64,000 bases of DNA, taken from an uncultured Gemmatimonadales bacterium (GTDB lineage Bacteria > Gemmatimonadota > Gemmatimonadetes > Gemmatimonadales > GWC2-71-9). Where the stretch lies: positions 144,176 through 208,175 of the forward strand of contig CAVVHO010000006.1 of NCBI GenBank assembly GCA_963748035.1, given 5' to 3'. This document shows, piece after piece, positions 1-64,000 of this stretch. Position numbers and translations under genes: made by a program. Position 1 is the first letter of the stretch, and each line of letters begins with the position of its first letter. The notes beneath the pieces were generated by a model. That model was not told where the DNA came from and made no database searches. It saw nothing but the letters and a program-made list of their open reading frames with translations.

Positions 1-534
1 CGGATTGCACGGCGAATTGATGATTAGCCCCTTCACTAGCTTGTCGTACTTCGCTTCCAGATCCTTCACGCTCACCTTGAGACCCCATTCCGGATCACCG
101 GGCACCATGACCGGCTCGGCCCGGCACAGATGCACAATCTGCGGGTAGGAAACCCACGCCGGCGACGGGATCAGCACCTTGTCCTTGGGACCGAAGAGCG
201 TGAAACAGGCGTTGAAGATCGAATGCTTCGACCCGGAGCTGATCACGATCTGATCCGGATTGATCGCCCGGCTCCCGGACATGAGCGAGAGGTTGCGGGC
301 CACCGCGGCGCGGAGCTCCGGAATCCCGATGTTCGGAGGGTACCGGGTGTAGCCCTTGAGAATCGCCGCGATGCCGGCGTCGGAGGCGGCCTTGGGAGTG
401 TTGAAGTCCGGCTCACCTACACTCAGGTCAACGATGTCCTGGCCCTCAGCGCGCCGTCGCTTGGTCTCGGCACTGATGGCGACAGTCTCGGATGGTTTCA
501 GGTAGGCGATGTTCGACGACAGGCTGTCCGACAT
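1..534 (-). CDS. PLP-dependent aminotransferase, class I/II (aspartate aminotransferase-like); N-terminal 178 codons, 3' part lies outside the window
   Basis: Own reverse-strand translation from ATG 534-532: MSDSLSSNIAYLKPSETVAISAETKRRRAEGQDIVDLSVGEPDFNTPKAA...SSGSKHSIFNACFTLFGPKDKVLIPSPAWVSYPQI...LIINSPCNP. GEPDF and NSPxNP motifs are typical of AspC-type enzymes. Absent from the ORF track because it is open at the window edge. Confidence 0.85.
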   Translation of the reverse strand, partial: MSDSLSSNIAYLKPSETVAISAETKRRRAEGQDIVDLSVGEPDFNTPKAASDAGIAAILKGYTRYPPNIGIPELRAAVARNLSLMSGSRAINPDQIVISSGSKHSIFNACFTLFGPKDKVLIPSPAWVSYPQIVHLCRAEPVMVPGDPEWGLKVSVKDLEAKYDKLVKGLIINSPCNP

Positions 535-687
535 GCTGGGGTCCGGTCTTCATCGGGGATGGCGGCACAGCAGTGCACGCATGCAGGGCGAGGGGTCTTC
601 TCACCGCGAACGGCGAAAAATCCCAACCTCGTCGGGGGATGTCAACTGGCTTGCAGCCGCCGCGCCGATTAGCTTCGAGCCTCGCAG

Positions 688-2187
688 GTGAACGGGCTGT
701 TTGACAACCGAGGATGGCGATGTCTGGACTCGAGGAATTCAATCTCGCGCCGCCCGTTGGGGCGGCGCCTTGAATCATTCGGTTACACCGCGGCGGACGC
801 CGCGATACGCGAGCTGGTAACTGCTGCGGCCCGCGGCACCAACCTGGTCCTGGCCGCACCACCCTCGGCGCGCTATGCCGTGCCCGCGCTGGCGGGCGTG
901 GTGAGCGCTTTGGTCGGAACGGCGGACATGGGGCTGATCCTCGCCCCCGAACACGCCTTGGCCGAGTGGGCCGCCATCCTCCTGCCACTCACCGATGCTG
1001 CGGGACTCCCCGCACTCGCCGCGCACCAGCCAAGTCGGGCGGCTCGCAGGCTTCGCGAGGGAAAGCTCCGCCTCCTGCTTGCCACTCCCGCCACTGCCTT
1101 GGCTTTGCTCGAGCGTAGCGCGCTCAAGACCGACCGGATTCGCCACGTGGTGCTGGCCTGGCCAGAACTGTTCGAATCGGATAGTGCGCTCGAAGCCCTG
1201 ATGCAGGATGTGGCGACGGATGCCCAGCGAATCCTCGTGCCCGCCGCGTACCGCGCAGGACATCCGCTGGTGGAGCGGTACGCCCGCCGGGCGCTCGTCG
1301 CCGGTCCGCTCGCGACCCCGGCGGCTCCGGTCTCCGAAAAGGCCCCCGTTCGGGTTGCCATGACGGGCTGGGCCCAACGCGCGCTGGCATTGACATCGCT
1401 CATTGAGGCAGAGGATCCCGCTTCGTTGGTGATCTGGTGTCTCGACCGACATAGCGCGATCGAGGCGGGGGTCAGATTGGCGTCGGCCGATCCGTCGGTC
1501 CAAATCGCCACCGGATCCTGCCCCAAGGCCGGACTGATCGTCGCGTGGGACATCCCCTCTCCTTCCCAACTCGCCGAGCTCTGCGAAGCCGGCGATCTGG
1601 TGCTGCTCGCGCCCCCCCATGCCACCGGATACCTCGCCGCCGTAGCCGGAAAACAGTCGATCGTCCGGCTGGGTGGCGCGACCGATCAGGCCCGGGACGA
1701 GTCGGCCCGCCGTCGCCAATCGATTCAGACCGAGCTCGAGCGCGCCGATCCGGAGGGATCGCTCCTGGCGTTGGCGCCTCTGTTCGAGCGTCACGACCCG
1801 GCGCTCATTGCCGCGGCACTCTATCGCCTCTGGCTGGCCAAACCGGTGGCGGTGGCTGCCACTCCGGTCCCAGCGATCGAACGAATGGGCCGGGTCTGGG
1901 TGGGTGTGGGAAAGAAGGATGGCGCGGGGCCGGCCGACCTGGTTGCGGCGCTCAGCAAGGACGTGGGCGTGGACGCGGCCAACATCGGCCGTATCGAGAT
2001 CCGAGAGATGTTTTCGCTGGTTGAGGTTCCCGCGACGCAGGCAGAACACATCGCGCGAGAGCTATCTGGAAAGACGATACGCCGGCGGCGGGTGGTGGCG
2101 AAAGTCGACCAGGGAGGGCCTACCGCCGGTTCACGAGGTCCTTCAGGCTCTTCCCCGCGCGGAAAACCGGTGCGACCGAGGCCTTGA
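688..2187 (+). CDS. DEAD-box-helicase-like protein with DbpA-type C-terminal RNA-binding domain; catalytic motifs degenerate
   Basis: ORF track 499 aa. The C-terminus GRVWVGVGKKDGAGPADLVAALSKDVGVDAANIGRIEIREMFSLVEVPATQAEHIARELSGKTIRRRRV resembles the DbpA RNA-binding domain. The N-terminal part follows DEAD-box motif order, but Walker A (AAPPSARYA) and DEAD (LAWPE) are not conserved. The start is uncertain (ATG 720 in another frame, see findings). The 3' end overlaps hup by 68 nt. Confidence 0.7.
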   Translation: MNGLFDNRGWRCLDSRNSISRRPLGRRLESFGYTAADAAIRELVTAAARGTNLVLAAPPSARYAVPALAGVVSALVGTADMGLILAPEHALAEWAAILLPLTDAAGLPALAAHQPSRAARRLREGKLRLLLATPATALALLERSALKTDRIRHVVLAWPELFESDSALEALMQDVATDAQRILVPAAYRAGHPLVERYARRALVAGPLATPAAPVSEKAPVRVAMTGWAQRALALTSLIEAEDPASLVIWCLDRHSAIEAGVRLASADPSVQIATGSCPKAGLIVAWDIPSPSQLAELCEAGDLVLLAPPHATGYLAAVAGKQSIVRLGGATDQARDESARRRQSIQTELERADPEGSLLALAPLFERHDPALIAAALYRLWLAKPVAVAATPVPAIERMGRVWVGVGKKDGAGPADLVAALSKDVGVDAANIGRIEIREMFSLVEVPATQAEHIARELSGKTIRRRRVVAKVDQGGPTAGSRGPSGSSPRGKPVRPRP

Positions 2188-2407
2188 TGGTCATGGCGCG
2201 TCCGGTCCGGGGATTCCGGGCGGTGCGCGCCTTGCGGCGCCGGGGCTCAAAGCTCCCGAACCCGGTGATCTGAACCTTCCGCCCGCGCCTGAGCTCGGCG
2301 ACGATCATACCCTCCGCGCCGAACACGGCATCCACCATGCGCGCCGCCTCCGACTTGGGGCGGCCGAGCAGGTCGGCAAGCGCGCGGACCAGCTGTTGCT
2401 TGTTCAC
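2120..2407 (-). CDS. hup: HU family DNA-binding protein
   Basis: 95 aa. MNKQQLVRALADLLG...KVQITGFGSFEPRRRKARTARNPRTG...APVFRAGKSLKDLV is a typical HU/IHF fold sequence. Confidence 0.9.
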   Translation of the reverse strand: MNKQQLVRALADLLGRPKSEAARMVDAVFGAEGMIVAELRRGRKVQITGFGSFEPRRRKARTARNPRTGRAMTIKASVAPVFRAGKSLKDLVNRR

Positions 2408-2545
2408 GCGGCACTCCAGGTTGAGACTCGGGCAGGTGGGGGGCGGGAGTATAGCAACGCCTTCTTTGCCGCCGCAAGCGTCGCTTGACCCGATCCCGCT
2501 GTCGCCGTATCCTCACGCTCCCTCCCGCCAACAGAGGCCAACTGG

Positions 2546-3151
2546 ATGTACCACGGGTCGCGCCCCGGCTGGATCGAAGTGATCACCGGCGTGATGTTCA
2601 GCGGCAAGAGCGAAGAGCTGATTCGCCGCGTGCGCCGTGGCATCATTGCGCGTCGCCGGGTACAGGTGTTCAAGTCACACCTCGACGCGCGGTACGCCTT
2701 CCTCTATAGCGTTTCCACCCACGATGGCCGGGAGATCGAGGCGACGCCGGTGGACTCGGCCGCCGAGATCTTCCGCCTGGTCCGTCCCGACACCGAGCTG
2801 GTGGCGATCGACGAGGCTCAGTTCCTCGATCCGGAGATCGTCACGGTTGCGAGTGCGCTCGCCGCTCGTGGGGTCCGGGTGATTCTTGCTGGCACCGATA
2901 CTGACTTTCGAGGCGAGGCCTTCGGCGCGATTGGTGACCTGCTCGCGATCGCGGAGTCCGTGGACAAGCTCCAGGCCATCTGTGTCATCTGCGGCGATCT
3001 CGCCACCCGCAACCAGCGGCTCGTGGATGGTAAGCCGGCCCGCTACGACTCGCCGACCATTCTCGTGGGCGGCCGCGAGTCGTACGAGGCCCGTTGCCGC
3101 CATTGCCATCGCGTGCCGCGGAAGGATGAGGATCAGACGGCGTTGTTGTAG
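2546..3151 (+). CDS. tdk: Thymidine kinase
   Basis: 201 aa. Contains the P-loop [22 protein letters not shown], and the C-terminal zinc ribbon CxxC...CRHCH typical of type II thymidine kinases. Confidence 0.93.
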
Positions 3152-3162
3152 CCGAAGGGCTG

Positions 3163-3270
3163 TCGGCTATCAGCTATCGGCTATCGGCTGGGCCGCTTCT
3201 CGATCCTGGTCGCGCCCGAAGGCGGGATTCTTGAGTCCTAGCTGATAGCCGATAGCTGATAGCCGATAGC
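3163..3270. repeat. Inverted pair of heptamer arrays (CGGCTAT/CAGCTAT ... ATAGCCG/ATAGCTG) forming a predicted hairpin between tdk and coaE
   Basis: Left arm tcggctatcagctatcggctatcggct (3163-3189). Right arm agctgatagccgatagctgatagccgatagc (about 3240-3270) is its reverse complement with about 2 mismatches. The loop is about 50 nt. Confidence 0.9.
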
Positions 3271-3282
3271 TCCTTCCCCCCC

Positions 3283-3918
3283 ATGCTCAACGTCGCCCTC
3301 ACCGGTAACATCGCAGCGGGCAAGTCCACTGTAGCGGAGCTCTTTCGCCGTTGGGGGGCGGTGATCATCGACGCCGACCAACTGGTGCGCGAGGTGCAGG
3401 CTCCAGGCTCACCGGTCCTAGCCGCGATCGTGGCCCGCTTCGGCAGCGGTGTCCTCCTCCCCGACGGCTCCCTCGACCGGGCGCGGCTCCGAACGATCGT
3501 GATGTCGGACCCGGAGGCCCGCCATGACCTCGAAGCCGTGGTACATCCGGCCGTACAGGAGCGCCGAAACGTGTTGCTCCACGCTGCCTGGGAGCGCGGC
3601 GCCCAGATTGTGATCAACGACATCCCCTTGCTCTTCGAGGCACTCGATCCGGCGGCATTCGATGCGGTTGTGCTGGTGGATGCGCCGGAAGCGATGCGCC
3701 TGGAACGGCTGACTCGCGACCGCGGCATGGACCTCGACGCGGCGCGACGCGCCATCGCTGCGCAGCAACCCAGCGGCGTCAAGCGAGAGTGGCGGGGTGG
3801 TCCGCGCCGCGAAGGACCGCGGGTGATCGACAACGACGGGGACATGACGCTCCTGGAAGCGCGCACCCGCGCCGTGTGGGACGATCTGGTGGCGCTCAGC
3901 AAGTGGTGGTGTGCCTGA
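3283..3918 (+). CDS. coaE: Dephospho-CoA kinase
   Basis: 211 aa. The N-terminus MLNVALTGNIAAGKSTVAELFRRWGAVIIDADQLVREV matches the CoaE P-loop and DAD motif pattern. Confidence 0.9.
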   Translation: MLNVALTGNIAAGKSTVAELFRRWGAVIIDADQLVREVQAPGSPVLAAIVARFGSGVLLPDGSLDRARLRTIVMSDPEARHDLEAVVHPAVQERRNVLLHAAWERGAQIVINDIPLLFEALDPAAFDAVVLVDAPEAMRLERLTRDRGMDLDAARRAIAAQQPSGVKREWRGGPRREGPRVIDNDGDMTLLEARTRAVWDDLVALSKWWCA

Positions 3919-4022
3919 CCGAATGGGCGGCTTGGCTTCATGTTTATGCAGGGATCGGCGCTACTTGCCCCGGGCTTTTCGACTGCCTATCCTCCCCGCA
4001 CGAAATCCTTCCGGAGATCCGA

Positions 4023-4412
4023 GTGGCCAACATTCCCGCCGACCTGCTGTACACGCCGGAGCACGAGTACGTGCGCCGCACCAAGGATCCAGCCATCGTG
4101 GAAGTCGGGATCACCGACTACGCGCAGGGCGAACTCGGGGATATCGTGTTCGTTGACTTGCCCAAGCCCGGCGCCAAGTTCGCCCGCATGGCCGTCTTCG
4201 GCACCGTGGAGGCGGTGAAGGCGGTCTCCGAGCTGTTCTGCCCGATCTCCGGCGAAATCGCCGAGGCGAATGGCGCCTTGGAAGCCGACCCCGGGGTGAT
4301 CAATCGCGATCCCTACGGAGCCGGTTGGATGGTGCGACTGCGTCTCTCCGATGCGGCCGAACTGGATTCGCTACTCGATGCCACGGCCTACCAGGCGAAA
4401 ATCGCGGGATGA
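4023..4412 (+). CDS. gcvH: Glycine cleavage system protein H
   Basis: In frame within track ORF 3789-4412. A GTG at 4023 gives VANIPADLLYTPEHEYVRR...GTVEAVKAVSELFCPISGEI (lipoyl-lysine motif EAVKA). The upstream part of the track ORF overlaps coaE and looks non-coding. Confidence 0.9.
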   Translation: MANIPADLLYTPEHEYVRRTKDPAIVEVGITDYAQGELGDIVFVDLPKPGAKFARMAVFGTVEAVKAVSELFCPISGEIAEANGALEADPGVINRDPYGAGWMVRLRLSDAAELDSLLDATAYQAKIAG

Positions 4413-4449
4413 ATCATCCCGCGTGCTTTCCGACTTGCTCCTGTTCCGA

Positions 4450-4481
4450 CGCCCCGCGCCTGTGTCGCGGGGCGTTTGCTT
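4450..4481 (+). terminator. Stem-loop plus T-rich tail between gcvH and gcvP (intrinsic terminator or attenuator candidate)
   Basis: cgccccgcg-cctgtgt-cgcggggcg followed by tttgctt. The stem is 9 bp and GC-rich. Confidence 0.55.
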
Positions 4482-4517
4482 CCGGCACTCCTTGACAGCT
4501 GACCTTCGCCTGATCCC

Positions 4518-7418
<2,901 letters not shown>

Positions 7419-7424
7419 GACAGA

Positions 7425-7547
7425 ATTGCCGATTGTCGATTGCCGATTGCTAATTGAAGCGGAGACCCGGAGGGGCGTATGATCGTAGGGTGCGCCGAGA
7501 ACTCAACGCACGCTCAATCAGCAATCAACAATCAGCAATCGGCAATC
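7425..7547. repeat. Inverted pair of heptamer arrays (ATTGCCG/ATTGTCG ... CAATCAG/CAATCGG)
   Basis: attgccgattgtcgattgccgattgctaattga (7425-7457) is roughly the reverse complement of tcaatcagcaatcaacaatcagcaatcggcaat (7514-7547). It overlaps the annotated 5' end of the next ORF. Confidence 0.88.
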
Positions 7548-8306
7548 CACTGGTCTCTCCTCCACGACCCCACCCCCCGCCCGGGCTGGTGGCACATGGC
7601 CCTCGACCTCGCGTTGCTTGAAGAGGCGGCGTGCACCGGCATGGGCTTCGTGAGACTGTACCGCTGGGAGCCATGGTGCCTGTCCTTCGGACGCCACGAA
7701 CCGGCCCTTCACCGCTACGATCGCGAGCGGATCGAGCGTCTGGGACTCGACACCGTTCGGCGACCCACGGGTGGACGCGCGGTCTGGCACGCGCGAGAGT
7801 TGACCTACTCAGTCGCGGCCCCGGTTGCTCGCTTCGGCACGCTGGTCGAGACCTACCGGGCGATTCACGCGACGCTTGCAGCCGCGGTGCGGCGACTCGG
7901 CGCCCCGGCCACCCTGGCTCCGAGCAGTCGGCCGGTCGCGGTATCGGCCGGGGCCTGCTTCGCGAGCCCGGCAGGAGGCGAGGTCCTATCCCTCGGGCGC
8001 AAGCTGGTGGGAAGCGCGCAGCTCAGACAGGGCAATGCGTTCTTGCAGCATGGCAGCCTCCTCCTCGAGGACGATCAGCGAGTGATCAGTGACCTGTCCC
8101 TCGATGGCGCTCCGTTGGCGGATGCGATCACCTTGAGCGCCGCGACAGGCCGGGCGGTGAGTTTCGCCGAAGCCGCCGCGGCTGTCGCCGCCGAGTTGCC
8201 GGGATGGGGTGGAACCTGGTCCGCCGATGCCGGCTTGGAGCCGGCACCGCTGGCGGCGCGACACGCGGATCGGTTCCGCGACCCGACATGGACATGGCGC
8301 CGATGA
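7479..8306 (+). CDS. Lipoate-protein ligase / octanoyltransferase family protein (BPL/LplA/LipB domain)
   Basis: 275 aa track ORF. WHMALDLALLEEA, RRPTGGRAVWHARELTYS and GRKLVGSAQLRQGNAFLQHGSLLL are LplA/LipB-type motifs. The first 23 or so codons are translated heptamer repeat, so the real start is uncertain. Confidence 0.75.
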   Translation: MIVGCAENSTHAQSAINNQQSAIHWSLLHDPTPRPGWWHMALDLALLEEAACTGMGFVRLYRWEPWCLSFGRHEPALHRYDRERIERLGLDTVRRPTGGRAVWHARELTYSVAAPVARFGTLVETYRAIHATLAAAVRRLGAPATLAPSSRPVAVSAGACFASPAGGEVLSLGRKLVGSAQLRQGNAFLQHGSLLLEDDQRVISDLSLDGAPLADAITLSAATGRAVSFAEAAAAVAAELPGWGGTWSADAGLEPAPLAARHADRFRDPTWTWRR

Positions 8307-8331
8307 CCGGGAGACGACTACAATAAAAGGC

Positions 8332-9972
8332 ATGACGCGCCGTCTCCGGCTGCTCACCCGGCTGTTTCCTTCCCTATTTGTCGCCCTTCCCGTAGCCGCC
8401 CAGTCTCCCCCGGCAGCCACGCTGGTGATTGCGGTCGCTGGCGACCCCGCGAGCCCGGTACCCACGCTGTGGCGCAACGACCAGGGCAACCGGGAACTCT
8501 CCGATCTGCTCTTCCTGCGGCTCGCCGATCTGGGCCCGGGGCTCAGCACCATCGACGAGAAGAGCTTCGTACCGCGGCTTGCCCGCCGCTGGCAGCGTCG
8601 CGATGCTCTGACCCTCGTCTTCGAACTGGATCCGCGGGCACGGTGGCACGACGGTACGCCAGTCACCGCACACGATGTTGTCTTCACCCTTGAACGGGCG
8701 AAGAACCCGGCGCTGAGTCCGCAGACCTCGACCTTGCTTCGCCGGATCAGCAGCGTGACGGCCGAGACGGAGGGGCGGCTGGTTGTCCGATTCAGCCAGT
8801 CGTATCCGGAGCAGCTCTACGACGCGACCTACCATGTGCCGCCGCTGCCATCCCATCTCCTGGAGAGCATCACCGCCGAATCGCTGGCGACGTCGCCGTT
8901 CGTGAGCCGACCAATTGGCGACGGGCCCTACCGTTTCGTGCGGCGCCAACCTGGGCAATTGGTTGAGCTGGCCGCAAACACTGAGTTCTTCCTCGGGGCG
9001 CCCCGCGTCACCCGTGTGATGTTCCTTACGGCCAAGGATCCCGAGGCCCGGGCGAACCTCCTCCTGACGGGGGACGTCGACGCGATCGACAACATCTACG
9101 CGCTCCCCAACTGGGCTCGGCTCGAGGCACTCCCCGCTTTCCAGTACTATCCGGTCCCGGGCCCCACCCTGGTTTACGCCAATTTCAATCAGCGCGACCC
9201 GGCCGACAGCGCATCGCCGCACCCCATCCTGGCTGATCCTGCGGTCCGACGGGCCCTGCTCCTGGCCCTGGACCGCGCCGAGATGATTCGTGCGGTCTAC
9301 GGTCCGCTGGCGCGAGTTCCGGATGGACCGCTCTCCGCCATCCTCAACCGTTCGGTGGACGGACCAGCCCCGATTCGTCGCGACACGGCCGGCGCGCGCC
9401 GGCTGCTCGCATCTCATGGGTGGCTGGACCACGATGGCGACGGCGTTCTTGACAAGGCCGGCAAGCCGCTCGCCTTTTCGATCATGATTCCGAGCGTGGT
9501 CGCCTCCCGAGTCGCGCTCGGGACACAAATGCAGGAGGCGTGGCGGCGCCTTGGCATTGGAGCCGCTCTCGACGTTGTCGAGCGCAACATATACGTCGAG
9601 CGCCGGAACGCCGGGCAGTTTGACCTCGAACTGAGCGCCTCATCACAAGACCCCACACCCTCGGGCCTGGTGCAAAGCTGGACCTGCGCCGGCATCGGCG
9701 GCAGCAATGTCTCTCACTATTGCGACCCGAAGGTGGATTCGCTGCTCGCTCGCGCTGGCGTGGCGACGCCGAATCAGGCCAGTCAGCTCTACCGCGAGGC
9801 CGTGCGCCAGATCGCCGATGACGTTCCCGCCATCTTCCTCGCAGCGCCAGTGTTCGGTACGCCTGTGCACCGGCGCTTCACCAACGTCGTAGTGCGTCCG
9901 GAATCCAGTTGGTCGCTCGTTTGGCAATGGGCGCTCAGACCCGGGCAGCAGATCGACCGGGACCGGCCGTGA
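8332..9972 (+). CDS. ABC transporter substrate-binding protein, family 5 (peptide/nickel type)
   Basis: Starts at ATG 8332 (MTRRLRLLTRLFPSLFVALPVAAQ signal peptide) within track ORF 8209-9972. Length and sequence are typical of DppA/OppA-like proteins. Confidence 0.9.
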   Translation: MTRRLRLLTRLFPSLFVALPVAAQSPPAATLVIAVAGDPASPVPTLWRNDQGNRELSDLLFLRLADLGPGLSTIDEKSFVPRLARRWQRRDALTLVFELDPRARWHDGTPVTAHDVVFTLERAKNPALSPQTSTLLRRISSVTAETEGRLVVRFSQSYPEQLYDATYHVPPLPSHLLESITAESLATSPFVSRPIGDGPYRFVRRQPGQLVELAANTEFFLGAPRVTRVMFLTAKDPEARANLLLTGDVDAIDNIYALPNWARLEALPAFQYYPVPGPTLVYANFNQRDPADSASPHPILADPAVRRALLLALDRAEMIRAVYGPLARVPDGPLSAILNRSVDGPAPIRRDTAGARRLLASHGWLDHDGDGVLDKAGKPLAFSIMIPSVVASRVALGTQMQEAWRRLGIGAALDVVERNIYVERRNAGQFDLELSASSQDPTPSGLVQSWTCAGIGGSNVSHYCDPKVDSLLARAGVATPNQASQLYREAVRQIADDVPAIFLAAPVFGTPVHRRFTNVVVRPESSWSLVWQWALRPGQQIDRDRP

Positions 9973-11774
9973 ATCGGTGGGTCGTGCGCCGGGTCGGCCA
10001 GGCCCTCGTCACCTTCCTCCTCGCAGCGACCCTCGCCTTCTTCCTGATGCGCCTGACACCGGGCGACCCGCTCGTCCGGCTTACCGAGGATCGGCCGCTT
10101 CCTCCCGAAGCCGTCAAAGCCATCCGTGACCGCTACGGTATCGACAAGCCGCTGCTCACCCAGTTCGGGCGCTTCCTGGGTGGCATCGCGCGCGGAGATC
10201 TCGGCGGATCGATCGAACACGGTGGCCGCCCTGTTACCGCGCTGATCGCTGAACGCCTGCCCGCCACGGCGATCCTCGGCGGGACCGCCCTGGCCCTCAA
10301 CTTTCTCCTTGGCATCAGCATCGGCGTATTTCAGGCAACTCGCCCCGGAACGACGATGGATCGCGGCCTCACCCTTGTTTCCCTCACCGCCTACGCGATG
10401 CCCTCGTTCTGGCTTGGCCTGGTGCTCGCGTGGGCGTTTGGCACGGAGCTGCACTGGCTCCCTGTCGCCTTCATGCATGAGCCCTGGCTGGCTTCAGACG
10501 CGCCACTGGTCGTGCGCCTCGGCGACCTCTTGCGACACCTGTTGCTCCCCGCGCTTACCCTTTCACTTGTCACCTTCGGCGCCACTGCCCGATACCAGCG
10601 GGCCGCGATGCTCGAGGCCCTGTCGCTCGATTGCGTCCGCGCCGCACGGACCCGCGGACTGCCCGAACGGGCCGTACGCTGGCGGCATGCGTGGCGAAAC
10701 GCCGTAGGTCCCATGCTCGCGCTCTTTGGGCTCTGGCTGCCACTCTTGGTGGCCGGCTCGGTGTTCGTCGAGGCGGTCTTCGTGTGGCCCGGCCTCGGAA
10801 CCCTCGCGGCCGAGGCCATCGCCAGCCGCGACTATCCGGTGATCATGGGAGCAACCATCCTGGTCTCGGCCGCAGTCGTACTGGGGAGCCTGGTCGCTGA
10901 TTTGCTTCACCGCTGGCTCGACCCACGGCTCGGCGACCGCATGAACCCCAGCTGGCGAGCCATCTGGAGCGATAGCGGCGGCCGCTTTGGAATCGTCCTG
11001 CTTGCCGTGCTGTCGGCCATCGTGATCCTCGGGCCGGCGGGGCTCCCGGACCCGCGCGCCATGCCGGACATCGCCCACGGTGTGTTGCTCGCACCGAGCA
11101 GTGCCCATTTCCTGGGCACCGATCATCACAGCCGCGATGTCCTCTCCCGCGTGGTCTGGGGAGGCCGGGTGTCACTGGCTGTGGCAATCGGCGCCGTGGC
11201 CCTGTCCGTCACCGTGGGAGCACTCGTCGGGTTGATCGCCGGCTACGCCGGCGGGCTGGTGGATGGCGTGCTGATGCGCCTGGTTGATGCCGCGCTCGCG
11301 GTACCCCGTCTGTTCCTGCTGCTCATCATGGTCGCGATCATGGAGCGGATCCCGCTCGGCGTACTCATCCTCACTATTGGCGTCACAGGATGGTTCGGCA
11401 CGAGTCGCTTGGTGCGGGCCGAGGTACAGCGGCTTCGCACGCTCGACTTCGTGCGTGGCGCACAAGCGCTGGGAGCCAGCCGCCGCCGGATCATCTTTCG
11501 CCATCTGTTGCCTGGTGTTGCGGCGCCGCTGGCCGCGGCCACAACCCTGGCGGTTGGCGACGTGATCCTGCTCGAGGCGGGACTCTCGTTTCTCGGACTC
11601 GGCGTGCAGCCGCCAACCCCGTCATGGGGAGGGATGATCTTCGATGCCAAGCCGTACTTGGTTACGGCGCCGTGGACGAGCCTCGCGCCCGGTCTGGCAA
11701 TCGTCCTGACGGTGCTCGGGGTGAACCTGGTTGGCGAAGCCCTCACCCGATCCGCAGGCGGGTTCCGGATATGA
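9969..11774 (+). CDS. ABC peptide transporter permease; DppB-like and DppC-like halves in one reading frame
   Basis: GTG 9969 overlaps the upstream stop (GTGA). The first half ends ...ADLLHRWLDPRLGDR and the second half starts MNPSWRAIW (ATG 10941) in the same frame with no stop. Both halves have the permease EAA-loop regions. Confidence 0.85.
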   Translation: MNRWVVRRVGQALVTFLLAATLAFFLMRLTPGDPLVRLTEDRPLPPEAVKAIRDRYGIDKPLLTQFGRFLGGIARGDLGGSIEHGGRPVTALIAERLPATAILGGTALALNFLLGISIGVFQATRPGTTMDRGLTLVSLTAYAMPSFWLGLVLAWAFGTELHWLPVAFMHEPWLASDAPLVVRLGDLLRHLLLPALTLSLVTFGATARYQRAAMLEALSLDCVRAARTRGLPERAVRWRHAWRNAVGPMLALFGLWLPLLVAGSVFVEAVFVWPGLGTLAAEAIASRDYPVIMGATILVSAAVVLGSLVADLLHRWLDPRLGDRMNPSWRAIWSDSGGRFGIVLLAVLSAIVILGPAGLPDPRAMPDIAHGVLLAPSSAHFLGTDHHSRDVLSRVVWGGRVSLAVAIGAVALSVTVGALVGLIAGYAGGLVDGVLMRLVDAALAVPRLFLLLIMVAIMERIPLGVLILTIGVTGWFGTSRLVRAEVQRLRTLDFVRGAQALGASRRRIIFRHLLPGVAAPLAAATTLAVGDVILLEAGLSFLGLGVQPPTPSWGGMIFDAKPYLVTAPWTSLAPGLAIVLTVLGVNLVGEALTRSAGGFRI

Positions 11775-12742
11775 CGGCCCTGCTCGAGATCCGCGACTTG
11801 CGAGTGAGTTTCCCGGGGAAGACTGGCGCCATCAGCCCGGTGGATGGCCTGAGCCTCTCGATCGCGCGGGGCGAGACTCTCGCCCTGGTCGGCGAGTCCG
11901 GCGCCGGAAAGAGCCTCACCGCGCTCGCGGTGCTCCAGCTGTTGCCGCCGGCTGGGAGAATCGAGCCGCCCAGCGTGCTGCGCCTGGAGGCGACCGACCT
12001 GCTCGCCCTCAAGGGCGAAGCACTTCGCCGAATTCGGGGTCGCCGCATCGGGATGGTATTTCAGGACCCGATGACCAGTCTCAACCCCGTCCTGACCGTG
12101 GGTGACCAGATCAGTGAGACGATTCTGGCTCACTTCCCCCTGCCGCCACGGGAGGCCAGGCAGCGTGCCGAGGCCCTGCTGGTCGAGGTAGGCCTCGGGG
12201 ATGGGAGCGGACGGTACTCCAACTATCCCCACGAGTTGAGCGGCGGCATGCGACAGCGGGTCATGCTGGCGATCGCGCTGGCCGCCGAGCCCGAGCTGCT
12301 GATTGCCGACGAGCCGACGTCCGCGCTCGATGTGACCGTACAGGCCCAGATCCTGGAGCTGATCGACCGGTTACGCGCGGCCCATGGCATGGCCATGCTC
12401 CTGATCACCCATGACCTCGGAGTAGTCGCCGGCCGGGCCGACCGAGTCGCGGTGATGTACGCCGGTCGCATCGTCGAAGAGGCGCCGACGACTGAGTTGT
12501 TTCTGCACCCGGAACACCCCTACACCCAAGGGCTCTTCGCCTCGCTACCCCGGCTTCGAGGCAAGCGGATACCGCTCCGGCCGATTCCGGGCACCGTACC
12601 GGTACCGGGCCAGTGGCCCGCGGGATGTCGTTTCCATCCGCGCTGCCCCAAGATCATGCCCATCTGCACGACTGAACCACCAGAAGTGAGGCTGGGTCCG
12701 GCCCGAAGCATGCGCTGTTGGCTGGGAGTGAAGCCGTCGTGA
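11771..12742 (+). CDS. ABC transporter ATP-binding protein (DppD/OppD-like)
   Basis: ATG 11771 has an ATGA overlap with the permease stop. [14 protein letters not shown], Walker A GESGAGKS, signature LSGGMRQR, and the C-terminal oligopeptide-type CxxHPRCP motif. Confidence 0.9.
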
Positions 12743-12761
12743 GCGCACCGACCCGCTGCTG

Positions 12762-13718
12762 GTGGTTCGAGACCTGGTGAAGCACTACCACCGGCACGGG
12801 TTGCTGCGGCCGCGGGCGCCGGTCCGGGCGGTTGATGGGGTGTCATTTGAAGTGAGCCATGGGGAAACGCTGGCGCTGGTGGGAGAGACTGGATCGGGCA
12901 AATCCACCTTGGGGCGGACCGTCCTTCGGCTCGAACCCGCGACCAGCGGGTCAGTCGTATTTGAAGGTCAGGATATCTTGGCCCTGTCGCCCCGTCCACT
13001 GAGGGCGTTGCGACGCAAGATGCAGATCGTCTTTCAGGATCCTTCAGGCGCCCTCAACCCGCGCATGACGGTCGGAACGGCGATCGCGGAAGGATTGGAG
13101 ATTCATCGGCTGTTGCCCCGATCGGAAATCCCGGGGCGCGTCGCGTCATTGATGGAGGAGGTAGGGCTCGATCCGGTGGCAGCGAACCGGTACCCCCGCG
13201 AGTTCTCCGGCGGTCAGCGGCAGCGTGTGGGGATCGCGCGGGCGCTGGCGGTAGGGCCGACGTTCCTGGTACTCGACGAACCAGTGTCTGCTCTCGATGT
13301 GTCGGTACAGGCACAGGTTCTGAACCTGCTGCTGGATCTGCAGCAACGCCGCAACCTGGCTTTTCTCTTCATCGCGCATGATCTAGCCGTAGTGAGGCAG
13401 ATCGCGCACCGAGTGGCGGTGATGTATCTCGGCCGCATTGTCGAATGCGGCCCAACAGACGAGGTGCTGACCAAGCCGCGCCATCCGTATACGAAGGCTC
13501 TGCTCTCGGCGGCACCGGAGCCGGACCCAGGAAGCCCAAGAACCAGAATCCTGCTTCCCGGCGAGCCGCCCGATCCGTCACGCCCGCCGGCCGGGTGCCG
13601 TTTCCACCCTCGCTGCCCGCATCCGGAAAAAGACGACCGCTGTGTCACCCAGGAGCCACCGCTTCGCCCCCTGGGCCAAGTCGAGGTCGCCTGCCATTAC
13701 GCCGCCTCGGATGGCTGA
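12762..13718 (+). CDS. ABC transporter ATP-binding protein (DppF/OppF-like)
   Basis: 318 aa. Walker [10 protein letters not shown], signature [10 protein letters not shown]-terminal GCRFHPRCP. The start could instead be one of the CTG codons 3-6 nt upstream. Confidence 0.9.
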
Positions 13719-13931
13719 GACTCAAGCAAGCCAGTGTGCTGGCGTCCAGCGTTGAACCCATCCGTACGGCCCGCTTCAATTCCCCGTGTCCAAGCCAGTG
13801 TGGACAGATGTGTTCACGCGACGTGTCAGAGACACGACAGTGAATCCTCATTTCCGGCGCGCGCGTGCCATAACTCATTTTGCTACAATATGTTATGACG
13901 TCAAGCCGCTCCCGACACCTGCAGCTGCCAT

Positions 13932-13947
13932 CGGCATGGGTATTGCA
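13932..13947 (+). promoter_or_regulatory. Sigma-54 (-24/-12) promoter candidate
   Basis: cGGCATGggtaTTGCA against the consensus TGGCACG-N4-TTGCW. GG (13933-34) and GC (13945-46) have the canonical 12-nt offset, with one core mismatch. It lies 35 nt upstream of a small ORF and next to a sigma-54 activator gene. Confidence 0.6.
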
Positions 13948-13982
13948 CTTAGTGAGGACGACATCATTCAGGGGGTCGGTCC

Positions 13983-14069
13983 ATGCTCAAGGCGCTGTTC
14001 GTAATGATCGTGCTCAGCAATGACACCGCGGCCGCGCTTATCCAACGATTGCGACGGGCGACAACCTGA
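13983..14069 (+). CDS. Small ORF (28 aa, hydrophobic N-terminus); could instead be part of a small RNA
   Basis: ATG 13983 is preceded by GGGGG 7 nt upstream. Translation is MLKALFVMIVLSNDTAAALIQRLRRATT, with TGA at 14067-69. It is flanked by the sigma-54 promoter candidate and a clear terminator. It is too short for the ORF track. Confidence 0.3.
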   Translation: MLKALFVMIVLSNDTAAALIQRLRRATT

Positions 14070-14102
14070 AAGCCAGCCAGTCCTGGCGCGCACGATCTCG
14101 GC

Positions 14103-14133
14103 GGGGCGACCTTGTGGTCGCCCCGTTTTTGTT
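14103..14133 (+). terminator. Rho-independent terminator
   Basis: ggggcgacc-ttgt-ggtcgcccc followed by gtttttgtt. Confidence 0.7.
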
Positions 14134-14311
14134 GGCTCGAGTATCGGTAGCCTGCTCCACGATCCCTTGAACCCCTCTCAATAGAGCTCTCGAGCTCCCC
14201 TCGTTTCCAGCCGAGTTTGCAGCAGGCCGGTTGCCGCCTTCCGCAACCATTCCTGTTGCGAAAGCCTGCGCCGTGGTCTAGTGTTTCACCTTTCCCCTGG
14301 AGATCCTGCCG

Positions 14312-15052
14312 ATGACGACGACCCTGCAGGACTTGGCGTCGTCCCTCGCTTTCGAAGATCTGCTGATTCGCGCTGATCGAGCCACAGTAGTTGCCTCGCT
14401 ATCTCGCGGCATGGCCCACGACCTCCGCGGCCCCCTTCAGACGCTCACACTGCTTGCTGACCCACAAATTGAGGTATTTGGTGGCGCGGATAGCGCTCAC
14501 CTGCGCGTCGCAATCGGCAGAGCCGTGCAGCACCTGGCTGAGACCATCAACCGGTTCAGCCAGGTCTATGCTCCTCAGGAGTCGGAGGCCGCCCCCGTGA
14601 TCGTGGACGACCTGCTCGGCTACGGGACCGACCTCCAGCGCTATCAGCGCGGGCTACCAGTGGTGGAAGTCGAGCTCCGACTTCCCGGCGGCCTGCCGCC
14701 GGTTCGCGGGTTCGAGAGCCACCTCCTGCACGTGCTGCTGAGCCTGATTCTCAACGCCAAGGAAGCGATGGCCGAGCAGCGGGAACCGCGTATCGTCGTC
14801 GCGGCATCCGCTCGCGAGGGCGCGGTTCAGGTGATCGTGGAGGACAACGGATCGGGGTTGGAGGAGCCCACCCGCACGAAAGCCTTCGAGCCGTTCTTCT
14901 CGACTCGACAGGGTCACCTGGGAATTGGCCTGACCGTGGGACGTTCGCTGGTTGAACGGCAGGGAGGAACCCTGGAACTGGAACGGGCTCAGTCGGGTGG
15001 TGGACGGGCGGTGTTGCTACTCCCATCTTGGCGGCGCGGGACTCAGGGGTGA
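14312..15052 (+). CDS. Soluble sensor histidine kinase (HisKA + HATPase_c only)
   Basis: 246 aa. H-box SRGMAHDLRGPL, N-box LILNAKEAM, G-boxes EDNGSGL and GHLGIGL. No transmembrane or obvious sensor domain. Confidence 0.85.
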   Translation: MTTTLQDLASSLAFEDLLIRADRATVVASLSRGMAHDLRGPLQTLTLLADPQIEVFGGADSAHLRVAIGRAVQHLAETINRFSQVYAPQESEAAPVIVDDLLGYGTDLQRYQRGLPVVEVELRLPGGLPPVRGFESHLLHVLLSLILNAKEAMAEQREPRIVVAASAREGAVQVIVEDNGSGLEEPTRTKAFEPFFSTRQGHLGIGLTVGRSLVERQGGTLELERAQSGGGRAVLLLPSWRRGTQG

Positions 15053-15081
15053 GGCGGGCCTTTCTTTGGTGTAGTCTTGCC

Positions 15082-16512
15082 CTATGTGTCCATTGTGGCG
15101 GAGGCCTCGCGGGAGGCATTGAGTTTGTTGCGCAGGGTGCGCTCACTGATTCCGAGAAGCCTCGCCGCACGGGTGCGGTTCCCGCCCGTCGCCGCCAGGG
15201 CCCGCGCGATCGCCTGGCTGGCGAGCTCTTCCAGATTGTATGAGACGGTTGCGGCAGGTGCCGCAGAGCCGTTTCCCGTTCCGACCGCAGATGTGCTGGG
15301 ATTAGCCAAGCCGTCCCCGGCCCGAGCCAGGGGCCCGGTAGAGACCCCGTCGAGGATTCCCAGAAACACCTCGGGGCGAAGCACCCCGCCACGGGAGAGG
15401 ATCACCGCACGCTCGACCGCGTTGCAGAGCTCCCGGACATTGCCGGGCCAGGAGTGGCGCATCAGCAAATCGATAGTTTCGGAGGCGACGCTGCTGGCCG
15501 TCACGCCCATCTCCGCCGCCGCCCGCCGCGCAAAGTACTGCACAAGAACTGGGATATCTTCGACCCGCTCTCGGAGTGGCGGCGTCTTGATGGGCACGAC
15601 GTTCAGGCGATAGAAGAGGTCCGTGCGGAAACGGCCCGCGTCGACCTCGGCCTTGAGGTCTCGATTGGTGGTTGCGATGACCCGCACGTCCACCCGGATT
15701 GCCTGATGGCCACCCACCCGTTCAAATTCGTGCTCCTGGATCACCCGGAGGAGCTTGGCCTGAAGATCGAGCCGCATCTCCGAAATCTCATCCAGGAGCA
15801 ACGTCCCACCGTGGGCCCGCTCAAAGGCGCCGGCTGACCGGGCGGTGGCGCCGGTGAACGCGCCCTTCTCATGCCCGAACAGCGCGCTCTCGACCAGCCC
15901 TTCCGGCATCGCGGCGCAATTGATAGAAATGAACGGCCCGTCCCGCCGTGGGCTCTGGTCGTGCACGGCCCGCGCGAAGAGTTCCTTACCGGTGCCCGAC
16001 TCCCCTTCCAGCAACACGGTCGCCTTCGTGGGTGCCACCGTATCGATGATTTCCATGACCAGCCGGAACTGGGGACTATCGCCCACCAGTGCTTGGCTGG
16101 ATCGGAAACGGTTGATCTCCCGGCGGAACTGCTCGTTTTCACGCCGAAGCCGCACAACCTCGAGTGCCTGCGTCACGGCAATCTCGAGCGTCTCGGGACG
16201 AATGGGCTTGGTGAGATAGTCGATCGCACCAGACTTGATCGAAACAACGGCGTGTTCGATGCTGGAGTACCCGGTCATGATGATCACCGGGATCTGGTAC
16301 CCCTCCTTCTCCAGCACGGAGAGGAGGTCCAGGCCAGTGGCCTCGGGCATTCGGTAGTCGGCGATGATCAGATCGACGGGGGCTCGGGCGATGGTCCTGA
16401 GCGCCTCTTCCACGCTGGCCGCGAGGAGAGGCCTGTGTCCGATCTTGGAGAGATGGTGCTCAAGTACGACGCCGGTAGCCGGCTCGTCGTCTACACAAAG
16501 GATGGTTGCCAT
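15082..16512 (-). CDS. Sigma-54-dependent response regulator (NtrC family)
   Basis: 476 aa. Receiver domain (ILCVDDE...[10 protein letters not shown]), AAA+ domain with GESGTGKE and GAFTGA, and a C-terminal Fis-type HTH. Confidence 0.92.
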
Positions 16513-16823
16513 GGCCCCCCGGGGGCGGCTCCGCGGAACGCGACCAAGCGAGTGCCGTTCGGAACGGCAACCGGGTCCGCGGATCGTCCGGAACTCGCTC
16601 GTCTGCCTATCGTTGCGCCTCTACCTTCACGTAGCAATCTAGCCCTTGCGGTTGATATTGCCACCTTGTTCCAGGGTTCAACTTGAGAGTTGGGTAGTTG
16701 GTGACACGTGAAGTGCGAAATGCTGAGCGCCAAGTGGTATGACATGAGACTCGACAAAATTGTGCCCTTGGAGACCTGAACCCCTCCGTTGCCCGAGTCG
16801 CACCGTATTACTAGCCTTCCCCT

Positions 16824-17213
16824 ATGCCTCGCCAGAACATCTCCAGCGGCACACCTTGGGAACCGATTGTCGGGTATTCACGAGCCGTCCGCGTTGGCAA
16901 CGTAGTTCACGTCTCCGGCACCACCGCGACCGGTCCCGACGGGACGATTGTGGGCATCGGGGATGTCTATGCCCAGGCGGTTCAGGCTCTCAAGAACGTC
17001 GCCGCAGCCCTCCGTCAGGCAGGCGCGAGCCTCGAGGACGTCGTGCGCACGCGAACCTACGTCACCAACATTAGCCAGTGGGAAGCCATCGGCCGTGCGC
17101 ATGGTGAAGTATTCCGCGACATCCGCCCCGCCGCTACGATGGTGGAAGTGGTGCGTCTCATCGACCCGGCGATGCTAGTGGAGATTGAAGCCGAGGCGAT
17201 CGTTGAGGAGTGA
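16824..17213 (+). CDS. RidA/YjgF family protein
   Basis: 129 aa. [18 protein letters not shown]...VRTRTYV...EIEAEA is typical of RidA-like proteins. The stop TGA is the first unit of the following heptamer array. Confidence 0.88.
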
Positions 17214-17340
17214 GAAGTAAGGAGTGAGGAGTAAGGAGTGAGAAGTAAGAAGTGAGAAGTGAGGAGTAAGGAGTGAGAGGTGTGGGCGATGAGAAGTGCG
17301 AAGGGCCGTAGCTTTCTCACTTCTCACTTCTCACCTCTCA
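17209..17340. repeat. Heptamer array (GTGAGAA/GTGAGGA/GTAAGGA, about 10 units) with an inverted partner (TTCTCAC x about 4)
   Basis: 17209-17283 is the direct array. 17314-17340 (ttctcacttctcacttctcacctctca) is complementary to it. Confidence 0.9.
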
Positions 17341-17373
17341 TTGCTCGCCACACACTGCCACCGCACACAGCCC

Positions 17374-18168
17374 ATGCCCCAGCCCATCATTGTCGTAGAT
17401 GCCTTCGCCGACCGGCCCTTTGCCGGGAATCCGGCTGCCGTGTGCATCCTCCCCGGGCCCGCCCCCGATGAATGGATGCGCGACGTTGCGCGGGAGATGA
17501 ACCTGGCGGAAACCGCCTTTCTGCACCGAGTCGAGGACGGCTGGTCGCTCCGCTGGCTCACTCCGACGGTGGAGGTGGATCTCTGCGGCCACGCGACGCT
17601 GGCGAGCGCCCACGTTCTGTGGCAGGACGCGTACATTGGCCGCGACGCCGAGGCCCGTTTTCAGTCTCGCAGCGGGCTGCTCACGGCCCGAAGGGAGGGG
17701 GACCGCATCGTCCTCGACTTCCCCGCTAAGCCTGCCAAGGAAACGGCGCCGCCAGCTGACCTGCTCCGGTCCCTCGGGATCACCAAGGCACGTTGGGTCG
17801 GCATTAACGCCTTTGACTACCTCGTGGAAGTGGAGAGTGAAGCTGAAGTGCGCGGGCTGGCACCCGACCATTCCGCGCTCGCCAAACTCAAGGTTCGTGG
17901 CGCCATCGCGACCAGCCGAGCGGACAAGGGGCGGCCCTACGATTTCGTCTCGCGCTTCTTTGCCCCGGGCTCCGGAGTCAATGAAGATCCGGTGACCGGC
18001 TCCGCGCACTGCGCCCTGGCGCCATACTGGCAACCGGTCTTCGGGCGGGACGCGATGATAGGCTACCAGGCCTCGCCGCGCGGAGGCACAGTGCACGTGC
18101 GCTGCGACAAGGATCGGGTGCACCTCGGCGGCCAGGCGGTGACCGTCCTTCGAGGGATGCTGGCCTAG
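17374..18168 (+). CDS. PhzF family isomerase
   Basis: Starts at ATG 17374 (MPQPIIVVDAFADRPFAGNPAAVCIL) within track ORF 17296-18168. ETAF, CGHATLA and TGSAHC motifs are typical of PhzF-like proteins. Confidence 0.88.
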   Translation: MPQPIIVVDAFADRPFAGNPAAVCILPGPAPDEWMRDVAREMNLAETAFLHRVEDGWSLRWLTPTVEVDLCGHATLASAHVLWQDAYIGRDAEARFQSRSGLLTARREGDRIVLDFPAKPAKETAPPADLLRSLGITKARWVGINAFDYLVEVESEAEVRGLAPDHSALAKLKVRGAIATSRADKGRPYDFVSRFFAPGSGVNEDPVTGSAHCALAPYWQPVFGRDAMIGYQASPRGGTVHVRCDKDRVHLGGQAVTVLRGMLA

Positions 18169-18203
18169 CGACCCAACGGCCGGCTCAGGCATCCTTGCGG
18201 ACA

Positions 18204-19529
18204 ATGTCAAGAGCTTATTCGCGGCATCTCACGTTCGCGCTGCTTCTGGGGCTCGTATCGACGCTCCACGGCCAGGCACCAACGGCACCCGACGTCATCG
18301 CCGCGTATCGGCGGCTCAGCGCCCATCCGCCGTGGCCCGGGTTCGACCCTGCGACTGTCCCGGTCGCCATCTTCGACGGCGACACTACCTGGCTCTCGGG
18401 CCACCCCCATCCGCCTACCGACACCTTCCGCGCTGGAATCGGCGGCCTATACCGCATGCCCGGTCAGCATCCCCTCGTGAAGGCGAACAGTTCCGTTGAG
18501 GTGGACGGGGTTGCCACCGCGACTCTCCTGCTCGATCGGACCAAGCCCGGGACCGCAACAAACTGGGCCGCGACACTGATGCATGAGGCCTTCCACGTCT
18601 ACCAGCGGACCCAGCACAAGGATTGGACCGCTAACGAAGCGGAACTCTTCACCTATCCGGTGGAGGCCGAAGCTCCCCAGCGCCTGCAGCGGCTGGAGAC
18701 GGAGGCGTGGCGCCGATCGGTCATCCGGCAACCAAGTGCATGCTGGGCCCGCGCGAGCCTCGAATACCGCCAGCTGCGATTCGGCCTGCTGCCAGTCGGA
18801 GCGGTGAGCTACGAGCGTGACACGGAGCTGAACGAGGGCCTGGCGACGTACGTGGAATTTCGAGCCGCGAAGCGCGATACCATCCCCTTCCCCGCCGCGG
18901 GGTTTCCGCCGGATGGCATGCGGCTCCGAGCCTATGCCGTCGGGCCCGCAATCGGGCGACTGCTCGACCGCTTCGCGCCGCACTGGCGGGAGCAGCTCGA
19001 GCGCGGCCCCACTCGCTCCCTCGACGAGCTGCTCTCCCAAGCGCTCGGCGCTGGGGAGCGCTGCCGGTACCAGCCGGCGGAAGAAGACTCGGTCCGCGAC
19101 CTCGCCCGCGGAGATGTAGGGCGTATCCGCGCCGGCCGGGAGGCGCTCCGCGATTCCGTGTTGTCTGCCCCCGGCTGGCGCATCGAGGTACTTACCGACT
19201 CCGGCTCACCTCTCTGGCCCCAGCAATTCGACCCGTGGAACGTCGTGGCCCTTGAAAGCGGCGCGATCGTCCATCGGCGCTTCCTCAAGCTCTCAAAAGA
19301 CGGATTGGCAATTGAGGTACTCAACCGGACAGCCCTGACGGTGCCCGCGGGCGAGCATCCGCTCTTCAATGGGATTCGTCAGCTGCTGGTGAGCGGACTG
19401 CCGACTGAGCCGACGGTAGAGGAGCGACCCGGAAACGTCGTGGTGACGGCAGATGGAGTGCGGCTGGAGGGGCGCGTGCGTGCAGTGGAACGGACCGGTC
19501 AGACGATTCTGCTCAGGGCTGGCCCGTGA
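18204..19529 (+). CDS. Secreted hypothetical protein with HExxH motif (putative zinc metallopeptidase)
   Basis: Signal-like N-terminus MSRAYSRHLTFALLLGLVSTLHGQAP, and LMHEAFHVYQ contains HEAFH. I do not recognise the family. Confidence 0.65.
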   Translation: MSRAYSRHLTFALLLGLVSTLHGQAPTAPDVIAAYRRLSAHPPWPGFDPATVPVAIFDGDTTWLSGHPHPPTDTFRAGIGGLYRMPGQHPLVKANSSVEVDGVATATLLLDRTKPGTATNWAATLMHEAFHVYQRTQHKDWTANEAELFTYPVEAEAPQRLQRLETEAWRRSVIRQPSACWARASLEYRQLRFGLLPVGAVSYERDTELNEGLATYVEFRAAKRDTIPFPAAGFPPDGMRLRAYAVGPAIGRLLDRFAPHWREQLERGPTRSLDELLSQALGAGERCRYQPAEEDSVRDLARGDVGRIRAGREALRDSVLSAPGWRIEVLTDSGSPLWPQQFDPWNVVALESGAIVHRRFLKLSKDGLAIEVLNRTALTVPAGEHPLFNGIRQLLVSGLPTEPTVEERPGNVVVTADGVRLEGRVRAVERTGQTILLRAGP

Positions 19530-19604
19530 CCTGCCCAGGGGCGGGAGGCGAACCAGTCGCACCGACCGGTGGCGCCAGGCGTGTGGAGTCGATACCATCC
19601 CCCC

Positions 19605-20447
19605 ATGCGCATCTACATCTCGGTGGACATGGAAGGTGTCGCGGGTGTGGTCCACGAGGATCAGACCAATCCCCTCGACCCCCGCTGCGCCGGCGAATAC
19701 GCTCGTTTCCGCCGCCTGATGACCGAGGAGGCCAACGCCGCGATCAGCGGGGCACTCGAGGGCGGCGCGACGCGGGTCCTCGTCAACGACAGCCACTGGA
19801 CCATGCGGAATCTCCTCGCCGAAGAACTCCATGCCGGCGCAGAGCTGCTCTCGGGAGGTCCGAAAACTTTCTCCATGATGGAAGGGATTGACCGCGGCTG
19901 GGATCTCGCCGCGTTTATCGGCTATCACGCCAAGGCCGGCACTGTCAACGCCGTTCTGGACCACACCTATACCGACATCATCCAGGACGTTCGCCTGAAT
20001 GGGCAATCCGTCGGTGAGCTGGGGATCAATGCGGCTCTCGCCGGTGCGTTCGGAGTGCCGGTCGGACTCGTCTCCGGCGACCAGGCGCTCGCCGCCGAGA
20101 CCAAGGCACTGCTGGGCGACGGGGTACGCACCGTACAGGTGAAGGAAGCCGTGAGCCGGCACGCTGCCCGATCACTCCCACCGGCCCGGGCATGCGCACT
20201 GATCCGGGAAGGCATGTGTCAGGCTGTCGCACAGACCAGCAAGGGCAACCCGCGGAGTCGTCCCTTCGTGGTGGCGTCGCCAATATCTGTCGAAGTGGAT
20301 TTCGAACGGACGGTCCAAGCCGACCACGCCGCGATGGCTCCAGGATTCGAACGCCGCGGCCCCCGCACCGTCGGGTTCAGCCACCAGAGCTATGTCGAGG
20401 TATTCGGCGCTTTCAGGACAATGTTCAATCTGGGAGGCTTGGCGTAA
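19605..20447 (+). CDS. M55 family metallopeptidase (DppA-type D-aminopeptidase)
   Basis: Starts at ATG 19605. MRIYISVDMEGVAGVVHEDQ and VLVNDSHWTMRNL match the DppA/M55 N-terminal pattern. Confidence 0.88.
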   Translation: MRIYISVDMEGVAGVVHEDQTNPLDPRCAGEYARFRRLMTEEANAAISGALEGGATRVLVNDSHWTMRNLLAEELHAGAELLSGGPKTFSMMEGIDRGWDLAAFIGYHAKAGTVNAVLDHTYTDIIQDVRLNGQSVGELGINAALAGAFGVPVGLVSGDQALAAETKALLGDGVRTVQVKEAVSRHAARSLPPARACALIREGMCQAVAQTSKGNPRSRPFVVASPISVEVDFERTVQADHAAMAPGFERRGPRTVGFSHQSYVEVFGAFRTMFNLGGLA

Positions 20448-20465
20448 GCTGGGGCTCGGCGTTGG

Positions 20466-20668
20466 GCCGTCAGCCGTTAGCCGTTAGCCGTTAGCCGTTA
20501 GCCGTTCCGCTGGGCGATGGGCCATCAGCCTTCAGCCGTCAACCGTAAGCCGTCAGCCTTCAGCCGTCAGTTGTTCAATTGATCTGTCCGCCCTGCCCGC
20601 CATGTCCGCCCCGACTAGCGCCTTGTCCGCCCTAGCCGCCATGTCTGCCTTTTCCGCCCCGACCGTCC
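20466..20668. repeat. Heptamer arrays (CAGCCGT/TAGCCGT/AAGCCGT) followed by an irregular TGTCCGCCC-type array
   Basis: 20466-20572 holds two blocks of GCCGT-family units. 20584-20668 holds about 9-nt units (tgtccgccc, tgcccgcca, ...). Confidence 0.85.
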
Positions 20669-21094
20669 CTACTGATTCTGTTCCGGCTGCATATTGAATC
20701 CGGCAATCTTATACTCCGGGCTCAGCACCCACACGACCTGGATCACCATGTCGGGGAGGTTTGAGAACTTGACCCGCCGGAGATAGCGATACCCTCCAGC
20801 GACGGCGCTGTCAGGCTTCACCTCTTCGGACAGAATGTCCTCCTCGATGCCACCCTGTTGCTGCACGATTCCCAGAAATTCGAGCAGGTTCGCCGGCGTC
20901 TGGCTCTCCTTCTGGCTCTCGGCCATCCGGGAGAATAGACTGTCGGTCTCGGCGAAGTAGAACCACTCGGTGAACTGGCGGCCCCAGAGAAGCGAGGTGG
21001 GGTTCGCCGTCACGTCCTGAGCCGACGCTGCCCGAAGCGAGAGAATGCCGAGTAGCCCGGTGAGGGCGAGAGTACGAACCGTCCGCTGGCGCAT
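20669..21094 (-). CDS. Hypothetical secreted protein (141 aa)
   Basis: Internal Met of track ORF 20669-21514 gives MRQRTVRTLALTGLLGILSLRAASAQ (signal peptide). The upstream part of the track ORF is Arg/Ser-rich and unlikely to be coding. Confidence 0.6.
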   Translation of the reverse strand: MRQRTVRTLALTGLLGILSLRAASAQDVTANPTSLLWGRQFTEWFYFAETDSLFSRMAESQKESQTPANLLEFLGIVQQQGGIEEDILSEEVKPDSAVAGGYRYLRRVKFSNLPDMVIQVVWVLSPEYKIAGFNMQPEQNQ

Positions 21095-21348
21095 GATGCT
21101 CCCTTGTAAGCAAGACGAGCGATGATCACGGGTCCTACGGGTACTGCGTGTTTCAGGATTCAACGTGCCGGCTTCATTAGTAAGGCTGCTTGCCGTAGCG
21201 ATCGGAACGAACAGATTCCCGCATCCACGATCAAGCCGATCGAACAAACTAGATGCCCGAATGGCACTGAACCGCGCTCCTGTCGTAGGGAACCGGATCT
21301 TGCCCCTTGGCCGACCAAACCAGTCTGTTCCAATCAGGAGTCGTGACG

Positions 21349-24300
21349 ATGATACTGTCCCTGCTGTCGGTCTTGTCGGCCCTGTCCGTCTCGCCCGCAT
21401 CGTCCTCCCTGTCCGCGCCGCTCGCTGACACCACGCGGAAGAAGACCGACAGCCTGCCGCTCGCACGAACGCGAACCATCGAGTTTGCGACCAGCGAAGG
21501 CACCTGGCTCTCACTCGACGTCTCGCCGGACGGCCGTACCATCGCCTTCGAGCTGATGGGAGACATCTACACGCTGCCGATCGCGGGCGGCCAGGCGACC
21601 GCGATCACCAGCGGCCCTCCCTTCGATTCCCAACCGCGCTGGTCGCCGGACGGCAAGCGGCTTGTCTTCCTGAGCGACCGTGACGGCAGTGAAAACGTCT
21701 GGACGATGAACGCCGATGGAACCGGTATCAAGCAGGTAAGCAAAGGGCGACAACAACCTCTATGCTTCGCCAGAATGGACACCGGACGGCGAATACATCG
21801 CGGTCTCCCGCACCAACGGGCCCATCGGCAGCAACTACCAGCTGTGGCTGTTTCACAGGGACGGCGGTCCGGGCGTGAGCCTTACCAAGGACGACAAGGG
21901 CGAGCGGGTGCTCGGCTCCGGGCGCGGCACCACCATCAACAGCATGGGCCCCGCCTTCGGGAATGAAGGCCGCTACGTGTGGTATGCCAGAAAGCGCGGC
22001 GGATTCGGGTACAATATCGACATCACCCAGTGGCAGTTGGCGATCTTCGACCGGCAGAACGGCAAGATCTTCCCGCAGACCGACGTCTACGGGAGCGCCA
22101 TGCGCCCGGCTCTGTCCCCCGACGGGCACTGGCTGGTGTACGGTGTCCGCCACGACGGCGAAACGGGGCTCCGGCTCCGCGACCTCACGAGCGGCGACGA
22201 GCGCTGGCTCCGCTACCCGGTGCAGCGCGACGACCAGGAATCACGCTTCACCCGGGACCTCCTGCCGGGTTCGTCATTCACCCCGGACAGCCGGGCGCTG
22301 GTGACCACCTGGGGCGGGAGGATCTGGCGGGTGGAGCTGGCGGACGGCAAGGCGACCGAAATCCCCTTCACGGCGCGGGTGCGACTCGAACTCGGGCCGC
22401 TGGTCAAGTTTCCCTTTCAGGTGGACACCGGGGACATCCTCCTCAAGCAGATCCGGGATCCTTCCGTCTCGCCCGACGGCAAGAGCCTCACCTTCAGTGC
22501 GCTCGATCGCATCTACGTGATGCAGCTCCCGCATGGGACGCCCCGCCGACTCACCAGTGACACGGTGCATGAACAGGAACCGAGCTGGTCTCCGGACGGC
22601 CGGACCATCGCCTACATCACCTGGAGCAATGCCGGCGGTTACATCCAGGTGGTGGGCGCCGATGGTCGCGGGCAAGCCCGCCAGGCTCACCCCGGCGCCG
22701 GCGTTCTACATGTATCCCGCCTGGTGCCCCGACGGGCAGCGGATCGTCGCACTGCGCGGGCCTCGCGAGGCGCGGGTGACCGAGGGATTCGGACCCGGGT
22801 ATGACTTGGTCTGGTTGCCGGTCAAGGGAGGGGCTCCCCAACGCGTGGCGCCGGTCAATCCCGACCGGCCGGCCGCACTTCTCCCGCGATCCCAACCGCA
22901 TCTACCTGTATGAGGCGAGCGACGGCCTGGTCTCCATGCGCTTCGATGGCACCGATCGCCGGGCACATATCAAGGTGACGGGCTTCACGGTCAATGCGCC
23001 CAGCGCCGAGCCCAACGCAGCCGACGAGATCCTCGTCTCTCCCGACAGCTCCCGGGTCCTCGCGCTGGTGAACAACTACATCTACCTGATCAACCTGCCC
23101 ATGACGGGCCAGCAGCCGATCACGATCAACATCGCGGATCCGGCGGCTGCGGTCTTCCCGGCAAGACGGTTGACCAAGATCGGTGGAGACTTCATCGGCT
23201 GGGCGGCCGACGCCCGGAGCGTCACCTGGTCGCTGGGCCGGAGCTTCTTCCGGTACCAGATGGCGGCTGCCGACTCATTAACCAAGCTCAAGAGCTCGGT
23301 CGATTCGGCCCGCGCTGATTCGGTCAAGGCCCTAGGCGACAAGGCGGATTCGGCTCTCAAGGCCCGGGTGGATTCCCTCGCCAAGCTGCCGGCCTACGAG
23401 CCATCCCGACTCGATCTGGCCATCCGCGTTCCGCGCGACGTGCCGCACGGCACCGTGGTGCTGACGGGCGCCCGTATCATCACCATGAAGGGCGACGAGG
23501 TCATCGAGAAGGGCGATATCGTGATCACCGACAATCGGGTTGTCTGCGTGGCGGCCGCGAACGGCGTGCGCCCGTCCGCCGGCGGCGAAGATCATCGACC
23601 TGACCGGCAAGACCGTCATGCCTGGGCTGGTCGATATCCACGCCCATCCCTGGCCCACCTGGGGAGTCCATGAGCCGCAGGTCTGGAAGTATCTCGCCAA
23701 CCTCGCGTACGGCGTCACCACTACCCGCGATCCGCAGACCTCTACCACGGACGTGCTGACGTACGCCGACCAGGTTGAGGCGGGCGACCTGCTGGGCCCG
23801 CGGATCTATCACACCGGACCGGGCGTATTCGGCCCCTACGTCGAGGAGCCCTTCGCGCAGCCTGGACGACGTTCGCAACGCGCTCAAGCGCTACAGCGAG
23901 TTCTACCATACGAATACCATCAAGCAGTACATGGCCGGCAACCGGAAGCAGCGGCGAATGGGTCATTATGGCGGCGAAGGAACAGGGACTCATGCCGACC
24001 ATCGAGGGCGGCCTCGACTTCAAGATGAACCTGACGGTCGCGATGGATGGCTACCCCGGCCACGAGCATGCACTGCCGATCATGCCCCTGTCACAGGATG
24101 TGGTCGAGCTGTACGCCAAGTCGGGGATCACCTATACCCCCACGCTGCTGGTCTCCTACGGCGGCCCATTCAGCGAGAACTGGTTCTACGAGCACTACGA
24201 CATCCACGACATCCCCAAGGTGCGGCGATTCTTCCCCCACGCAGAGATCGATGCGCGGGCCGAGCGACGTCCCTGGTTTCGTGACAACCAATACGTCTTC

Positions 24301-24744
24301 GAACGGCTGGCCGAAGGAGCCAGAAAGATCGTCGAGGCCGGTGGGCGCGTGGGGTTGGGCGGCCACGGCCAGATGGACGGCCTGGGAGACCACTGGGAGC
24401 TATGGGCCCTTGCCTCCGGCGGCATGAAGCCGCACGATGTCTTGAGGGTCGGCACCATCTTCGGGGCCGAGGCGATCGGGTTCGGTCAGGACTTGGGATC
24501 GGTCGAGCCAGGCAAGCTCGCGGATCTGCTGGTGCTCGACGCCAATCCGCTCGTTGACATTCACAACACCAACACCATTCACTACGTGATGAAGAACGGG
24601 CGCCTCTACGAGGGTGACACCCTCGACGAGATCTATCCGCGTCGCCGCCCGCTGCCCCCGGCGTGGTGGTGGAACCGCGACGCGGCCGACGTCGGATCAG
24701 CTTCATCCGCGACGGAGACAGACCTCCCCGCCAGCGGATGGTGA
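21349..24744 (+). pseudogene. TolB-like beta-propeller + amidohydrolase family protein, interrupted by six +1 frameshifts
   Basis: A continuous homologous-looking reading passes through track ORFs 21307-21966 (frame 1), 21875-22804 (2), 22533-22913 (3), 22801-23673 (1), 23540-24028 (2), 23775-24284 (3) and 23968-24744 (1). It has PD40-like repeats (SPDGRTIAF, SPDGKRLVF, SPDGHWLVY, SPDGKSLTF, SPDGRTIAY) and then amidohydrolase motifs (GKTVMPGLVDIHAHP ... GHGQMDG ... LADLLVLDANPL). Shifts are near 21742, 22670, 22868, 23583, 23856 and 23954. Confidence 0.8.
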
Positions 24745-26426
24745 CGGCCAACAGCCCGCTGCGACACCGCGCCGCAATCGCCGGCCTGCTCTTCCTGAGC
24801 GCTTGCGCTCCCGCGGCACAGCCGGTTTCCCCGGCGCGTGGACCGCTTGCCGGAGTGGAGCGGGACTACCAGGCAGCGCGCTTCTGGGACGACCGCATCC
24901 GCCTCGCCGAATCCCTCGGGGCGGATAGCACCTTGGAGGGCATTCCGGTCGCGGCGGCCCGGGACAGTTTGCAGGCGACCAGCGGGAGCTTTCGAGCCCG
25001 TTTGACAGAAAGCTCCGCCCTGCGGCTGACGGCCGGGGATTCGAGCGCTCGTGCGACCCTGGCCGCGAGCGCCCTCGCCGCTGCACCGAAAACCACCGGT
25101 AATACAGCCAGCTCCGATACCACCTCGACGTCGACCTGTGAGTACGAGGCGGCGGCCGTCGCCGCCCGCCCCGACGGCCTTCGCAGGCTGACGGACATTG
25201 TATTCGGATGCTACGGGAATGCCGCCCGGGTCATCGTTGTTGCGGGCGATACACTCAATCGGCTCGGGATCCTCGGTCTGCTCGGGCGCACCGAGGATCC
25301 GCGGCAACGGGAGCGGCTGTGGCGGGCACTCGAGCCGGTCTGGCGGAGCGTGAACGGCGATAACGGCGTCCACAGTCCATACCGCGAGCTACTTCGCCTG
25401 CGGCGCAGTGAGTGGGGAGATTCCGGATCACCGATCGAGGCAAAGGGACCGGCCTTCGGGCTCAAGTCTCGCGAGCTGGATCAATGGCTGGTCACCGCGC
25501 TGGAACAGTGGCGCTCCCTGACGCCCGACACACTCCTCGAACCCTGGGACTGGTACTATCTGATGGGTGAGGCCAGTCGCCGGCTGTCGCCCCGCATTCC
25601 GGGACTCGCCGATCTGCGCAGGGTCAATCAGGACTACTACCGTCAGCTCGGCGCGGATCCAGGGCGCCTGAAGGTGCGCTATGATCTGGAGGCGCGACCC
25701 GGAAAGTACCCCGTGGCCTATACCGACTTTGGGAGCCATGTCCGGTGGGCGGGGCGGGAACTGCTGCCGGCCGAACCGTGGGTGTTTACCAGCTATCTCT
25801 CAGGCGGCTTCGACAACCTCGCCGAGCTGCTGCACGAGACCGGCCATGCGATTCACATCGCCGCGATTCATACCAGGCCGGCGTATGACGACTGGCCCGA
25901 CAACGACACCTTCACCGAGGCGCTCGCGGATCTCCCGGCGATGGAGCTGTACGAGCCCGTGTGGCAGCTCAGATTCCTCGGCGACAGCGCACCACTCAAG
26001 GCGTCGCTCCGGGCCAAGTACTCGGGCATCATGTTCGACATGGCCTGGGCCCTGTTCGAGCTCCGCGTGCACCGCGACCCGAATGCGGATCCGAATGCGA
26101 TCTGGACGGCGATCACCAGAGACTACCTCGGTATCAAGCCCCACCCTGATTGGTCCTGGTGGGCGATGCGGGGTCAGCTCGTGGACGGCCCCGGTTACCT
26201 GGTCAACTATGCGTTAGGCGCGTTTCTGGTCGCCGACATGCGCGAGGCCATCCGCTCGCTTCGTGGCCCAAATGCCTGGAGTGCCCCGGGCCTCTATCCC
26301 TGGCTCTCCGCGCGGATCTATCGCTTTGGCCTGGAGCGCCCCTCACGCGAGGTGCTCGAGCAACTCCTGGGTCGTCCGCTCGAGCCGGTGGCGCTGCTCA
26401 CCGATCTCCATCGAGTGCAACAATGA
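24738..26426 (+). CDS. Lipoprotein with HExxH motif (putative zinc metallopeptidase)
   Basis: ATG 24738 overlaps the upstream stop. Lipobox LLFLSAC, and LLHETGHAIH contains HETGH. I do not recognise the family with confidence. Confidence 0.7.
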   Translation: MVTANSPLRHRAAIAGLLFLSACAPAAQPVSPARGPLAGVERDYQAARFWDDRIRLAESLGADSTLEGIPVAAARDSLQATSGSFRARLTESSALRLTAGDSSARATLAASALAAAPKTTGNTASSDTTSTSTCEYEAAAVAARPDGLRRLTDIVFGCYGNAARVIVVAGDTLNRLGILGLLGRTEDPRQRERLWRALEPVWRSVNGDNGVHSPYRELLRLRRSEWGDSGSPIEAKGPAFGLKSRELDQWLVTALEQWRSLTPDTLLEPWDWYYLMGEASRRLSPRIPGLADLRRVNQDYYRQLGADPGRLKVRYDLEARPGKYPVAYTDFGSHVRWAGRELLPAEPWVFTSYLSGGFDNLAELLHETGHAIHIAAIHTRPAYDDWPDNDTFTEALADLPAMELYEPVWQLRFLGDSAPLKASLRAKYSGIMFDMAWALFELRVHRDPNADPNAIWTAITRDYLGIKPHPDWSWWAMRGQLVDGPGYLVNYALGAFLVADMREAIRSLRGPNAWSAPGLYPWLSARIYRFGLERPSREVLEQLLGRPLEPVALLTDLHRVQQ

Positions 26427-27079
26427 TCCCCCTTCCCTTTCTCAGCGAGCACTCGGGGGAACGGGGCCAGTTTCTCAAGTTGTTTGGTCAACTGCTGGGT
26501 CCGGCTTTCTTTCTACTCGTCGCCGGCGAATTCATGGCACAGCGGGCGGGGTGGATCGGGAGCGGTGCTTTCTGGTTTCTGGTCCTGATCGTGAACCTTC
26601 CGCTGATCTTTCTCTGCTCGGTACTCCTGTACGCCCTCATCGACCGGACCGTCGACAGCGCCGCGGCATTGGCGTCCGGCAATCTGCCATCGGCCCCCGC
26701 CCACTCCGGCTGCGAATCCCTGGAGGCGCGGGGATTGTACCATCAGGCCGCCGATGCCTATCGAGCCCTCATTGCCGCACACCCGGCCGACAACCTCGCC
26801 CGCATCAAGCTCGCCGAGCTGTACCGCGCACACCTGGGCGAGCCGGAGAGCGCGGAACGCCTCTTTCTGGAGGTCCGCCAGAATCACCCCGATCCGCGGC
26901 ATGATTTCCTCGCCGCGAATCTGTTGCTGGAGTTGCACCGGAGCACCGGTCGGCGAGACCGGCTGGTAGTGGAGCTGGCGAAGTTCGCCGACCGCTATCG
27001 CAACACCCGGGCCGGCCGCGATGCCGCTCGGGCACTCAGAGAAATGAAGGGGGAGATGAGGGAAGGTAGAGAGGAGTGA
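26423..27079 (+). CDS. Membrane protein with C-terminal TPR-like helical region
   Basis: ATG 26423 has an ATGA overlap with the upstream stop. Two hydrophobic helices (LLGPAFFLLVAGEF, FWFLVLIVNLPLIFLCSVLLYALI) are followed by YHQAADAYRALIAAHPADNLARIKLAELY. Confidence 0.65.
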   Translation: MIPLPFLSEHSGERGQFLKLFGQLLGPAFFLLVAGEFMAQRAGWIGSGAFWFLVLIVNLPLIFLCSVLLYALIDRTVDSAAALASGNLPSAPAHSGCESLEARGLYHQAADAYRALIAAHPADNLARIKLAELYRAHLGEPESAERLFLEVRQNHPDPRHDFLAANLLLELHRSTGRRDRLVVELAKFADRYRNTRAGRDAARALREMKGEMREGREE

Positions 27080-27296
27080 GGAGTGAGCGGTGAGGAGTGA
27101 GGAGTGAGAAGTGAGGAGTGAGGAGTGAGGAGTGAGGAGTGAGAAGTGAGAAGTAACAGCTCCTGGGGCTCACGCCTGACGGCTGATGGTTGACGGCCAA
27201 TGGCTGACGGCTGACGGCTCACGGCTCACGGCTCACGGCTCACGGCTCACGGCTGACGGCTGACGGCTGACGGCTAACGGCTAACGGCTAACGGCT
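27072..27296. repeat. Two adjacent heptamer arrays: GAGTGAG/GAGTGAA (about 12 units), then GACGGCT/CACGGCT/AACGGCT (about 18 units)
   Basis: Read directly at 27072-27156 and 27166-27296. The stop codons of both flanking convergent genes lie inside the arrays. Confidence 0.92.
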
Positions 27297-28179
27297 GCAA
27301 CGTAAACACCGCCACCTCCGGTGGACACCGAAACCGCGCCCGGATGCTGGTAGTGCCCACGCCACGGCTCACGTAGAGCGGCGCAAACGAATCGCGATAC
27401 CATCCCGCCAGAAAACGCCCGCTTCCAGTTGGGGTAATCGCCGGGAGAAGCGGAAGACGGATCTGGCCCCCGTGGGTATGGCCGGACAGCGCCAGAGCGG
27501 GAGCAGGCAGCGCTTGCTGCATCACCTCGTCGGCGTAGCCCGGAGCGTGAAAGCCCCAGACGGTCACCGCGCCGGAAGGGACTTCGCGGAGGGCGCGGGC
27601 CGGATCCGGCGCCCCACTCAGCGGGTCGTCCAGTCCCACGATCGAAAGCCGATGCTCCCCGACCGTCAGCGTCAGCGCCTCATTGAACAGGAAGGTCGCG
27701 CCGGCCCGTTCGCAGGTCCGCTCCATGTGCGACGGGGTGATGCCGACCTCGTGCTCCCAGTTCCCCAGCGTCACCACGGTGGCGAGCCGGCCGTGACACC
27801 CTTCCACAAACGATCGGACGTGACGCAACTGACCGACGCTCTCTGCCAAGTCACCCGTGATAATCGTGATGTCGGGCGCGGCCTCGCTCACGATCTCGCT
27901 GGCGCGCCGAGCCGCGGGATGGAGGCCATGGTAGAGATGGATGTCACTCAGGTGCGCGATCCGGAGCCCGGCGAGTTCTGCGGGAAGGGTGGGGACCACG
28001 ACTTCCTCGCGAACCAATTCCACCCGACGGGGGGCCCAGACAAAGGCGTCGGTCCCTGCGCCACCCAGCCCGGCCAGCGCACCGCCTGCCGCAATCAGGA
28101 ATCGCCGCCGGGAAACCGAGCCAGAAATCCCAGTCGATGTACCCTTCCCGGCGGAGCCTTGCTCATCCATCCCCATCAT
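27274..28179 (-). CDS. Metallophosphoesterase with Tat-type signal
   Basis: 301 aa. SRRRFLIAAGGALAGLG twin-arginine motif, and HLSDIHL, GDLAE, GNWEH, GHTHGG phosphoesterase motifs. Confidence 0.87.
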   Translation of the reverse strand: MMGMDEQGSAGKGTSTGISGSVSRRRFLIAAGGALAGLGGAGTDAFVWAPRRVELVREEVVVPTLPAELAGLRIAHLSDIHLYHGLHPAARRASEIVSEAAPDITIITGDLAESVGQLRHVRSFVEGCHGRLATVVTLGNWEHEVGITPSHMERTCERAGATFLFNEALTLTVGEHRLSIVGLDDPLSGAPDPARALREVPSGAVTVWGFHAPGYADEVMQQALPAPALALSGHTHGGQIRLPLLPAITPTGSGRFLAGWYRDSFAPLYVSRGVGTTSIRARFRCPPEVAVFTLQPLAVSR

Positions 28180-28251
28180 GAACCCTTATGTTCCGTCAGT
28201 CGCGAGTGCTGCCTCGGGCCGCGTGCCACAGAGGGAATCTATACATCAGAG

Positions 28252-28348
28252 TCGGTTATCGGCTATCGGCTATCGCTATCGGCTATCGGCTATCGGCTGA
28301 CGGCTAACGGCCAACGGCTGACGGCTGACGCGCTAACGGCTAACGCCT
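28252..28348. repeat. Heptamer array (CGGCTAT then GACGGCT/AACGGCT units)
   Basis: cggttatcggctatcggctatcgctatcggctatcggctatcggctgacggctaacggccaacggctgacggctgacgcgctaacggctaacg. Confidence 0.9.
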
Positions 28349-29031
28349 GCAAGCGTCGGCTCCGGCAGCGCCAGCAGCGTGTGACCGTGAAACGGACTCC
28401 GCTCCCCACCGATCAGAAGCCGGCTGACCTCGATGTCTTCGCTCACGAGCAGCCCGACCGGGGCGCTTGCAGCCGGCAGATCGAACAGCAACGTGGTGGT
28501 GTACGACTCGCCCGGACGCAGCTGCTGTGTGAGCGGCACGGATGTGATGCCCAGCCGGGCGAGCTCGTCGGCGCCAACCTCAAGCGGCGCTCGCTGACTG
28601 CCGTCTTGGACCATCAGCGTCACCTGCCGGGGATTGGGCCAGAGTGGAGCCTCTCGCGGCCGCTGGCTTGATATCGTACGCTCATCGAAACGGGTTCGGA
28701 TGGTTACCGCCCAGACTGTGCCGAGCGCTCGGGGCACTTCGACCACACGCCGGATGCCCGTGACCGAATAGGCGAGATGGCAATCGATCTCGCAGAAGTA
28801 CTTCTCTGTTCCGACAGGAAGCGTGTGGTTGCGGCTGAGGAGACCAATCCCAGTCAGCACCACCAGGTAGAGGGCGGCCAGCCCGATTCCCCCCGTGAGA
28901 CCAAGTTTGATGAGGCCGGGCTGTTTCCGCACCAATCCCCAAAGAGCGACAGCCAGGAGGAGCGCAACCAGCCCGGCACTGCCGAGGAACGCGAGAATCG
29001 ACAGAATGGTGAGGGTGCTCGAGGGCGGCAT
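28333..29031 (-). CDS. Hypothetical membrane protein
   Basis: 232 aa. Two N-terminal hydrophobic helices, and no recognised motif. The C-terminal codons are read from the heptamer array. Confidence 0.55.
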   Translation of the reverse strand: MPPSSTLTILSILAFLGSAGLVALLLAVALWGLVRKQPGLIKLGLTGGIGLAALYLVVLTGIGLLSRNHTLPVGTEKYFCEIDCHLAYSVTGIRRVVEVPRALGTVWAVTIRTRFDERTISSQRPREAPLWPNPRQVTLMVQDGSQRAPLEVGADELARLGITSVPLTQQLRPGESYTTTLLFDLPAASAPVGLLVSEDIEVSRLLIGGERSPFHGHTLLALPEPTLAGVSR

Positions 29032-29038
29032 GGGTGGT

Positions 29039-29172
29039 CTTAGGGTTTAGGGTTCAGGAATCACGGGCTGCGTTCAGCGTGCAGCGTTCAGGGTCGAGGG
29101 TTCGGAGTTGCGGGGCGAGGGTTCAGGGTCTTGCTGAACGCTGTACGCTGTACGCTCGACGCGGACCCTGAG
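29039..29172. repeat. Heptamer-type repeats (AGGGTTT/AGGGTTC, CAGCGTT) with partial inverted symmetry
   Basis: ttagggtttagggttcagg ... gcgttcagcgtgcagcgttcagggtc ... gctgaacgctgtacgctgtacgc ... gaccctgag. It overlaps the 3' end of the next ORF. Confidence 0.8.
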
Positions 29173-30311
29173 ACCACCTGCGCACGCCCACCAAACCGCC
29201 CCACATCAGGGAATGAGCCGCGGCCGAAGAAGACTCGTGATGCAAGCCGATTGAGCGGGGGGTGGCGAAGGACCGTGCAGGCGGCCTCGAGCAACAGCGG
29301 ATGCCGGAGCCGAGCCAATAACGCTCGTAGTAAGAGCCGGGTTCTGAACCGCCGCCGGAAACGCGCCCCGTCATACGGCCTGAGTGCGACTGCGTCGCCG
29401 CTTTCCAGGTATTCCAGCGTTACCTGGGCGGCCAACTCGGAGAGTCTGAGGCACGGATCGAGACCGCCGGCCGTCAGGGGCGAGACCGCGCCCGCGGCAT
29501 CTCCAACCAGCAATCCCCGAGGCGAACTGATCCGCGGAAGTACACCACCCACTGGGATTCTGCCGCCGCGTCGGTCCATCAGGCGCGCCTGACTCCAATC
29601 GAGCACCACAGGAAGCTGCCCACGCAGCGACTCCAGTGCCGCACCAGGATCGAAGTGCTCGGCGTAGCCACCCACGCCGAGGTGGACCTCCTCGCCATCA
29701 TGGACCAGCCAGGCGAGGTAGCCCGGCGCGAGAATCGGGGAGAGGATGCAGTGAAAGATCGGCGGACCTTCCAGCGGAATCCCCTGGTATACCTCCTCGA
29801 CACCCACGATCCATTCGCTGTTTCGGGAGAGCCCAAGCCACTCGGCGACCCGCGAGCGGGCTCCATCGGCTCCAATCACGAATCGCGCGTGCAGCAGACC
29901 GGGGTACGCACCCTTGAGTCGAGCGAGGGATCCCCCTGCACCCCCTTCCACGCTCGTGCAGCGGGTCCCCGGCCGCCACTCGGCGCCAGCCTCTGAGGCC
30001 GCCGCCAGGAGCGAGAGGCAGAGGGGCCCCATTCGCGCCACCCGAAACTCCGCATGAGGGCTCTCCAGCGTTTGTGACTCGAGGTTCGGCGAGTACAGCG
30101 TCACATGCCGAATGGCCGGCCCGAAGCACTTAGGCGGCAGCGCGAAGTCCTCCAATGTCCGGCGCACGAATATGCCAGTGGTGCGGATTCGCTTGTCCAC
30201 GTTGGCACGGTCATCCACCAAGACGACACGCAGTCCTGCCCCCGCCAGAAGGCGGGCGCTCCAGAGCCCGGCGAGCCCGGCCCCAACAATCAGGACGTCA
30301 CACCGCTGCAT
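29088..30311 (-). CDS. FAD-dependent oxidoreductase, geranylgeranyl reductase-like
   Basis: The internal Met at 30311 gives [34 protein letters not shown] (Rossmann GxGxxG), with a later GDAAG motif. The start overlaps the uppS stop by 14 nt. Confidence 0.82.
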
Positions 30312-31026
30312 CACGCCCCGCGTCGGTATCCGGCGCGAGTCCGCCGAAGCGGCGTTCGCGACGGCGAAAGGCGGCGACGATCTCGCCGAGGTCCGTCGCA
30401 TCGAACGTCGGCCAGGGCTTGTCGCTGAAGAACAGTTCCGCGTACGCCACTTCCCAGAGGAGAAAATCGCTGAGCCGCCGCTCCCCACCCGTTCGGATCA
30501 ACAAGTCCACGTCCGGGGCCGGGCGCCGTCCATGGCCAGCCTGGGCCAGGAGCGCCGCAAATCGCTCCCGGGTGAGCGGCTTGGAGCCAGTCGAGAGACT
30601 CGCCGCCCGGATAATCTGGTCCCGCGCTGAATAGTCGATCGCGATGCGAAGCCAGAGTCGCCGACCGGCGACTGTGGCGTGTTCAGCGGTCGTGATGGCC
30701 GCGCGCAGGCCAAGTGGGAGCCGATCCCGGCGTCCGACGACGGACAGTCGCACGCCCTGCGCCCGGAACTCCGACTCCTCATCCCGCAGATGGTCAGCGA
30801 GCAGGGCGAGCAACGCCGTCACTTCCCGCTCGGGGCGCCGCCAGTTATCGGACGAGAAGGCGTACAGCGTCAGTGTGTCGATCCCGACGGCCGGAGCCGC
30901 ACGGACGATGCGCCGCACGGCCTCGGCGCCCGCGCGATGTCCCGCCTCGCGGGGAAGCCCCTGCCCCGTGGCCCAGCGGCCGTTGCCGTCGAGGATGATG
31001 GCGGCGTGTAACGAAGTGCTTTGCAT
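30298..31026 (-). CDS. uppS: Undecaprenyl/isoprenyl diphosphate synthase (cis-prenyltransferase)
   Basis: Starts at the Met at 31026. [27 protein letters not shown] and [16 protein letters not shown] are UppS signatures. The upstream 32 codons of the track ORF are translated repeat. Confidence 0.92.
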
Positions 31027-31065
31027 GGTAAAGCATGCTCTCAAAAAAAAGGAAACCTTCAGTTC

Positions 31066-31163
31066 AGTGAGAAGTGAGAAGTGAGAAGTGAGAAGTGAGA
31101 AGTGGTTTCCCAGCTCCATCACACCTCACTTCTTACTTCTTACCTCTCACTTCTTACTCTCAC
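31066..31163. repeat. Inverted heptamer arrays (GTGAGAA x5 ... CTCACTT/CTTACTT); on the minus strand followed by a T8 tract
   Basis: The 31066-31104 direct array and the 31120-31163 array are complementary. ggaaacc (31051-57) and ggtttcc (31104-10) also pair. A8 at 31043-50 equals U8 on the minus-strand transcript, giving a terminator-like arrangement between the regulator gene and uppS. Confidence 0.85.
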
Positions 31164-31579
31164 AGCCGGCCGCTGACCGCCGTAATCAACGCCTCCATGT
31201 GATCCAGGTACCGCTCCAACGCCTTGCGGCCGGTGGCGGTGAGGCGGTACTCGGTCCGGGGAATGCGCCCATCAAACGACTTGACGCAGTCGACGTATCC
31301 GGCGTCCTCAAGCTTTCGGGCATGCACGCTCAGATTGCCGTCGCTGGTCTTGAGCAGAGCCTTGAGTTCGTTGAAAGTGAGGCTCTCATTGACCGCGAGT
31401 GCACTCACGATCGCCAGGCGCAGCCGTTCGTGGATCACCTTGTCCAGATCCGGTGCCAGCGCCGCCCGACCACCCTTAACACTCTTGAGCTCACTGCCGC
31501 GGGCCCCGGTGCCGCGGGCCCCAGTGCCGCGGGCCTCTGTGCCCGCGGCTCCCTTCCGCGCCGCATTGTCCTTACCCAC
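31160..31579 (-). CDS. Winged-helix transcriptional regulator (HTH_34/ArsR-like)
   Basis: GTG 31579 is preceded by AGGAGG 5 nt upstream. The C-terminal part LDKVIHERLRLAIVSALAVNESLTFNELKALLKTSDGNLSVHARKLEDAGYVDCVKSFDGRIPRTEYRLTATGRKALERYL is a typical winged helix. The N-terminus contains a GTGAR pentapeptide repeat encoded by a 15-nt x 3.5 tandem repeat (31494-31547). Confidence 0.75.
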   Translation of the reverse strand: MGKDNAARKGAAGTEARGTGARGTGARGSELKSVKGGRAALAPDLDKVIHERLRLAIVSALAVNESLTFNELKALLKTSDGNLSVHARKLEDAGYVDCVKSFDGRIPRTEYRLTATGRKALERYLDHMEALITAVSGRL

Positions 31580-32180
31580 CGTACCTCCTCGCGATCCACC
31601 AGCCGAACCCGAGATGCAGACCACCGAACCCCCCCGCGAGCAGCGCATTGCCCCAGGTCGGCGGAGTGAAGAGGGCCACCACACCGAGTGCGAAGAAACA
31701 CGCCCCCATGACCGGCACCACCGGCACCGAAAGGGCTCCGCCAGTGACCACCGCCGCGCCGTACAGGAGCAGCCACATCCCGGGAAGCAGCGAGGTGAGG
31801 CCGGCCCGATAGAAAACCAAGGTGAGGATACCGCCGGCCAGAATGGGGGGCGTATAGGCCAGGACGAAGCGCCGACCCGGTTTGGAAGTGAGCGGGGTGT
31901 CTCCGGCGGCGGCCTTTCGCGCCATCGCCAGCACGCCAATCGCGAATGCCAGCCACCCTTCCGCCAGCCAGGTGAGGAGCCAGCGGTCCACACTGCTTTG
32001 CAGGCTGGCAACCCACGCGGCGGCCAGCGCCGTCACCCCCATGGCGACCCCACCCCATCCCGGCACACCGGTAAACGCCTGCGCCCGCTCCATCGTGTCG
32101 CGGATGAAGCGGAGGTTTTCCAAGGCTCGATCCTGGAGGGGGACTTCGTCGGCTGGGCGGCGCTCGGGGCGGGGAGACAT
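31572..32180 (-). CDS. Hypothetical multi-pass membrane protein
   Basis: Within track ORF 31572-32216. There are four to five hydrophobic segments. It overlaps the downstream regulator start by 8 nt, so co-transcription is likely. Confidence 0.6.
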   Translation of the reverse strand: MSPRPERRPADEVPLQDRALENLRFIRDTMERAQAFTGVPGWGGVAMGVTALAAAWVASLQSSVDRWLLTWLAEGWLAFAIGVLAMARKAAAGDTPLTSKPGRRFVLAYTPPILAGGILTLVFYRAGLTSLLPGMWLLLYGAAVVTGGALSVPVVPVMGACFFALGVVALFTPPTWGNALLAGGFGGLHLGFGWWIARRYGG

Positions 32181-32249
32181 GGGGTCCAAGATGGGGCCGG
32201 AGTGGATGATTGTCAAGTACTTTGTACTACAAAGCTAATATCGCGTCAG

Positions 32250-32312
32250 GAAGTGAGAAGTGAGAAGTGAGAAGTAAGGAGTGAGGAGAGAGTGAGGAGT
32301 GACGGTGAGCGG
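32250..32312. repeat. Heptamer array (GTGAGAA/GTAAGGA/GTGAGGA)
   Basis: gaagtgagaagtgagaagtgagaagtaaggagtgaggagagagtgaggagtgacggtgagc. Confidence 0.85.
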
Positions 32313-32348
32313 TCACCCGTGAGCCCGACCGACTGGGCCCTGGACTGC

Positions 32349-35300
32349 TTACGGCGAGACGTTCACCGTCACCGCGCTGGCGGGAATCACCACGTACGTC
32401 ACGATTCCCGCCGAAACGGTCGTAGTCCCCGAGGCCAGCGGATCGAACTCGACGCCGCCCGCGGCCACTGTGGCCGCCGAACGTGCCTGCCCGACCGGAA
32501 TAGACACGCTGACCAGTTGGCCCGTCGTTACCGTCGTCACCAGCTGTGCGGCCGTCTGATTGCTGTTGCTGATTGTTGCCGTCACTGCGGTGGCGCCCGC
32601 ACGGACGCTTTGCTCCGCGGCGAGCGCAGTGAGGGTGATGTTCGGAACGCCCAACCGTACCAGGAAGGGATCATTCGCGGAGGCGGCGGTCGTCGAGGTT
32701 GTAAGACCAAGGATATCAAACCCTGGCGCGGCCACCGTCACCGTCGGCGTAATCCCGTTGGAGTACCCCGTAGCACTCGCGGTGATAGTCGCGGTCCCCG
32801 TCCCGACGCCCTGAATGAAGTAACTGAAGCTGCTCTGGTTCAGCGGCACCTGAACGTCGAGCGTCGGTTGGCCCGGCGTGGCCACATCAGGCGCCAGGAG
32901 AAGCGCGGACGAGTTCGAGCTGACCAAATGAACGGTGAGGGCACCCGGTCCGGGATTCACGACCTGGAGACTCCCGCTGCCCTGGTCCTGCAGGCCATTG
33001 CCTAGGCGCCCGGTCCCCTGCGCCGGCGTGAACATGTTGATCACCGGGGCCGAGACGGTTATCGCTACCGAGTCCGGTGCCCCCGGGAACGCTGCGAATC
33101 CGGGGATCGATGCCGCCACGGTGTCCACGCCCAACCCGATGGGGTCGAACTCCACACCGCCCGTCAGCACGGTGCTCGGCGAGCGCGCCTGTCCGATTGG
33201 GATGGTCACGCCAACCACCTGCCCCGTCACCGCCGTCGTCACCAGTTGGGCCGCGTTTGCGTTGCGATTGGTGATCGTCGCCGACAGCGCCGTACCGCCC
33301 GCCCGGATGGCCTGCTCCGCCGCGAGGCCGGTGTTACCGACGTTGCGCGAACCTAGGCGTACCAGGAACGGATCGTTTGCCGACAGGGTGGTTGTGGTGC
33401 CCGGCAAGCCGAGGATGTCAAACCCCGGTGCCCCGACTGTCACCGTGGTCGTCGCATTCGTGTACCCTGACGCGCTGGCCGTGATGGTCGGGGTCCCGCT
33501 TGTGTTCTCTACGCCCTGGACGAAGTAGCTGAAACTGCTGCCGTTAAGCGGTACTTGGATGTCGATCGTCGGTTGCCCGACGGTACTGGCATCCGGCGCT
33601 AGGAGCAGGATCGATGGCTGGGAGCTCACCAGGTGAACGACCCGCACACCAGGTCCGGGGTTCGCAACCTGGAGGCTTCCGCTCCCCTGGTCCTGCAGGC
33701 CTGCACCCAGTCGCCCCGTTCCTTGGGCAGGCGTGAACATGTTGATCCCCGGTGCCGTGACGGACACAGCGACCGAGTCGGGTGCTCCAGGGAAGATCAC
33801 GAATCCCGGAATTGAGGCCGACACCGTATCGAATCCTGCGCCGAGCGGATCGAACTCTACGCCGCCGGCCGCCACAGTGTTCCCAGAGCGCGCCTGTCCG
33901 ACAGGGATGGTCACTGTTACTTGTTGCCCGGTCGTCACCGTAGTCACCAATTGTGCGGCTGGAGCGTTGCTATTTGTGATCGTCGCTGTCACCGCTGCGC
34001 CACCGGCCCGGATGGCCTGTTCCACGGACAGGCCGGTGTTGCCGGCGTTCGGCGCGCCCAACCGGATCAGGAACGGGTCGTTTGCCGACAGGCTGGTGGT
34101 CGTGCCGGGCAAGCCGAGTATGTCGAACCCGGGCGTCACCACGGTCACCGTCGGCGAAGTGGCGCTGGTGTAGCCCGTCGCACTGGCCGCGATGGTCGCG
34201 GTCCCCGTCGCCGCACCTTGGATGAAGTAGCTGAAGCTGCTCCCATTGATGGGCACCGTCACGTCGAGTGTCGGCTGCCCCGTGGTGATGGCATCAGCCG
34301 AAAGCAGGAGGGCGGACGGGTTCGAGCTCACCAGATGCACGGTCAACGCACCCGGACCGGGGTTCGCCACCTGCAGGCTCCCGCTCCCCTGGTCCTGCAG
34401 ACCGACCCCCAATCGCCCGGTCCCTTGCGCCGGGGTGAACATGCTGATCGCCGGTGCCGAAATCGACACCGCGACCGAGTCTGGTGCCCCAGGGAAAATC
34501 ACGAAGCCCGGAATCGTAGCCGACACCGTGTCAAACCCCGCGCCAAGCGGATCGAACTCCACACCGCCGGCGGCGACGGTGTTCCCCGAACGCGCCTGCC
34601 CCACCGGAATGGTCACACTCACCAGCTGCCCGGTGGTTGCCGTGGTCACGAGTTGGGCCGCTGAAGCGTTGCTGTTGGTAATCGCCGCCGTCGCCGCGGT
34701 GCCGCCCGCCCGGATGGCCTGCTCCGCCGACAAGCCGGTCACGGCTGCATTCGGCACACCCACCCGCACGATGAACGGGTCGTTCGCCGAGAGGCTGGTG
34801 GTCGTGCCCGGCAGGCCGAGGATATCGAATCCGGGTGTAGCCAACGTCACCGTCGACGAGGTGCCGTTGCTGTACGCGGGCGCGCTGGCGGTGATCGTCG
34901 CAGTACCGGCTCCGACCCCCTGAATGAAGTAGCTGAAGCTGCTCTGACTGACGGGTACCTGGACGTCAAGCGTCGGTTGACCCGGCGTCACTGCGTCCGG
35001 CGCAAGCAGCAACGCCGCGGCGTCCGAACTCACCAGATGCACGGTCAGCGAACCTGGTCCGGGATTGGAGACTTGGAGACTGCCGCTTCCCTGGTCCTGC
35101 AGGCCAATGCCCAGGCGCCCCGTCCCCTGAGCCGGCGTGAACATGTTGATCACCGGGGCCGTCACTGTCACCGCCACCGAGTCTGGCGCGCCGGGGAAGA
35201 TCACGAAACCCGGGATCGAGGCCGTGACGGTGTCGAACCCGGCGCCAAGCGGATCGAACTCCACCCCGCCCGCGGCCACAGTGTTCCCAGAGCGGGCCTG

Positions 35301-38297
35301 CCCAACTGGGATCGTCACCGTCACCTGCTGGCTGGTGTCAGTCGTCGTCACCAACCGTGCCGCGGTGGCGTTGCTGTTGGTGATCGTCGCCGTGACTGCG
35401 GTGCCACCCGCCCGGATGGCTTGCTCCGCGGACAAGCCCGTAACGACGGCGTTTGGAACACCCAACCGCACCAGGAACGGATCGTTCACCGACAGGCTGG
35501 TTGTCGAACCCGGCAGGCCCAGGATATCAAACCCGGGCGTTGCCAGGGTCACGATCGACGAGGTCCCGTTGCTGTAGCCCGTCGCACTTGCGGTAATCGT
35601 TGCTGTACCAGCACCGACCCCTTGAATGAAGTAGCTGAAGCTGCTCTGGTTGGCCGGTACCTGGATGTCGAGCGTCGGCTGCCCCGGCGTCGCCGCATCT
35701 GGCGCCAGCAGCAGGGCCGACGGGGCCGAGCTGACCAGGTGCACCGTCAGGGTACCCGGTCCTGGGTTCGCTACCTGGAGGCTCCCACTTCCCTGGTCCT
35801 GCAGGCCTATGCCCAGTCGCCCGGTCCCCTGGGCCGGCGTGAACATCGTAATCACCGGAACGGGGTTGACCGTCACGTTGATCTGGTCCTGGGTCAGACT
35901 GGTCGCCTGGGCGGTCAGTGTGGTTGTGCACGGCAGGGTGACAGGTCCGCCGCCATAAGTCAGCGTCGCCGGAATAGACACGAGCCCAGTGGGGATCGTC
36001 ACCGTGGCCGGTGCGGACAGACACGCCGGGTTGCCGCTGACCAGGCTCACGGGGATGCCTGGCGACGGGGCGGCGGTCGGCTGGCCGTTGCTTTCGAAGT
36101 TGATGGTGATCGAAGTCCCGAAGCTCGCGTTCAATGTCGCCGACGTCTGTACAATGTTGAGCGCGGCGGTGGTCGTCGCCGTCGAAGTGGCGAAGTTGTA
36201 GGCCGGATTGCTGGCGGTGATGGTCGCGGCGCCGGGCAGAACGCCGATCAGCGTCGCGTTGGCGGTAATGGCCCCGGCAGTGATGTGCACCGGCGAAGTC
36301 TGCACGGCCACGAATCCAGGAGCGCTACTCACCACCGCGATATCGACACCACCAACTGGAGCCGGGGCGCCGATCTGCACCGGGATCTGCGTCGTCTGGC
36401 CGTAGGGCACGTTGATGGTGAGGGGGAGCGCGATCGCTCGGTTCTGCACGTCCACCGACAACACACCCGAGGTGTAGCCGGGGGCCTGACCGGTGATCGT
36501 GGTCGTCCCCGATGACCCACCCTGAATGGTCACGGTCCCCGCGGTCTGACCCTGCGGAATGAAGACCGGTGAGCCGATCACGCTGACGAGACTGGTATTC
36601 TGGCTGGTCACGGCCACCGAGACACCGTTGGCGCCCGCCGGAGATGCGAGCGTCACATTCACGGTAGCGGTCAGGCCGATGCCCACACCCGGAGTACCCG
36701 GGAAACTCAGCGTGATCTGCGGCAGGCCTACAGTGGCCGTGAAGGTGACGGGGGGCAGCGTCCCAACGGTTGCCGTCGCGGACTGGCTTGTTGCGACCAG
36801 CCCGAGCGTCCAGCTGGATTGGGCGTGACCGGAAGCGTCGGTCGGTCCGCTCGCCGGCGCGAGTGATCCCCCATCCGCCGTGGCCCAGGCAACCAACGCC
36901 AGCGGCACCGGATTGCTGAAGGCGTCACGAACTTCCACCTCGAGTGGCGTCGGTAGCGCTGAGCCGGCCGGGCCAGTCTGGCTGTTCCCCCCGGCAATCA
37001 CCACGCTGGCGGCCGGGCCGGCCGTTCCGGTGGCGTTGAATGTGACTGCCTGCAGCGTACTGACCGTCGCCGTCATCGTGTTCACGCCCGCCGCCTGCCC
37101 CACCTTCCAGCTCCCCACTGTGGCGATGCCTTGGCCGTCGGTGACCTGGGTGGCGCCGGTCACCGAACCACCGCCGGCGGTGATCGCGAAGTCCACCGTT
37201 ATGCCGGAGAGGACAAGCCCGTTGGCATCCTTCACCACTACCGACGGCGCCGTCGCGAACTGGTTGACGACAACGTTCTGTGACGTGATCGAGACCGCCG
37301 TTACTGTCGCGGGCACGCCGGGGGCCGCTGGCGTCACGGTGACCAGCGTCGTGCCGTCGACACCGCCGATCGTGGCCGTGATCGTCGCTGTGCCTTGCGC
37401 AACACCCGTCACCAGGCCCGTAGGTGACACCGTAGCGATGGGCAGCGCATCGGAGCCCCAAGTCACCGGCAGGCCTGTCAGGATGTTGTTGTTGGCATCG
37501 CGTGCGGTGGCGCTGAGCTGTACGGTTTGCGCCACCTGAATGGTGGGTGTTGCGGGTGTCACCTGCACCGAAGCAACCGCCACGGGTGCCCAGGAAACCG
37601 TGCCCGACGCCGAAATCCCGTTGGGAGTCTTCGCGGTGATCACCACGCTACCCGATCCGGTCGCGGGCGCCGTGATCGTCGCCTGGTTGATGCCCTGTTG
37701 GACTGGCGTGAGGAGCGTGGTGTTGCTGGAGCTGTAGGCAACCGGCACACCCGTCAACGTGGTGTTGCCCTGCAGGACCGTCGCGGAGAGCGTCGCGACC
37801 TGGCCGCTAACGAGCGTCGTCGTTGCGGGGAAGACGATCTGGTCGGCCGCGTTCCCCGGTCCGGTATAGGTCGGCGTGGGTACCGAGGCCGTGATGCTCT
37901 GGTTCGCCGTCGCGGTCACCGTCCCGCTGGCCCGGTAGTACTCCACCCCGCCGCTCAGGACGGTCGCGAGAAAGCTGAAATCCTCGGTCGTGCTCGTGAG
38001 GTCAAGGCTGATTTGAATGATCAGGTTGTCGCCGCTCTCCGAGTATTCCTGGGCGGTGAGCGAGCGACTGAAGGCGACCGTATTGTCGGAGACCCGCCGC
38101 AGTTCGAGCAGCACCTCGTCAACCGGAATCGTGAACTCGCCCCCGACCTGGAACAGCGAGCTCGCGTCGAACTGGCCCTGTGCCGTTCGCTTGGGGGCCA
38201 GGGCGCTGTCGGTGGAGCACGTGGTCAACAGAATTGCACCCAGCAAGACCCGCAGGGTGCGGAGGCCCAGACGCAAGCGGTGCGAGGCTGCCGTCAT
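32349..38297 (-). CDS. Giant surface lipoprotein with bacterial Ig-like (Big_2/invasin-like) domains and five C-terminal 234-aa tandem repeats
   Basis: 1982 aa. Lipobox LLTTCS. A Big_2-like segment (VASVQVTPATPTIQVAQTVQLSATARDANNNILTG...VTGVAQGTATITATIGG). Thr/Ala/Val/Gly-rich beta-type composition throughout. The plus-strand track ORFs in this interval are antisense artefacts. Confidence 0.9.
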   Translation of the reverse strand: MTAASHRLRLGLRTLRVLLGAILLTTCSTDSALAPKRTAQGQFDASSLFQVGGEFTIPVDEVLLELRRVSDNTVAFSRSLTAQEYSESGDNLIIQISLDLTSTTEDFSFLATVLSGGVEYYRASGTVTATANQSITASVPTPTYTGPGNAADQIVFPATTTLVSGQVATLSATVLQGNTTLTGVPVAYSSSNTTLLTPVQQGINQATITAPATGSGSVVITAKTPNGISASGTVSWAPVAVASVQVTPATPTIQVAQTVQLSATARDANNNILTGLPVTWGSDALPIATVSPTGLVTGVAQGTATITATIGGVDGTTLVTVTPAAPGVPATVTAVSITSQNVVVNQFATAPSVVVKDANGLVLSGITVDFAITAGGGSVTGATQVTDGQGIATVGSWKVGQAAGVNTMTATVSTLQAVTFNATGTAGPAASVVIAGGNSQTGPAGSALPTPLEVEVRDAFSNPVPLALVAWATADGGSLAPASGPTDASGHAQSSWTLGLVATSQSATATVGTLPPVTFTATVGLPQITLSFPGTPGVGIGLTATVNVTLASPAGANGVSVAVTSQNTSLVSVIGSPVFIPQGQTAGTVTIQGGSSGTTTITGQAPGYTSGVLSVDVQNRAIALPLTINVPYGQTTQIPVQIGAPAPVGGVDIAVVSSAPGFVAVQTSPVHITAGAITANATLIGVLPGAATITASNPAYNFATSTATTTAALNIVQTSATLNASFGTSITINFESNGQPTAAPSPGIPVSLVSGNPACLSAPATVTIPTGLVSIPATLTYGGGPVTLPCTTTLTAQATSLTQDQINVTVNPVPVITMFTPAQGTGRLGIGLQDQGSGSLQVANPGPGTLTVHLVSSAPSALLLAPDAATPGQPTLDIQVPANQSSFSYFIQGVGAGTATITASATGYSNGTSSIVTLATPGFDILGLPGSTTSLSVNDPFLVRLGVPNAVVTGLSAEQAIRAGGTAVTATITNSNATAARLVTTTDTSQQVTVTIPVGQARSGNTVAAGGVEFDPLGAGFDTVTASIPGFVIFPGAPDSVAVTVTAPVINMFTPAQGTGRLGIGLQDQGSGSLQVSNPGPGSLTVHLVSSDAAALLLAPDAVTPGQPTLDVQVPVSQSSFSYFIQGVGAGTATITASAPAYSNGTSSTVTLATPGFDILGLPGTTTSLSANDPFIVRVGVPNAAVTGLSAEQAIRAGGTAATAAITNSNASAAQLVTTATTGQLVSVTIPVGQARSGNTVAAGGVEFDPLGAGFDTVSATIPGFVIFPGAPDSVAVSISAPAISMFTPAQGTGRLGVGLQDQGSGSLQVANPGPGALTVHLVSSNPSALLLSADAITTGQPTLDVTVPINGSSFSYFIQGAATGTATIAASATGYTSATSPTVTVVTPGFDILGLPGTTTSLSANDPFLIRLGAPNAGNTGLSVEQAIRAGGAAVTATITNSNAPAAQLVTTVTTGQQVTVTIPVGQARSGNTVAAGGVEFDPLGAGFDTVSASIPGFVIFPGAPDSVAVSVTAPGINMFTPAQGTGRLGAGLQDQGSGSLQVANPGPGVRVVHLVSSQPSILLLAPDASTVGQPTIDIQVPLNGSSFSYFVQGVENTSGTPTITASASGYTNATTTVTVGAPGFDILGLPGTTTTLSANDPFLVRLGSRNVGNTGLAAEQAIRAGGTALSATITNRNANAAQLVTTAVTGQVVGVTIPIGQARSPSTVLTGGVEFDPIGLGVDTVAASIPGFAAFPGAPDSVAITVSAPVINMFTPAQGTGRLGNGLQDQGSGSLQVVNPGPGALTVHLVSSNSSALLLAPDVATPGQPTLDVQVPLNQSSFSYFIQGVGTGTATITASATGYSNGITPTVTVAAPGFDILGLTTSTTAASANDPFLVRLGVPNITLTALAAEQSVRAGATAVTATISNSNQTAAQLVTTVTTGQLVSVSIPVGQARSAATVAAGGVEFDPLASGTTTVSAGIVTYVVIPASAVTVNVSP
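32352..35861 (-). repeat. Five in-frame tandem copies of a 702-bp (234-aa) unit forming the C-terminal 59% of the giant protein
   Basis: The unit starts (V/A)I(N/T/S)MFTPAQGTGRLG.GLQDQGSGSLQV.NPGPG. Antisense track ORFs beginning MNMLI(P/T)GAVT at 33733 and 35137 are exactly 2 x 702 nt apart. Copies are roughly 80-90% identical by eye. Confidence 0.9.
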
Positions 38298-38412
38298 TCA
38301 GGGCACATGGTTATTTGCTAAGATGAAGCTACAGGCCGACTTGCCCACTGTCAGCCCCCCCGGCGTCCCGGGCTGGTCCATCGCCTTGGCCTTAGAATCG
38401 CCCAGATAGCCC

Positions 38413-38428
38413 CGCCAGAGTCGTGCCT
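38413..38428 (-). promoter_or_regulatory. Sigma-54 (-24/-12) promoter candidate upstream of the giant lipoprotein gene
   Basis: The minus strand reads aGGCACGactcTgGCg against TGGCACG-N4-TTGCW. The GG/GC spacing is correct, with one mismatch in the -12 element. It lies about 115 nt upstream of the ATG at 38297, directly downstream of a sigma-54 activator/kinase pair. Confidence 0.4.
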
Positions 38429-38446
38429 GACGACTGGCCGTTCGCT

Positions 38447-38603
38447 GTCCGCCGTCCGCCATCCGCCGTCCGCCGTCCGCCGTCCAGCCAGCTGAAGTCA
38501 GTCCTCTGCCCTCGCTCTATAGCTCCCCCTCGCTCCTTGCTTTTGGCTGCTTACTTCTCACTCCTCACGCCTCACTTCTCACTTCTTACTTCTTACTTCT
38601 TAC
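38447..38603. repeat. Heptamer arrays: CCGCCGT/CCGCCAT (about 6 units) and CTCACTT/CTTACTT (about 9 units)
   Basis: Arrays at 38447-38487 and 38539-38603. The kinase stop codon (38593) lies inside the second array. Confidence 0.9.
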
Positions 38604-39933
38604 CCAGTCCTTGGGGAATCCAGAGGCGAGCGCGCGTCCCCCGCCGATCCTCGCGGTTCTCCAGCTGCAGCGTACCACCATGTGCCTCGGCGATCTGGCG
38701 GGAGAGCGCGAGACCGATACCGGACCCGCCCTGCTTGGTGGTATAGAAAGGCACGAACAGATTCGCCGTATCGGCGATCCCGGGGCCAGCGTCTTCCACC
38801 AATAGTTCGACCCCGCTCGACACCACCCGCCAGGTGACCCGCACACCGCCGCCGGTCTCCGCCACAGCGTCCACGGCGTTCCGCAGCAGATTGATGAGCA
38901 ATTGGTCCAACTGATCACCGTCCGCTTCGAGCCTGCACGGCGGCCCTGCGACCACTGCCACCTCGGCGCGCCGCTCGAGTCCCACGACCCGTCGCACCCA
39001 AGCTTCGACTGGTACCGTACCTCGAACCGGCTTCGGCAGCCGAGCGAGCCGGGCGTACGCCGCCATGAACCGGCCCAACGAGTCCGCTCGCTGACCGATG
39101 ATGTCGAGCCCCTGGCGTAGATCCTGGCCGTCACCCGGTGCCACTTCGCCTCTATCCAGGATACTCCTGAGACTTCCGGCGAGTGAGCGGATCGGTGCCA
39201 GAGAGTTATTGATCTCGTGGGAGAGCACCCGAATGAGCCGTTGCCATGCCTGCCGTTCTTCGGCCTGCAGGGTTCGGCTGACATCGGTGAGGACGACCAG
39301 CGTGTGCGGTCGTCCATTCTGACGGAAGGTGTTGCGACGGAGTTCGAATCGACCGGCTTGGGCACCACTACGCTCGACCACTCGAGGCGATTCCCCCACG
39401 AGACAGTCGCCCAAGCCGAGCTCCGGGGCGGTTCGTCCGAGCAATCGTTCTCCGACCTGCCCCAACAGCCGCTCGCCGCCCCGATTCACCAGCCGGAGCC
39501 TGCCATCGGAGTCGAAAGTGAAAATGGCGGCGTCAATCTGCTCGAGAACGGTACGCAAGAGCGCCCCGGCCTCCAGCGCGCCCAGCCGCTGGCCTCGCAG
39601 CATCTCGGCCAGGGCATTGGCCTCGAGGTAAACGAGGCCGAGAGAATCGTCGCGGGCATCGGCACCGCGGGCGCGGAGGGAGTAGTCCCCTTCCCGCAGC
39701 GCGGACAGCACGTTGGAGAGAGTCTGAAGTGGACGTACCACCCGCTCGTGCAGGGCCATCAGCCCGAAACAGAACACACCGAGCACAAACAGCGTCACCG
39801 TCCACTGCGTCTTTTCGGTGAACGCTCCGCGCCAGAGCAGGAACAGCGACAACACCACCGCAGGAAGTGCCGTGGCGACGGCGATCAGGATAACGCGGCG
39901 GGGGTGGGAGGGGGGCATGGGAGAGAAGGCCAT
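38593..39933 (-). CDS. Membrane sensor histidine kinase (HAMP/PAS-HisKA-HATPase, NtrY/AtoS-like)
   Basis: 446 aa. Two N-terminal TM helices, H-box VLSHEINNSLAPI, N-box LLINLLRNAVDA, G-boxes EDAGPGI and GSGIGLALS. Confidence 0.9.
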   Translation of the reverse strand: MAFSPMPPSHPRRVILIAVATALPAVVLSLFLLWRGAFTEKTQWTVTLFVLGVFCFGLMALHERVVRPLQTLSNVLSALREGDYSLRARGADARDDSLGLVYLEANALAEMLRGQRLGALEAGALLRTVLEQIDAAIFTFDSDGRLRLVNRGGERLLGQVGERLLGRTAPELGLGDCLVGESPRVVERSGAQAGRFELRRNTFRQNGRPHTLVVLTDVSRTLQAEERQAWQRLIRVLSHEINNSLAPIRSLAGSLRSILDRGEVAPGDGQDLRQGLDIIGQRADSLGRFMAAYARLARLPKPVRGTVPVEAWVRRVVGLERRAEVAVVAGPPCRLEADGDQLDQLLINLLRNAVDAVAETGGGVRVTWRVVSSGVELLVEDAGPGIADTANLFVPFYTTKQGGSGIGLALSRQIAEAHGGTLQLENREDRRGTRARLWIPQGLGKK

Positions 39934-40052
39934 CGGCTATCGGCTATCAGCTATCGGCTATCAGCTATCAGTTGTTGGCTGTCGGCTGTCGGCTGTCAGC
40001 GAAGAATGTAGTCCAAGTCACAGAGACCGATAGCCGATAGCCGATAGCCGAT
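39932..40052. repeat. Inverted heptamer arrays (CGGCTAT/CAGCTAT, GGCTGTC ... ATAGCCG)
   Basis: The array begins at the kinase start codon (cat at 39931-33). The right arm ccgatagccgatagccgatagccgatcgc lies at about 40027-40055. Confidence 0.88.
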
Positions 40053-40084
40053 CGCTGCCAGACCTGCCGCTTGCCTCACCCCAA

Positions 40085-41443
40085 CTACAGCCCATACCTC
40101 TCCATCCTCCTATACATCGCGCTCCGGCTCAACCCCAGGGCCTTTGCCGCCTCGACCACATTGTCATTGGCGCGGGCGAGCGCCTTCTGCACCAGCAGTT
40201 TCTCTACCTCCTCGAGGGTCAACTGGTCGAGTCGCGCAGCGCTGTCGCTGGGTGGCGCGAGTGCCAGGTCCGGTAGCCGGATCTCGGGCCCGTCCGCCAG
40301 CAGGACCGCGCGTTCGACGGTGTGATCCAGCTCTCGCACATTGCCGGGCCACCCGTACCGCAGCAGCGCCTCCATGGCGTCCGCGCGGAAACCGCCCACC
40401 GCCTTTCGATAGCGCCCGGCGTGGCGCATGAGGAAGTTGGCGGCCAGCAGCGGGATGTCCTCCCGCCGGTCCCGGAGTGCCGGAATGAGGATTTCTACCG
40501 TGTTGAGCCGATAGAGCAAGTCCTCCCGAAATCGCCCGGCGGCCACTTCGACCCTGGGGTCCACATTGGTGGCGGAGACCACGCGGACATCCACCTTGCG
40601 AGTCTTCGATGAACCTACCCGCTCCAGTTCACCGGTGTTGAGCACCCGGAGCAGCTTGGCCTGCTGCCCGGGTGTGATGTTCGCGATTTCATCGAGGAGC
40701 AGCGTGCCGCCATCCGCCAGCTCAAACCGGCCGATCCGGTCGGCCTTTGCGTCGGTGAATGCGCCCCGCAGGTGGCCGAACAGCTCGCTCTCGAACACAC
40801 CCTCCGACAGCCCCCCGACGTTGACGGTGATCATGGGTCGAGCGGCCCGCGCGCTCGTGGCATGCAGCCACCGGGCGGCGACCTCCTTACCAACGCCGTG
40901 CTCGCCGAGGAGGAGCACGTTGGCATCGGATGGCGCCACCCGCTCCATCAGCCGTGTGGCCTGTCGCATGGCGGGCGACTCGTTGACGAGATCAGGCAGC
41001 CCATCGCGGCGGAGCGTCTGGTTCTCGCTTTCCAGTCGCTGGCTCCGGCGCAGCGCGCGACCCAACTCCACCTGGGTGCGGAGTACCGAGATCAACCGGT
41101 TGTTGTCCCAGGGCTTCTCGAGGTAGTCCCGCGCACCCCGGCGCATCGCCTCCACGGCGCCCTCGACGCTGCCATAGGCCGTCATCACCACCACGGGGAG
41201 CGATGCGTCCAGTAACTGAATGCGGGTGAGCAGGTCGAACCCCTCTCGGCCCGACGTCGTATCCCTGGTGTAGTTGAGATCCATCAGGAGGACGTCGAAA
41301 TCCTTGAGTTCCAGCGTCTGCAGCACACCCCCTGGCGAGGTAGTCGTCTCCACGACAAAGCCCTCACCCTTCAGCAACAGCCGCAGGGCCTGGAGGATGT
41401 CGGGTTGATCGTCGGCGACGAGCGCGCGAGGGGTGGTGGGCAT
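40085..41443 (-). CDS. Sigma-54-dependent response regulator (NtrC/NtrX family)
   Basis: Starts at the Met at 41443 (MPTTPRALVADDQPDILQAL). Receiver domain, AAA+ domain with GEHGVGKE and the GAFTDA variant, and a C-terminal HTH. Confidence 0.92.
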   Translation of the reverse strand: MPTTPRALVADDQPDILQALRLLLKGEGFVVETTTSPGGVLQTLELKDFDVLLMDLNYTRDTTSGREGFDLLTRIQLLDASLPVVVMTAYGSVEGAVEAMRRGARDYLEKPWDNNRLISVLRTQVELGRALRRSQRLESENQTLRRDGLPDLVNESPAMRQATRLMERVAPSDANVLLLGEHGVGKEVAARWLHATSARAARPMITVNVGGLSEGVFESELFGHLRGAFTDAKADRIGRFELADGGTLLLDEIANITPGQQAKLLRVLNTGELERVGSSKTRKVDVRVVSATNVDPRVEVAAGRFREDLLYRLNTVEILIPALRDRREDIPLLAANFLMRHAGRYRKAVGGFRADAMEALLRYGWPGNVRELDHTVERAVLLADGPEIRLPDLALAPPSDSAARLDQLTLEEVEKLLVQKALARANDNVVEAAKALGLSRSAMYRRMERYGL

Positions 41444-41467
41444 CGGAGTTAGTGGAAGATCGCTGTT

Positions 41468-41583
41468 CGTCCGCCATCCGCCATCCGCCATCCGCCATCG
41501 GACCTAAAAAGTGCAGAGCTCATTGGCCTCCGGTGAGTTCGGACTCCTTGAGCCATTGCCCCGACGGCGGACGGCGGAAGGCG
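41468..41583. repeat. Inverted heptamer arrays (CCGCCAT x4 ... GACGGCG/GAAGGCG)
   Basis: cgtccgccatccgccatccgccatccgccatcgg (41468-41500) and cgacggcggacggcggaaggcg (41561-41583). Confidence 0.85.
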
Positions 41584-41585
41584 CA

Positions 41586-42032
41586 TCACTCCCGATCCTT
41601 CACCCTTCTCCGATCCGCTACCCGCCGCACCAGTTTGAGTCCGGACCAGGTCTCATCAACCGCGCACACCTTCACGTCCACCAGGCGATTGGCAAGAGCC
41701 AGTTCCCGTATCACACCCTCTGTCACGTCGGTCTCCAGCTTGGCTGCCTGCTTGGGCCAGGAGATCCAGACGGTGCCGTCGTCCTCGAGGGCGGCGGCGA
41801 TGGCCGGGAGCTTCTTGGCGAGGTCGGTCCGCCGAGTTACGAAACAGTGCACGAAGTCTGCCGACTTGGGGAGCCGAGTCGTCAGCGTCACTCCTCTCGG
41901 CAACGGCGTCACCACGCGCTCGTATGACCACGGGGCGCCAAGGACCACGACGCGCATCCCCGGTGCGAGACCGAGCTTCTGGGGAAGCGGGGTGGCGGAG
42001 TAGCCGGCCGAGCTGGAGCGCTGGGGAGGCAT
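41586..42032 (-). CDS. DUF3052-like protein
   Basis: 148 aa. The N-terminal SAGYSATPLPQKLGLAPGMRVVVLGAP and later WISWPKQ resemble the DUF3052 family as I remember it. Confidence 0.7.
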   Translation of the reverse strand: MPPQRSSSAGYSATPLPQKLGLAPGMRVVVLGAPWSYERVVTPLPRGVTLTTRLPKSADFVHCFVTRRTDLAKKLPAIAAALEDDGTVWISWPKQAAKLETDVTEGVIRELALANRLVDVKVCAVDETWSGLKLVRRVADRRRVKDRE

Positions 42033-42036
42033 GGAG

Positions 42037-42154
42037 TAGCCGTTAGCCGTTAGCCGTTAGCCGTTAGCCGTTAGCCGTTAGCCGTTAGCCGTTAGCCGTT
42101 AGCCGTTAGCCGTTAGCCGTTAGCCGTTAGCCGTTAGCCGTTAGCCGTTAGCCG
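42037..42154. repeat. Perfect tandem array of about 17 x TAGCCGT (GCCGTTA)
   Basis: I see no substitutions across 118 nt. It begins 5 nt from the start codon of the DUF3052-like gene. Confidence 0.95.
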
Positions 42155-42226
42155 AGGCTGGTTTGACGATTGGTTGAGTCAAGTCTTGCACTTTCGCTCT
42201 GCCTCAAACTGAGATCTGGACCAACT

Positions 42227-42589
42227 ATGCGCGACTTCAGAGAACTAAGAGTGTGGCAGGCTGGACATCAAATCGCTCTGGACATGTACAAGGTAACCGC
42301 AGCGTTTCCTCGGGCAGAAATCTACGGCATCACCTCTCAGATCCGACGGTCGGCCGTCTCCATCTCAGCAAACATCGCCGAAGGCTCCGGTCGTCACACG
42401 GACCCCGAGATGCGCCGATTCCTGATCATCGCGCACGCGTCAGCAACCGAACTAGAGTGCCTGATGGTGCTGGCAGGTGACCTGGGTTACCTCTCCGACC
42501 GGAATCGTATGCCCTTGCTCAGACAGGTTCAGGATCTGAGACGGATGCTGAACGGATTTATCCGCCGCCTACGTCGCACGCCGCAGTAG
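42227..42589 (+). CDS. Four-helix-bundle protein (23S rRNA intervening-sequence protein / Avd-like family)
   Basis: Starts at ATG 42227. MRDFRELRVWQAGHQIALDMYKVTAAFPRAEIYGITSQIRRSAVSISANIAEGSGR...ASATELECLMVLAGDLGYL is the hallmark pattern of this family. Confidence 0.87.
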   Translation: MRDFRELRVWQAGHQIALDMYKVTAAFPRAEIYGITSQIRRSAVSISANIAEGSGRHTDPEMRRFLIIAHASATELECLMVLAGDLGYLSDRNRMPLLRQVQDLRRMLNGFIRRLRRTPQ

Positions 42590-42615
42590 GTGAACGTAAA
42601 CCGTGCAGCTATGCC

Positions 42616-42737
42616 TACCGGCTATCGGCTAGCGGCCGCCCAAGGTTGCTTCCTGCCAAGGAACCACAGGCAACATGCTTCAAGCTAACGGCTAACGGCT
42701 AACGGCTAATGGCCAACTGCCAATTGGCTAACGGCCA
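42616..42737. repeat. Heptamer arrays complementary to the 42037-42154 array (CGGCTAT; TAACGGC/TAATGGC)
   Basis: ccggctatcggctagcggcc (42616-42637) and gctaacggctaacggctaacggctaatggccaactgccaattggctaacggcc (42684-42737). Confidence 0.88.
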
Positions 42738-42759
42738 CCGGCGCTCAGCGGACGGCCCA

Positions 42760-43419
42760 TCATACCACCCACCCATCCTTCAACTGCACCACCCGATTCC
42801 CGACCCTCGCGTTCTCTTCCGAGTGCGTCACCTGAACGATCGTCGTCCCTTCCTTATTGAGGCGACTGAACAGTTCCATGATCTCCTTGCCCTGCGCAGA
42901 GTGGAGATTGCCGGTGGGCTCGTCGGCGAGGAGCAGCGGCGGGCGGGCGATAACCGCCCGCGCAACCGCCACCAGTTGCTGCTGGCCGCCGGAGAGCTGG
43001 CGGGGGTAGAGATCCTTCTTGCCCACGATGTGGAACCGGTCCAGCGTGTCGGCGACGAGGGCGGCGCGCTCCGATCCTTTCACGTCACGGTAGCTGAGCG
43101 GCACATCGAGATTCTCCGCCACGGTGAGATCGTCCAGCAGGTGGTACTGCTGAAAGACGAAGCCCACACTCTGCCGCGCGAGGTTGTTCCGCTCCTTCGG
43201 CTTGAGCGCATTGACTTCCTGGTCCCTGAGCCAGTACTGGCCGGTGTATTCCGCGTCGAGCATGCCGAGTATGGCGAGCAGGGTGGACTTGCCCGCGCCG
43301 GAAGGCCCCATGATCGTCACGAACTCACCTTGCTGGATGGTGAGATCGATTCGCCGCAGGATGAACGTGGGCGACGGTTTGGTGTCCAGGGACTTCTCGA
43401 GGTTCACGAGGCGGATCAA
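42760..43419 (-). CDS. ABC transporter ATP-binding protein (MacB/LolD/FtsE type)
   Basis: 219 aa. Walker [10 protein letters not shown], signature [14 protein letters not shown], Walker [12 protein letters not shown]. Confidence 0.9.
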
Positions 43420-43455
43420 GCTGGGGCTCCGGGTGTAGTCGAATGGTTGGGTTTG

Positions 43456-43654
43456 GCCGTCAGCCTATAGCCTCTAGCCGTCAGCCGTCAGCCGTCAGCC
43501 GTTAGCCGTTAGCCGTTAGCCGTTAGCCGTTAGCCGTTAGCCGTTAGCCGTTAGCCGTTAGCCGCCCGGTGACGGTGGTTACGCAGAGGTCGCAAACGCA
43601 AGTGTTTTGCCTAATGGCTAACGGCTAATGGCTAACGGCTAGTGGCTAACGGCC
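43456..43654. repeat. Heptamer arrays (GCCGTCA x3, GCCGTTA x about 9) with an inverted partner (TAATGGC/TAACGGC)
   Basis: 43456-43565 is the direct array and 43610-43654 is complementary to it. Confidence 0.92.
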
Positions 43655-43677
43655 ATCACATTGCCCAACACACCGCC

Positions 43678-46104
43678 TCACTCCGCCCTCAGCGCCTCTA
43701 CCGGATCCATCAACGTCGCGCGCCGGGCCGGCACATAGGTCGCAACCACGGTCACCAGCACCAGCAGCGCCGAGATCAGCACGAAGGTGAGCGGATCGGT
43801 CGCGCTGACGTTGTAAAGCAGGCCGCGGAGGATACGGGTGAGCGCGAGCGCGGCGACCAGGCCAATGGCGACGCCGGTCAGCGCGAGGCGCATCCCCTGC
43901 CCCAGCACCAGGCCTAGCACCTCACGCGCGCCGGCTCCGAGGGCGACGCGCACGCCGAGCTCCTTGGCACGCTGGGTGACGGTGTAGGACATCACCCCGT
44001 ACAAACCGATCGCGGCAAGCCCCACCGCCAGCAGCGAGAAGGTGCCGAGCAGCAGCATCGAAAAGCGCCGCGGCCCCGTGGTTCCGTCGATCAGCTCCTC
44101 CATGGTGCTCACGCCAGACACCGGCAGTTCGGGATCCACCGACGCGACCGCGGCCTTGAGCGCGGCGATGCTGGCCTTGGGGTCGCCCGTAGTTCGTACG
44201 GCATAGGCCATGAACGGGAGGCCGTTCTGCTTGAGTGGGAAGTACAGCTGCACCCGGGGCTGGGCATCCAGTCCCTCGTGCATCGTGTGGCTGACCACGC
44301 CCACTACCTCGATCCACTGAATCGTCGAGTCAGTGAGGTTGTTGAACGTGATCCGCTTGCCGATGGGATCGTCCTTGGGCCAGTAGCGGCGCACCATCTC
44401 CTCGTCCACGACCACGACCGCTCGGCTGTCACGGGTATCCTGTTCGTTGAGCTGGCGGCCCTTGATAAGCCGGGCGTCGAGCGTCGGCAGGAAACTCGGG
44501 GTGACCGTGCGCATGTCGCCCCACGGACCGGGGGCATTGGCCGGCGTTTGGTAGCCTTCGACGCTGAAGCTGGCGGTTGACCACGAACCGCCGAACGGCA
44601 GGACCGAGGTACCGCCGGCATTCGTGACGCCCGGAACCGCGCTGATCGCGGCGGTAACCCGCTCGAGCGCGGCGATCTGGACGGTGTCGTTGGCATACTT
44701 GACCGACGGCAAAGCGACATTGAAGGTGAGGAGATGATCCGGCCTGAATCCCGGATCCACCCCAACCAGCCGGGCGAAGCTCCGAACCAGGAGACCGGCG
44801 CCGGCGAGCAGCATCAGCGCCAGGGCAACCGTGGACACTACCAGCCCACGACGGAGCGCCAGCCCCGAGCGATCCCCGGCTGAGCCGCGGCCGCCTTCCT
44901 TCAGCGTCTCCTGCAGACTGGTCCGCGCCACCCGAACCGCCGGGGCCATTCCAAAGATCAATCCGGTCACCAGCGACAAGAGCAGCGTGAATCCGAGCAC
45001 CTTCGCATCGAGATGGATATCGCCTGCCGGCGGGAGGTTGCCGCCATTGAGCGAGAGCAACGCGGGGACCCCCCATATCGCGAGAAGCAGACCCAGCAGG
45101 CCTCCGGCGAGTGCCAGCATCACGCTCTCGGTCAGCAATTGCCGCATCAGGGCGACGGGAGACGCACCCAGTGCCACGCGGACCGCGATCTCCCGCGCCC
45201 GGCCGGCGGCTCGCGCCAGCTGCAGGCTGGCCACGTTGGCACAGGCGATGAGCAGTACCAGCCCCACGGCGCCCAGCATGTAGTAGAGCGCCTGGCGAAG
45301 CGGCCCGCGCGCCTTTTCGTTCAGCGTGGTCATCAGGAGGCCCCAGTCGGGGCTGAAACGGTTAGGGTTGTCGGTGCGGAGTCGCAACCCAAAGGCGGCC
45401 ATGTCGGCGCTCGCCTGCTCGAACGAAACCCCAGGCCGAAGCCGGCCGGTGAACGCGAGGAATTCGTTGGTCCACATGTTTGGGTCCTTGAGCCGCTCGG
45501 GAAAGACGAGCGGCACCCAGAACTCCGACCGGCGACCGAAGAAGTCCCGGAAGCTGCTCGGCATCACGCCGACGATCTCATAGCTCTCGCCATCCAGATT
45601 GAGCTTCTGCCCGATCGCATTGGGATCCCCGCCCAGAACCCGCTGCCACATCCCGTTGCTCAGTACCACAACCTTGTTATGGCCGGCCTCGGCCTCGTCC
45701 GGTCGGATCACCCGTCCCAGCGCTGGCTGAACGCCGTAGGTGGGGAAGAAGTCGCCCGAGATCTGAGTGCCCTGGACCCGAACTGGATCCCCCCGACCGG
45801 TGAGGCTCGGTAGCCATCCATTCTCGACCGCGGCGCGCTCGAAGGTCTGTGTCTGCTGTTGATACGCCAGGAAACCCGCGACCGACACCGACGCCTTCAG
45901 ATCGTTGAGACTCGGGTAGTGATGCTCCAGCGTCACCAGCCGATCCGGCTCCCGATACGGCAGTTCCCGGAGCAGGACGGCATTGATCACCGAGAAAATC
46001 GCCGAGTTGGCACCGATCCCGAGCCCGAGAATCAAGATCGCCACGGTGGTAAAGCCGGGGCTCTTCCGGAGGGTGCGGAGGGCGTATTTGATGTCTTGGG
46101 TCAT
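43678..46104 (-). CDS. ADOP-family duplicated ABC permease (two MacB_PCD/FtsX modules)
   Basis: 808 aa. The N-terminus MTQDIKYALRTLRKSPGFTTVAILILGLGIGANSAIFSVINAVLL is the canonical ADOP/MacB-like start. A second FtsX module is at the C-terminus. Confidence 0.9.
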   Translation of the reverse strand: MTQDIKYALRTLRKSPGFTTVAILILGLGIGANSAIFSVINAVLLRELPYREPDRLVTLEHHYPSLNDLKASVSVAGFLAYQQQTQTFERAAVENGWLPSLTGRGDPVRVQGTQISGDFFPTYGVQPALGRVIRPDEAEAGHNKVVVLSNGMWQRVLGGDPNAIGQKLNLDGESYEIVGVMPSSFRDFFGRRSEFWVPLVFPERLKDPNMWTNEFLAFTGRLRPGVSFEQASADMAAFGLRLRTDNPNRFSPDWGLLMTTLNEKARGPLRQALYYMLGAVGLVLLIACANVASLQLARAAGRAREIAVRVALGASPVALMRQLLTESVMLALAGGLLGLLLAIWGVPALLSLNGGNLPPAGDIHLDAKVLGFTLLLSLVTGLIFGMAPAVRVARTSLQETLKEGGRGSAGDRSGLALRRGLVVSTVALALMLLAGAGLLVRSFARLVGVDPGFRPDHLLTFNVALPSVKYANDTVQIAALERVTAAISAVPGVTNAGGTSVLPFGGSWSTASFSVEGYQTPANAPGPWGDMRTVTPSFLPTLDARLIKGRQLNEQDTRDSRAVVVVDEEMVRRYWPKDDPIGKRITFNNLTDSTIQWIEVVGVVSHTMHEGLDAQPRVQLYFPLKQNGLPFMAYAVRTTGDPKASIAALKAAVASVDPELPVSGVSTMEELIDGTTGPRRFSMLLLGTFSLLAVGLAAIGLYGVMSYTVTQRAKELGVRVALGAGAREVLGLVLGQGMRLALTGVAIGLVAALALTRILRGLLYNVSATDPLTFVLISALLVLVTVVATYVPARRATLMDPVEALRAE

Positions 46105-46130
46105 GTTAGAGTCCTCGAGAAATGCTGATT

Positions 46131-46312
46131 AGCCGTCCGCCGTCCACTAACCGTCCGCCATCCGCCGTCCACCAACCGCCGTCCGCCATCCGCCATCCGC
46201 CATCCGCCGTACGCCGTCCAATGCTGCCTGCTAAGACAGAGCTCTGTTACCTAGATCCGTCGGCGGTCGGCGGAAGGCGGTCGGCGGTCGGCGGAAGGCG
46301 GACGGCGGTTCG
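46131..46312. repeat. Inverted heptamer arrays (CCGTCCG/CCATCCG ... CGGCGGT/CGGAAGG)
   Basis: The 46131-46219 and 46257-46312 arrays are complementary. The loop contains the small palindrome acagagctctgt. Confidence 0.88.
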
Positions 46313-46329
46313 GCTACCGGCCATCAGCC

Positions 46330-48786
46330 TCACTCAGACCTCAACGCCACCATCGGCTCCACCTTCGCCGCCCGCCTCGCTGGGAGCCAGCTTGCACCCA
46401 GCGTGAGCGCGGCGAATCCGAGCGGCACCATGACATACGTCGTCGGATCAATCGGTGAGAGCCCGTAGAGAAAGCCGCGCGCCAGCAACGCCACTGGCAA
46501 TGCCAGCACTATTCCCACGCCGATCCCGATGGCGACCAGGCGCATCGCGTCGCGGACGACGAGAGTCACTACCTCACGGCCGCGGGCGCCGAGCGCCATG
46601 CGGATACCGATCTCGCGCACCCGCTGGCTCACTCCGAACGCCACGACACCGGCCACCCCCAGGCTCGTCAGGATCAGTCCGAGCAGGCCGAGGAGGCCCA
46701 GCACCGCTCCGGCGACCCGTGCCGGCAGCAGGGAAACACCGATATGCTCTTCCAGCGTGCTTACCCCATCGATCGGGAGTGACGGATCGAGTGAGTGAAC
46801 GGCCGCACGCACCGGCGCCACCAGAGTTCTGGGATCGACCCCACTCCGTGCCACCAGGGTGAACTGCTCGCTGCCAGTCTGATTCAGCGGCAGGTACATG
46901 AATGGCGTAGGGGAGTCGCCCAGCGACTGGTACTTTCCGTCGCGCGCGATGCCCACCACCTCGAGGTATGGACCCTCCGACCCGTGGATGCTGACCCGAT
47001 GAGTCAGCCCGTTGGATCCCGGCCAGTACTTCTTCACGAAGCTCTCGTTTACAACCACAACTCCAGCCGAACCATCACGGTCTGCCGGGGTGAACCCGCG
47101 TCCGGCCGCGAGCGGTACCTCGAGGGCCTCGAAGTAGCCGTCACTGACATTACTCCACGACACTTCCCGGTCCTCGCCGGTCGCGCTCTGGTATCCCTCC
47201 ACATCGATCGAACGCCGGCCCCCCATCAGCGAGAGCGGCATCACGGAAGTCAGCGCGACCGCCGTAACGCCGGGAATCGCGGCCACCCGTTCACGCAGCT
47301 CCCCTTGGAACTGCACAACGCGGGCGTGGGAATACCGGTTCAGGCCCAAATCGAGATTGAGCAGGATTCCGCGGCGGGCCCCGAACCCTGGATCGATAGC
47401 GGTGGCTTCGCGGAGACTCCGGAGAAAGAGGCCGGCGCCAATGAGCAGCACCAGTGAAAGCCCGACTTGGAGCACCACGAAGAGGTTGCGGAGGCGGGAA
47501 CGATGGGACCCGCCGGTGGGCGAGGCGTCCTTGAGACTGGGCAGGAGCGATGGACGCGACACCTGTAGCGCCGGGGCCAGGCCCACCAGGCACCCGGCCA
47601 GGCAGGTCACGACAGCGACAAAGAGAAAGACCCGCGCGTCGGGATGGGCATCGAGTTGAATCGGGATCGGAAGCGGTGGGCGGTATTGCCCGATAGCAGC
47701 GGTGAGCCAGACAGACAACCCGAGTCCCGCGGCGCCACCCAATCCGGCGAGCACCAGGTTTTCAACCAGCAGCTGACGGATCAGGCGCCCTCGACCGGCT
47801 CCGAGCGCAAGGCGAACGGCGAACTCCCTGCCTCGCACCGCCGTTCGCGCCATCACCAGATTCGCGAGATTGGCACAGGCTATGAGCAGCACCAGGCCGA
47901 CCATCACGGCGAGCAATGCCCCTGCGCCAAGTACAGGGCCCCTGATCATCGGAAGTACCCGAACCTCCGATTCCGGCAACACCGTGATCGAGCGACCGGT
48001 GCCCTTGATGTTCCGCCAGAAGTCGGGGTGTTCCGCAAACATCCGGGTCGCGAACACTGCCGTCTCCGCCCGCAGCCCGGCAAGCGTGGCACCCGGGCGC
48101 AACCTCCCGTAGACCAATGTGCCCCGGGACCCGCGCGACGTGAACGCGTCACTCCCCGGCCGGAGCACTGGGTCCATCGAGAATGGAACCCAAGCCCCTT
48201 CGGTGACGCCACGCAGGAGCCCGCGATATCCCGGCGCGGCGACCCCGACCACCGTGAACGCCTCACCCCCGAGCTTGATCGTATGACCCACCACCCCGGT
48301 GTCACTGCCGAAAAACGTGGTCCACAGCCCATGGCTCAACACCACCGTCGGAGGCCCTCCGGCCTGCATCTCCTCCGCGCTGAAGCCTCGGCCGATCTGG
48401 AGCGGAACCTGAAGCACCCGGAAATAGTCTCCGGCCACGAAACTGGCGAGAATCCGCTGACTCTCGCTCCCCTCCCGGCTCACCGATGTCGGTTGCAGCG
48501 ACATCCCAGTCAGGCCCGAGAGCGACGGCAACCCAACAGCCATGTCCTGATAGTCGGGATGCGACGACGCCCCATACTCGCCGTGACTGAAGTCGTCGGT
48601 GTAGATCGCGACTAGACGATCCGGTTCGGGAACTGGGAGGGGCTGGAAGAAGAGGGTGTTGAGCAGACTCGCGATGGTCGCGTTGCCGGCTATGCCCAGA
48701 CCCAGGGTCATGATCGCCACGAGCGAGAAGCCGGGACTCTTGCGGAGTTGGCGGAAGGCGTGGCGGAGGTCTTGGGTCAGGGTCAT
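46330..48786 (-). CDS. ADOP-family duplicated ABC permease (second copy)
   Basis: 818 aa. N-terminus MTLTQDLRHAFRQLRKSPGFSLVAIMTLGLGIAGNATIASLLNTLFF, with a second FtsX module at the C-terminus. Confidence 0.9.
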   Translation of the reverse strand: MTLTQDLRHAFRQLRKSPGFSLVAIMTLGLGIAGNATIASLLNTLFFQPLPVPEPDRLVAIYTDDFSHGEYGASSHPDYQDMAVGLPSLSGLTGMSLQPTSVSREGSESQRILASFVAGDYFRVLQVPLQIGRGFSAEEMQAGGPPTVVLSHGLWTTFFGSDTGVVGHTIKLGGEAFTVVGVAAPGYRGLLRGVTEGAWVPFSMDPVLRPGSDAFTSRGSRGTLVYGRLRPGATLAGLRAETAVFATRMFAEHPDFWRNIKGTGRSITVLPESEVRVLPMIRGPVLGAGALLAVMVGLVLLIACANLANLVMARTAVRGREFAVRLALGAGRGRLIRQLLVENLVLAGLGGAAGLGLSVWLTAAIGQYRPPLPIPIQLDAHPDARVFLFVAVVTCLAGCLVGLAPALQVSRPSLLPSLKDASPTGGSHRSRLRNLFVVLQVGLSLVLLIGAGLFLRSLREATAIDPGFGARRGILLNLDLGLNRYSHARVVQFQGELRERVAAIPGVTAVALTSVMPLSLMGGRRSIDVEGYQSATGEDREVSWSNVSDGYFEALEVPLAAGRGFTPADRDGSAGVVVVNESFVKKYWPGSNGLTHRVSIHGSEGPYLEVVGIARDGKYQSLGDSPTPFMYLPLNQTGSEQFTLVARSGVDPRTLVAPVRAAVHSLDPSLPIDGVSTLEEHIGVSLLPARVAGAVLGLLGLLGLILTSLGVAGVVAFGVSQRVREIGIRMALGARGREVVTLVVRDAMRLVAIGIGVGIVLALPVALLARGFLYGLSPIDPTTYVMVPLGFAALTLGASWLPARRAAKVEPMVALRSE

Positions 48787-48806
48787 CTCGTGGTTCCTCG
48801 GAAGGG

Positions 48807-48930
48807 GCCGTTAGCCGTTAGCCGTTAGCCGTTAGCCGCTAGCCGTTAGCCGTTAGCCGGCCAGCCACCAGTGACGGGTCAAGAAGTCAACAGGTTCCAG
48901 CTAATGGCTAATGGCTAATGGCTAATGGCC
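48807..48930. repeat. Inverted heptamer arrays (GCCGTTA x about 7 ... TAATGGC x4)
   Basis: gccgttagccgttagccgttagccgttagccgctagccgttagccgttagcc ... ctaatggctaatggctaatggctaatggcc. Confidence 0.92.
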
Positions 48931-48937
48931 CGTCCCC

Positions 48938-49648
<711 letters not shown>

Positions 49649-49700
49649 GGGGACTCCGGTCAGGGGCAAGTTATCGGCGCACAGTTACAGATGGACACCA

Positions 49701-49801
49701 GGGGAACGGGGAACAGGGAACGGAAAGGGCACGAATGCCGGAGGTACCGAGAAGGCCAACGACGTTAGCTCCCGTTCCCTGTTCCCTGTTCCCCGTTCCC
49801 C
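49701..49801. repeat. Inverted heptamer arrays (GGGAACG/GGGAACA ... CCGTTCC/CTGTTCC)
   Basis: ggggaacggggaacagggaacgg (49701-49725) and cccgttccctgttccctgttccccgttcccc (49771-49801). The array ends 2 nt from the adaptor gene stop. Confidence 0.9.
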
Positions 49802-49803
49802 GA

Positions 49804-51048
49804 TCATTTCAGCCGAACCCTCTCCACCGCATCCCAGCGCGACATATCCGAAAGGATGACCACGTCGCCGGGGGCGAGGCCGCGTACGATCTCGATCGTA
49901 TTCACCGAGCTGCGTCCCAGCTGCACGCTCACCCGCTCGGCTTCGTTGGAGCCATTGATGATCCGGAACAGGCCCACCGTGGAGTTGGCCTGCCCGTACG
50001 CCGGCCGCCCGACATGCAGGACGTTGTTGAGCCGTTCGATCTCGATCGTCCCGTCCACGCTCAGGTCCGGCCGAGCGCCCGCTGGGAGCTTGTCCGTCAG
50101 GGTCACGTCCACGGTGACGGTGCCGTTGGAGGAGGCAGGATCGATACGCACGACGCGCCCGGCCACAATGCCGTTGCGGGTATCGATCGCCGCGGTCTGG
50201 CCAATCGCCACATCCTTCGCCTGGGTCTCCGGCACCCGGAGGACCGCCTTGAGTCGCTCCGGCTGAACCACCTTGGCGAGCGTGGCGCCCGAGATGGCCC
50301 ACTGCCCCACTTCGAGCGGCAGCTCCTGCAGCACACCGTCCGCGCCGGCGCGCACTACCATCGCGTCTACCAGCCCCTTCTGGAAGTCGGCAACCGACTT
50401 GAGCCGCGCGATCTGGGCTTCCTGCACGGTGAGCTGTGACTGGATGGTCTCGGTGAAGATGTGCAGCCGCTCCTGCTCCAACTTGAGCCGTTCGGTGAGC
50501 TCTTCGGCGCGATCGCGGGAACGGGCGTAGTCCGAGGTGGAGATCAGATCCTGGGCAGACAGGTCCGAGTCCGCAGCGGCCTTCCGCAGCGCCTCGCGGT
50601 ACTCCGACCGGATCGTCGCGACCGTCGCGGCCTGATTGAGTTGCTGGGTTTCGAGCTGCGTCTTGAGGGAAACCAGCTGCGCCTGCGCGTCAGTGAGCTG
50701 CCGCTGAGCCTGGAGCAACTGGATCTGCACGTCGGGATTGCTGAGCTCGAGCAGGATCGTCCCCGCCGTTACCCGCTCGCCTGGCTGGATCGGCTTCTTC
50801 TCCACCCGCCCGGGGGTCACCGCCGATACCCAGCGGATGTGCTCCGGCACCAGGCTCCCCGGTCCGCGCACCTCCCGCACCATGGGACCCTGCCGCACCG
50901 TATCCATCCAGAGGGTCCCCTGCTCCACCGATGGGGACGCGGGCTTGAGCCTGGAAAGCCCTACCGTGAGGAGCACGACGAGCCCCAGCCCACCCCCTAT
51001 ATAGAGGAAGCGCTTGCGGTCGGGTTTCTTTTCTCGGGCTATGTCCAC
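49804..51048 (-). CDS. HlyD/MacA-type periplasmic adaptor (membrane fusion protein)
   Basis: 414 aa. N-terminal TM anchor, a long coiled-coil (QIQLLQAQRQLTDAQAQLVSLKTQLETQQL), and a C-terminal beta-barrel region typical of MFPs. Confidence 0.88.
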   Translation of the reverse strand: MDIAREKKPDRKRFLYIGGGLGLVVLLTVGLSRLKPASPSVEQGTLWMDTVRQGPMVREVRGPGSLVPEHIRWVSAVTPGRVEKKPIQPGERVTAGTILLELSNPDVQIQLLQAQRQLTDAQAQLVSLKTQLETQQLNQAATVATIRSEYREALRKAAADSDLSAQDLISTSDYARSRDRAEELTERLKLEQERLHIFTETIQSQLTVQEAQIARLKSVADFQKGLVDAMVVRAGADGVLQELPLEVGQWAISGATLAKVVQPERLKAVLRVPETQAKDVAIGQTAAIDTRNGIVAGRVVRIDPASSNGTVTVDVTLTDKLPAGARPDLSVDGTIEIERLNNVLHVGRPAYGQANSTVGLFRIINGSNEAERVSVQLGRSSVNTIEIVRGLAPGDVVILSDMSRWDAVERVRLK

Positions 51049-51068
51049 GCGTTGGGCCTCTCGGGGAG

Positions 51069-51800
51069 CCGTTAGCCATTAGCCGTTAGCCATTAGCTAG
51101 AGGCATCCGGCGAGGGGCTCGTTCTAGGCCAGCGAACCTCCAGGTCCGCGGCTCACGGCTAGATGGCTAACGGCTAGATCGGCTAACGGCCGACGGCTAA
51201 CGGCAACCGCTATTGACCACGGCTGACGACTAGTCCTACAGGTAAGTTCCATGCCGCACCACTGCCACTCTGCACTCACCAACCGATGCCCCGGCCTGCA
51301 CTTACCCACCACGTTTCAGCGCTGCAACGCGCGAAGTGTGCGGTTATGGGATTCGCTGTCCCAGTTTCGGACGGGCGGACGGTCAGGACGGTCAAGACGG
51401 TCGCGACGGTCAAGACGGTCAAGACGGTCACGACGGTCAGACGGTCAGGCGGTCCGGCGGTCCAACGTGCCTCCCCCCGTTCTTACATCGTCCCCCAGCG
51501 AGATGTACCTTGGGCCCGGCCGCGGCCCTTCCAGCCATCAGTCATCAGCCGTCGTTGACAGCCGTTAGGGGACAGCCGTCAGCCGCCAGCCATCCGTGGC
51601 CAATTGGCCTATAGACGGATTGCGAGGCGGGAGGGTTGGAAGAGCCCGGCTACAGGCGGGAATGCCAATGACTGACGCTGCTCCTGACCGTTCCGACGCG
51701 ACGGTCGTGACGGCTAACGGCTGACCGCTAACGGCTGACGCTGACGGGCCTGCAAGCTGACGGCTGACGGCTGACGACGGCTAACGGCTAACGGCCAACC
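51069..51800. repeat. Repeat-dense gene-less spacer: GCCGTTA/GCCATTA, NACGGCT, a 9-mer array GACGGTCNN (51370-51472), and further GCCGT-type arrays
   Basis: Sub-arrays at 51069-51099, 51150-51208, 51370-51472, 51534-51600 and 51700-51800. Track ORFs here (for example 51251-51568, with RSRRSRRS) are translated repeat. Confidence 0.85.
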
Positions 51801-51825
51801 GATAGCCCAACCTACCCCAGCTCCC

Positions 51826-52941
51826 ATGCGCCGACCCATCGTCCTCCTCCTTGCCGCGACCGCCTGCGCGCACAGCGATCCCTTCCCCATCGGGACCGAC
51901 CCCTCGGACGGCCCGTTCGATCCGTCGCCGCCGGTGCGGATCACCTTCAATGCCACCCAGGATCTCCAACCGGCGTGGCTGCCGGATCAGTCCGGGGTGA
52001 TCTACGCCTTCGAGCTGACGGGGGTGGCACCCATTGATCGCTGCCTTGGCGTTCTGCCGCCCGGGGGCGGCACGCGCAAGGTCGAGAAGTGCTTCCCCGG
52101 AGACCTGACAAAGGACTCCACCGACGCGCTGCAATCGCCGGCGATCGGCCCCGGTGGCCTCGTCGCTTGGGTCGAGACCCATACCGTCGAGGGCCACATC
52201 CCTCCCGACCATTCGGCGATTCGGGTCGGCAGTCTCACCGTCACCGACTCGGGGCGCATTGTCCGCACATTCCCCTACCTCGCCGGCAGCGGTCTTGTCC
52301 ACGCAATCGCGACCCACCTCGCCTGGTTGAGCCCGGACACCCTGGTGTACCTCGGGCGGGACTTGGTCTACACGGCGGAGTGCTTCGGTTGTGCGATCGA
52401 CAGCCTCCCGACCGGCGGAGACATCGTGCTGCTCGACGTGAGCGTGCCAGTCCCCACCCCGGTCCTCGTCGCCGGCACCACCGGCGCCAACTCGCTCGCC
52501 GTGGGGGCGGACGGACGCACGGTCTATTACACCTTCCCCGAAAGCAGCCAGGTCTACCGCCAGACGGTGGACAACGGGGCCGTCAGCATCAGCCACGATT
52601 TCGGTCTTGGCCGGGTCGCGCGCGACCCGCAGGTCGTGGGGAACCGACTGATTGCGGTGGTGGATGGACGCTACCGGAACCGTGACGTGCCGCCCTACCC
52701 GCCAATCCAGCAGGACTTGGGCGGCGTGCTCGTTTCGGTGGACCTCACCTCCGGGATCGAGACACCACTCCCGGCCCAGGGGAACAATCTCTTCAAGCGG
52801 CCCGCGCTGTCGGCTTCGGGACAGCGCATTGTGGCCGAAGGGTACCCATTCATCCTGAACACGGTGCTTGACTCGACCGGCACGCCGGTGACCGACACGC
52901 TGCTCAGTCCGATTGCCGACCTCTGGCTGGTGGAGGAATGA
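51826..52941 (+). CDS. Lipoprotein, probable beta-propeller (PD40/TolB-like)
   Basis: 371 aa. Lipobox LLLAATAC. The composition is beta-strand rich, and the stop overlaps a possible downstream start (ATGA at 52938). Confidence 0.6.
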   Translation: MRRPIVLLLAATACAHSDPFPIGTDPSDGPFDPSPPVRITFNATQDLQPAWLPDQSGVIYAFELTGVAPIDRCLGVLPPGGGTRKVEKCFPGDLTKDSTDALQSPAIGPGGLVAWVETHTVEGHIPPDHSAIRVGSLTVTDSGRIVRTFPYLAGSGLVHAIATHLAWLSPDTLVYLGRDLVYTAECFGCAIDSLPTGGDIVLLDVSVPVPTPVLVAGTTGANSLAVGADGRTVYYTFPESSQVYRQTVDNGAVSISHDFGLGRVARDPQVVGNRLIAVVDGRYRNRDVPPYPPIQQDLGGVLVSVDLTSGIETPLPAQGNNLFKRPALSASGQRIVAEGYPFILNTVLDSTGTPVTDTLLSPIADLWLVEE

Positions 52942-52965
52942 GCATGCGCCGACTCATTCGCGGGA

Positions 52966-55716
52966 ATGCTGCTGGGGGCGGCGATGGTGGCACCCCTCGA
53001 AGGACAATCAGCGGGCGCCATAGCAGGCGTCGTGCGAGAAGCAGGAGCGAACGGCCAGCCGCTGCAGGGCGCGCGGGTGACGGCGGATGGCGGACGCTTC
53101 GTGACCACCACGGACGCCCATGGTTTCTATCGCATTCGCGAGGTCGTGGCCGGTTGGCACAGCGTCACAGCGGCCGCCATTGGCCAGCGTCCTCAGAACC
53201 GCGACAGCGTCCTCGTGCGCGCCGGCCAGACGACAACCCTCGACTTCGCCCTGACGTCGGATCCCGTGGGCCTGGAACCGATTGAGGTCATCGCCGGGCG
53301 GGTGGATTCGGTGCTGGATCCGCTCGCGGTGCAGGACCAGCAACGCTTCACCGCCGAAGAATTGCGGCGACTGCCCGTCTCCACCGTGGACGAGGCGATC
53401 GCGCTCTCGGGCGGCGCGGTCGGCGAGAGCTATCGCGGCGGACGGCTGGGTCAGCAGGCATTCATCCTCGATGGTCTGGGACTCAAGAATCAGCTCGACG
53501 CCTCCACCGGATCCCTTGGCATCCGCCTGCCACCCGATCTTCTTGCCGAGGCCTCGCTCATCACCAACGGGTTCTCGGCGCGCTATGGGCAGGCGGTGTC
53601 CGCCCTCGTGAACCTGTCGACCCGTGACGGCGGCGACCGCTGGGGCGGGCGTGTGGCCTACGAGACCGATCGCCCCCTTCCCGATGGGGCCGACTACGGC
53701 CTGGACCGCGCGGTCTTCAGCGTGGAAGGCCCGCTGCCCGCGGGGATCCGCGTCGTCGCCGTCGCCGATCTCTCCGGGCGCCTCGACGCCGATCCGGTGA
53801 AGGCGCCCGTCCCGTCCGACAGTCGCGATCCCCGTCATGACCGTCCGTGGGTCCTGCCTCACAACAGCGGCGAGCAGGCCGACCTCGGCACCAAGTTCAC
53901 CATTCCACTCGGCGCCCGGCAGACGCTCCGCATCCTCGGCGTGCATTCGGCGGACCAGCGCCAGCTCTTCGATCCGGCCTACAAGTACGACCCGGACTTT
54001 GGACCCGTGCAGCGCGTGACAGGCAACCTGCTCAACGCCCAGCTCCAGCGCACCTTCCCGGGCCCCGATATTACCGCGGACCTGCACTTCGGCTATTTCA
54101 GCCGGGACTTCGTGCGCGGCGCGGCGGTCGAGACGCCGGACTACAAGTTCGGCGCCTTCACCGGCGAGAAGATCCGGATCCAGGGAGAGGACATCGCCCG
54201 CAGCCAGGATACCGCGCTCGCACGCGCCGCTCTCCCCGGCTTCCTGGCCCCGACGTTCAGCGATCAGTCTCCGTGGGGTGTCCCGGCATTCTTTCTCAGC
54301 GGCGCTTCGCGCGGAGACCTTGCCTGGAATCACTTCCGCGAAGCCCGGGGCCGCCTCGACCTGAGCATCCCCGCCGGCAGGCAGAGCGATCTCTACTTCG
54401 GTGGCGAGTACTCGGCTCAGCACGTGCAGACCTTCCAGCGAGTGCTGGGCTACCTGCCCGCGAGCGACTCGGTCCCGGCGCCGGCGGCCTCCGATTTCAC
54501 ACCCTGGGCAGGCGCCCTCTACGCCGAGGTCCAGGGCCGGTCGAACGACCTGGCGGTCACCATCGGCATGCGCTACGACCAGTTCAGCGGGCGCAACGAT
54601 CTCAAGGGGAAGGCCGCCCACACCGCGCGCGCGCTGTCTCCCCGCTTCGCGGTCAGCACCGTCCTCAAGGGCGCGACCCTCGTCGCGAGCCTCGGCAAAT
54701 TCAGACAGGCTCCCGACTATCAGTACCTGGTGGACGCCGCATTCGACGACACCACCCGCACCGGTCGCTTCCGCCAGGGAAACCCGGGCCTGGGGTTCGA
54801 GGAATCCACCCAGTACGAATTCAGCCTGCGGCTCCGCCCGACCCAACTGACCAGCGTCCGCTTCAACGTCTACGTCCGGCGCCTCGATGGCCTGATCGCC
54901 TCCGTCCCGCTGGGCGCCGATCCTGACTCCAGCATCTTCGGGAACGCCGACGCCGGCTCGGTGAAGGGTGCGGAGGTAATTCTGGAACGGGAGTTTGCCC
55001 GCGGCTGGGGCGTGCGGGTGAGCTACAACCTGCAGGATGCGACGGCCCACTCCTCGGATGCGTTCTTCGTCCGGCGGGCGATCAGGATCGACCCGCTCAC
55101 CGGAGACACCATCATTCCGGCGAAGGTCGAGTTCCCGCTCGACTTCGATCGCCGCCACTCGCTCACCGCCATCGCGACGGGCACGGTGCCGGAGAGCTTC
55201 GGGCCCAGCCTGCTCGGCTCCAGGGTGCTCGGCGGAATCGAAGGCACCACGATCCTGCGCTACGCCTCCGGACTCCCCTACAGCCGCACCAATGCCGCGG
55301 GCGACTCGATCATCGGGCTCCCCAACGAGAGCCGGCTCCCTTCCAACTACACCGTCGACCTCCTGCTGCGACGTCCGCTGCACCTGGGCAAGTTCGGCGG
55401 GAGTCTCTACGTCGATGTCCGCAACCTGCTCAACCGCCAGAACCTCCTCGCGGTGCGCCGAGATACCGGCCAGCCAGGACTCAGCGACGCGGCGCTCCAG
55501 GCCCTGGCCCAAACCGCCTTCGCGGCCAATCCCGGTCCGATCCCCTTCGAGTCGCCGCGCTATCGGAGCTTTGCCGACCTGGATCACAACGGCCTGGTGG
55601 AGGGACAGAGCGAATTGCTGCCGCTCTATCTCGCCGCCGCGCGCGACGCGAACCAGCCGCTGTTTGTGTATGGGGCGCCGAGGTTGTTCAGGTTGGGCGT
55701 GGAGGTGGTGTTTTAG
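52966..55716 (+). CDS. TonB-dependent receptor with N-terminal carboxypeptidase-regulatory-like domain
   Basis: 916 aa. IAGVVRE...GARVTADGGRFVTTTDAHGFYRIREVVAGWHSVTAAAIG (CarboxypepD_reg), a plug region, and the C-terminal beta-barrel ending LGVEVVF. The true start may be ATG 52938 with a 1-nt frame disruption near 52962. Confidence 0.85.
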   Translation: MLLGAAMVAPLEGQSAGAIAGVVREAGANGQPLQGARVTADGGRFVTTTDAHGFYRIREVVAGWHSVTAAAIGQRPQNRDSVLVRAGQTTTLDFALTSDPVGLEPIEVIAGRVDSVLDPLAVQDQQRFTAEELRRLPVSTVDEAIALSGGAVGESYRGGRLGQQAFILDGLGLKNQLDASTGSLGIRLPPDLLAEASLITNGFSARYGQAVSALVNLSTRDGGDRWGGRVAYETDRPLPDGADYGLDRAVFSVEGPLPAGIRVVAVADLSGRLDADPVKAPVPSDSRDPRHDRPWVLPHNSGEQADLGTKFTIPLGARQTLRILGVHSADQRQLFDPAYKYDPDFGPVQRVTGNLLNAQLQRTFPGPDITADLHFGYFSRDFVRGAAVETPDYKFGAFTGEKIRIQGEDIARSQDTALARAALPGFLAPTFSDQSPWGVPAFFLSGASRGDLAWNHFREARGRLDLSIPAGRQSDLYFGGEYSAQHVQTFQRVLGYLPASDSVPAPAASDFTPWAGALYAEVQGRSNDLAVTIGMRYDQFSGRNDLKGKAAHTARALSPRFAVSTVLKGATLVASLGKFRQAPDYQYLVDAAFDDTTRTGRFRQGNPGLGFEESTQYEFSLRLRPTQLTSVRFNVYVRRLDGLIASVPLGADPDSSIFGNADAGSVKGAEVILEREFARGWGVRVSYNLQDATAHSSDAFFVRRAIRIDPLTGDTIIPAKVEFPLDFDRRHSLTAIATGTVPESFGPSLLGSRVLGGIEGTTILRYASGLPYSRTNAAGDSIIGLPNESRLPSNYTVDLLLRRPLHLGKFGGSLYVDVRNLLNRQNLLAVRRDTGQPGLSDAALQALAQTAFAANPGPIPFESPRYRSFADLDHNGLVEGQSELLPLYLAAARDANQPLFVYGAPRLFRLGVEVVF

Positions 55717-55782
55717 GGGACGGGCCGACGGGCGACGGGACGACGGGACGACGGGACGACGGGACGACGGGACGACGGGAGT
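55717..55782. repeat. Octamer array (GACGGGAC x about 6, preceded by GACGGGC variants)
   Basis: ggggacgggccgacgggcgacgggacgacgggacgacgggacgacgggacgacgggacgacggga. Confidence 0.9.
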
Positions 55783-55818
55783 AGGTGGTTGACGCTTGGT
55801 TGACGCAAGAGGGCTAAG

Positions 55819-56199
55819 TTGTCCGCCATGCGAGTCTTCGAACGCCTCGATGCATGGCAGCGCTGTCACGAACTCACGCTCGCGGTGTACCTGGTCACAC
55901 GCAATTGGTCCGACAGCGAGCGGTTCGGCCTGATCAGTCAGGTGCGGCGAGCTGCAGTTTCTGTTGAGTGCAACATCGCCGAAGGAGCAGCAAAGCGCGG
56001 TCCGGCCGAGTTTCGGCGCTACCTGGACATCGCGCTAGGGTCTCTCTCCGAGGTGGCTTGCTTGCTGCGCATCGCGGCGGATCTCAATTTGCATAGTCAG
56101 GTTGAATCCGAGCGGATCAATGAGATCCGTGAGAAGGCGAGCCAAGTCACCTGGCGCCTTTATCAATCGATGTCCAAGGCAAGGTCAACTACTTCCTAG
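55819..56199 (+). CDS. Four-helix-bundle protein (23S rRNA intervening-sequence protein / Avd-like family), second copy
   Basis: 126 aa. MRVFERLDAWQRCHELTLAVYLVTRNWSDSERFGLISQVRRAAVSVECNIAEGAAKRG...GSLSEVACLLRIAADLNL. The start may be ATG 55828. Confidence 0.87.
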   Translation: MSAMRVFERLDAWQRCHELTLAVYLVTRNWSDSERFGLISQVRRAAVSVECNIAEGAAKRGPAEFRRYLDIALGSLSEVACLLRIAADLNLHSQVESERINEIREKASQVTWRLYQSMSKARSTTS

Positions 56200-56247
56200 T
56201 AGGATCGATCGCTCCGGCGTCGCTTCGGTCCGCCACTCCTCGTACTT

Positions 56248-56302
56248 CCCCTCCCGTCCGTCATTTTCTTTTCCCGTGCGTCCCGTCGGCCCGTCGGACC
56301 GC
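56248..56302. repeat. Imperfect array complementary to 55717-55782 (CCCGTCC/CCCGTCG units)
   Basis: cccctcccgtccgtcattttcttttcccgtgcgtcccgtcggcccgtcggaccgcc. The reverse complement contains acgggccgacggg, identical to a stretch in the upstream array. Confidence 0.8.
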
Positions 56303-56340
56303 CTAGCGGCTCCCCCCAAGAAATGCTTAATTCCCCTCCC

Positions 56341-57142
56341 ATGTCCTCCGCCCCACTCCCAATCCGCAGGCGCTTCGGCGAGACCATGCGTTCCGACGCG
56401 TGGTGGGTGCAGCCGGTGGTCGTCTTCATCGTCCTGGCCGGCTTCCTGGGCTATGCCAACTGGGCGGCATGGCAGGGCGCCTACTACAGCTACGGCAACT
56501 ATCTCTCGCCCTTCTATTCCCCCGAACTCTGGGGGAAGTTCGCCGCACGCCTGGTTCGGGCCCCCGCCCGCGTGGTGGCCGTCGTGGTTGGTGTTCTCTC
56601 CGGCCCTGATCATCCTGCCGTTTCCCGGCCTCTTCCGGGTCACCTGCTACTACTATCGCGGCGCCTACTACAAGGCGTTCTGGGCGGACCCGCCGTCCTG
56701 TGCGGTCGGTGAGCCGCGCAAGCGCTATTGGGGCGAGGCGTCGTTCCCGCTCATCATGCAGAACATCCACCGCTATTTCCTGTACGCCGCGCTTTTCATT
56801 GTCGTGGCGCTGCTTATCGACGTCTACAAGGCGCTGTGGTTCACCGACCCCGTGACCGGACAGACATCCTTCGGGATTGGTGTGGGGACGCTGATACTCG
56901 CCGTGAACGCCACGCTGCTCGGCGGCTACACCCTCGGCTGCCACTCGCTGCGCCACATCATCGGCGGGTATCGCGACCGGCTGGCTGGCTCCCCGGTGAG
57001 AAAGCGGGCCTACGACTGCTCGAGCTGTCTCAACCGCGGGCACATGCGCTGGGCCTGGCTGAGTCTCTTCTCCGTCATGTTCGCCGACATCTACGTCCGC
57101 CTCTGCGCGATGGGCATCTGGACGGACTTCCGGCTTCTGTGA
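56341..57142 (+). pseudogene. sdhC: Succinate dehydrogenase/fumarate reductase cytochrome b subunit (b558-type), with a +1 frame disruption near 56531-56537
   Basis: The N-terminus is in track ORF 56323-56712 (MSSAPLPIRRRFGETMRSDAWWVQPVVVFIVLAGFLGYANWAAWQGAYYSYGNYLSPFYSPELWG). It continues in the frame of 56102-57142 (SSPHAWFGPPPAWWPSWLVFSPALIILPFPGLFRVTCYYYRGAYYKAFW...). The junction is at tgggggaagttcg. The gene is directly followed by sdhA and sdhB. It may be a sequencing error rather than a dead gene. Confidence 0.75.
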
Positions 57143-57233
57143 CGCTGCACACTCGAGGCCCTGAGCATAAGGGGCTCGCTCGCGCCGACGGGCCCGCCGA
57201 GCGCTCGCCGATCCTGTGTGCAAGGCCTCCCTA

Positions 57234-59054
57234 ATGGCTGACTACCAGACGTTCGAGCACGACGTGCTCGTGATCGGAGCCGGCGGGGCCGGGCTCCGCG
57301 CCGCCATCGCCGCGTCCGCCGCGGGGGTGTCGGTCGGTCTGGTGTGCAAGTCCCTGCTCGGCAAGGCGCACACCGTCATGGCCGAGGGCGGCATTGCGGC
57401 GGCGCTGGGGAACGTGGACAACCGCGACGGCTGGCAGGTGCATTTCGCCGATACCATGCGCGGCGGCCAGTACCTCAATAACTGGCGCATGGCCGAGCTG
57501 CATGCGAAGGAGGCGCCGGACCGGGTGCGGGAGCTGGAGGCGTGGGGCGCGCTCTTCGACCGCACCCCTGACGGGCGCATCCTCCAGCGCAACTTCGGCG
57601 GGCACAAGTATCCCCGCCTGGCACACGTGGGCGACCGCACCGGCCTGGAGATGATCCGCACCCTGCAGGACCACAGCATCCATCTGGGGATCGACGTGCA
57701 CATGGAGTGCACCGTCCTGAGGTTGCTCACCGACGGCAACCGCATCACCGGAGCCTTCGGCTACGACCGGGAGCGGGGACGGTTCCGGGTCTATCGCTGC
57801 AAGGCGATCGTGCTGGCCACCGGCGGAGTCGGGCGGGCCTTCTCTATTACCAGTAACAGTTGGGAGTACACCGGGGACGGGCAGGCCCTGGCCTATCGGG
57901 CCGGCGCTGCGCTGCAGGACATGGAGTTCGTGCAGTTCCATCCCACCGGGATGATCTGGCCGCCCAGCGTGCGTGGCCTCCTCGTGACCGAGGGCGTGCG
58001 GGGAGAGGGCGGCGTCCTGCGCAACAAGCTCGGCAAGCGCTTCATGTTCGACGATATCCCGGAGAACTACCGCAGTCAGACCGCCGACAACGAAGAGGAG
58101 GGCTGGCGCTACACTCAGGGCGACAAGACCGCCCGGCGGCCGCCCGAGCTGCTGACTCGCGATCACGTCGCCCGCTGTATCATGCGCGAGGTGCGCGAGG
58201 GACGCGGGAGCCCGCACGGCGGCGTCTTCCTCGACATATCCTGGATCAAGGAAAGGCTTCCGGGGGCCCGGGAGCATATCATGAAGAAGTTGCCCAGCAT
58301 GTATCATCAGTTCAAACAACTGGCGGACATCGACATCACCACCACGCCGATGGAAATCGGGCCGACGACGCATTACATGATGGGCGGCATTCGGGTGGAT
58401 GGAGACAGCCAGATGAGCACCCTGCCCGGCCTGTTCGCCGCCGGCGAGTGCGCCGCCGGCCTGCACGGCGCCAATCGGCTGGGCGGCAATTCCCTCTCGG
58501 ATCTTGTGGTGTTCGGCAAGCGGGCCGGTGAGTACGCCGCGAACTGGGCCAAGGACCACGGCGCCGCGGCGCTCGATGCCGGACAGGTCGACGAGGCCGC
58601 GCGCGAGGCGTTGGCGCCGTTTGAGCGCGGCTCGGCCTCCAACGGCCACGGCCCCTACCAGGTGCAGCAGGATCTGCAGGTGATGATGCAGGATCTGGTC
58701 GGCATCGTGCGGCTGGGGCCGGAGATGGAGCGGAGCCTTGAGGGAATCGAAAAGCTCAAAGTGCGGGCGGCCAAAGTCGGGGTGAGCGGGAATCGCGAGT
58801 ACAACCCGGGCTGGCACACCGCGCTCGACCTTGCCAACCTGCTCTCGGTATCGGAAGCGATCGCCCGCGCGGCGATCGAGCGGAAGGAGAGCCGGGGCGG
58901 CCACTTCCGGGATGACTTCCCGGACAAGGATCCGGCCTACGCCAAGTTCAACATTGTGATCAAGCAGGGACCCGACGGCGCGATGCAGCTCTCGCGCGAG
59001 CCGATCGCGCCGATGCCCGCCGAGCTGGCCCGCGTCATCGAGGAGCAGAAGTAG
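57234..59054 (+). CDS. sdhA: Succinate dehydrogenase/fumarate reductase flavoprotein subunit
   Basis: Starts at ATG 57234 (MADYQTFEHDVLVIGAGGAGLRAAI). HTVMAEGG, HPTG and RGGHFR motifs. Confidence 0.95.
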   Translation: MADYQTFEHDVLVIGAGGAGLRAAIAASAAGVSVGLVCKSLLGKAHTVMAEGGIAAALGNVDNRDGWQVHFADTMRGGQYLNNWRMAELHAKEAPDRVRELEAWGALFDRTPDGRILQRNFGGHKYPRLAHVGDRTGLEMIRTLQDHSIHLGIDVHMECTVLRLLTDGNRITGAFGYDRERGRFRVYRCKAIVLATGGVGRAFSITSNSWEYTGDGQALAYRAGAALQDMEFVQFHPTGMIWPPSVRGLLVTEGVRGEGGVLRNKLGKRFMFDDIPENYRSQTADNEEEGWRYTQGDKTARRPPELLTRDHVARCIMREVREGRGSPHGGVFLDISWIKERLPGAREHIMKKLPSMYHQFKQLADIDITTTPMEIGPTTHYMMGGIRVDGDSQMSTLPGLFAAGECAAGLHGANRLGGNSLSDLVVFGKRAGEYAANWAKDHGAAALDAGQVDEAAREALAPFERGSASNGHGPYQVQQDLQVMMQDLVGIVRLGPEMERSLEGIEKLKVRAAKVGVSGNREYNPGWHTALDLANLLSVSEAIARAAIERKESRGGHFRDDFPDKDPAYAKFNIVIKQGPDGAMQLSREPIAPMPAELARVIEEQK

Positions 59055-59059
59055 CGATC

Positions 59060-59854
59060 ATGACATCACCACAGCAAGCTCAGGGCACCCCGTCAGAGCC
59101 GCGCACCACCGCCACCTTCCGGGTATGGCGCGGCGATGCCCAGGGCGGAAAGCTGGTGGATTACTCCACCACCGTCACCGATGGCATGGTGGTGCTCGAC
59201 GCCATCCAGCAGATCCAGGCCGACCAGGCCAACGACCTCGCGGTGCGCTGGAACTGCAAGGCCGGCAAGTGCGGCTCCTGCTCGGCGGAAGTGAACGGCA
59301 ACCCCAAGCTCATGTGCATGACGCGGCTCAACGAGCTGCCGCTGGACAAGCCGGTCACCGTGGAGCCGATGCGGGCCTTCCCGCTCATCCGCGACCTGGT
59401 GACGGATGTCTCGTGGAATTTCCGGGTGAAGAAAGGCATTGCGAAGTTCACTCCGCGCGCCCCTGACGCGCCGGATGGCACCTGGCGGATGGATCAGTCC
59501 GACGTCGACCGGGTGCAGGAGTTCCGGAAATGCATCGAGTGCTTTCTGTGCCAGGACGTGTGTCACGTCCTTCGGGATCACCATATGCACGACGAGTTCA
59601 TCGGGCCGCGGTTCCTGGTGTATGTCGCGGCGCTGGAGATGCATCCGCTCGATACCGCGGACCGGGTCGAGGAACTCAGGAAGGCGCACGGCATCGGCTA
59701 CTGCAACATCACCAAGTGTTGCACCCGGGTCTGCCCCGAGCACATTACGATCACTGACAACGCGATCATCCCCCTCAAGGAACGGGTGGTGGACGAGTAC
59801 TACGACCCGCTGGGAAAACTGTTCAAGATCTTCAGCAGAGCCGACTCAGCCTAG
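59060..59854 (+). CDS. sdhB: Succinate dehydrogenase/fumarate reductase iron-sulfur subunit
   Basis: 264 aa. Cys clusters CKAGKCGSCSAEVNG...C, CIECFLCQDVC and CNITKCCTRVCP. Confidence 0.93.
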   Translation: MTSPQQAQGTPSEPRTTATFRVWRGDAQGGKLVDYSTTVTDGMVVLDAIQQIQADQANDLAVRWNCKAGKCGSCSAEVNGNPKLMCMTRLNELPLDKPVTVEPMRAFPLIRDLVTDVSWNFRVKKGIAKFTPRAPDAPDGTWRMDQSDVDRVQEFRKCIECFLCQDVCHVLRDHHMHDEFIGPRFLVYVAALEMHPLDTADRVEELRKAHGIGYCNITKCCTRVCPEHITITDNAIIPLKERVVDEYYDPLGKLFKIFSRADSA

Positions 59855-59867
59855 CGTGGGGTGATAC

Positions 59868-60458
59868 GTGACCCTCGAGCCCAAGCCGATCTCCAAGGAA
59901 GGCGTGCCCCTCGCCCTGCAGAAGGCGGAACGCTACCGGGTGATCAACGATCCCTCCTCCGCCGAAAGCATCTGCCTCGACATCCTCCAGATTGATCCCG
60001 ACAATCAGCAGGCGCTGGTGGCCCTGCTGCTCTCCATCACCGATCAATTCGGCGAGTCGCACGGCGATGGCCTGCGTCGCGCGAAGGAGCTGCTGCCGCG
60101 CCTGCGGGACAGCTACCGCCAGGCGTACTATGCCGGGATCATCGCCGAACGATTCGCGAAGGCGCAGCTCCGCCGCGGCGGACTCACCTCAGGGGAGATG
60201 GCGTACCATGGGTTTCACGAGGCGATGACCTGGTACGAGAAGGCGGAGGCCCAGCGTCCCGCCGGCAACGACGAGGCGATCCTCAGGTGGAACACCTGTG
60301 TCCGTATCCTGGCCCAGCAACCCGCACCTCCAACCTCGCGCGGACGAGTCGGTGGAGATGGGGCTGGAGTAGGCGACGTAGCGGCGGAGCAGTGCTCCGC
60401 CGTCGGTTGGAAGGATGGAAGGATGGAAGGATGGAAAGACGGAAGGATGGAAGGTTGA
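59868..60458 (+). CDS. Hypothetical protein (helical, TPR-like); 3' end uncertain
   Basis: 196-aa track ORF from GTG 59868. The last 50 or so codons run into the GGAAGGAT array. An alternative +1 frame gives a tidy end ...NPHLQPRADESVEMGLE with TAG at 60370-72. Confidence 0.55.
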   Translation: MTLEPKPISKEGVPLALQKAERYRVINDPSSAESICLDILQIDPDNQQALVALLLSITDQFGESHGDGLRRAKELLPRLRDSYRQAYYAGIIAERFAKAQLRRGGLTSGEMAYHGFHEAMTWYEKAEAQRPAGNDEAILRWNTCVRILAQQPAPPTSRGRVGGDGAGVGDVAAEQCSAVGWKDGRMEGWKDGRMEG

Positions 60459-60527
60459 GGATATGGAGGCCCAGTATTCTTCCGGCTCCCGTCCTCCCGT
60501 TTCCGCCCTCCCGTCTTTCCGTCCGTA
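60408..60527. repeat. Octamer array (GGAAGGAT x about 6) with an imperfect inverted partner
   Basis: ggaaggatggaaggatggaaggatggaaagacggaaggatggaagg (60408-60456) and ttccggctcccgtcctcccgtttccgccctcccgtctttccgtccgt (60480-60527). Confidence 0.85.
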
Positions 60528-60604
60528 CGCCTGCCCCCTCCAAAGCGGACACTAGGCTCTCCCTGCCACCTCATGGTCAATTTGTGCCGACGCGTAGTTG
60601 GGGA

Positions 60605-60977
60605 GTTCCAACGGGCTTCCGACGATTTCCGACGGGCTTCCGCGCAGTTCCAACGGGGTTCCGGTGATTTCTGACGGGGTTCCGCGCGGTTCCGACGGGC
60701 TTCCGGGCATTTCCGACGGGCTTCCGGGCATTTCCGACGGGGTTCCGCGCAGTTCCGACGACCTTCCGCACATTTCCAACTGACTTCCGCGCATTTTCAA
60801 CGAGCTTCCGCGCATTTCCAACGAGCTTCCGCCCATTTCCGACGGGCTTCCGCCCGTTTCCAACGGACTTCCGCTCATTTCCGACAGGCTTCCGCGCAGT
60901 TCCAACGGGCTTCCACGCATTTCCAACGAGCTTCCGCGCATTTCCAACGGACTTCCGCGCATTTCCAACGCTTCCCG
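60605..60977. repeat. Tandem array of about 17.5 copies of a 21-nt unit (consensus approximately TTTCCAACGGGCTTCCGCGCA)
   Basis: I parsed 17 full units plus a partial one. Each unit is two related half-sites, TTCCnACGrGC and TTCCGCGCAk. There are no spacers. All six frames are open across it. Confidence 0.92.
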
Positions 60978-61213
60978 AACTGCTGCGAACCGCGTTGGAG
61001 ACGCTTCCAATCGCCTGACTAACCCTTCATACGCATGGCACCGCTCTCGCGTTGTACTGCCGCGGCCGGTCGCTGCAGCGCTCGTGACTGTGGTCTGGTT
61101 CGAGTCATGGGCGCGTCGCGTTCCTACTATAAGGAAAGGTGGGGCTCAGGTATCTTGTTGCCGGTGACCGATTGGCAGCCAGAATCCCTCACGGGCACAG
61201 CAAGGACTTGAGA

Positions 61214-61729
61214 ATGATCACTCATGCTCGACGAGTAATGGCCGGAGTCATCGCCTTCAGCGGACTCTCTATTGGCGTTGGCTCCACCGCGGAGGCCCAG
61301 ATGAATTCGGTGACCCAGAGCGCCATCCAGAAAGAGGCGACCGTGACGACTCATGCGAAAGGGACCTTCGACGTCAAGGTGGCCCCCCTGGCAAGCGAGG
61401 ACAGCGCCATCGGCCGGCTCTCCCTCGACAAGCAGTTTCACGGCGACCTCGAAGGTACCAGCAAGGGTCAGATGCTCGCCGCCGGCACGCCCGACAAAGG
61501 GTCGGCAGGCTATGTCGCCATCGAGGTGGTAACCGGCAAGCTGAACGGCAAGAGCGGCACCTTTGTGCTCCAGCATGTCGGTTACATGAAGGGCGGCGAG
61601 GCCCACATGACCGTCACGGTGATCCCGGATTCCGGCACCGGAGAGCTGGCCGGCTTGGCGGGAACGATGGTGATTGTGATTGAGGGGAAGAAGCATTCGT
61701 ATGATTTTGAGTATTCGCTAGGGAGCTAA
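61214..61729 (+). CDS. DUF3224-like secreted protein
   Basis: Starts at ATG 61214 ([29 protein letters not shown] signal). [10 protein letters not shown]...[18 protein letters not shown]...[25 protein letters not shown] resembles DUF3224. Confidence 0.78.
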
Positions 61730-61756
61730 CGCAAAGCGCGGCGGGGGCCGCCTGCG

Positions 61757-61895
61757 GCGGCCTGCGGGGTCGCTTCGCTCCTGCGGGCGCTCGCTGCGCG
61801 AGCGTGCGGGAACAGCGCGTAGTTCCCGCAGGGCGCCGCAGGCGCCCCCCGCAGGAGCGTAGCGACCCCGCACGAGCGAAGCGAGCCCGCCTCCC
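61757..61895. repeat. Compound GC-rich palindromic element (nested hairpins) between the DUF3224 gene and cydA
   Basis: The outer arms tgcggggtcgcttcgctcctgcgggcgc (61763-61790) and gcgccccccgcaggagcgtagcgaccccgca (61842-61872) are complementary. The inner hairpins are cgctcgc-tgc-gcgagcg, tgcgggaac-agcgcgta-gttcccgca and gcgcc-gca-ggcgc. Confidence 0.8.
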
Positions 61896-61927
61896 CTCGC
61901 CCCTCGCCTGCTGTAAATTCCCCACCC

Positions 61928-63262
61928 ATGTCCTCCCTCCTCGCTGCCCGCTCCCAGATGGCGCTGTCGCTCGCCTTCCACATCCTCTTCGCGGTTGTGG
62001 GCATCGGGATGCCGCTCCTCATGGTGATCGCCGAGCGGCGTTGGTTGGCGACGCGTGACCCGGTAGATCTCGAACTCGCCAAGCGCTGGTCCCGGGGCAC
62101 CGCGATCCTGTTCGCGGTCGGCGCCGTGTCCGGCACGGTGCTGAGCTTCGAGCTGGGGCTCCTCTGGCCCCACTTCATGGAGTTTGCCGGCGCCATCATC
62201 GGCATGCCGTTCTCGCTCGAGGGCTTTGCCTTCTTCACCGAGGCGATCTTCCTCGGCATCTACCTGTACGGCTGGGACCGCATCCCTGCTCGTGCACATC
62301 TCCTGGCCGGCGGGATGGTGGCCTTCTCGGGGATGATCTCCGGGGTCTTCGTGGTGATCGCGAACGCGTGGATGAACGCCCCGACCGGTTTCGAGGTCGC
62401 GGCCGGACGCGCCATCAACATCGATCCGCTCGCGGCCATGGCGAATCCCGCCGCCTTCCAGCAGACGCTCCACATGACGCTCGCGGCATACGCCGCCACC
62501 GGGTTCGTCGTCGCTGGCATCCACGCCTTGTTGCTGCTGCGCGATCCGCTGAACGGCTTCCACCGCCGCGCTCTCACCATCGGCCTGCTGGTCGGGGCAC
62601 CCGCCGCCGTCCTGCAGCCGATCTCCGGAGACCTGAGCGCCCGCCACATCGCGGAGCATCAGCCGGTGAAGCTGGCGGCTGCCGAGGCGCTGTTCGAGAC
62701 CCGCACGGCGGCGCCACTCATGCTGGGCGGCTGGCCGGACACTTCGACCCGCACGACCCGCTTCGGGATCGAGATCCCCTACGGTCTTTCACTCCTCGCG
62801 CATCACGACCCGAACGCCGAGGTGAAGGGGCTCGACATGGTACCTCAGAGCGACTGGCCCAACGTGCCGATCGTCCACCTGGCGTTTCAGATCATGGTGG
62901 GCGCAGGGAGCCTCATGGCCCTGGTCGCCGTATGGAGTCTCTGGACGATGTTCCGCGGGCGTGACCTGACCACGAGCCGTCTGCTGCTCCGCGCCATCGC
63001 CTGCTCGGCGCCACTCGGATTCATCGCGATCGAGGCCGGCTGGATCGTGACGGAAGTCGGGCGCCAACCGTGGATCGTCTACGGCGTGCTGCGGACCAGC
63101 GAGGCGGTGACACCCATGCCCGGTCTCAGCTGGACCTTCCTCGGTTTCTCCCTGCTCTACCTCTTCCTCGGCGTTGTCGTTGCATGGCTCCTGTACTCTC
63201 AGATCATCCGGAGCCCGAGAGAGCAGGACTGGCACCGGATCTATTCGCCCGTGAGGAAATGA
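61928..63262 (+). CDS. cydA: Cytochrome bd ubiquinol oxidase subunit I
   Basis: 444 aa. MSSLLAARSQMALSLAFHILFAVVGIGMPLLM... and GWIVTEVGRQPW (Q-loop/haem region motif) are typical of CydA. Confidence 0.93.
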   Translation: MSSLLAARSQMALSLAFHILFAVVGIGMPLLMVIAERRWLATRDPVDLELAKRWSRGTAILFAVGAVSGTVLSFELGLLWPHFMEFAGAIIGMPFSLEGFAFFTEAIFLGIYLYGWDRIPARAHLLAGGMVAFSGMISGVFVVIANAWMNAPTGFEVAAGRAINIDPLAAMANPAAFQQTLHMTLAAYAATGFVVAGIHALLLLRDPLNGFHRRALTIGLLVGAPAAVLQPISGDLSARHIAEHQPVKLAAAEALFETRTAAPLMLGGWPDTSTRTTRFGIEIPYGLSLLAHHDPNAEVKGLDMVPQSDWPNVPIVHLAFQIMVGAGSLMALVAVWSLWTMFRGRDLTTSRLLLRAIACSAPLGFIAIEAGWIVTEVGRQPWIVYGVLRTSEAVTPMPGLSWTFLGFSLLYLFLGVVVAWLLYSQIIRSPREQDWHRIYSPVRK

Positions 63263-63271
63263 GCCGTGGCC

Positions 63272-64000
63272 ATGCAACTGTCCCAGGCCGAGATCCTCGC
63301 TGGCGCCATCGTCGTCGCCCTGAACGCATACGTCGTCCTTGCTGGTGCGGACTTCGGCGGTGGTGTCTGGGACCTGTTGGCACGCGGGCCCAGGCGCGAG
63401 CGGCAGCGTGACCTGATCGCGCACGCCATCGGCCCGGTCTGGGAGGCGAACCACGTCTGGCTGATCCTGGTGGTGGTGCTGCTGTTCAGCTGCTTTCCGA
63501 CCGCCTTCAGCCGGCTGGTGATCAGCCTGCACGTTCCGTTGACATTGGTGCTGGTGGGCATCGTGCTGCGCGGATCCGCCTTCACCTTCCGGAGCTACGG
63601 CGGGGATGACGTGCCGGCACAACAGTACTGGGGAAGACTCTTCGCCAGCGCGAGCCTGGTGACGCCGCTCCTGCTTGGCGTGGCGGTGGGTGCGATCGCG
63701 GCGGGGCGGGTCGTGGCTCCGAGCGGTACCGGATTCGTGGCCGACTACATCCGGCCGTGGCTTTCGCCGTTTACGGTGAGCGTGGGTGTCTTGACCGTGC
63801 TGCTGTTCGCGTTCCTGGCGGCCGTCTACCTCACGGTAGAGACCGAGGAACCGGAACTGCGCGAAGATTTCCGCCGTCGGGCGCTGGGGGCGGGGCTCGC
63901 AGTCTTTCTCGGCGCGATGACGACCCTCGCGCTCGCCTGGGAAGAGGCGCCGCTGGTCTGGAAGGGGTTGGTGACCGCGAGGAGCGCGCTGCCGATTCAC
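63272..64000 (+). CDS. cydB: Cytochrome bd ubiquinol oxidase subunit II (N-terminal 243 codons, continues beyond the window)
   Basis: Own translation from ATG 63272: MQLSQAEILAGAIVVALNAYVVLAGADFGGGVWDLLARGPRRERQRDLIAHAIGPVWEANHVWLILVVVLLFSCFPTAF... This is the CydB hallmark (DFGxG, WEANHVWL). Absent from the ORF track because it is open at the window edge. Confidence 0.88.
   Translation, partial: MQLSQAEILAGAIVVALNAYVVLAGADFGGGVWDLLARGPRRERQRDLIAHAIGPVWEANHVWLILVVVLLFSCFPTAFSRLVISLHVPLTLVLVGIVLRGSAFTFRSYGGDDVPAQQYWGRLFASASLVTPLLLGVAVGAIAAGRVVAPSGTGFVADYIRPWLSPFTVSVGVLTVLLFAFLAAVYLTVETEEPELREDFRRRALGAGLAVFLGAMTTLALAWEEAPLVWKGLVTARSALPIH

Follow-up and report, generated by a model that had tools for sequence, protein, structure and literature searches.

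We found that the intergenic spacers of the window, a stretch of 64,000 nt from a soil bacterium of the order Gemmatimonadales, carry real, non-random tandem heptamer arrays, many of them arranged as inverted pairs. Intergenic simple-sequence repeats with heptamer units are a known class (STRR, Xanthomonas GGGAATC), and the arrays are part of it. As our preferred reading, with a probability of about 50%, we propose that slippage drives the arrays, which would form double-stranded stems in the transcripts of operons and may serve as RNase III targets or as elements of mRNA 3' ends. A cautious earlier note on this DNA holds up in its main points (hairpins, position, analogue and slippage).

The earlier note had listed 22 heptamer-array loci, and Tandem Repeats Finder (TRF) reported an array at each of them (22/22). 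The arrays had 3 to 18.7 copies, mostly of period 7, and the 8-mer and 9-mer units described for some loci were recovered as periods 8 and 9 (Table 1). A periodicity scan of the window found 44 period-7 segments with 2,076 nt in all, whereas 30 dinucleotide-preserving shuffles, which defined the chance level, had 71 nt on average and never more than 154 nt. Period 8 (178 nt observed, 15 shuffled) and period 9 (124 nt observed, 1 shuffled) were also in excess, and periods 5, 6 and 10 in the window were near or under the shuffle level. Together, all arrays occupied about 3.7% of the window, in agreement with the several percent estimated before. With rough gene calls as the basis of the split, period-7 arrays covered 1,817 of 8,926 intergenic nt (about 20%) and 259 of 55,074 coding nt (0.5%, mostly at gene ends), as expected from the claim that arrays avoid coding sequence. 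The same bias extended beyond the window: in 22 Gemmatimonadota sequences, arrays made up 17.7% of the DNA between genes and 0.5% of that within them.

Table 1. Repeat arrays and array-enclosed genes of the window (TRF unit and copy number), with their setting and their state in related strains.
Positions	Strand	Feature	Setting	Related strains
3157..3272		inverted pair GGCTATC x4.6 / TAGCCGA x4.6, 44-nt loop; RNA MFE -89.4 kcal/mol, z = -11.4	fills thymidine kinase to CoaE spacer (stop 3151, ATG 3283)	L192: units differ
7424..7550		inverted pair ATTGCCG x3.7 / CAATCAG x4.7, 55-nt loop	GcvP to LplA spacer	L192: CAATCAG arm retained, GGGATTG/CCCAATC pair added
17204..17342		inverted pair GTGAGGA/GTAAGGA x10.6 / TTCTCAC x3.9	overlaps RidA stop (17211-17213)	
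20463..20649		direct GCCGTTA x5.9 + GCCGTCA x7.1, then 9/18-nt repeat TGTCCGCCA; no inverted pair	convergent spacer	
27065..27299		GAGGAGT x12, then GGCTGAC x18.7 (27167-27297), non-complementary	convergent spacer	
28250..28345		lone array CGGCTAA x12.3		
29036..29163		short TTAGGGT x2.7 + GCGTTCA x3.1, complementary arm GCTGTAC/GCTGAAC		
31062..31163		inverted pair AGTGAGA x5.6 / ACTTCTT x4.4, 11-nt loop		
32247..32302		lone array GAAGTGA/AGTGAGG		L201: shorter (spacer 104 nt, 132 nt in window)
38437..38606		GCCGTCC x7 + ACTTCTC x6.9, non-complementary	second array overlaps histidine-kinase stop codon	L201: one unit more
39926..40058		inverted pair GGCTATC x9.6 / CCGATAG x3.7	abuts kinase start (39933)	L202: GCCGTTA/TAACGGC pair, other loop; L201: hybrid of window and L202
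41466..41586		inverted pair TCCGCCA x4.3 / GACGGCG x3, 54-nt loop		
42034..42157		TAGCCGT x16.9 (42037-42154, 100% match), left arm around four-helix-bundle gene 1	ends 1 nt from DUF3052 start codon	see text
42170..42589	+	four-helix-bundle gene 1, PF05635/TIGR02436 ('23S rRNA intervening sequence protein')	hairpin loop	
42613..42737		CTACCGG x3 + GCTAACG x7.3, right arm, complementary to 42034-42157 array		
43456..43654		inverted pair GCCGTTA x15.6 (43456-43564) / CTAACGG x6.1, 38-nt loop		L201: other copy number and unit variants
46131..46314		inverted pair CCGCCAT/CCGCCGT x9.4 / GTCGGCG x7.9		see text
48804..48933		inverted pair GCCGTTA x7.6 / GCTAATG x4.3		
49699..49806		inverted pair GGGGAAC x3.3 / CCCGTTC x4.6	touches HlyD stop (49804)	L200: GTGAGGA/CTCACT pair, other loop
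51064..51802		compound: AGCCATT/CGGCTAA pair, period-9 GGACGGTCA x10.9 (51369-51462), CAGCCGT/ACGGCTA arrays	divergent spacer, 777 nt	
55719..55780		8-mer GACGGGAC x7.9, left arm around four-helix-bundle gene 2		
55819..56199	+	four-helix-bundle gene 2, PF05635/TIGR02436, Pfam E = 1.7e-29	hairpin loop	L200: see text
56273..56301		8-mer (GNCCCGTC) x3.5, right arm, complementary to GACGGGAC		
60408..60524		8-mer arrays TGGAAGGA x5.9 + CTCCCGTC x5.1 (the latter degenerate, 66% match)		

The inverted pairing that had been described for most loci was found, if barely, in a majority: 14 of 21 adjacent array pairs were reverse-complementary (at most one mismatch between a unit and the reverse complement of its partner), with loops of 11-113 nt. 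The loci at 20466, 27072, 28252, 32250 and 38447 were unpaired or non-complementary, and single or non-complementary arrays without a long stem made up about 40% of loci. As predicted before, the inverted arrays folded into long stems that can pair in several registers, with MFE values of -50 to -146 kcal/mol and z-scores reaching -11.4. Sense folding was not preferred over antisense folding (9 loci favoured sense, 7 antisense). It had also been argued that repeated units place a stop in every frame; stop-containing units were indeed enriched (16/32, about 0.15 expected), but equally on both strands, a symmetry unlike a sense-strand translational device. A Shine-Dalgarno-like GGAG lies inside the GTGAGGA/GTAAGGA units, and two arrays were flagged for it in the scan. 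Since neither folding nor stop content showed a strand preference, a purely DNA-level process fits them equally well.

At least eight unrelated unit families were present in the 64 kb, in addition to the 8- and 9-nt variants. No shared core or conserved unit was detected among the window loci, and every loop was unique. The many unit families, the unique loops and the lack of a shared core suggest that the role of the arrays is independent of sequence. The GCCGTTA, GTGAGGA and GGGAAC families recurred at multiple loci and were shared with further genomes and phyla, and this recurrence of a few families is left unexplained by a purely structural role.

We then related the arrays to the flanking genes. 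An array started within 15 nt of the stop codon of 13 genes and ended within 15 nt of the start codon of 7 genes, and the contacts noted earlier with the RidA stop, kinase stop, kinase start, DUF3052 start and HlyD stop were all seen. In Gemmatimonadota, 63 of the 105 spacers between co-directional or convergent genes held arrays, compared with 6 of the 23 divergent spacers (Fisher p = 0.005), the latter being similar in length to those at gene 3' ends. The preference for gene 3' ends that this shows, relative to divergent promoter spacers, is new here. The arrays sit mainly between co-directional genes, as described before, or between convergent ones. The arrays had no fixed orientation relative to genes in the window, and canonical hairpin-plus-U terminators were not enriched (8 found, 9.7 expected by chance).

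Arrays at the same spacers were compared between strains. At 42034..42157, where the flanks are identical, (TAACGGC)n had 17 copies in the window, against 10 in L201 and 4 in L202. The arrays are thus slippage hotspots at the DNA level, one of the roles suggested earlier, and the copy-number polymorphism between sister strains is real. In L200, the arm at 46131-46219 (window coordinates) was wholly GGCTGAC x13, with GGCGGAC changed to GGCTGAC over 13 units and the loop conserved; single-base unit variants had spread through entire arrays. The same spacers carried different units in a strain 98.8% identical in coding DNA, and units and loops were wholly replaced between strains whose flanking genes were 96-99% identical. 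Such divergence of copy number, repeat unit and loop within a given spacer, between strains that are nearly identical, is also new in this study. The inverted-pair architecture was conserved in part: among 11 orthologous copies of the TK-CoaE and GcvP-LplA spacers, 7 carried array hairpins of unrelated sequence (z -3 to -11). No arrays were found at GcvP-LplA in the close relative L193 or in 23 kb of another lineage (L198/199), which indicates that the elements are dispensable at any given site. L194 had a plain 8-bp stem-loop in a spacer where other lineages have array hairpins.

This extreme turnover, the missing arrays, the L194 stem-loop and the folding and stop content without strand preference would also suit a neutral or selfish by-product, in which intergenic stem-loops seed 7-nt slippage, template switching inside the hairpin copies expansions from one arm to the other, and the arrays, which serve no function, persist through the tolerance of non-coding DNA. 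Mrazek 2007, as cited in PMC4692102, put the heptamer excess down to polymerase slippage. We regard this account as possible but unlikely. Gene 3' ends are richer in arrays than divergent spacers of comparable length, and the same spacers regain long stems of unrelated sequence. Furthermore, one arm was converted alone in L200, so that arm symmetrisation is not automatic, and the tight link to the cassettes described below points to specific biology.

Two hairpins of the window enclose PF05635 genes. The gene at 42170..42589 occupies the loop that two complementary arrays enclose, is oriented antisense to its neighbouring genes and matched Pfam (E = 1.7e-33), TIGR02436 (E = 7e-33) and PDB 2GSC (E = 5.6e-20). 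Its flank duplex was the strongest among 49 genes, and that of the gene at 55819..56199 was the second. The earlier reading had missed that hairpins enclose these genes, an arrangement that gives the RNase-processing candidate its best support. Flanks were checked for 18 PF05635 genes from cyanobacteria, Gemmatimonadota, Azospirillum, Xanthomonas and acidobacterial-looking soil contigs, and inverted short arrays bracketed 17 of them. Such cassettes were found inside operons (cas10-cmr3, cas6-cas4, accB-XCC0516 and between MacB genes). This bracketing is a new, testable lead.

The bracketing, the operon positions, the same spacer without the second gene in L200, the wholesale loop replacement and the hybrid allele of L201 could alternatively indicate a mobile element. 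Inverted arrays would then be the ends of the PF05635 cassette, ORF-less hairpins would be miniature derivatives or landing pads, and shared arrays could be portable homology for loop or cassette exchange. We consider this doubtful, because the gene occupies just 2 of about 24 array loci of the window, with only 2 further genes in about 1.7 Mb of pattern-scan and metagenome loci. No PF05635 remnants were detectable in the ORF-less loops, the locus-unique loops had no ectopic copies in 2 Mb of sequence, and no transposase or recombinase was associated with the cassettes. Moreover, any small intergenic gene would tend to be array-flanked in array-rich genomes.

TAACTGA repeats of Beggiatoaceae, cyanobacteria and Bacteroidetes occur as 2-6 copies in forward orientation just upstream of start codons, with 169 direct sets and 1 inverted set, and were proposed as sites for RNA- or DNA-binding regulators in Beggiatoaceae (MacGregor 2015, PMC4679880). 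The window arrays are similar as intergenic tandem heptamers that abut start codons and share units patchily across phyla; however, they are mostly inverted pairs without orientation bias, in contrast to a single, almost always direct unit. With this precedent, heptamers as iterated sites for such a regulator would fit the few unit families shared by loci, genomes and phyla, and the units resembling stop-plus-Shine-Dalgarno (TGAGGAG, TAAGGAG). This is improbable given the variety of unrelated families, the absence of a fixed orientation, the replacement of the unit at the same spacer between 98.8% identical strains and the restriction of the Shine-Dalgarno-like motif to GTGAGGA-type arrays.

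Intergenic heptamers are known from Xanthomonas (GGGAATC) and Nostoc (GGGGA(T/C)T), where they are enriched between co-directional ORFs, underrepresented between divergent ORFs and inside coding DNA, and very different in length and sequence between related strains (Rehm et al. 2015, PMC4692102). They lie no more than about 50 bp from a stop or start codon and very often form convergent (inverted) pairs, with 70-75 such cases per Xanthomonas genome; those of Xanthomonas are mostly transcribed (PMC4692102). Inverted pairs, the position next to stop codons and strain differences were thus already known for the class, and the head-to-tail 7-nt arrays of the window share these traits. In contrast to one dominant G-rich unit read as a G-quadruplex, the window has many families, most unable to form G4, as well as 8-/9-nt variants and a share of about 20% of intergenic DNA; Gemmatimonadota lie outside the coverage of that study. 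G-quadruplex or other non-B DNA regulators, which have this precedent and a minority of units with regular G3 runs (GGGAACG, GACGGGAC, TTAGGGT/AGGGTTC), are very improbable here, as most units lack such runs (GCCGTTA, GGCTATC, ATTGCCG, GTGAGAA, CCGCCGT) and the loci have arm complementarity, not G content, in common. An assembly artefact of repetitive reads is practically negligible: short-read assemblies do break at arrays, and two Logan contigs of about 2.6 kb hold a MacB gene with just about 100 nt of flank per side, but assemblies made independently from other samples (L192, L200, L201 and L202) also have arrays at the corresponding spacers, one array spacer of 170 nt has the same sequence in L201, and finished cyanobacterial plasmids have the same architecture.

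REP elements share a palindromic unit, conserved and about 35 nt long, fall into families with consensus sequences and are associated with a RAYT transposase, and REP/BIME have a plausible role as mRNA 3'-end protectors. Mazel et al. are said to have described in 1990 the STRR1-3 units CCCCAGT, TTGGTCA and CAACAGT. These units are not present in the window, which comes from another lineage with a high-GC genome, but several intergenic tandem-heptamer families per genome are common to both; STRR vary enough between strains for fingerprinting, and the window arrays are strain-variable as well. The cyanobacterial plasmids examined had inverted pairs, some of them enclosing an ORF and some not. 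Of the two analogues named earlier, the right one to compare with is the STRR-type heptamers of heterocystous cyanobacteria (Calothrix/Anabaena; cited as reference 39 in Rehm et al. 2015, PMC4692102). Enterobacterial REP/BIME are likewise abundant hairpins at gene 3' ends between co-transcribed genes, but the defining palindromic unit and shared core are absent from the window, where stems are tandem heptamers and loops are unique, so that the analogy is functional only.

In the proposed explanation by double-stranded stems, the element would be a tandem 7-nt (sometimes 8-9-nt) array, usually with a complementary array 11-113 nt further on, whereby the spacer directly after the stop codon encodes an imperfect 30-100 bp stem. 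We infer that the stems have an RNA role: they would be transcribed within operons, and structure rather than sequence would do the work. As long double-stranded RNA elements they may be cut by RNase III, may terminate or stabilise transcripts, and may protect or define mRNA 3' ends.

In Coxiella, RNase III excises the intervening sequence, which has a 28-bp stem and carries strain-variable tandem heptamers (GACAGAT x2-3) where the enzyme cuts (Warrier et al. 2016, PMC4990558). As in the 23S rRNA intervening sequences of Coxiella and Leptospira, a long inverted-repeat stem encloses a PF05635 ORF at two window loci. In contrast to these, the window elements are found between protein-coding genes rather than within helix 45 of the 23S rRNA, tandem arrays make up the whole of their stems, most hairpins have no ORF, and excision is putative. 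In their architecture, the two hairpins are cassettes like bacterial 'intervening sequences', placed in mRNA spacers instead of 23S rRNA.

Tandem repeats of heptamers between bacterial genes have been on record since 1990, and their over-representation was noted in 2007. To our knowledge, neither the function nor the origin of such STRR-type repeats has an established explanation after 35 years. The earlier note had described arrays of at least three copies at 22 spacers of the window, and Tandem Repeats Finder reported an array at every one of these loci. Most arrays had period 7 with 3 to 18.7 copies, and periods 8 and 9 were minor variants beside this dominant period. An independent periodicity scan was performed, in which positions with s[i] = s[i+p] were counted. 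With a strict threshold, period 7 stood alone with 36 segments covering 1,658 nt, and periods 5, 6, 10 and 11 gave 0-15 nt. With a relaxed threshold, period 7 covered 2,076 nt, whereas 30 dinucleotide-preserving shuffles of the window gave 71 nt on average and never more than 154 nt. The units included GCCGTTA, GGCTATC, ATTGCCG, GTGAGGA, CCGCCGT, GGGAACG and others, and only a minority contained G3 runs. The pattern GCCG followed by three mostly A/T bases recurred at non-orthologous loci and across phyla, as did GTGAGGA, in which a stop codon and a Shine-Dalgarno sequence can be read. GGGAAC recurred in the window and in the flanks of a Nostoc four-helix-bundle gene; AGGGAAC both flanks such a gene in Nostoc (locus L208) and occurs in a window hairpin.

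Coordinates of arrays, genes and other features in the window and in compared contigs
Feature	Location	Details
TAGCCGT x16.9 array	42037-42154	100% match, Tandem Repeats Finder
GGCTGAC x18.7 array	27167-27297	Tandem Repeats Finder
GCCGTTA x15.6 array	43456-43564	Tandem Repeats Finder
Period-8 array	55719-55780	
Period-8 array	56273-56301	
Period-8 array	60408-60524	
Period-9 array, 9-mer GGACGGTCA x10.9	51369-51462	
Example of a locus outside the complementary pairs	27065-27299	
Example of a locus outside the complementary pairs	38437-38606	
Hairpin with AGGGAAC	49699-49806	
PF05635/TIGR02436 four-helix-bundle gene ("23S rRNA intervening sequence protein")	42170-42589 (+)	E = 1.7e-33; in loop between complementary TAGCCGT x17 and GCTAACG x7
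PF05635/TIGR02436 four-helix-bundle gene ("23S rRNA intervening sequence protein")	55819-56199 (+)	E = 1.7e-29; in loop between complementary GACGGGAC x8 and GNCCCGTC x3
PF05635 gene, soil contig of acidobacterial look	L183:17715-18092	
PF05635 gene, soil contig of acidobacterial look	L127:~6999-7388	
Gene with Big_2 domains	32349-38297 (minus)	1,982 aa; internal DNA repeats, self-offset BLAST alignments ~700 and 1,400 nt, 74-75% identity
21-nt repeat	60606-60970	x17.4, 82% match; heptapeptide LEMRGSP/SEMPGSP on the minus strand
ORF over the 21-nt repeat	60552-61010 (minus)	152 aa, no Pfam match
Divergent spacer	51049-51825	777 nt, nested arrays throughout, including the 9-mer; central part kept in L200, arrays not alike
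ORF within the divergent spacer	51251-51568	105 aa, no Pfam match
Region with breaks in Logan assemblies	43678-46104	assemblies stop ~100 nt past gene ends, at flanking arrays
MacB1 orthologue in L200	L200:12733-17791 (ENA ERZ25039602 contig_66787)	split into many short ORFs

The window has a GC content of ~0.65 and an ordinary housekeeping and transport gene set, including thymidine kinase, CoaE, GcvH/P, an oligopeptide ABC system, NtrC-type regulators and MacB/HlyD efflux genes. Named homologues of its glycine dehydrogenase were 75-87% identical and labelled Gemmatimonadales or Gemmatimonadota, and a homology search with GcvP returned a 100%-identical protein of the same length (P0001). Rfam and tRNA scans of the window returned nothing, with no rRNA found by Rfam. 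The ORF over the 21-nt repeat may encode a repeat protein or may not be coding at all. Genes were called by a rough, self-trained procedure that placed 86% of the window in genes and missed both PF05635 ORFs. By these rough calls, period-7 arrays made up ~20% of 8,926 intergenic nt vs 0.5% of coding DNA, the small coding share lying mostly at gene ends; the arrays are thus not equally common in coding DNA.

Arrays started within 15 nt of a stop codon in 13 genes and ended within 15 nt of a start codon in 7, which agrees with the earlier remark that they often touch such codons. In the window, they occupied both usable convergent spacers, ~16 of the 22 co-directional spacers with a length of 50 nt or more, and one of four divergent spacers. 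Across 22 Gemmatimonadota sequences, arrays were found in 50 of 87 co-directional, 13 of 18 convergent and 6 of 23 divergent spacers (Fisher p = 0.005); some of these sequences were chosen for a GCCGTTA array, which inflates the overall density but should leave the comparison of spacer types unbiased. The position described earlier, between co-directional genes, was recovered, and it extends to convergent ones. Fourteen of the 21 adjacent array pairs were reverse complements (no more than one mismatch when a unit is compared with its partner's reverse complement) with loops of 11-113 nt, in line with the proposed inverted arrangement; the other loci held single arrays or unrelated neighbours side by side.

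The GGGAATC repeats of Xanthomonas and the GGGGA(T/C)T repeats of Nostoc have been reported to be over-represented between aligned ORFs, to be scarce both in coding DNA and between divergent ORFs, to lie no more than 50 bp from a stop or start codon and very often to form convergent pairs; they also vary between related strains and are mostly transcribed (Rehm et al. 2015, PMC4692102). As cited in that report, Mrazek 2007 described a general heptamer excess with polymerase slippage as the explanation. The window arrays share with this heptameric class (STRR/Xanthomonas-Nostoc) the 7-nt units in three or more copies far above chance, the confinement to non-coding DNA, the preference for aligned and convergent over divergent spacers, the proximity to stop and start codons, the convergent pairs and the variation in length and sequence between strains. 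The match to the report of Rehm et al. in spacer type, codon proximity, pairing and variation indicates that the repeat class is already known, and the comparison with STRR repeats made in the earlier note was apt. The arrays differ from the named units STRR1-3, GGGAATC and GGGGAYT and from their G-quadruplex potential; having other units and few G3 runs, the window lies within the class and outside those named sub-families. The TAACTGA repeats of Beggiatoaceae (MacGregor 2015, PMC4679880) form direct sets in forward orientation just upstream of start codons, whereas the window arrays have other units, are mostly inverted pairs and lack an orientation bias. Our literature search, which included literal array sequences, found no report of heptamer repeats in Gemmatimonadota or Acidobacteriota. 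These results indicate that the window holds a genuine and well-behaved case of a known class of repeats, from a phylum, Gemmatimonadota, for which we know of no earlier description. The case is unusually dense and multi-family, and the soil phylum is little studied.

We compared orthologous spacers in related sequences from other samples. L192 was 98.8% identical to the window in coding DNA, with an identical GcvP protein, and both of its compared spacers carried inverted array pairs with units and loops other than those of the window. The thymidine kinase-CoaE spacer had a GGCGGTT-type/CCAACCGC pair in L192 vs GGCTATC/GATAGCC in the window; after gcvP, L192 retained the CAATCAG arm and had an additional GGGATTG/CCCAATC pair. 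Divergence started directly after the stop codon and extended to the next ATG in the thymidine kinase-CoaE spacer, and after gcvP homology was restored ~50 nt upstream of the next start. Next to the replaced spacers, SNP density was raised only mildly, which argues against import by recombination from a diverged lineage. In more distant relatives, these two spacers held a period-8 pair GGCTCGGC/GAGCCGCC, CCAAGTCG x12.8 paired with ACGTGGCG, CGTACCG/GTACGCG, AGGGGGC/CCCCTGC, a plain 8-bp stem-loop or no array. Seven of these 11 orthologous spacers folded at z ≤ -3 and kept a hairpin; conservation of the inverted-pair architecture in related genomes was a point on which the earlier note had made its proposal depend.

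Copy-number polymorphism, a check named in the earlier note, was also observed. (TAACGGC)n upstream of DUF3052 had 17, 10 and 4 copies in three strains with identical flanks, and at another spacer the difference between strains was a single unit. In L200, one arm was GGCTGAC x13 in place of GGCGGAC-type units with the loop conserved, indicating that a single-base unit change swept one arm only. The HlyD-ABC spacer had GGGGAAC/GTTCCCC in the window vs GTGAGGA/CTCACT with a different loop in L200, and the regulator-kinase spacer had three alleles, one of them a hybrid of the other two. These differences directly show slippage, spread of unit variants and whole-hairpin replacement. At a given spacer the sequence turns over and the hairpin stays, and what persists across strains is the architecture and not the sequence. 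This clear evidence for structure-preserving turnover is part of what the window adds to the known class.

The paired loci formed long and very stable stems (MFE -50 to -146 kcal/mol), as the earlier note had expected, and the thymidine kinase-CoaE spacer folded at z = -11.4. No T runs were found 3' of the array stems, and canonical hairpin-plus-T terminators occurred at chance level (8 vs 9.7 expected). The stems therefore differ from Rho-independent terminators, which combine a GC-rich stem-loop with a U tract. No sigma-70-type promoters were found in window 27000-46999 and at gene starts, where matches were at or below chance, and even a lenient Shine-Dalgarno-like motif was present in only 17 of 47 genes; the lineage appears to use non-canonical expression signals. 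A first impression of antisense folding bias disappeared in a test of G-U wobble and strand asymmetry, in which 9 of 24 spacers folded on both strands favoured sense and 7 antisense. This strand test does not separate RNA-level from DNA-level selection. It had been proposed that units containing a stop give stops in every frame. Such units were indeed enriched (16 of 32 vs ~0.15 expected), but equally so on each strand, and a sense-strand device was not supported.

The arrays are slippage-prone simple-sequence repeats. Their paired arms encode long stems, they are located inside operons and at the 3' ends of genes, and some of them form intervening-sequence-type cassettes. We suggest that the stems function as double-stranded RNA, which RNase III may cleave and/or which may define or protect 3' ends. 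Such a role would matter in a lineage without sign of canonical terminators. That the architecture persists without its sequence suggests a role at gene 3' ends that depends on structure, and we assign a probability of about 0.5 to the combined reading of slippage-prone arrays, persistent 3'-end stems and an RNA-level function through RNase III or 3'-end definition. The main rival is that the hairpins are a functionless by-product, formed when ordinary stem-loops undergo slippage and template switching. This rival accounts equally well for the absent strand asymmetry and for the finding that individual sites can do without arrays; we consider it less likely overall.

In the 23S rRNA intervening sequence of Coxiella, RNase III cuts an inverted-repeat stem of 28 bp whose loop holds an S23p ORF, and the cleavage site has GACAGAT heptamers that vary between strains (PMC4990558). 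This was the only paper found in the literature on S23p with heptamers, and it mentions the link in passing. Both window PF05635 genes likewise lie inside a long inverted-repeat stem, and they are located between protein-coding genes instead of in a 23S rRNA helix. Their flank duplexes were the two strongest among 49 genes; in a 40-kb Nostoc control region, the PF05635 gene was also the top outlier of 30 genes in flank duplex strength. The second gene was missing from the corresponding spacer of L200. A tblastn search of 72,556 plasmids gave PF05635-type matches in 29 records only, almost all cyanobacterial, plus Gemmatirosa and Azospirillum. In 11 of 12 records inspected, the ORF, often between genes of one operon, was bracketed by inverted short tandem arrays (AGGGAAC x5.9/GTTCCCT x7.1, GACGGAG/ATCCGTC, GGGAGGGC/GCCCTCCT); the twelfth had a downstream array only. 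A profile search of ~2 Mb of comparison sequence found two more PF05635 genes in soil contigs, both between MacB-type genes and bracketed by inverted arrays. The sole PDB relative, Xanthomonas XCC0516 (2GSC), has a GGGAATC x4 array over its start codon (supplement of Rehm et al. 2015, PMC4692102).

In total, inverted 7-8-nt arrays bracketed 17 of the 18 PF05635/TIGR02436 genes with flanks checked, spanning Gemmatimonadota, cyanobacteria, Azospirillum, Xanthomonas XCC0516 and soil contigs of acidobacterial look, and the genes were wedged into operons at cas10-cmr3, cas6-cas4, accB-XCC0516 and between MacB genes. This consistent bracketing ties the repeats to RNase III-processed intervening sequences and is a new, testable association. 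The link is one-way: the gene is present in two loci and missing from ~20 other window hairpins, and tblastn found no PF05635 remnants in ORF-less loops. It is conceivable, if rather doubtful, that inverted heptamer arrays are hallmark ends of widespread, unrecognised PF05635/TIGR02436 cassettes from which the ORF-less hairpins derive. Intervening sequences would then be found not solely in rRNA but also between the genes of operons, RNase III would remove them from the host transcript, and the ORF-less hairpins of cyanobacteria (STRR), Xanthomonas, Gemmatimonadota and Acidobacteriota would be miniature derivatives or landing pads. PF05635/TIGR02436 four-helix-bundle proteins are relatives of Avd from diversity-generating retroelements, and the arrays might be a target of the pentameric protein.

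Other explanations are less likely, including hairpins as cassette derivatives. Sequence-specific binding and G-quadruplex formation are both weakened by the persistence of architecture without sequence, and the many non-G-rich unit families further argue against G-quadruplexes as a general explanation. REP/BIME elements, suggested earlier as an analogue, have a conserved ~35-nt imperfect palindrome with a genome-wide family consensus, and MITEs have terminal inverted repeats, target-site duplications and a multicopy conserved interior. The comparison failed for both: each window loop is unique to its locus with no common core, and BLAST of 12 loops returned orthologous copies only. REP/BIME elements are also associated with a RAYT (IS200/IS605-like) transposase, and none was found among the window proteins scanned. 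An assembly artefact is contradicted by independent assemblies of other samples, since L192, L200, L201 and L202 carry arrays at corresponding spacers and a 170-nt array spacer is identical in L201. The split MacB1 orthologue of L200 probably reflects frameshift errors of long-read assembly, not real decay.

The arrays are not confined to the window. A scan for (GCCGTTA)x4, the sole heptamer scanned, without a control heptamer and with one genome per species, gave at least 111 loci in many phyla, many with further heptamer arrays of other units. Gemmatimonadales, Acidobacteriota, Phycisphaerae, Syntrophorhabdaceae and Saprospiraceae were repeated among the matches listed, which also included Halomonas, Azotobacter, Cupriavidus, Thiocapsa and Scytonema. 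Several soil-metagenome contigs chosen solely for a MacB homologue had adjacent same-unit array pairs with lineage-specific units; AATCGGC, the ATTGCCG of the window, was dominant in soil contigs of acidobacterial look (L127, L133, L135, L144). Two Logan contigs consisted of the MacB gene and only ~100 nt on each side, and many metagenome contigs encoding MacB homologues ended right at gene boundaries. Arrays thus break short-read assemblies exactly at gene boundaries, contig breaks in soil metagenomes may systematically be due to them, and their strain-level length polymorphisms are possible typing markers. If the arrays do mark PF05635 cassettes, STRR-type repeats would gain a mechanistic origin, and the PF05635 lead opens direct experimental tests of repeat function.

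Follow-up and report, generated by a model that had tools for sequence, protein, structure and literature searches.

Positions 13786 to 14133 of the window (the whole 64,000-nucleotide stretch of DNA that was analysed, derived from an uncultured Gemmatimonadales bacterium) constitute, with a probability that we put at roughly 80%, a complete and autonomous sigma-54-class gene for a helical small protein of 28 residues, with the working and the history proposed below. The pattern of substitution across related genomes identifies its reading frame as a protein gene under purifying selection, and gene order in the same genomes indicates that this bacterium deleted a motility island of approximately 85 kb from around it, while keeping the small gene, a histidine kinase gene and the gene for a sigma-54 activator. 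The initial annotation of this DNA had described a self-contained unit of promoter, reading frame and terminator, and the unit is indeed found as a discrete and conserved entity in relatives.

The reading frame extends from 13983 to 14069 on the plus strand and encodes MLKALFVMIVLSNDTAAALIQRLRRATT; its start codon, ATG 13983, is preceded at a distance of 7 nt by the Shine-Dalgarno sequence GGGGG (13971-13975, plus strand), and both the 28-codon frame and its G-rich ribosome-binding site lie where they had first been placed. The comparative set consisted of 34 distinct gene sequences, taken from orthologous loci, in which the frame is 27-39 codons in length. Most of the relatives have GGAGG as their Shine-Dalgarno sequence, every one of the 34 loci has a motif of that type no more than 18 nt from its start codon, and in a DNA search of the relatives the similarity between species starts exactly at the ATG. 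The 34 sequences give the peptide consensus MLKALFVMIVLSNDYAARLVQRFxRRxA, in which M1, K3, A4, L5, M8, S12, N13, A17 and R25 are invariant; the window's copy has Ala18, where the other copies nearly always have arginine. Variable sites number 17, 10 and 22 of 25 at codon positions 1, 2 and 3, respectively, the third position being the most variable, and the mean dN across the 34 sequences is 0.21 against a mean dS of 1.09 (dN/dS 0.19). A manual count over the first 21 codons of the window's gene and of its orthologue in genome G017 gave nine synonymous changes and a single replacement. The start codon, the stop codon and the Shine-Dalgarno sequence are conserved, the substitutions follow the pattern of coding DNA, and the small reading frame is, by these comparisons, a protein gene under purifying selection.

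A profile of the peptide matches 34 of the 39 genomes of the same uncultured Gemmatimonadaceae genus (33 with one match and one with two) and, across the 201 genomes of the order that were searched, finds a match outside that genus only in one sister genus. The carriers, which form one group of soil bacteria, are metagenome-assembled genomes of uncultured Gemmatimonadales or Gemmatimonadaceae. A tblastn search with all variants of the peptide returned no second copy of the small gene in the window's own genome; Pfam and NCBIfam contain no family that matches it at E-values up to 10; and an exhaustive search with the profile, run against 1.84 billion representatives of protein clusters, yielded 25 matches, all of them to this same peptide. 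Its public records are sporadic, often carry a false N-terminal extension, and never present it as part of a larger protein, and searches of the literature turned up no account of this peptide or, for this phylum, of small proteins that depend on sigma-54. Judged from these searches, the peptide family is new and unannotated, and is restricted to one uncultured Gemmatimonadaceae genus and its sister genus.

Ahead of the gene, the sequence CGGCATGggtaTTGCA (13932-13947, plus strand) forms a putative sigma-54 -24/-12 element with the correct GG-N10-GC spacing, in which a C replaces the T at the first position (CGGCAT at -24). The initial annotation had called this element near-consensus; its coordinates are confirmed, but the match taken by itself lies within chance, as a search with the consensus TGGCACG-N4-TTGCW, with two mismatches allowed, found five matches in the 64-kb window against 9.4 expected. 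The promoter is credible solely because it is conserved across the orthologous loci: its GG and TTG are invariant in all 34 of them, the last base of the -12 element is C in 29, and the element as a whole stands 33-56 nt ahead of the start codon throughout; the sister genus has GT, not GC, at -12. The genome encodes RpoN (with the box ARRTVAKYR, on contig C5) and has approximately 16 genes for enhancer-binding proteins of the Sigma54_activat family. Transcription from sigma-54 promoters usually starts 11-13 nt past the GC of the -12 element, which would place the start of this transcript at 13957-13959 on the plus strand; the 5' leader would then measure some 25 nt, and the whole mRNA about 175-180 nt.

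The gene is followed by a predicted intrinsic terminator (14100-14133, plus strand), which consists of a 12-pair GC-rich hairpin (14100-14127) and a subsequent T-run, and which agrees with the strong terminator reported at the outset. A GC-rich hairpin is found 3' of the stop codon in all 34 loci, with stem sequences that vary by lineage and pairing that is kept. Beyond the Shine-Dalgarno sequence and the terminator stem, neither the 5' nor the 3' untranslated part is conserved, and a search of Rfam at a permissive threshold, covering 12000-17500, returned no relevant match (best E = 6). The initial annotation had posed the alternative of a conserved reading frame or a conserved RNA structure; it is the frame that is conserved, as a protein, and not the leader or the trailer, and the promoter and the frame are both retained in related genomes.

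Farther upstream lies a distal, enhancer-like cluster of GTGTC/GACAC half-sites (13786-13843, without assigned strand), whose position relative to the predicted start is about -115 to -172 and which is made up of GTGTCC (13786-91), GTGGACA (13800-06), GTGTTC (13810-15) and GTGTCAGAGACACGACAGTG (13824-43). No upstream block is better conserved than the GTGTCC motif, which most loci have at a distance of 134-146 nt ahead of the -24 element. In ten of the 34 loci, against 0.13 expected, it occurs within the palindrome GTGTCC-N5-GGACAC (with at most one mismatch), a sequence of which the G032 locus has the only good copy in that genome's 64-kb island region. A second form of the enhancer, which is the form present in the window, contains the 24-mer CGACGTGTCAGAGACACGACAGTG; this block is identical in G017 despite diverged flanks, and is unique in the window's genome, where its nearest look-alike lies in a region without a -24/-12 element. 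The uniqueness of this enhancer within the genome leaves no shared regulon from which its activator could be recognised.

Closer to the promoter, a further conserved block in the alignment of the 34 loci is an IHF-like palindrome (13869-13897, without assigned strand), which reads CATAAC-N17-GTTATG in the window and TAAG-N3-TTG-N5-CAA-N3-CTTA in its general form, and whose centre falls at about -75. A weight matrix for this palindrome identifies 79 sites in the genome; a -24/-12 element lies no more than 110 nt away from 17 of them (22%), compared with 2.5% of random positions, and the gap between palindrome and element is typically about 15 nt genome-wide; the window's copy, which belonged to the training set of the matrix, scores 27.9 bits and is second best in the genome. 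In G032, the palindrome is likewise found ahead of the candidate -24/-12 elements of three flagellar operons. Each of its halves agrees with the IHF consensus WATCARNNNNTTR (PMC3045617) in the core, CAA-N4-TTA, but not, in the window, in the WAT part. The possibility that the palindrome is the activator's own site was considered and rejected on the basis of its 79 copies and their enrichment beside many -24/-12 elements, which favour a general architectural protein; its symmetry would suit a homodimeric IHF/HU homologue. The palindrome is thus probably the site of a general, and probably homodimeric, IHF/HU-like bending protein rather than of a specific activator. The initial annotation had suggested that the dyad and the short palindrome TGACGTCA (13896-13903) could be activator or IHF-type sites; the dyad is conserved and is putatively a site of a protein-binding type, whereas TGACGTCA is present but is not conserved among loci. 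The accompanying statement that this is the most AT-rich stretch of the window was incorrect, as it ranks third at a scale of 40 nt and fifth at 100-200 nt.

The history of the locus is recorded in the order of genes in related genomes. In flagellated relatives, the small gene stands at the joint of the chemotaxis and flagellar clusters; in G032, the order begins with oppF, cheA/W/B/R and receptor (MCP) genes, the small gene and a convergent HDOD gene, continues with motA, motB, a response regulator gene with an HD_5 domain, the kinase gene, and convergent csrA and flgK, and extends through approximately 30 kb of flagellar genes to fliG, fliF and fliE, a hybrid PAS kinase gene and the NtrC-type activator gene. 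The distance from oppF to the small gene is 27-31 kb in G032, G021 and G094 and 17 kb in G019; the kinase and the activator of the relatives' island lie approximately 4 kb and 35 kb, respectively, from the small gene; and phzF follows 14-20 kb past the activator gene in G032, G021 and G094. In the window, oppF is followed by the small gene, the kinase, the activator, ridA and phzF. The oppF gene (12762-13718, plus strand), whose orthologue is upstream of the small gene in relatives, marks the left flank of the deleted island, and the ridA and phzF-like genes (16824-18168, plus strand) mark its right flank by synteny. No motA, motB, flgK, csrA, HDOD gene or hybrid-kinase orthologue was found in the window's genome. 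Set against that of the relatives, the order in the window implies that approximately 85 kb of motility genes were lost and that three genes, namely the small gene, the kinase and the activator, were kept.

Other lineages display different relics in the same slot. The small gene is accompanied by the kinase and the activator in G008, G016 and G035; by the kinase, csrA and the activator in G007 and G013 (with a degraded kinase in G013); by the HDOD gene only in G017; and by csrA only in the sister genus. There is nothing beside it in G034, and in G004 it stands alone and inverted. None of these relic loci lacks the small gene, which we read as an ancestral component of the chemotaxis-flagellar joint.

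The two regulatory genes that remain beside it in the window are of the kinds that were first named for them. The kinase (14312-15052, plus strand) is a sensor-less protein of 246 residues with DHp and HATPase_c domains, the H-box MAHDLRGPL and no Pfam sensor domain, and its core is most like those of AtoS and ZraS. It is the orthologue of the gene that ends the motA-motB-RR(HD_5)-HK string in flagellated relatives, where its counterparts are 57-68% identical to it, with 47-48% in two outliers; apparent in-frame stops in the orthologues were traced to the stop codon that ends the preceding gene and were discounted. The activator, encoded convergently (15082-16512, minus strand), is an NtrC-family response regulator with REC, Sigma54_activat and HTH_8 domains. 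Its orthologues, which are 80-85% identical, lie approximately 35 kb downstream of the small gene and beside fliF-fliE in G019, G032 and G094 and, as partial or stop-interrupted matches, in G021 and G012; no other enhancer-binding protein is encoded within the relatives' motility island. The FlbD and FlgR models score it at 386 and 314 bits, respectively, both under their cut-offs, and the AtoC and NtrC models score higher. By these comparisons, the two genes are no ordinary orphan pair but a remnant of the motility island that was deleted.

Several other readings of the unit have to be weighed against that of a working gene for a small protein. Its size, its own promoter and its terminator recall the sigma-54-dependent small RNAs GlmY and NrsZ (PMC3045617, PMC4253122), and the initial annotation had allowed that it might act as an sRNA; that it yields a non-coding regulatory RNA in which the reading frame is incidental is nevertheless highly improbable, because the frame accumulates substitutions of the coding type and keeps its start, stop and Shine-Dalgarno sequence, while the leader and trailer are unconserved and no Rfam family matches the region. 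The nature of the peptide bears on a second proposal, that of a membrane-active product. AlphaFold2, applied to a 33-residue orthologue with the alignment of the family, predicts one continuous helix spanning residues 2-29, and its pLDDT is about 85 across the 20 N-terminal residues. Hydrophobicity is uniform along residues 1-12, which make up the N-terminal half, and the helix of residues 14-28 is cationic and amphipathic (hydrophobic moment 0.70 for the consensus, net charge +3 to +4), in keeping with the original description of a hydrophobic and then basic character. A short product with a hydrophobic N-terminus, a basic C-terminus and a single predicted helix might be expected of a type I toxin that inserts into the membrane, or of another pore-former, but such an activity is very unlikely here. 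The hydrophobic run is only approximately 11 residues long; the invariant S12 and N13, together with D/E14 and the nearly invariant R18, fall inside any span of 19 residues; and the best segment of that length has an insertion sum on the Hessa scale of +5.6 to +8.5 kcal/mol, all of which makes the peptide a poor transmembrane candidate and an improbable type I toxin. The gene is, moreover, single-copy and syntenic in nearly every genome, and the only sigma-70-like match (13904-13877, minus strand) lies upstream of the frame and points away from it, and is therefore not an antisense promoter, although the scan may have missed one. On the preferred reading, the peptide most likely works, by analogy with other small proteins of bacteria, through attachment to a larger protein or to a membrane surface, and the purifying selection that was kept in species without flagella excludes a strictly flagellar role. 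A likeness between the peptide and the opening strand and helix of receiver domains was also considered, and was dropped as generic. That the unit in this genome is a decaying relic, no longer in use, would accord with the loss of the surrounding motility island and with the Ala18 residue, the weaker GGGGG Shine-Dalgarno sequence and the CGGCAT at -24 that mark the window's copy, and some relaxation in this genome is possible. Against such decay, which we regard as unlikely, the frame, the promoter core, the palindrome (at its 27.9 bits, with the copy in the training set) and the terminator are all intact, the changes relative to G017 are nine synonymous to one replacement over the first 21 codons, and other lineages without the island keep the small gene too.

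The remaining question concerns the regulator. The initial annotation had proposed that the transcript of approximately 175 nt could be the dedicated target of the adjacent two-component system; in that arrangement, the activator, phosphorylated by the kinase, would bind the upstream repeats and fire the promoter, and the peptide may feed back on the kinase. The pair stands beside the small gene, with the island lost, in three lineages (G000; G008, G016 and G035; and G007 and G013), and across the genus the kinase and the activator are either both present or both absent, save for the degraded kinase of G013 and for incomplete assemblies. The kinase resembles AtoS and ZraS in its core, a type that works with sigma-54 activators; the island has no second activator; and the layout parallels that of glmY-glrK-glrR, in which GlrR binds TGTC-N10-GACA sites and IHF is needed (PMC3045617, PMC6075780, PMC8745638). 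These points are countered by three genomes, G017 (97% complete), G034 (90%) and G004 (93%), that have no orthologue of either regulator and keep the unit with its frame intact. Their promoters retain the GG/TTGC core (at 14.7, 11.3 and a weak 7.5 bits, respectively), G017 has a 24-nt enhancer block identical to that of the window, G034 has a recognisable variant of it, and the three genomes carry 11-16 other activators. The two variants of the enhancer do not track the presence of the activator, and the three candidate promoters of flagellar operons in the G032 island are without the GTGTCC motif. In flagellated relatives, furthermore, the kinase belongs to the motA-motB-RR(HD_5)-HK string and the activator adjoins its own hybrid PAS kinase, and these separate immediate partners suggest that the pairing in the window may be a secondary juxtaposition. 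A dedicated output is, on balance, doubtful, and the neighbouring activator is a tentative candidate for firing the promoter. Still less probable is a scheme in which kinase, activator and peptide form a minimal three-gene module derived from flagellar control that has outlived the flagellum, with the peptide as its sole remaining output and perhaps feeding back on the kinase; if correct, it would represent the first sigma-54-dependent small-protein regulator and a natural re-use of a flagellar checkpoint circuit.

For the preferred reading, that of an autonomous gene for a small protein, we infer how the promoter is used, what kinds of protein are bound, that the message is translated, and how the peptide acts. 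An enhancer-binding protein would bind the TGTC/GACA repeats approximately 115-170 nt upstream of the start, and the palindrome, with its centre near -75, would be where a homodimeric IHF/HU-like protein bends the DNA. Sigma-54 RNA polymerase at 13932-47 would then be opened and would start transcription near 13958, giving an mRNA of about 175 nt that would end at the hairpin at 14100-33 and be translated from ATG 13983. The conservation of the individual sequence elements, the purifying selection, and the synteny with its history of deletion are, by comparison, read directly from the genomes.

Several known systems resemble parts of this locus. MgrB (which acts on PhoQ), PmrR and SafA are outputs of two-component systems that have fewer than 50 residues, possess their own promoter and terminator, and bind larger proteins; they have sigma-70 promoters and genuine transmembrane helices, whereas the window's peptide has no homology to them, is a poor transmembrane candidate, and is preceded by a promoter of the sigma-54 type. 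Flagellar two-component systems that employ sigma-54 include FlgS/FlgR, FleS/FleR, FlrB/FlrC and FlbD. The relatives resemble systems of the FlgS/FlgR type in having a sensor-less kinase and an NtrC-type activator inside a flagellar cluster, and in the -24/-12 candidates found upstream of three flagellar operons in G032; the window differs in that its pair persists without any flagellar gene, and in that the AtoC and NtrC models outscore FlbD and FlgR. The closest known layout to that of the window's unit is presented by glmY (and glmZ) with GlrK/GlrR (also QseE/QseF) in Enterobacteriaceae, where glmY is a short, free-standing unit with a sigma-54 promoter, activator sites of the form TGTC...GACA, IHF sites between these and the promoter, and a terminator, and is located immediately upstream of a locus for a kinase and an NtrC-type regulator (PMC3045617, PMC6075780, PMC8745638). 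The glmY product is non-coding, whereas that of the window's unit is a conserved peptide; the repeats are spaced by N7 in the palindromic form of the window's family as opposed to N10 for GlrR; and control by the neighbouring genes, which has been established for glmY, is contradicted for the window's unit by the genomes that keep it without the regulator. NrsZ of Pseudomonas aeruginosa is a small RpoN-dependent RNA that is induced by a two-component system of the NtrB/NtrC type (PMC4253122). It is alike in being a small unit of the sigma-54 type, but is non-coding, belongs to another phylum, and has no sequence relation to the unit in the window.

The unit adds one further family of small proteins, for which no homology points to a function, and introduces no new principle; its interest stems mainly from the survival of the small gene through repeated loss of the motility island. 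At 87 nt including the stop codon, the reading frame falls just below the minimum of 90 nt that gene callers usually apply, and it illustrates what standard annotation overlooks. Its regulatory region is unusually legible and is laid out like a textbook enhancer-dependent promoter, with a predicted enhancer, bending site, -24/-12 element, ribosome-binding site and terminator. The relatives, in turn, constitute a natural deletion series, with the island whole in some genomes and represented by different relics in others, that indicates which genes stay in company: the small gene persists throughout, whereas the kinase and the activator are kept or lost jointly. The legible regulatory region and the deletion series together make this gene a well-posed target for studies of the function of a small protein under putative sigma-54 control, in a phylum that has almost no genetics.

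In related genomes, oppF is separated from the ridA/phzF flank by an island of approximately 85 kb that carries the genes for chemotaxis and the flagellum, and comparison of window 13718-16824 with the corresponding regions of three relatives (G032:C3:1532473-1622310, G021:C18 and G094:C1) demonstrated that this island is deleted in the window. The relics left at the site differ by species (an HDOD gene; csrA; the kinase and the activator; or nothing at all), and represent a natural deletion series. An orthologue of the activator with 67% identity was found in a flagellated relative (G012:C1:261829-263256), where the alignment reads through four in-frame TGA codons; that copy may be either a pseudogene or the product of an assembly problem. 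To the right of the activator, between ridA and the phzF-like gene, lies a region of heptamer-type repeats (window 17225-17350), which yields spurious matches to microRNA families in Rfam.

The small gene (window 13983-14069) is found inverted relative to oppF and ridA in one related genome (G004:C139, locus L103:6242-6316), where both its -24/-12 element and its terminator have been retained, so that promoter, gene and terminator move together as one unit. In the sister genus (loci L089-L092, L094 and L099), the -12 sequence upstream of the gene reads TTGT, not TTGC, and half of the distal palindrome has been lost; the type of promoter may have changed. The reading frame there comprises 33 codons and its change is still mostly synonymous, with a manual count across the first 22 codons of L089 and L090 giving four synonymous differences and one replacement.

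The palindrome at window 13869-13897 (TAAG-N3-TTG-N5-CAA-N3-CTTA) is one of 79 sites scoring at least 16 bits in the genome, against approximately 2.6 expected from shuffled sequence; the other 78 include C3:719572, C6:98095, C1:573561 and C5:239087. Such sites are enriched nine-fold beside -24/-12 elements in the window's genome, usually lying approximately 15 nt upstream of the adjoining element, and the palindrome is a candidate site at which a homodimeric protein of the IHF/HU type would bind in the service of this family's sigma-54 promoters. The same palindrome precedes each of three -24/-12 candidates on the minus strand of the related genome G032 (C3:1574992, 1585546 and 1598093), which belong to flagellar operons on the flgF, fliL/fliM and flgB sides; this arrangement suggests that the flagellar middle genes of this genus are sigma-54-dependent.

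Follow-up and report, generated by a model that had tools for sequence, protein, structure and literature searches.

The IVP1 gene (42227-42589, plus strand) encodes a 120-amino-acid protein of the PF05635/TIGR02436 four-helix-bundle family and lies, within the 64,000-nucleotide stretch of DNA analyzed here (the window), between inverted arrays of short tandem repeats; the features of this cassette are given on the plus strand. The upstream (5') arm (42037-42154) consists of 16.9 perfect GCCGTTA units, called by TRF at period 7 with 100% matches and a score of 236, and the unit reads TTAGCCG when put in TYAGNNN register. Between this arm and the start codon is a spacer (42155-42226) that carries a tandem GTTGA-type motif, GGTTTGACGATTGGTTGAGTCAAG, at approximately 42160-42183, and judging from this motif the spacer may be a promoter or operator. 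Directly 3' of the gene are three CGGCTAT/CGGCTAG units (42613-42636; TRF period 7, 3.1 copies) in the orientation of the downstream (3') arm (42684-42742), which is made of approximately 7-8 TAACGGC/TAATGGC-type units (TRF 7.3 copies, 78% matches) in NNNCTRA register and is complementary to the 5' arm. A short imperfect hairpin, GGTTGCTT / AAGGAACC (42644-42665), was read from the sequence between the two downstream repeat blocks, with seven of eight positions paired and a 6-nt loop. The cassette is antisense to both flanking genes. On the left is a DUF3052-family gene (41586-42032, minus strand, 148 amino acids; PF11253, E 1.3e-5), the start codon of which is 4 nt away from the upstream array, and on the right is an ABC-transporter ATPase gene (42760-43419, minus strand; PF00005, E 1.2e-31) that is convergent with IVP1 and forms part of a MacB/FtsX permease run. 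TRF, Pfam and inspection of the sequence therefore place the GCCGTTA array, the ORF, the downstream units and the neighbors where the original prediction had put them.

Comparison of the upstream flank with the reverse complement of the downstream flank gave a complementarity score of z = 22. When 42033-42745 was folded as a single RNA, the arrays paired with each other, with an MFE of -306 kcal/mol compared to -254 +/- 6.8 for shuffled sequences (z = -7.7), in agreement with the proposal that the arrays can form a long stem around the ORF. This predicted fold is what would be expected of an IVS-like RNA cassette, in which the arms would pair in a spanning transcript and RNase III would cut the stem, so that the loop with the ORF would be released or inactivated or the flanking operon mRNA would be separated; the arms would then only make the stem, and the function of the protein would be unrelated to the repeats. 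The layout, the low GC and the S23p-family ORF resemble the RNase III-excised IVS of Coxiella and Leptospira (PMC4990558), and the hairpin would form on the minus-strand operon transcript as well. Against such a cassette, the arms at IVP1 are strongly uneven (118 vs ~59 nt) and of strain-variable length, and the locus lies outside rRNA. As originally predicted, this is an ORF in a hairpin away from rRNA: Rfam at gathering thresholds gave 0 matches in the window and tRNA only in the 20 related loci scanned, and the flanks are protein-coding. Scans for sigma-70 promoters and intrinsic terminators found none in the IVP1 cassette, where the hairpin at 42644-42665 was not scored as a terminator, and in the second cassette described below they found a single unconvincing intragenic terminator-like site only. 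Because the sigma-70 scan gave no convincing site in the cassettes, our statements on promoters are drawn solely from motif conservation. No transposase genes were found within or adjoining either cassette, and inspection by eye for a target-site duplication showed no obvious direct repeat flanking the IVP1 arms.

The IVP1 protein matches PF05635 over the full length (E 1.1e-33, 116 bits with a cut-off of 33.8) and TIGR02436 with 114 bits (cut-off 24), and the latter model is also matched by the product of a second gene in the window, IVP2, with 97 bits. Thousands of S23p/IVP genes are present in Cyanobacteria, Bacteroidota, Acidobacteriota and further phyla, and we know of no function found for the family outside diversity-generating retroelements (DGRs) since 1993. 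The family motif is GITSQIRRSAVSISANIAEG in IVP1 and GLISQVRRAAVSVECNIAEG in IVP2, and G34, R41, S45, N49 and E52 are invariant in the PF05635 protein alignment A2, in which residue 37 is S, T or L and not R. The resulting spacing, G-x6-R-x3-S-x3-N-x2-E, agrees with the RxxxSxxxNxxE part of the published family motif GxxRxxxSxxxNxxE (Lin 2006; Zhang 2013, PMC3936711), but not with its spacing of the G. IVP1 is basic, with a pI of 10.9, and aligns with structure 2GSC over residues 4-117 (E 7e-20); by homology to that structure the IVP protein is probably pentameric. The gene has a GC content of 58% and a GC3 of 67%, compared to a GC3 of 72-89% in neighboring genes. PF05635 is the sole Pfam match of IVP1, which is thus no HUH/Y1 (IS200/IS605-like) transposase, and the IVP proteins lack any known motif for catalysis or for sequence-specific binding of nucleic acids. 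A role in anti-phage defence was rejected, as the PADLOC defence families gave no match to either IVP1 or IVP2.

The four-helix-bundle fold is homologous to that of the DGR accessory protein Avd (bAvd, PDB 4DWL), a basic pentamer that is described as acting on nucleic acid with a partner (PMC10053308). IVP1 could conceivably be such an Avd protein given the shared fold family, the bAvd label carried by some database relatives (P0072) and a weak match to NF033474 (E 0.005). However, that match reaches 17.1 bits where the cut-off is 80, IVP2 has no match to the model, and neither a reverse transcriptase nor a template/variable repeat (TR/VR) pair lies near either cassette, where the neighbors are DUF3052, ABC ATPase, MacB/FtsX permease, RR, HK, TonB-dependent receptor and succinate-dehydrogenase genes. 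With no reverse transcriptase and a failed equivalog score, the Avd identity is refuted at the IVP1 locus, and we consider this explanation extremely improbable.

IVP2 (55828-56199, plus strand) is a paralogue of 123 amino acids (PF05635/TIGR02436; phmmer 1.6e-20) that shares 36% identity with IVP1 in alignment and is likewise nested between inverted arrays on the plus strand, here of octamers. The upstream arm (55719-55780) consists of about eight GACGGGAC units (TRF period 8, 7.9 copies, 96% matches) and is followed by a spacer (55781-55827) that carries GGTTGACGCTTGGTTGACGCAAG and, 7 nt upstream of the ATG, a TAAGTT box. The downstream arm (56247-56301) consists of degenerate CCCGTC-type units in GTCCCGTC register that are complementary to the upstream octamers, with a TRF call at 56273-56301 (period 8, 3.5 copies). 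The inverted-flank score of this cassette is z = 8.7.

We surveyed 83 related IVP loci from at least 8 phyla, using 155 other ORFs from the same loci as controls. Complementary flanks with z>4 were present at 55 of the 83 IVP loci (median z 7.1) but at 5 of the 155 control ORFs, and the direct-orientation control of the flank test was positive at 5 of the 83 loci. Inverted arrays, first noted at IVP1, are thus found systematically around other PF05635 genes as well, IVP2 included. The arms are TYAGNNN heptamer arrays. A strict detector demanding at least three near-perfect units called arrays at only 20 of 81 IVP loci; arrays were missed because three variable positions differ among units, and this detector was replaced with unbiased period calling and a core-spacing test, which requires three or more TYAG cores spaced exactly 7 nt apart (chance ~5e-7 per position). 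Upstream of the gene, TYAG runs are in sense orientation at 53 of the 83 loci and antisense at 2, whereas downstream they are antisense at 33 and sense at 2. By the core-spacing test 21 of the 83 loci are without TYAG arrays, including most Rubrobacteraceae, and a further 82 TYAG runs are located elsewhere in the surveyed loci. Since an inverted repeat reads alike on either strand, the polarity of 53 to 2 is a property of the hairpins and not of gene orientation, and for the same reason we rejected array polarity as a guide to the orientation of the gene.

The downstream arm usually begins 0-8 nt past the stop codon or inside it, the stop codon falling within the first downstream unit in 9 of the 83 loci. 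Arms match better within a locus than between loci (41.9 vs 22.7), and in 72 of 75 loci the gene is poorer in GC than the surrounding sequence, by approximately 7 GC points. Four close homologues in other Gemmatimonadales have the same GCCGTTA...TAACGGC arms, while their proteins are just 57-63% identical to that of the window. The tandem GTTGA motif is common to IVP1, IVP2 and eight of the related loci (L002, L003, L004, L166, L167, L171, L175 and L176), and IVP2-type relatives have TAnnnT boxes inside the arms, 7-11 nt upstream of the ATG. The order of parts is 5' (TYAGNNN)n ... gene ... (NNNCTRA)n 3', with octamers instead in one Gemmatimonadota subfamily, and the modules are located where two protein-coding genes meet, in either orientation. 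The IVP1 locus is therefore one copy of a conserved, multi-phylum module composed of the gene, its own upstream motif and inverted arrays. Flanks of IVP1-type genes were called as heptamer in 61 of 66 cases, and those of IVP2-type genes as octamer in 9 of 9, in six different genomic contexts. Subfamily and period might also co-vary via common descent of the gene and its arms, without recognition.

These data bear in both directions on the RNA cassette introduced above. That arms stay complementary within loci despite sequence differences between loci is consistent with a stem. On the other hand, a structural stem needs no tandem periodicity, no TYAG core and no period that tracks the protein subfamily, and the GTTGA motif and the TAnnnT boxes inside the arms precede the ATG; if these motifs are the promoter, the IVP mRNA would be without the 5' arm. 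Taken together, we consider processing of a structural RNA stem unlikely, while still giving it an appreciable chance.

TRF detected short-period arrays in 21 of the 39 intergenic regions of the window, and therefore the presence of arrays is by itself unexceptional at IVP1, whereas the gene between the arms is exceptional. Most arrays of the window form gene-less inverted pairs with loops of 40-65 nt, and GCCGTTA/TAACGGC itself recurs as gene-less hairpins at 43456-43653, 48807-48929 and 51067-51212. Nearly all are intergenic; the ends of a few run into crude ORF calls, and two short TRF calls of period 8/9 lie inside genes. Some hairpins, of the CGGCTAT...ATAGCCG type, show the opposite polarity, and a gene at 27274-28179 is bracketed by arrays in the same orientation. 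Because about seven families of repeat units occur in the window and only two IVP genes, a one-to-one cognate pairing is not demonstrable there. The possibility that the gene-less hairpins are deleted cassettes was rejected, as their loops are unlike the cassette ends; weak GTTGAC-like similarities were found in such loops only at 43568 and 48891, and in inconsistent orientation.

The abundance of gene-less pairs would fit an explanation in which the arrays are bystanders, a general intergenic feature such as terminator-like or slippage-derived hairpins, in the loops of which small mobile or dispensable PF05635 genes land or survive, such loops being neutral or targeted sites, with no functional link between protein and repeats. 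The 82 additional TYAG runs of the surveyed loci are in keeping with this, as are the gene-less hairpins at the orthologous junction described below and the fact that PF05635 genes also sit wedged inside cas operons (PMC3936711). However, a general feature of this kind does not account for the rarity of matched inverted arms around control ORFs, nor for the split between octamers and heptamers, which tracks the protein subfamily over unrelated insertion contexts. In addition, the downstream arm starts so near the stop codon, or within it, and at locus L002 just two array sets occur in 20 kb, one of them in the IVP flanks. We therefore regard a purely incidental association as rather improbable.

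In a 99%-identical strain (L001) the upstream arm has approximately 10 GCCGTTA units compared to 17 in the window, and a neighboring intergenic region is fully remodelled between strains that are ~99% identical, indicating that the arrays turn over fast between close strains. An assembly artefact was rejected because the identical architecture is present in independent ENA, JGI, NCBI and Logan assemblies. Several gene-calling pipelines put short ORFs across the arrays, and their hypervariability between 99% identical strains is relevant to gene calling, as well as to assembly and strain typing. A perfect array of polymorphic copy number that is separated by 4 nt from the start codon of DUF3052 and precedes the IVP motif could also be a contingency locus, in which slippage within the divergent IVP1/DUF3052 promoter region would tune or phase-vary one or both genes. 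Heptamer SSRs govern phase variation at the hmw1A/HMW1A locus of Haemophilus influenzae (PMC8262952, PMC12721329). Slippage of this type leaves unexplained the downstream arm, the cross-phylum inverted layout and the gene-less hairpins between co-directional genes, and it can hold together with the other models, to which it is no true alternative; as the explanation of the locus we think it improbable.

The IVP1 module occupies a junction in a permease-ABC-(DUF3052)-RR-HK gene run, and in related Gemmatimonadota this junction is empty, hairpin-only or occupied. The ABC ATPase gene and the RR gene, a sigma-54 response regulator in the relatives, abut or overlap without an insert in L089, L140, L152, L164 and L165, which fits an inserted cassette. 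DUF3052 is missing from the junction in L002 and L004, and it is present without an IVP gene in L136 and L161. Gene-less inverted heptamer hairpins are found at the junction in L136, exactly between ABC and DUF3052, and in L113, L096, L107, L119 and L123. Because such hairpins occur at junctions empty of the gene and are common in the window too, the arrays are not simply cassette ends. The original prediction of an IVS-like insertion cassette consequently holds in part: gene-free orthologous junctions, the low GC and the layout speak for it, but arrays already occupy some of the junctions lacking the gene, which is part of what the original prediction had named as counter-evidence.

The IVP1 element is IVS-like in its layout and lies outside rRNA. 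The rRNA IVS of Leptospira, Coxiella, Xanthomonas and Brucella likewise enclose an S23p/PF05635 ORF with terminal inverted repeats that can pair as a long stem (Ralph & McClelland 1993; Warrier et al. 2016, PMC4990558), have a GC content under that of the host, as do the IVP cassettes, and are sporadically distributed, suggesting horizontal spread; their ORF has also long been suspected of serving the element itself. The IVS of Coxiella, for example, is of lower GC, is excised by RNase III and has a 28-bp terminal stem (PMC4990558). In contrast to the IVS, which are located inside helix 9, 25 or 45 of a 23S (or 16S) rRNA gene and have a fixed 28-bp stem, the IVP cassette is located between protein-coding genes, its arms are 7-/8-nt tandem units of variable copy number, and it has its own conserved upstream motif.

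A second parallel is with REP/REPIN elements and their RAYT genes, reportedly described by Nunvar in 2010 and by Bertels and Rainey in 2011. In both systems one gene lies between inverted copies of a repeat that is dispersed intergenically, mostly as hairpin-forming pairs; most repeats are without the gene, while the gene is nearly always with repeats; and gene subfamilies go with distinct repeat types. The RAYT protein, however, is an HUH/Y1 transposase and its repeats are palindromes of 20-40 nt, whereas IVP is a four-helix bundle of 120 amino acids with tandem 7-8 nt units. Since PF05635 is the only Pfam match, the IVP locus would be a functional analogue at most and is no member of the REP/RAYT systems.

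It is nevertheless a pairing of this type that we prefer, tentatively and with slightly less than an even chance, namely that the protein recognizes arrays both flanking its own gene and dispersed in the genome. We infer that the basic, probably pentameric IVP protein would recognize the repeat units, most likely once the two arms have paired, either in DNA (cruciform or hairpin) or in RNA (stem). Those arrays that flank the IVP gene would be the protein's own target in cis, for feedback control and/or for co-inheritance and spread of the gene with its arms, the gene-less hairpins of the genome would be targets in trans or derivatives, and an ORF-containing 23S rRNA IVS would represent a copy of this module that came to lie in an rRNA helix. 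Both PF05635 genes of the window lie between inverted arrays, which we count in favor of recognition. That the period tracks the protein subfamily suggests a relationship between protein and repeat that would not be expected if only RNA structure were at work. The linkage across phyla, together with the match of period and subfamily, leads to a testable hypothesis of the form protein X binds repeat Y.

Intergenic heptamer arrays have, to our knowledge, been catalogued in 1990, 2007 and 2015 without a mechanism being given. They include the STRR of cyanobacteria (Mazel 1990), the TAACTGA repeats of Beggiatoaceae, Cyanobacteria and Bacteroidetes (MacGregor 2015, PMC4679880), and the GGGAATC repeats of Xanthomonas and GGGGAYT repeats of Nostoc (Rehm 2015, PMC4692102). 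As in the window, these are intergenic tandem 7-nt units the copy number of which varies between close relatives; TAACTGA corresponds to a TYAGNNN unit read on the other strand, and the arrays often form convergent inverted pairs (70-75 pairs in Xanthomonas). Unlike these arrays, the IVP repeats systematically bracket a gene and have an octamer variant. The earlier papers proposed G-quadruplexes or binding of S1, Csp or CsrA and made no tie to PF05635. A full-text search covering papers outside subscription-only access returned none tying PF05635, TIGR02436 or S23p to heptamer or tandem repeats, and we found no prior report of the link between gene and arrays.

More broadly, and with still less confidence, standalone PF05635/TIGR02436 proteins could be the missing trans-acting partners of 7-8 nt intergenic arrays in general (STRR, TAACTGA, GGGAATC and those of this genome), with subfamilies matched to unit and period, as a two-component system of REP/RAYT type spread horizontally over at least eight phyla and with ORF-bearing 23S rRNA IVS as a special landing site; we hold this to be a possibility somewhat more doubtful than probable. 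If so, an orphan protein family and orphan heptamer arrays would explain each other, and the ORF-containing rRNA IVS would amount to one of the insertion sites used by a wider element and not to an oddity of rRNA. The linkage of gene and arrays may also account for PF05635 genes surfacing in CRISPR-association screens. According to independent data on Xanthomonas, a GGGAATC heptamer array abuts XCC0516, a PF05635 gene and the structural type member of the family (Rehm 2015 Table S2, PMC4692102).

The PF05635/TIGR02436 four-helix-bundle gene IVP1 (42227-42589, plus strand) encodes a 120-aa protein that matches PF05635 over its full length (E 1.1e-33) and TIGR02436 with 114 bits, where the cut-off is 24. 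Upstream lies a perfect array of period 7 (42037-42154; 16.9 copies, 100% matches by TRF), and downstream are three CGGCTAT-like units (42613-42636) and about 7-8 units of the TAACGGC/TAATGGC type (42684-42742), the reverse complement of the upstream GCCGTTA unit. The cassette, consisting of the gene and these two arms, is bordered by minus-strand DUF3052 (41586-42032) and ABC ATPase (42760-43419) genes, and the TRF and family matches confirm arrays, gene and neighbors as the original prediction described them. The stem with the ORF in its loop that it envisaged also appears in the predicted fold: taken as a single RNA, 42033-42745 pairs both arrays, with a minimum free energy of -306 kcal/mol versus -254 +/- 6.8 for shuffled sequences (z = -7.7). 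IVP1 has a GC content of 58% and a GC3 of 67%, and GC3 is 72-89% in neighboring genes. Several identities were rejected. An rRNA-embedded element is excluded by Rfam, which found nothing in the window and, across 20 related loci, a tRNA only; the DGR protein Avd by a score of 17 bits against the NF033474 cut-off of 80 and by the absence of a reverse transcriptase nearby; and a defense system by the lack of any PADLOC model matching the IVP proteins. The sole solved relative is Xcc0516 (2GSC, E 7e-20), a protein of unknown function.

A phmmer search over all six-frame ORFs of the window identified one paralogue, IVP2 (55828-56199; E 1.6e-20), whose arms are inverted octamer arrays, the upstream one having about 8 GACGGGAC units and the downstream one degenerate GTCCCGTC units. 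The nearest database homologues of IVP1 belong to Gemmatimonadota MAGs and are 58-66% identical (BLAST). All four close-homologue loci compared (L002, L004 and two genes in L003) carry 3-5 GCCGTTA-type units upstream, beginning immediately past the start codon of the divergent neighbor, and 2-12 TAACGGC/TAATGGC units downstream, the first of them 0-3 nt past the stop codon. A cross-phylum sample comprised 80 loci from species-representative genomes of Acidobacteriota, Gemmatimonadota, Chloroflexota, Desulfobacterota, Planctomycetota, Cyanobacteria, Nitrospirota, Actinomycetota and others; 83 loci were scored by comparing 200 nt upstream with the reverse complement of 200 nt downstream, with z calculated relative to shuffles. 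The idea that PF05635 genes are systematically flanked by inverted arrays held up, as z exceeded 4 in 55/83 loci (median z 7.1) versus 5 of 155 control ORFs from the loci, one of which is itself an IVP gene; the direct-orientation control was positive in 5/83. The complementary segments are almost always heptamer arrays in a common TYAGNNN register (TTAGCCG, TCAGCCA, TCAGCTA, TCAGTAA, TCAGAAA, TTAGCTG, TTAGGTA). Runs of at least three TYAG cores spaced exactly 7 nt, for which the chance expectation is about 5e-7 per position, occur upstream in sense orientation in 53/83 loci (antisense in 2) and downstream in antisense orientation in 33/83 (sense in 2). The upstream array ends a median of 43 nt before the ATG, and the downstream array begins a median of 7 nt after the stop codon, which itself forms part of the first unit in nine loci. 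Arms matched their own partner with a score of 41.9, versus 22.7 for the partners of other loci, and the own partner ranked in the top three in 27 of 47 cases. These data show that PF05635 genes with inverted short-period arrays on either side form a conserved, cross-phylum module whose arms are matched within loci. TYAG arrays were undetected in 21/83 IVP loci. Rubrobacteraceae loci (L008, L012, L017, L032, L047, L074, L081) mostly show no sign of inverted arrays on their flanks (z about 0); either this clade has lost them, or its repeats are of a type that escapes the tests used.

Short-period arrays occur in 21 of the 39 intergenic regions longer than 20 nt in the window (TRF and our own scan) and almost never inside genes. 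Most are gene-less inverted pairs with 40-65 nt loops, for example at 3158/3239, 7425/7515, 17204/17314, 39928/40027, 41468/41563, 43456/43608, 46154/46259, 48807/48900 and 49701/49771, and the unit varies between regions (GCCGTTA, GGCTATC, TGAGGAG, ATTGCCG, TCCGCCA, GGGGAAC). Because such arrays occur throughout the window, those at 42 kb are ordinary for this genome; the unusual feature there is the gene between the two arms, not the arrays themselves. Repeat families in the window outnumber its IVP genes, and some hairpins have opposite polarity. IVP genes could conceivably be bystanders that merely reside in generic hairpins, an explanation we consider unlikely given the control ORFs and the link between repeat and protein subfamily described below. 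Direct-orientation arrays on both sides of the minus-strand gene 27274-28179 are an exception to the inverted-pair rule: GGCTSAC x19 upstream (27071-27297), abutted by a different array, GAGGAGT x12, and CGGCTAT/GGCTRAC x12 downstream (28252-28345). A rearrangement between hairpins may have left them behind. The 777-nt divergent intergenic region 51049-51825 contains at least four repeat blocks, including an 8/9-nt array, GACGGTCA(A), at 51368-51462 that is related to the octamers flanking IVP2-type genes, and an inverted GCCGTCA...ACGGCTA pair around a loop of roughly 120 nt, in which no ORF was recognized. An intergenic 21-nt tandem repeat, TTCCAACGGGCTTCCGCGCAT (60606-60970; 17.4 copies, 82% matches), resembles the 20-21 nt repeats of constant size and variable sequence of Subirana & Messeguer (PMC8161180). 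Self-comparison of the gene for a 1982-aa Big_2-domain protein (32349-38297) showed internal repeats of about 700 aa, roughly 75% identical as DNA. Annotated short ORFs of 43-66 aa that span arrays (L171 1266-1424, L172 1224-1424, L003 1020-1151 and 4480-4638, window 38298-38462) are probably artefacts of periodic sequence.

The arrays change very rapidly. Over a long upstream gene block, L001, a metagenome contig of independent origin, shares about 99% identity with the window (98.8% over 9.2 kb); the figure is 94.5% over 3.1 kb spanning the cassette and its repeat-rich spacers. It carries an identical cassette with about 10 upstream units versus 17 in the window, and the next intergenic region leftward is fully remodeled. 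In this spacer, between the sigma-54 response regulator (RR) and DUF3052 genes, the window (41443-41585) has TCCGCCA x4, a 63-nt loop and GACGGCG x3, whereas L001 (9187-9410) has CGGCGGAC x3 and then about 10 GCTAACG-type units, with flanking genes about 99% identical. Entire hairpins have been replaced here, beyond copy-number change. A simple-sequence-repeat expression switch, which is compatible with the other models, strikes us as improbable.

IVP2 is 36% identical to IVP1 and 64-78% identical to five relatives whose contexts are unrelated, adjoining PLD, GerE-type RR, ABC exporter/kinase and T2SS genes. Octamer arrays lie on at least one side in 5/5 of these loci and on both sides, inverted, in three (L166, L167, L175), with upstream units of GGTCCGAC, GGTCAGAC or GACGGGTG and downstream units of GTCTGACC, GTCGGACC or CGACCGTC in up to 11 copies. 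Unbiased calling of periods from 5 to 12 nt gave 7 in 61/66 calls for IVP1-type flanks and 8 in 9/9 for IVP2-type flanks, showing that repeat period tracks protein subfamily. A tandem GTTGA-N5-6-GTTGA motif follows the upstream arm and precedes the start codon in every Gemmatimonadota cassette of either subfamily, seen as GTTGA(Y) at 42160-42183 and 55785-55808 and in L002, L003, L004, L166, L167, L171, L175 and L176. In IVP2-type cassettes a TAnnnT box additionally precedes the ATG by 7-11 nt, a position that suggests leaderless or near-leaderless mRNA. A consensus scanner scored no canonical promoter in the two window cassettes, and the role of both motifs is therefore putative. Processing of the stem around the looped ORF, as the original prediction proposed, agrees with the predicted fold, but the promoter-like motifs inside the arms and the period-subfamily link weaken it and we regard it as rather doubtful; stem-governed expression is not the best-supported putative mechanism.

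A metagenome scan anchored on the sigma-54 response regulator surveyed the junction, the ancestral arrangement of which is a co-directional permease-ABC-RR-histidine kinase run. Empty sites, with ABC and RR abutting or overlapping, occur in many relatives (L089, L140, L152, L164, L165, L132), and an antisense IVP gene in few lineages only (L086, L088, L090, L111, the window, L002, L004); the arms of L086, L088 and L111 are matched and built from a different unit, and L090 has the downstream arm only. The IVP gene diverges faster than its neighbors (in L086, RR is 85% identical and IVP 58%), and its GC content is below its surroundings in 72/75 loci, by 7 points on average, all of which is compatible with an acquired or mobile cassette. 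The original prediction is supported in part: the architecture of the locus resembles an IVS, and an insertion is probable. In other relatives, gene-less heptamer hairpins occupy the junction (L113, L096, L107, L119, L123, L093), in L136 exactly between ABC and DUF3052. Relatives without the IVP gene at the junction thus have it either empty or hairpin-only, and an array does not need the gene to be present there.

ORF-bearing IVSs are known from Coxiella, where a 428-nt element, low in GC and closed by a 28-bp terminal stem, is excised by RNase III (PMC4990558); Ralph & McClelland, as relayed there, suggested that the IVS ORF encodes a mobility component. On the sequence comparisons presented here, our leading reading, which we hold at a little under even confidence, is that the protein recognizes the repeats in a REP/RAYT-like relationship. 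The basic IVP protein (pI 10.9) would recognize repeat units, with the flanking arrays as its cis target and gene-less hairpins as trans targets or derivatives, and the rRNA IVS would represent one of the module's landing sites. Weighing against this reading are the 21/83 loci with undetected TYAG arrays, the surplus of repeat families over IVP genes in the window, the hairpins of opposite polarity and the gene between direct-orientation arrays. The module opens two long-standing orphans, the protein family and the repeats, to direct tests of their function. Earlier work came across PF05635 genes within cas loci (PMC3936711), and a CRISPR-association screen picked them up as well (PMC10910872). 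Intergenic heptamer arrays are known and unexplained (PMC4679880, PMC4692102). The TAACTGA repeats of Beggiatoaceae, Cyanobacteria and Bacteroidetes, for which S1, Csp and CsrA were proposed as candidate binders (PMC4679880), correspond, once reverse-complemented, to a TYAGNNN unit, the register of IVP arms. Others include 70-75 convergent pairs of GGGAATC arrays in Xanthomonas, GGGGAYT arrays in Nostoc (PMC4692102) and the STRR heptamers of Calothrix, as cited in the same paper. In the openly searchable full-text literature we found no paper linking the PF05635/TIGR02436/S23p family to tandem repeats, and the gene-array module appears to be general and previously unreported. As independent evidence, Table S2 of Rehm et al. 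2015 (PMC4692102) places GGGAATC repeat #15 of Xanthomonas campestris ATCC 33913 (4 units, 622956-622983) between XCC0517 and XCC0516, where it overlaps XCC0516 at its annotated start. PDB 2GSC is the structure of XCC0516, a PF05635 protein and the family's structural type member; the array suggests that the gene-array link extends to Gammaproteobacteria, and the XCC0516 start codon may be mis-annotated.

Follow-up and report, generated by a model that had tools for sequence, protein, structure and literature searches.

A four-helix-bundle (S23p) gene between inverted tandem-repeat arrays in Gemmatimonadales resembles an rRNA intervening sequence outside rRNA, with evidence of cassette swapping

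We analysed a 64,000-nucleotide stretch of DNA from an uncultured Gemmatimonadales bacterium (the window) and found that positions 55717-56302 hold an S23p cassette outside rRNA that is IVS-like (IVS, intervening sequence), with evidence of swapping. The gene, a member of the S23p or four-helix-bundle (4HB) family, lies between a tandem-repeat array and a complementary array. The same layout surrounds nearly every relative that we checked, so that these genes look like swappable, rRNA-IVS-like cassettes placed between ordinary genes. To our knowledge, the S23p family has gone for about 30 years without a known function or an explanation for its home in rRNA. Our preferred reading, to which we assign a probability of roughly 60%, is a composite one: an IVS-like cassette resides outside rRNA, its repeat arms would allow swapping and inversion, and read-through transcription would turn the arms into a processable stem.

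The locus lies on the plus strand between a TonB-dependent receptor gene (52966-55716, from the ORF list; PF00593, E = 2e-20, and CarboxypepD_reg) and sdhC (56341-57142), which is followed by sdhA and sdhB. sdhC was identified from homologue names and neighbours and spans two overlapping partial frames; it is frameshifted as read in the window and shows 98% identity to an orthologous contig, L162, with a 1-nt length difference. A G-rich octamer array, the 5′ arm, begins 2 nt past the receptor stop codon and occupies 55719-55780 (plus strand; TRF: unit GACGGGAC, period 8, 7.9 copies, 96% matches); inverted pairs and the L162 breakpoint alignment also mark it. Its outermost units (GACGGGCCGACGGGC) are common to L162 and its inner units are not. 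The 3′ arm is a C-rich, imperfect octamer array at 56273-56301 (plus strand; TRF: unit CCCGTCGG, period 8, 3.5 copies, 85%), complementary to the 5′ arm and likewise common to L162. The earlier note on this DNA had described an octamer array ahead of the ORF and a complementary one behind it, and both were recovered; the stretch that it quoted as shared by the two blocks is a perfect 14-nt inverted pair (55719-55732 and 56282-56295; GACGGGCCGACGGG and CCCGTCGGCCCGTC). An inverted-repeat search returned further arm pairs of 18-23 nt at 87-94% in several registers, and in the predicted RNA fold of 55717-56302 the two arrays pair and enclose the ORF (MFE −278 kcal/mol, z = −4.8). The 3′ arm, which is short and degraded, begins only after a 73-nt spacer behind the stop codon (56200-56272, plus strand), an atypical distance given the roughly 6 nt of most relatives; sequence, family geometry and comparison with L162 mark degenerate C-rich relics within it (cggtccgcc and cctcccgtccgtc).

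Within the loop, the ORF runs from 55828 to 56199 on the plus strand and encodes 123 amino acids. The earlier note had placed it at 55819-56199; its family, its end and its location between the receptor gene and sdhC hold, but the TTG start at 55819 gives way to the ATG at 55828, which the homologue alignment prefers. Two elements precede this ATG on the plus strand: a TTGA-N7-TTGA direct repeat 24 nt upstream (GGTTGACGCTTGGTTGA; 55789-55803), found by a motif search of the window and at homologous loci, and, 6 nt upstream, TAAGTT (55816-55821), a (T/C)AnnTT box that recurs at the same offset in aligned upstream regions. The window has a G+C content of 65.5%, and the third-position value (GC3) is 0.68 in this ORF and 0.67-0.68 in the 4HB genes, versus 0.85-0.89 in neighbouring genes. 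Rfam searches of the window at gathering thresholds returned no RNA family and no rRNA.

The predicted product matches PF05635 (E = 1.6e-29; 102.7 bits, cut-off 33.8), TIGR02436, ‘four helix bundle protein’ (E = 6.8e-28; 97.1 bits, cut-off 24), and the solved four-helix-bundle protein XCC0516 (PDB 2GSC; E = 1.1e-21). N49, A51, E52 and G53 of the N-I-A-E-G core are invariant across the 24 sequences of the homologue alignment. On the strength of these profile matches we identify the ORF as a PF05635/TIGR02436 four-helix-bundle gene (annotated in this family as S23p or ‘23S rRNA-intervening sequence protein’), one of two PF05635 genes in the window; its sister lies at 42227-42589. The family is related to Avd (PMC10053308), and by analogy with this relative our guess is that the protein may bind nucleic acids.

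The sister locus (42037-42737, plus strand) is built in the same way. Its 5′ arm consists of 16.9 copies of TAGCCGT that are 100% identical (42037-42154; TRF) and is followed by a TTGA-N7-TTGA motif (TTGACGATTGGTTGA; 42163-42177, motif search), a 120-amino-acid four-helix-bundle ORF (42227-42589; PF05635, E = 1.1e-33, and TIGR02436) and a 3′ arm (42615-42735; TRF) in two patches, CTACCGG-type units at 42615-42636 and 7.3 copies of GCTAACG at 42684-42735. The arms form 40-nt inverted pairs at 90%. When the two loci were folded for comparison, as the earlier note had proposed, the arms paired at both, here again with the ORF enclosed and with z = −9.1. A conserved non-coding end between array and ORF, for which that note had proposed to look, is also present at both loci in the form of TTGA-N7-TTGA right after the upstream array. 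The two loci thus share an architecture and differ in repeat unit (the 7-mer TAGCCGT versus the 8-mer at 55719-55780), and their proteins are only 44% identical over 87 amino acids, much as had been described from the window. A recent duplication, already argued against on that basis, is ruled out by this divergence, by the different units and by separate orthologues elsewhere (L162 for the 55717-56302 locus; L196 and L001 for the sister). Copy number at the sister 5′ arm varies: the window has about 17 copies, the near-identical contig L001 has 10 and the orthologue L196 about 2.5. The flanks of L196 are 78-79% identical and its protein is 66% identical; it uses the same arm units, GCCGTTA/CGGCTAA, but in 2-3 copies. 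GCCGTTA is the commonest local heptamer family and recurs at 43456/43611, 48807/48900 and 51067/51150.

We measured the association between 4HB genes and inverted arrays with a flank score, defined as the local complementarity between the two 250-nt flanks of each gene. The 4HB genes of the window score 41 (55828-56199) and 76 (sister), and a score of at least 41 was reached by 1 of the 46 other window genes, whose median is 19 (hypergeometric P = 0.0027). The single non-4HB positive, gene 42760-43419, is bracketed by complementary arrays because its adjacent spacers carry one repeat family. For the wider family we fetched 80 homologous Gemmatimonadales loci, 67 of them with both flanks, which together with the two window loci gave a set of 69. 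Complementarity within a locus had a median of 58, versus 22 for upstream and downstream flanks paired across loci. Scores of 41 or more were found at 63 of the 69 4HB loci and at 8 of 253 other genes of the same loci. One of these eight control positives proved to be a further 4HB gene (L013, 2072-2422), preceded by (GGTGAGC)n and followed by (GCTCACC)17; after its removal the comparison stands at 63/69 versus 7/252 (Fisher P = 2e-51). The score of 41 for the 55828-56199 locus is below the 95th percentile of the cross-locus controls (52); taken by itself, this locus is thus no more than modest evidence, and the strength of the association comes from the controls and the relatives. Short-loop hairpins are also abundant in the window: about 13 gene-less cases consist of a heptamer array followed 23-64 nt later by its complement.

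The geometry of the 69 Gemmatimonadales loci is highly regular. TRF found an upstream array at all 69 and a downstream array at 68, with a period of 8 in 43 loci and of 9 in 15-16 loci, matched on the two sides. The array–ORF–inverted-array layout that the earlier note had seen at two loci is a property of the gene family, here at 68/69 loci and, as described below, in other phyla. Polarity is strict: 56 loci have the G-rich array upstream and the C-rich one downstream, and none has the reverse. Median distances are 64 nt from the end of the upstream array to the ATG (interquartile range 51-78) and 6 nt from the stop codon to the start of the downstream array (interquartile range 2-16). The repeat unit itself varies by locus (GACGGGAC, TAGCCGT, GGCGGTAC and GGATGGGCA, among others GGCGGACA, GACGGGAA and GGAAGGGC), and the arms are still complementary. 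We found no G-U strand asymmetry, the coding strand being more stable at 29 loci and the opposite strand at 40 (P = 0.45), and hence no evidence for selection of pairing in the RNA of one strand. A cross-locus control of duplex energy was uninformative because any G-rich array pairs with any C-rich array, and a concerted-evolution comparison of arm similarity between orthologues with complementarity within loci gave no clean signal.

TTGA-N7-TTGA occurs between the 5′ arm and the ATG at 23 of the 69 loci, both window loci included. Its spacer is always 7 nt, its second box ends 22-25 nt from the ATG in 19 loci, and its background frequency is 0.001 per 90-nt window. In the whole window there are four matches versus 0.5 expected, one at each 4HB locus and an overlapping pair in one short hairpin loop. 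A (T/C)AnnTT box lies 6-8 nt before the ATG in aligned upstream regions. We presume that TTGA-N7-TTGA is a promoter or operator inside the loop, and (T/C)AnnTT is a possible −10/−7 element that would give a leaderless or near-leaderless mRNA; a strict sigma-70 promoter/terminator scan of 55600-56450 returned no promoter, so the promoter role of TTGA-N7-TTGA is one that we infer. Gemmatimonadales 4HB genes are more often convergent with the downstream gene (48 versus 17, P = 1.5e-4), and in tandem spacers they are more often antisense to their neighbours (23 versus 7, P = 0.005). The strict G-first polarity may possibly reflect a C-rich, Rho-utilisation-like tract that transcripts cross when they leave the loop in either direction.

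The layout is also present in other phyla. A tblastn search against plasmids returned 27 records, mostly cyanobacterial, of which we inspected 14 loci (13 cyanobacterial and one from Azospirillum). At most of the 14, a purine-rich array abuts the ATG and its pyrimidine-rich complement abuts the stop codon, with arm pairs such as (GGGAACA)/(CTGTTCC), (GGGTGTA)/(TACACCC), (GGTGACA)/(TGTCACC) and (AAGGGAA)/(TTCCCTT). Some cyanobacterial plasmid copies lie in operons in sense orientation (cas6-4HB-cas4 and cas10-4HB-cmr3). The Azospirillum lipoferum match is an unannotated 4HB ORF inside the 23S rRNA gene, a classic IVS, with arms made of imperfect repeats (36 nt, 86% complementary). Elsewhere, the 4HB gene lies between sdhA and sdhB, with short inverted repeats, at some metagenome loci anchored on sdhC, and between mreB and mreC in a Rubrivirga genome. 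Nine of 18 such loci exceed the 95th percentile of the cross-locus controls. We conclude that the gene family has kept its architecture, geometry and polarity throughout, in other phyla as well.

Comparison of orthologous sites showed that the interior of the locus can be exchanged. The nearest homologue of the protein (P0002, 78% amino acid identity) is encoded on L162, which matches the window at 96.2% identity in the TonB receptor flank and at 98.0% in the sdhC flank. Its interior has 71% nucleotide identity and lies in the opposite orientation relative to the flanks. The breakpoints fall inside the arrays: the sharing extends from the flanks into the outermost 25-45 nt of each array, and the inner units change with the cassette, being GGTCCGAC in L162 and GACGGGAC in the window. 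Three more flips at orthologous sites were found among species representatives (L031/L064; L038 and L042 versus L048), where protein identity is only 49-57%. These results indicate that close relatives can carry cassettes of different sequence and orientation at one site. The same results lend direct support to a third option beside the two weighed in the earlier note (a structural requirement for a stem around the ORF, or landing in pre-existing hairpin arrays), in which the arms move or recombine together with the cassette, giving swaps and flips at one site. L162 is a 2.7-kb metagenome contig, for which a double mis-join through similar arrays is possible.

The next-closest homologues, P0008 and P0009, lie in unrelated contexts, both with a G-rich array upstream; a complementary C-rich downstream array is visible at the P0009 loci, and the P0008 contig ends 39 nt past the stop codon. 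At non-orthologous sites, array k-mer similarity correlates with protein identity (Spearman 0.22; 0 of 2,000 Mantel permutations); host phylogeny may account for part of this correlation. Stable occupation across species is seen at other sites (L003/5/6/8, orthologous across four species, and the sister locus with L196), so mobility is not frequent. We found no empty orthologous hairpin among 80 sdhC-anchored metagenome loci and three closer relatives. The 80 loci (67-80% amino acid identity) have no synteny with the TonB receptor gene and carry a 4HB gene upstream of sdhC in 0 of 80 cases; the closer SdhC relatives (82-90%) also have other upstream neighbours. At one locus, L091, a short-loop hairpin array lies just upstream of sdhC. 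The loop of one gene-less hairpin of the window (7425/7547) starts with TTGA-N7-TTGA on the minus strand, and ten short-loop hairpins in other genomes contained no remnant of this motif; the case for gene-less hairpins as ORF-less derivatives is only anecdotal.

According to the composite reading that we prefer, a cassette of about 0.5 kb, comprising TTGA-N7-TTGA and the PF05635 ORF, sits in the loop of a long tandem-repeat stem. Since the arms are internally repetitive and pair alike on both strands, they could provide homology for recombination with other array-flanked cassettes, which would result in replacement or inversion, in either orientation and without a dedicated recombinase. A stem with a G-rich 5′ side and a C-rich 3′ side is alike on both strands, so recombination in either orientation would keep the polarity. 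A read-through transcript of either strand would form a long double-stranded RNA stem, which is a candidate substrate of RNase III or may act as an insulator. RNase III could cut such a stem, as it does in rRNA IVSs, so that insertion might be tolerated in operons, spacers and rRNA. Three observations weigh against a purely RNA-level role: the absence of G-U asymmetry between strands, the convergent or antisense placement of the gene in Gemmatimonadales, and the position of the promoter-like motif within the loop, from which an mRNA of the cassette would start without the 5′ arm. Transcription, RNase III cleavage and recombination are the parts of this mechanism that we infer from sequence.

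We weighed several other explanations against this composite reading. One holds that pre-existing terminator-like or slippage hairpin arrays act as landing pads into whose loops a bare promoter-plus-ORF cassette inserts, the arms being no part of the element. We regard this as possible though unlikely. It would fit the 13 or so gene-less hairpins of the window, the at least 10 such hairpins versus one extra 4HB gene in 350 kb of the flanks of other loci, the arms of the sister locus being of the commonest local family, the hairpin near sdhC in L091, and three loci (L005, L026 and L037) where the unit of the 4HB arms is shared by neighbouring short-loop hairpins. However, the arms of 23S rRNA IVSs are not rRNA sequence and therefore came or grew with the element, array unit correlates with protein phylogeny, in L162 a different cassette comes with different inner units, the distance from stop codon to arm varies very little, and no empty orthologous hairpin was found. 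A rather improbable explanation is that of a vertically inherited, resident small gene that does not move and whose arrays serve it as regulators or insulators, one example being C-rich Rho-utilisation-like tracts that transcripts would meet on leaving the loop in either direction. The strictly conserved polarity and the bias towards convergent or antisense placement would agree with it, as would orthologous sites that are filled in different species even though flank identity has fallen to 65-80%. Orientation flips and strong gene divergence at otherwise orthologous sites argue against a resident gene, as do the nearest protein homologues in unrelated contexts, the atypical GC3 and the presence of 4HB genes inside rRNA, cas operons, sdh operons and mreB-mreC.

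Two further explanations are very hard to sustain. Spacer arrays might be so dense that two bracketed genes are expected, an outcome that the earlier note had named as fatal to its inference. The bracketed non-4HB gene 42760-43419 and the below-percentile score of the 55828-56199 locus point that way, but the window and cross-genome controls refute the expectation, one of the few control positives being another 4HB gene, and chance association is excluded by them. The protein might instead be the Avd accessory protein of a DGR, with repeats related to a template or variable region. The kinship of the family with Avd and weak matches of the sister protein only (PF22296, 18.5 bits; NF033474, 17.1 bits) speak for this highly improbable assignment; those scores fall well short of the curated thresholds, 40 and 80 bits, the 55828-56199 protein has no match, the immediate neighbours are the TonB receptor gene and sdhC with no reverse transcriptase, and the flanking repeats are inverted short tandem arrays and not a template/variable-region pair. 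With its Avd HMM scores below threshold, a DGR identity was rejected.

A wider form of the composite reading, which we put forward tentatively and would ourselves doubt, is that PF05635 genes with inverted arms constitute an unrecognised, widespread class of recombinase-less mobile cassettes (‘IVS-like elements’), moving, flipping and replacing one another via their arms in rRNA helices, operon spacers and intergenic hairpins of several phyla; gene-less Gemmatimonadales hairpins would then be ORF-less derivatives, and a pentameric Avd-like protein would bind the arms. If rRNA IVSs are a special case of a general design, a four-helix-bundle gene within a purine/pyrimidine tandem-repeat stem-loop, and if that design extends to spacers and operons (CRISPR-cas, sdh and mreBCD included), the origin of rRNA IVSs becomes explicable, the many genes annotated as ‘four helix bundle protein’ would gain a structural context, and short tandem-repeat hairpins would serve as handles for recombination or as sites of RNA processing. 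For annotation, the arms offer an easily recognised element boundary.

Among known systems, several share single features with the element. Cyanobacterial STRRs are short tandemly repeated intergenic heptamers. Like the present arms they are tandem 7-mers between genes; their copy number changes rapidly and they are abundant in particular lineages, and in the cyanobacterial plasmid loci examined here heptamer arrays flank 4HB genes; STRRs differ in having been described as repeats as such (for intergenic heptamer arrays, compare PMC4679880 and PMC4692102). Our literature search returned no report tying STRRs in inverted pairs to PF05635 genes and none of array-flanked PF05635 genes outside rRNA, although earlier notice in subscription papers is possible. 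Integron gene cassettes are likewise small, hairpin-bounded, single-gene modules that are exchangeable and occur at varying sites. The present element has two arms rather than one site, arms that differ fully between loci and share no conserved attC-like core, and an apparent promoter of its own; neither attC nor an integrase with attI was found, the integrase being judged by the immediate neighbours, the TonB-dependent receptor gene and sdhC. MITEs and REPINs resemble it in being intergenic, hairpin-forming, numerous and devoid of their own transposase. Unlike them, it encodes a protein, has no evident target-site duplication and is bounded by locus-specific tandem arrays with no conserved family sequence, where MITEs and REPINs carry the terminal inverted repeat of one family across copies. 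With no conserved sequence among its arms, the element is neither an integron cassette nor a MITE or REPIN. The four-helix-bundle fold of its product is homologous to that of DGR Avd, which functions with nucleic acids, and in DGR homing a hairpin or cruciform at the target is used. The element is set apart from Avd by sub-threshold HMM scores, by immediate neighbours without a linked reverse transcriptase and by repeats that form no template/variable-region pair.

The closest relative is the ORF-bearing 23S rRNA IVS, known with an S23p ORF from Leptospira, Coxiella burnetii, Brucella and Xanthomonas. The two have in common the PF05635 protein, an ORF in the loop of a long stem formed by terminal inverted repeats, a purine-rich 5′ arm with short tandem repeats of variable copy number, and an atypical composition with suspected horizontal transfer. 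Repeat arms of this kind are also present in the Azospirillum IVS described above. The Coxiella IVS, for instance, is 428 nt long, is located at helix 45 and holds its S23p ORF in a stem loop; its excision by RNase III has been shown, its 5′ region carries two or three tandem GACAGAT heptamers depending on the strain, and its origin and mobility are stated as unknown (PMC4990558). The element at 55717-56302 differs in lying between a TonB-receptor gene and sdhC and not in rRNA, in the promoter-like motif in its loop, in arms that are long, regular arrays of 7-9-mers, and in the swap and inversion of the cassette at one site; the Gemmatimonadales gene is moreover often antisense to its neighbours, in contrast to rRNA IVSs and to the cyanobacterial operon copies. 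An IVS by definition lies inside a 23S or 16S rRNA gene, where it replaces a helix tip. The 55717-56302 element has the stem-forming terminal inverted repeats and the S23p ORF in the loop and lies outside such a gene; it is thus not an IVS by definition but an IVS-like design outside rRNA.

Short hairpin arrays that carry no gene take up a large share of the window's intergenic spacers. There are about 13, and in each a tandem array of 7- or 8-mers is followed by a unique loop of 23–64 nt and then by the complementary array (3158–3270, 7425–7547, 17204–17340, 29070–29156, 31066–31158, 39928–40052, 41470–41583, 43456–43653, 46154–46314, 48807–48929, 49701–49802, 51067–51212 and 60408–60524). 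Their units fall into about five families, and both G-first and C-first polarities occur, which differs from the arrangement at the two loci carrying a four-helix-bundle (4HB) gene. Outside those two loci, the promoter-like TTGA-N7-TTGA motif is found at a single site in the window, on the minus strand at 7503–7517, within the loop of the 7425/7547 hairpin and directly after its arm. The site comprises two overlapping matches, one of which arises from the array's own units. This placement looks as if the ORF of a 4HB cassette had been lost there. We found no such motif remnant in ten short-loop hairpins checked in other genomes.

Two other repeats in the window are of different construction. 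A 21-nt tandem repeat at 60606–60970 (17.4 copies, 82% identity, unit TTCCAACGGGCTTCCGCGCAT) is far longer than the window's other arrays, and a long near-perfect palindrome at 61763–61872 (51-nt arms, 78% complementary, 8-nt loop) has no short tandem units.

Next to the main 4HB locus, sdhC (56341–57142) is split over two overlapping frames, with its N terminus in the frame of ORF 56323–56712 and its C terminus in that of ORF 56102–57142. Over this stretch the orthologous contig L162 (98% identical) differs in length from the window by 1 nt. The frame break probably reflects a sequencing error at one base or else a genuine frameshift. In the sdhC-anchored metagenome locus L091, (GGTGCTCG)n / (CTTGAGCAC)n make up a short-loop hairpin array about 150–250 nt upstream of sdhC; the lineage is unrelated, and the position relative to sdhC is that of the window's 4HB element. 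At the sister locus, the 118-nt TAGCCGT array and the start codon of a minus-strand DUF3052-like gene (41586–42032) are 5 nt apart (window 42030–42037), so the gene's promoter or 5′ untranslated region must be in or beyond the array. The orthologous locus L196 does not have this gene.

Elsewhere, 4HB cassettes can occur in tandem, since in the Gemmatimonadales locus L013 the anchored 4HB gene is preceded, at a distance of 580 nt, by a second, divergent one (2072–2422) with its own arms, (GGTGAGC)n and (GCTCACC)x17. 4HB genes also lie within operons (cyanobacterial plasmid loci L182, L187 and L191; L122–L140; L197), separating the two genes of the pairs cas6/cas4, cas10/cmr3, sdhA/sdhB and mreB/mreC, and they have the operon's orientation. 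In L182, a complete short hairpin lies 5′ of the 4HB gene, and the array downstream is a direct copy of the upstream array, not an inverted one. On Azospirillum lipoferum 4B plasmid AZO_p2 (L186), a 4HB ORF at record positions 14401–14745, for which the record's gene table lists no annotated feature, lies within a 23S rRNA intervening sequence.
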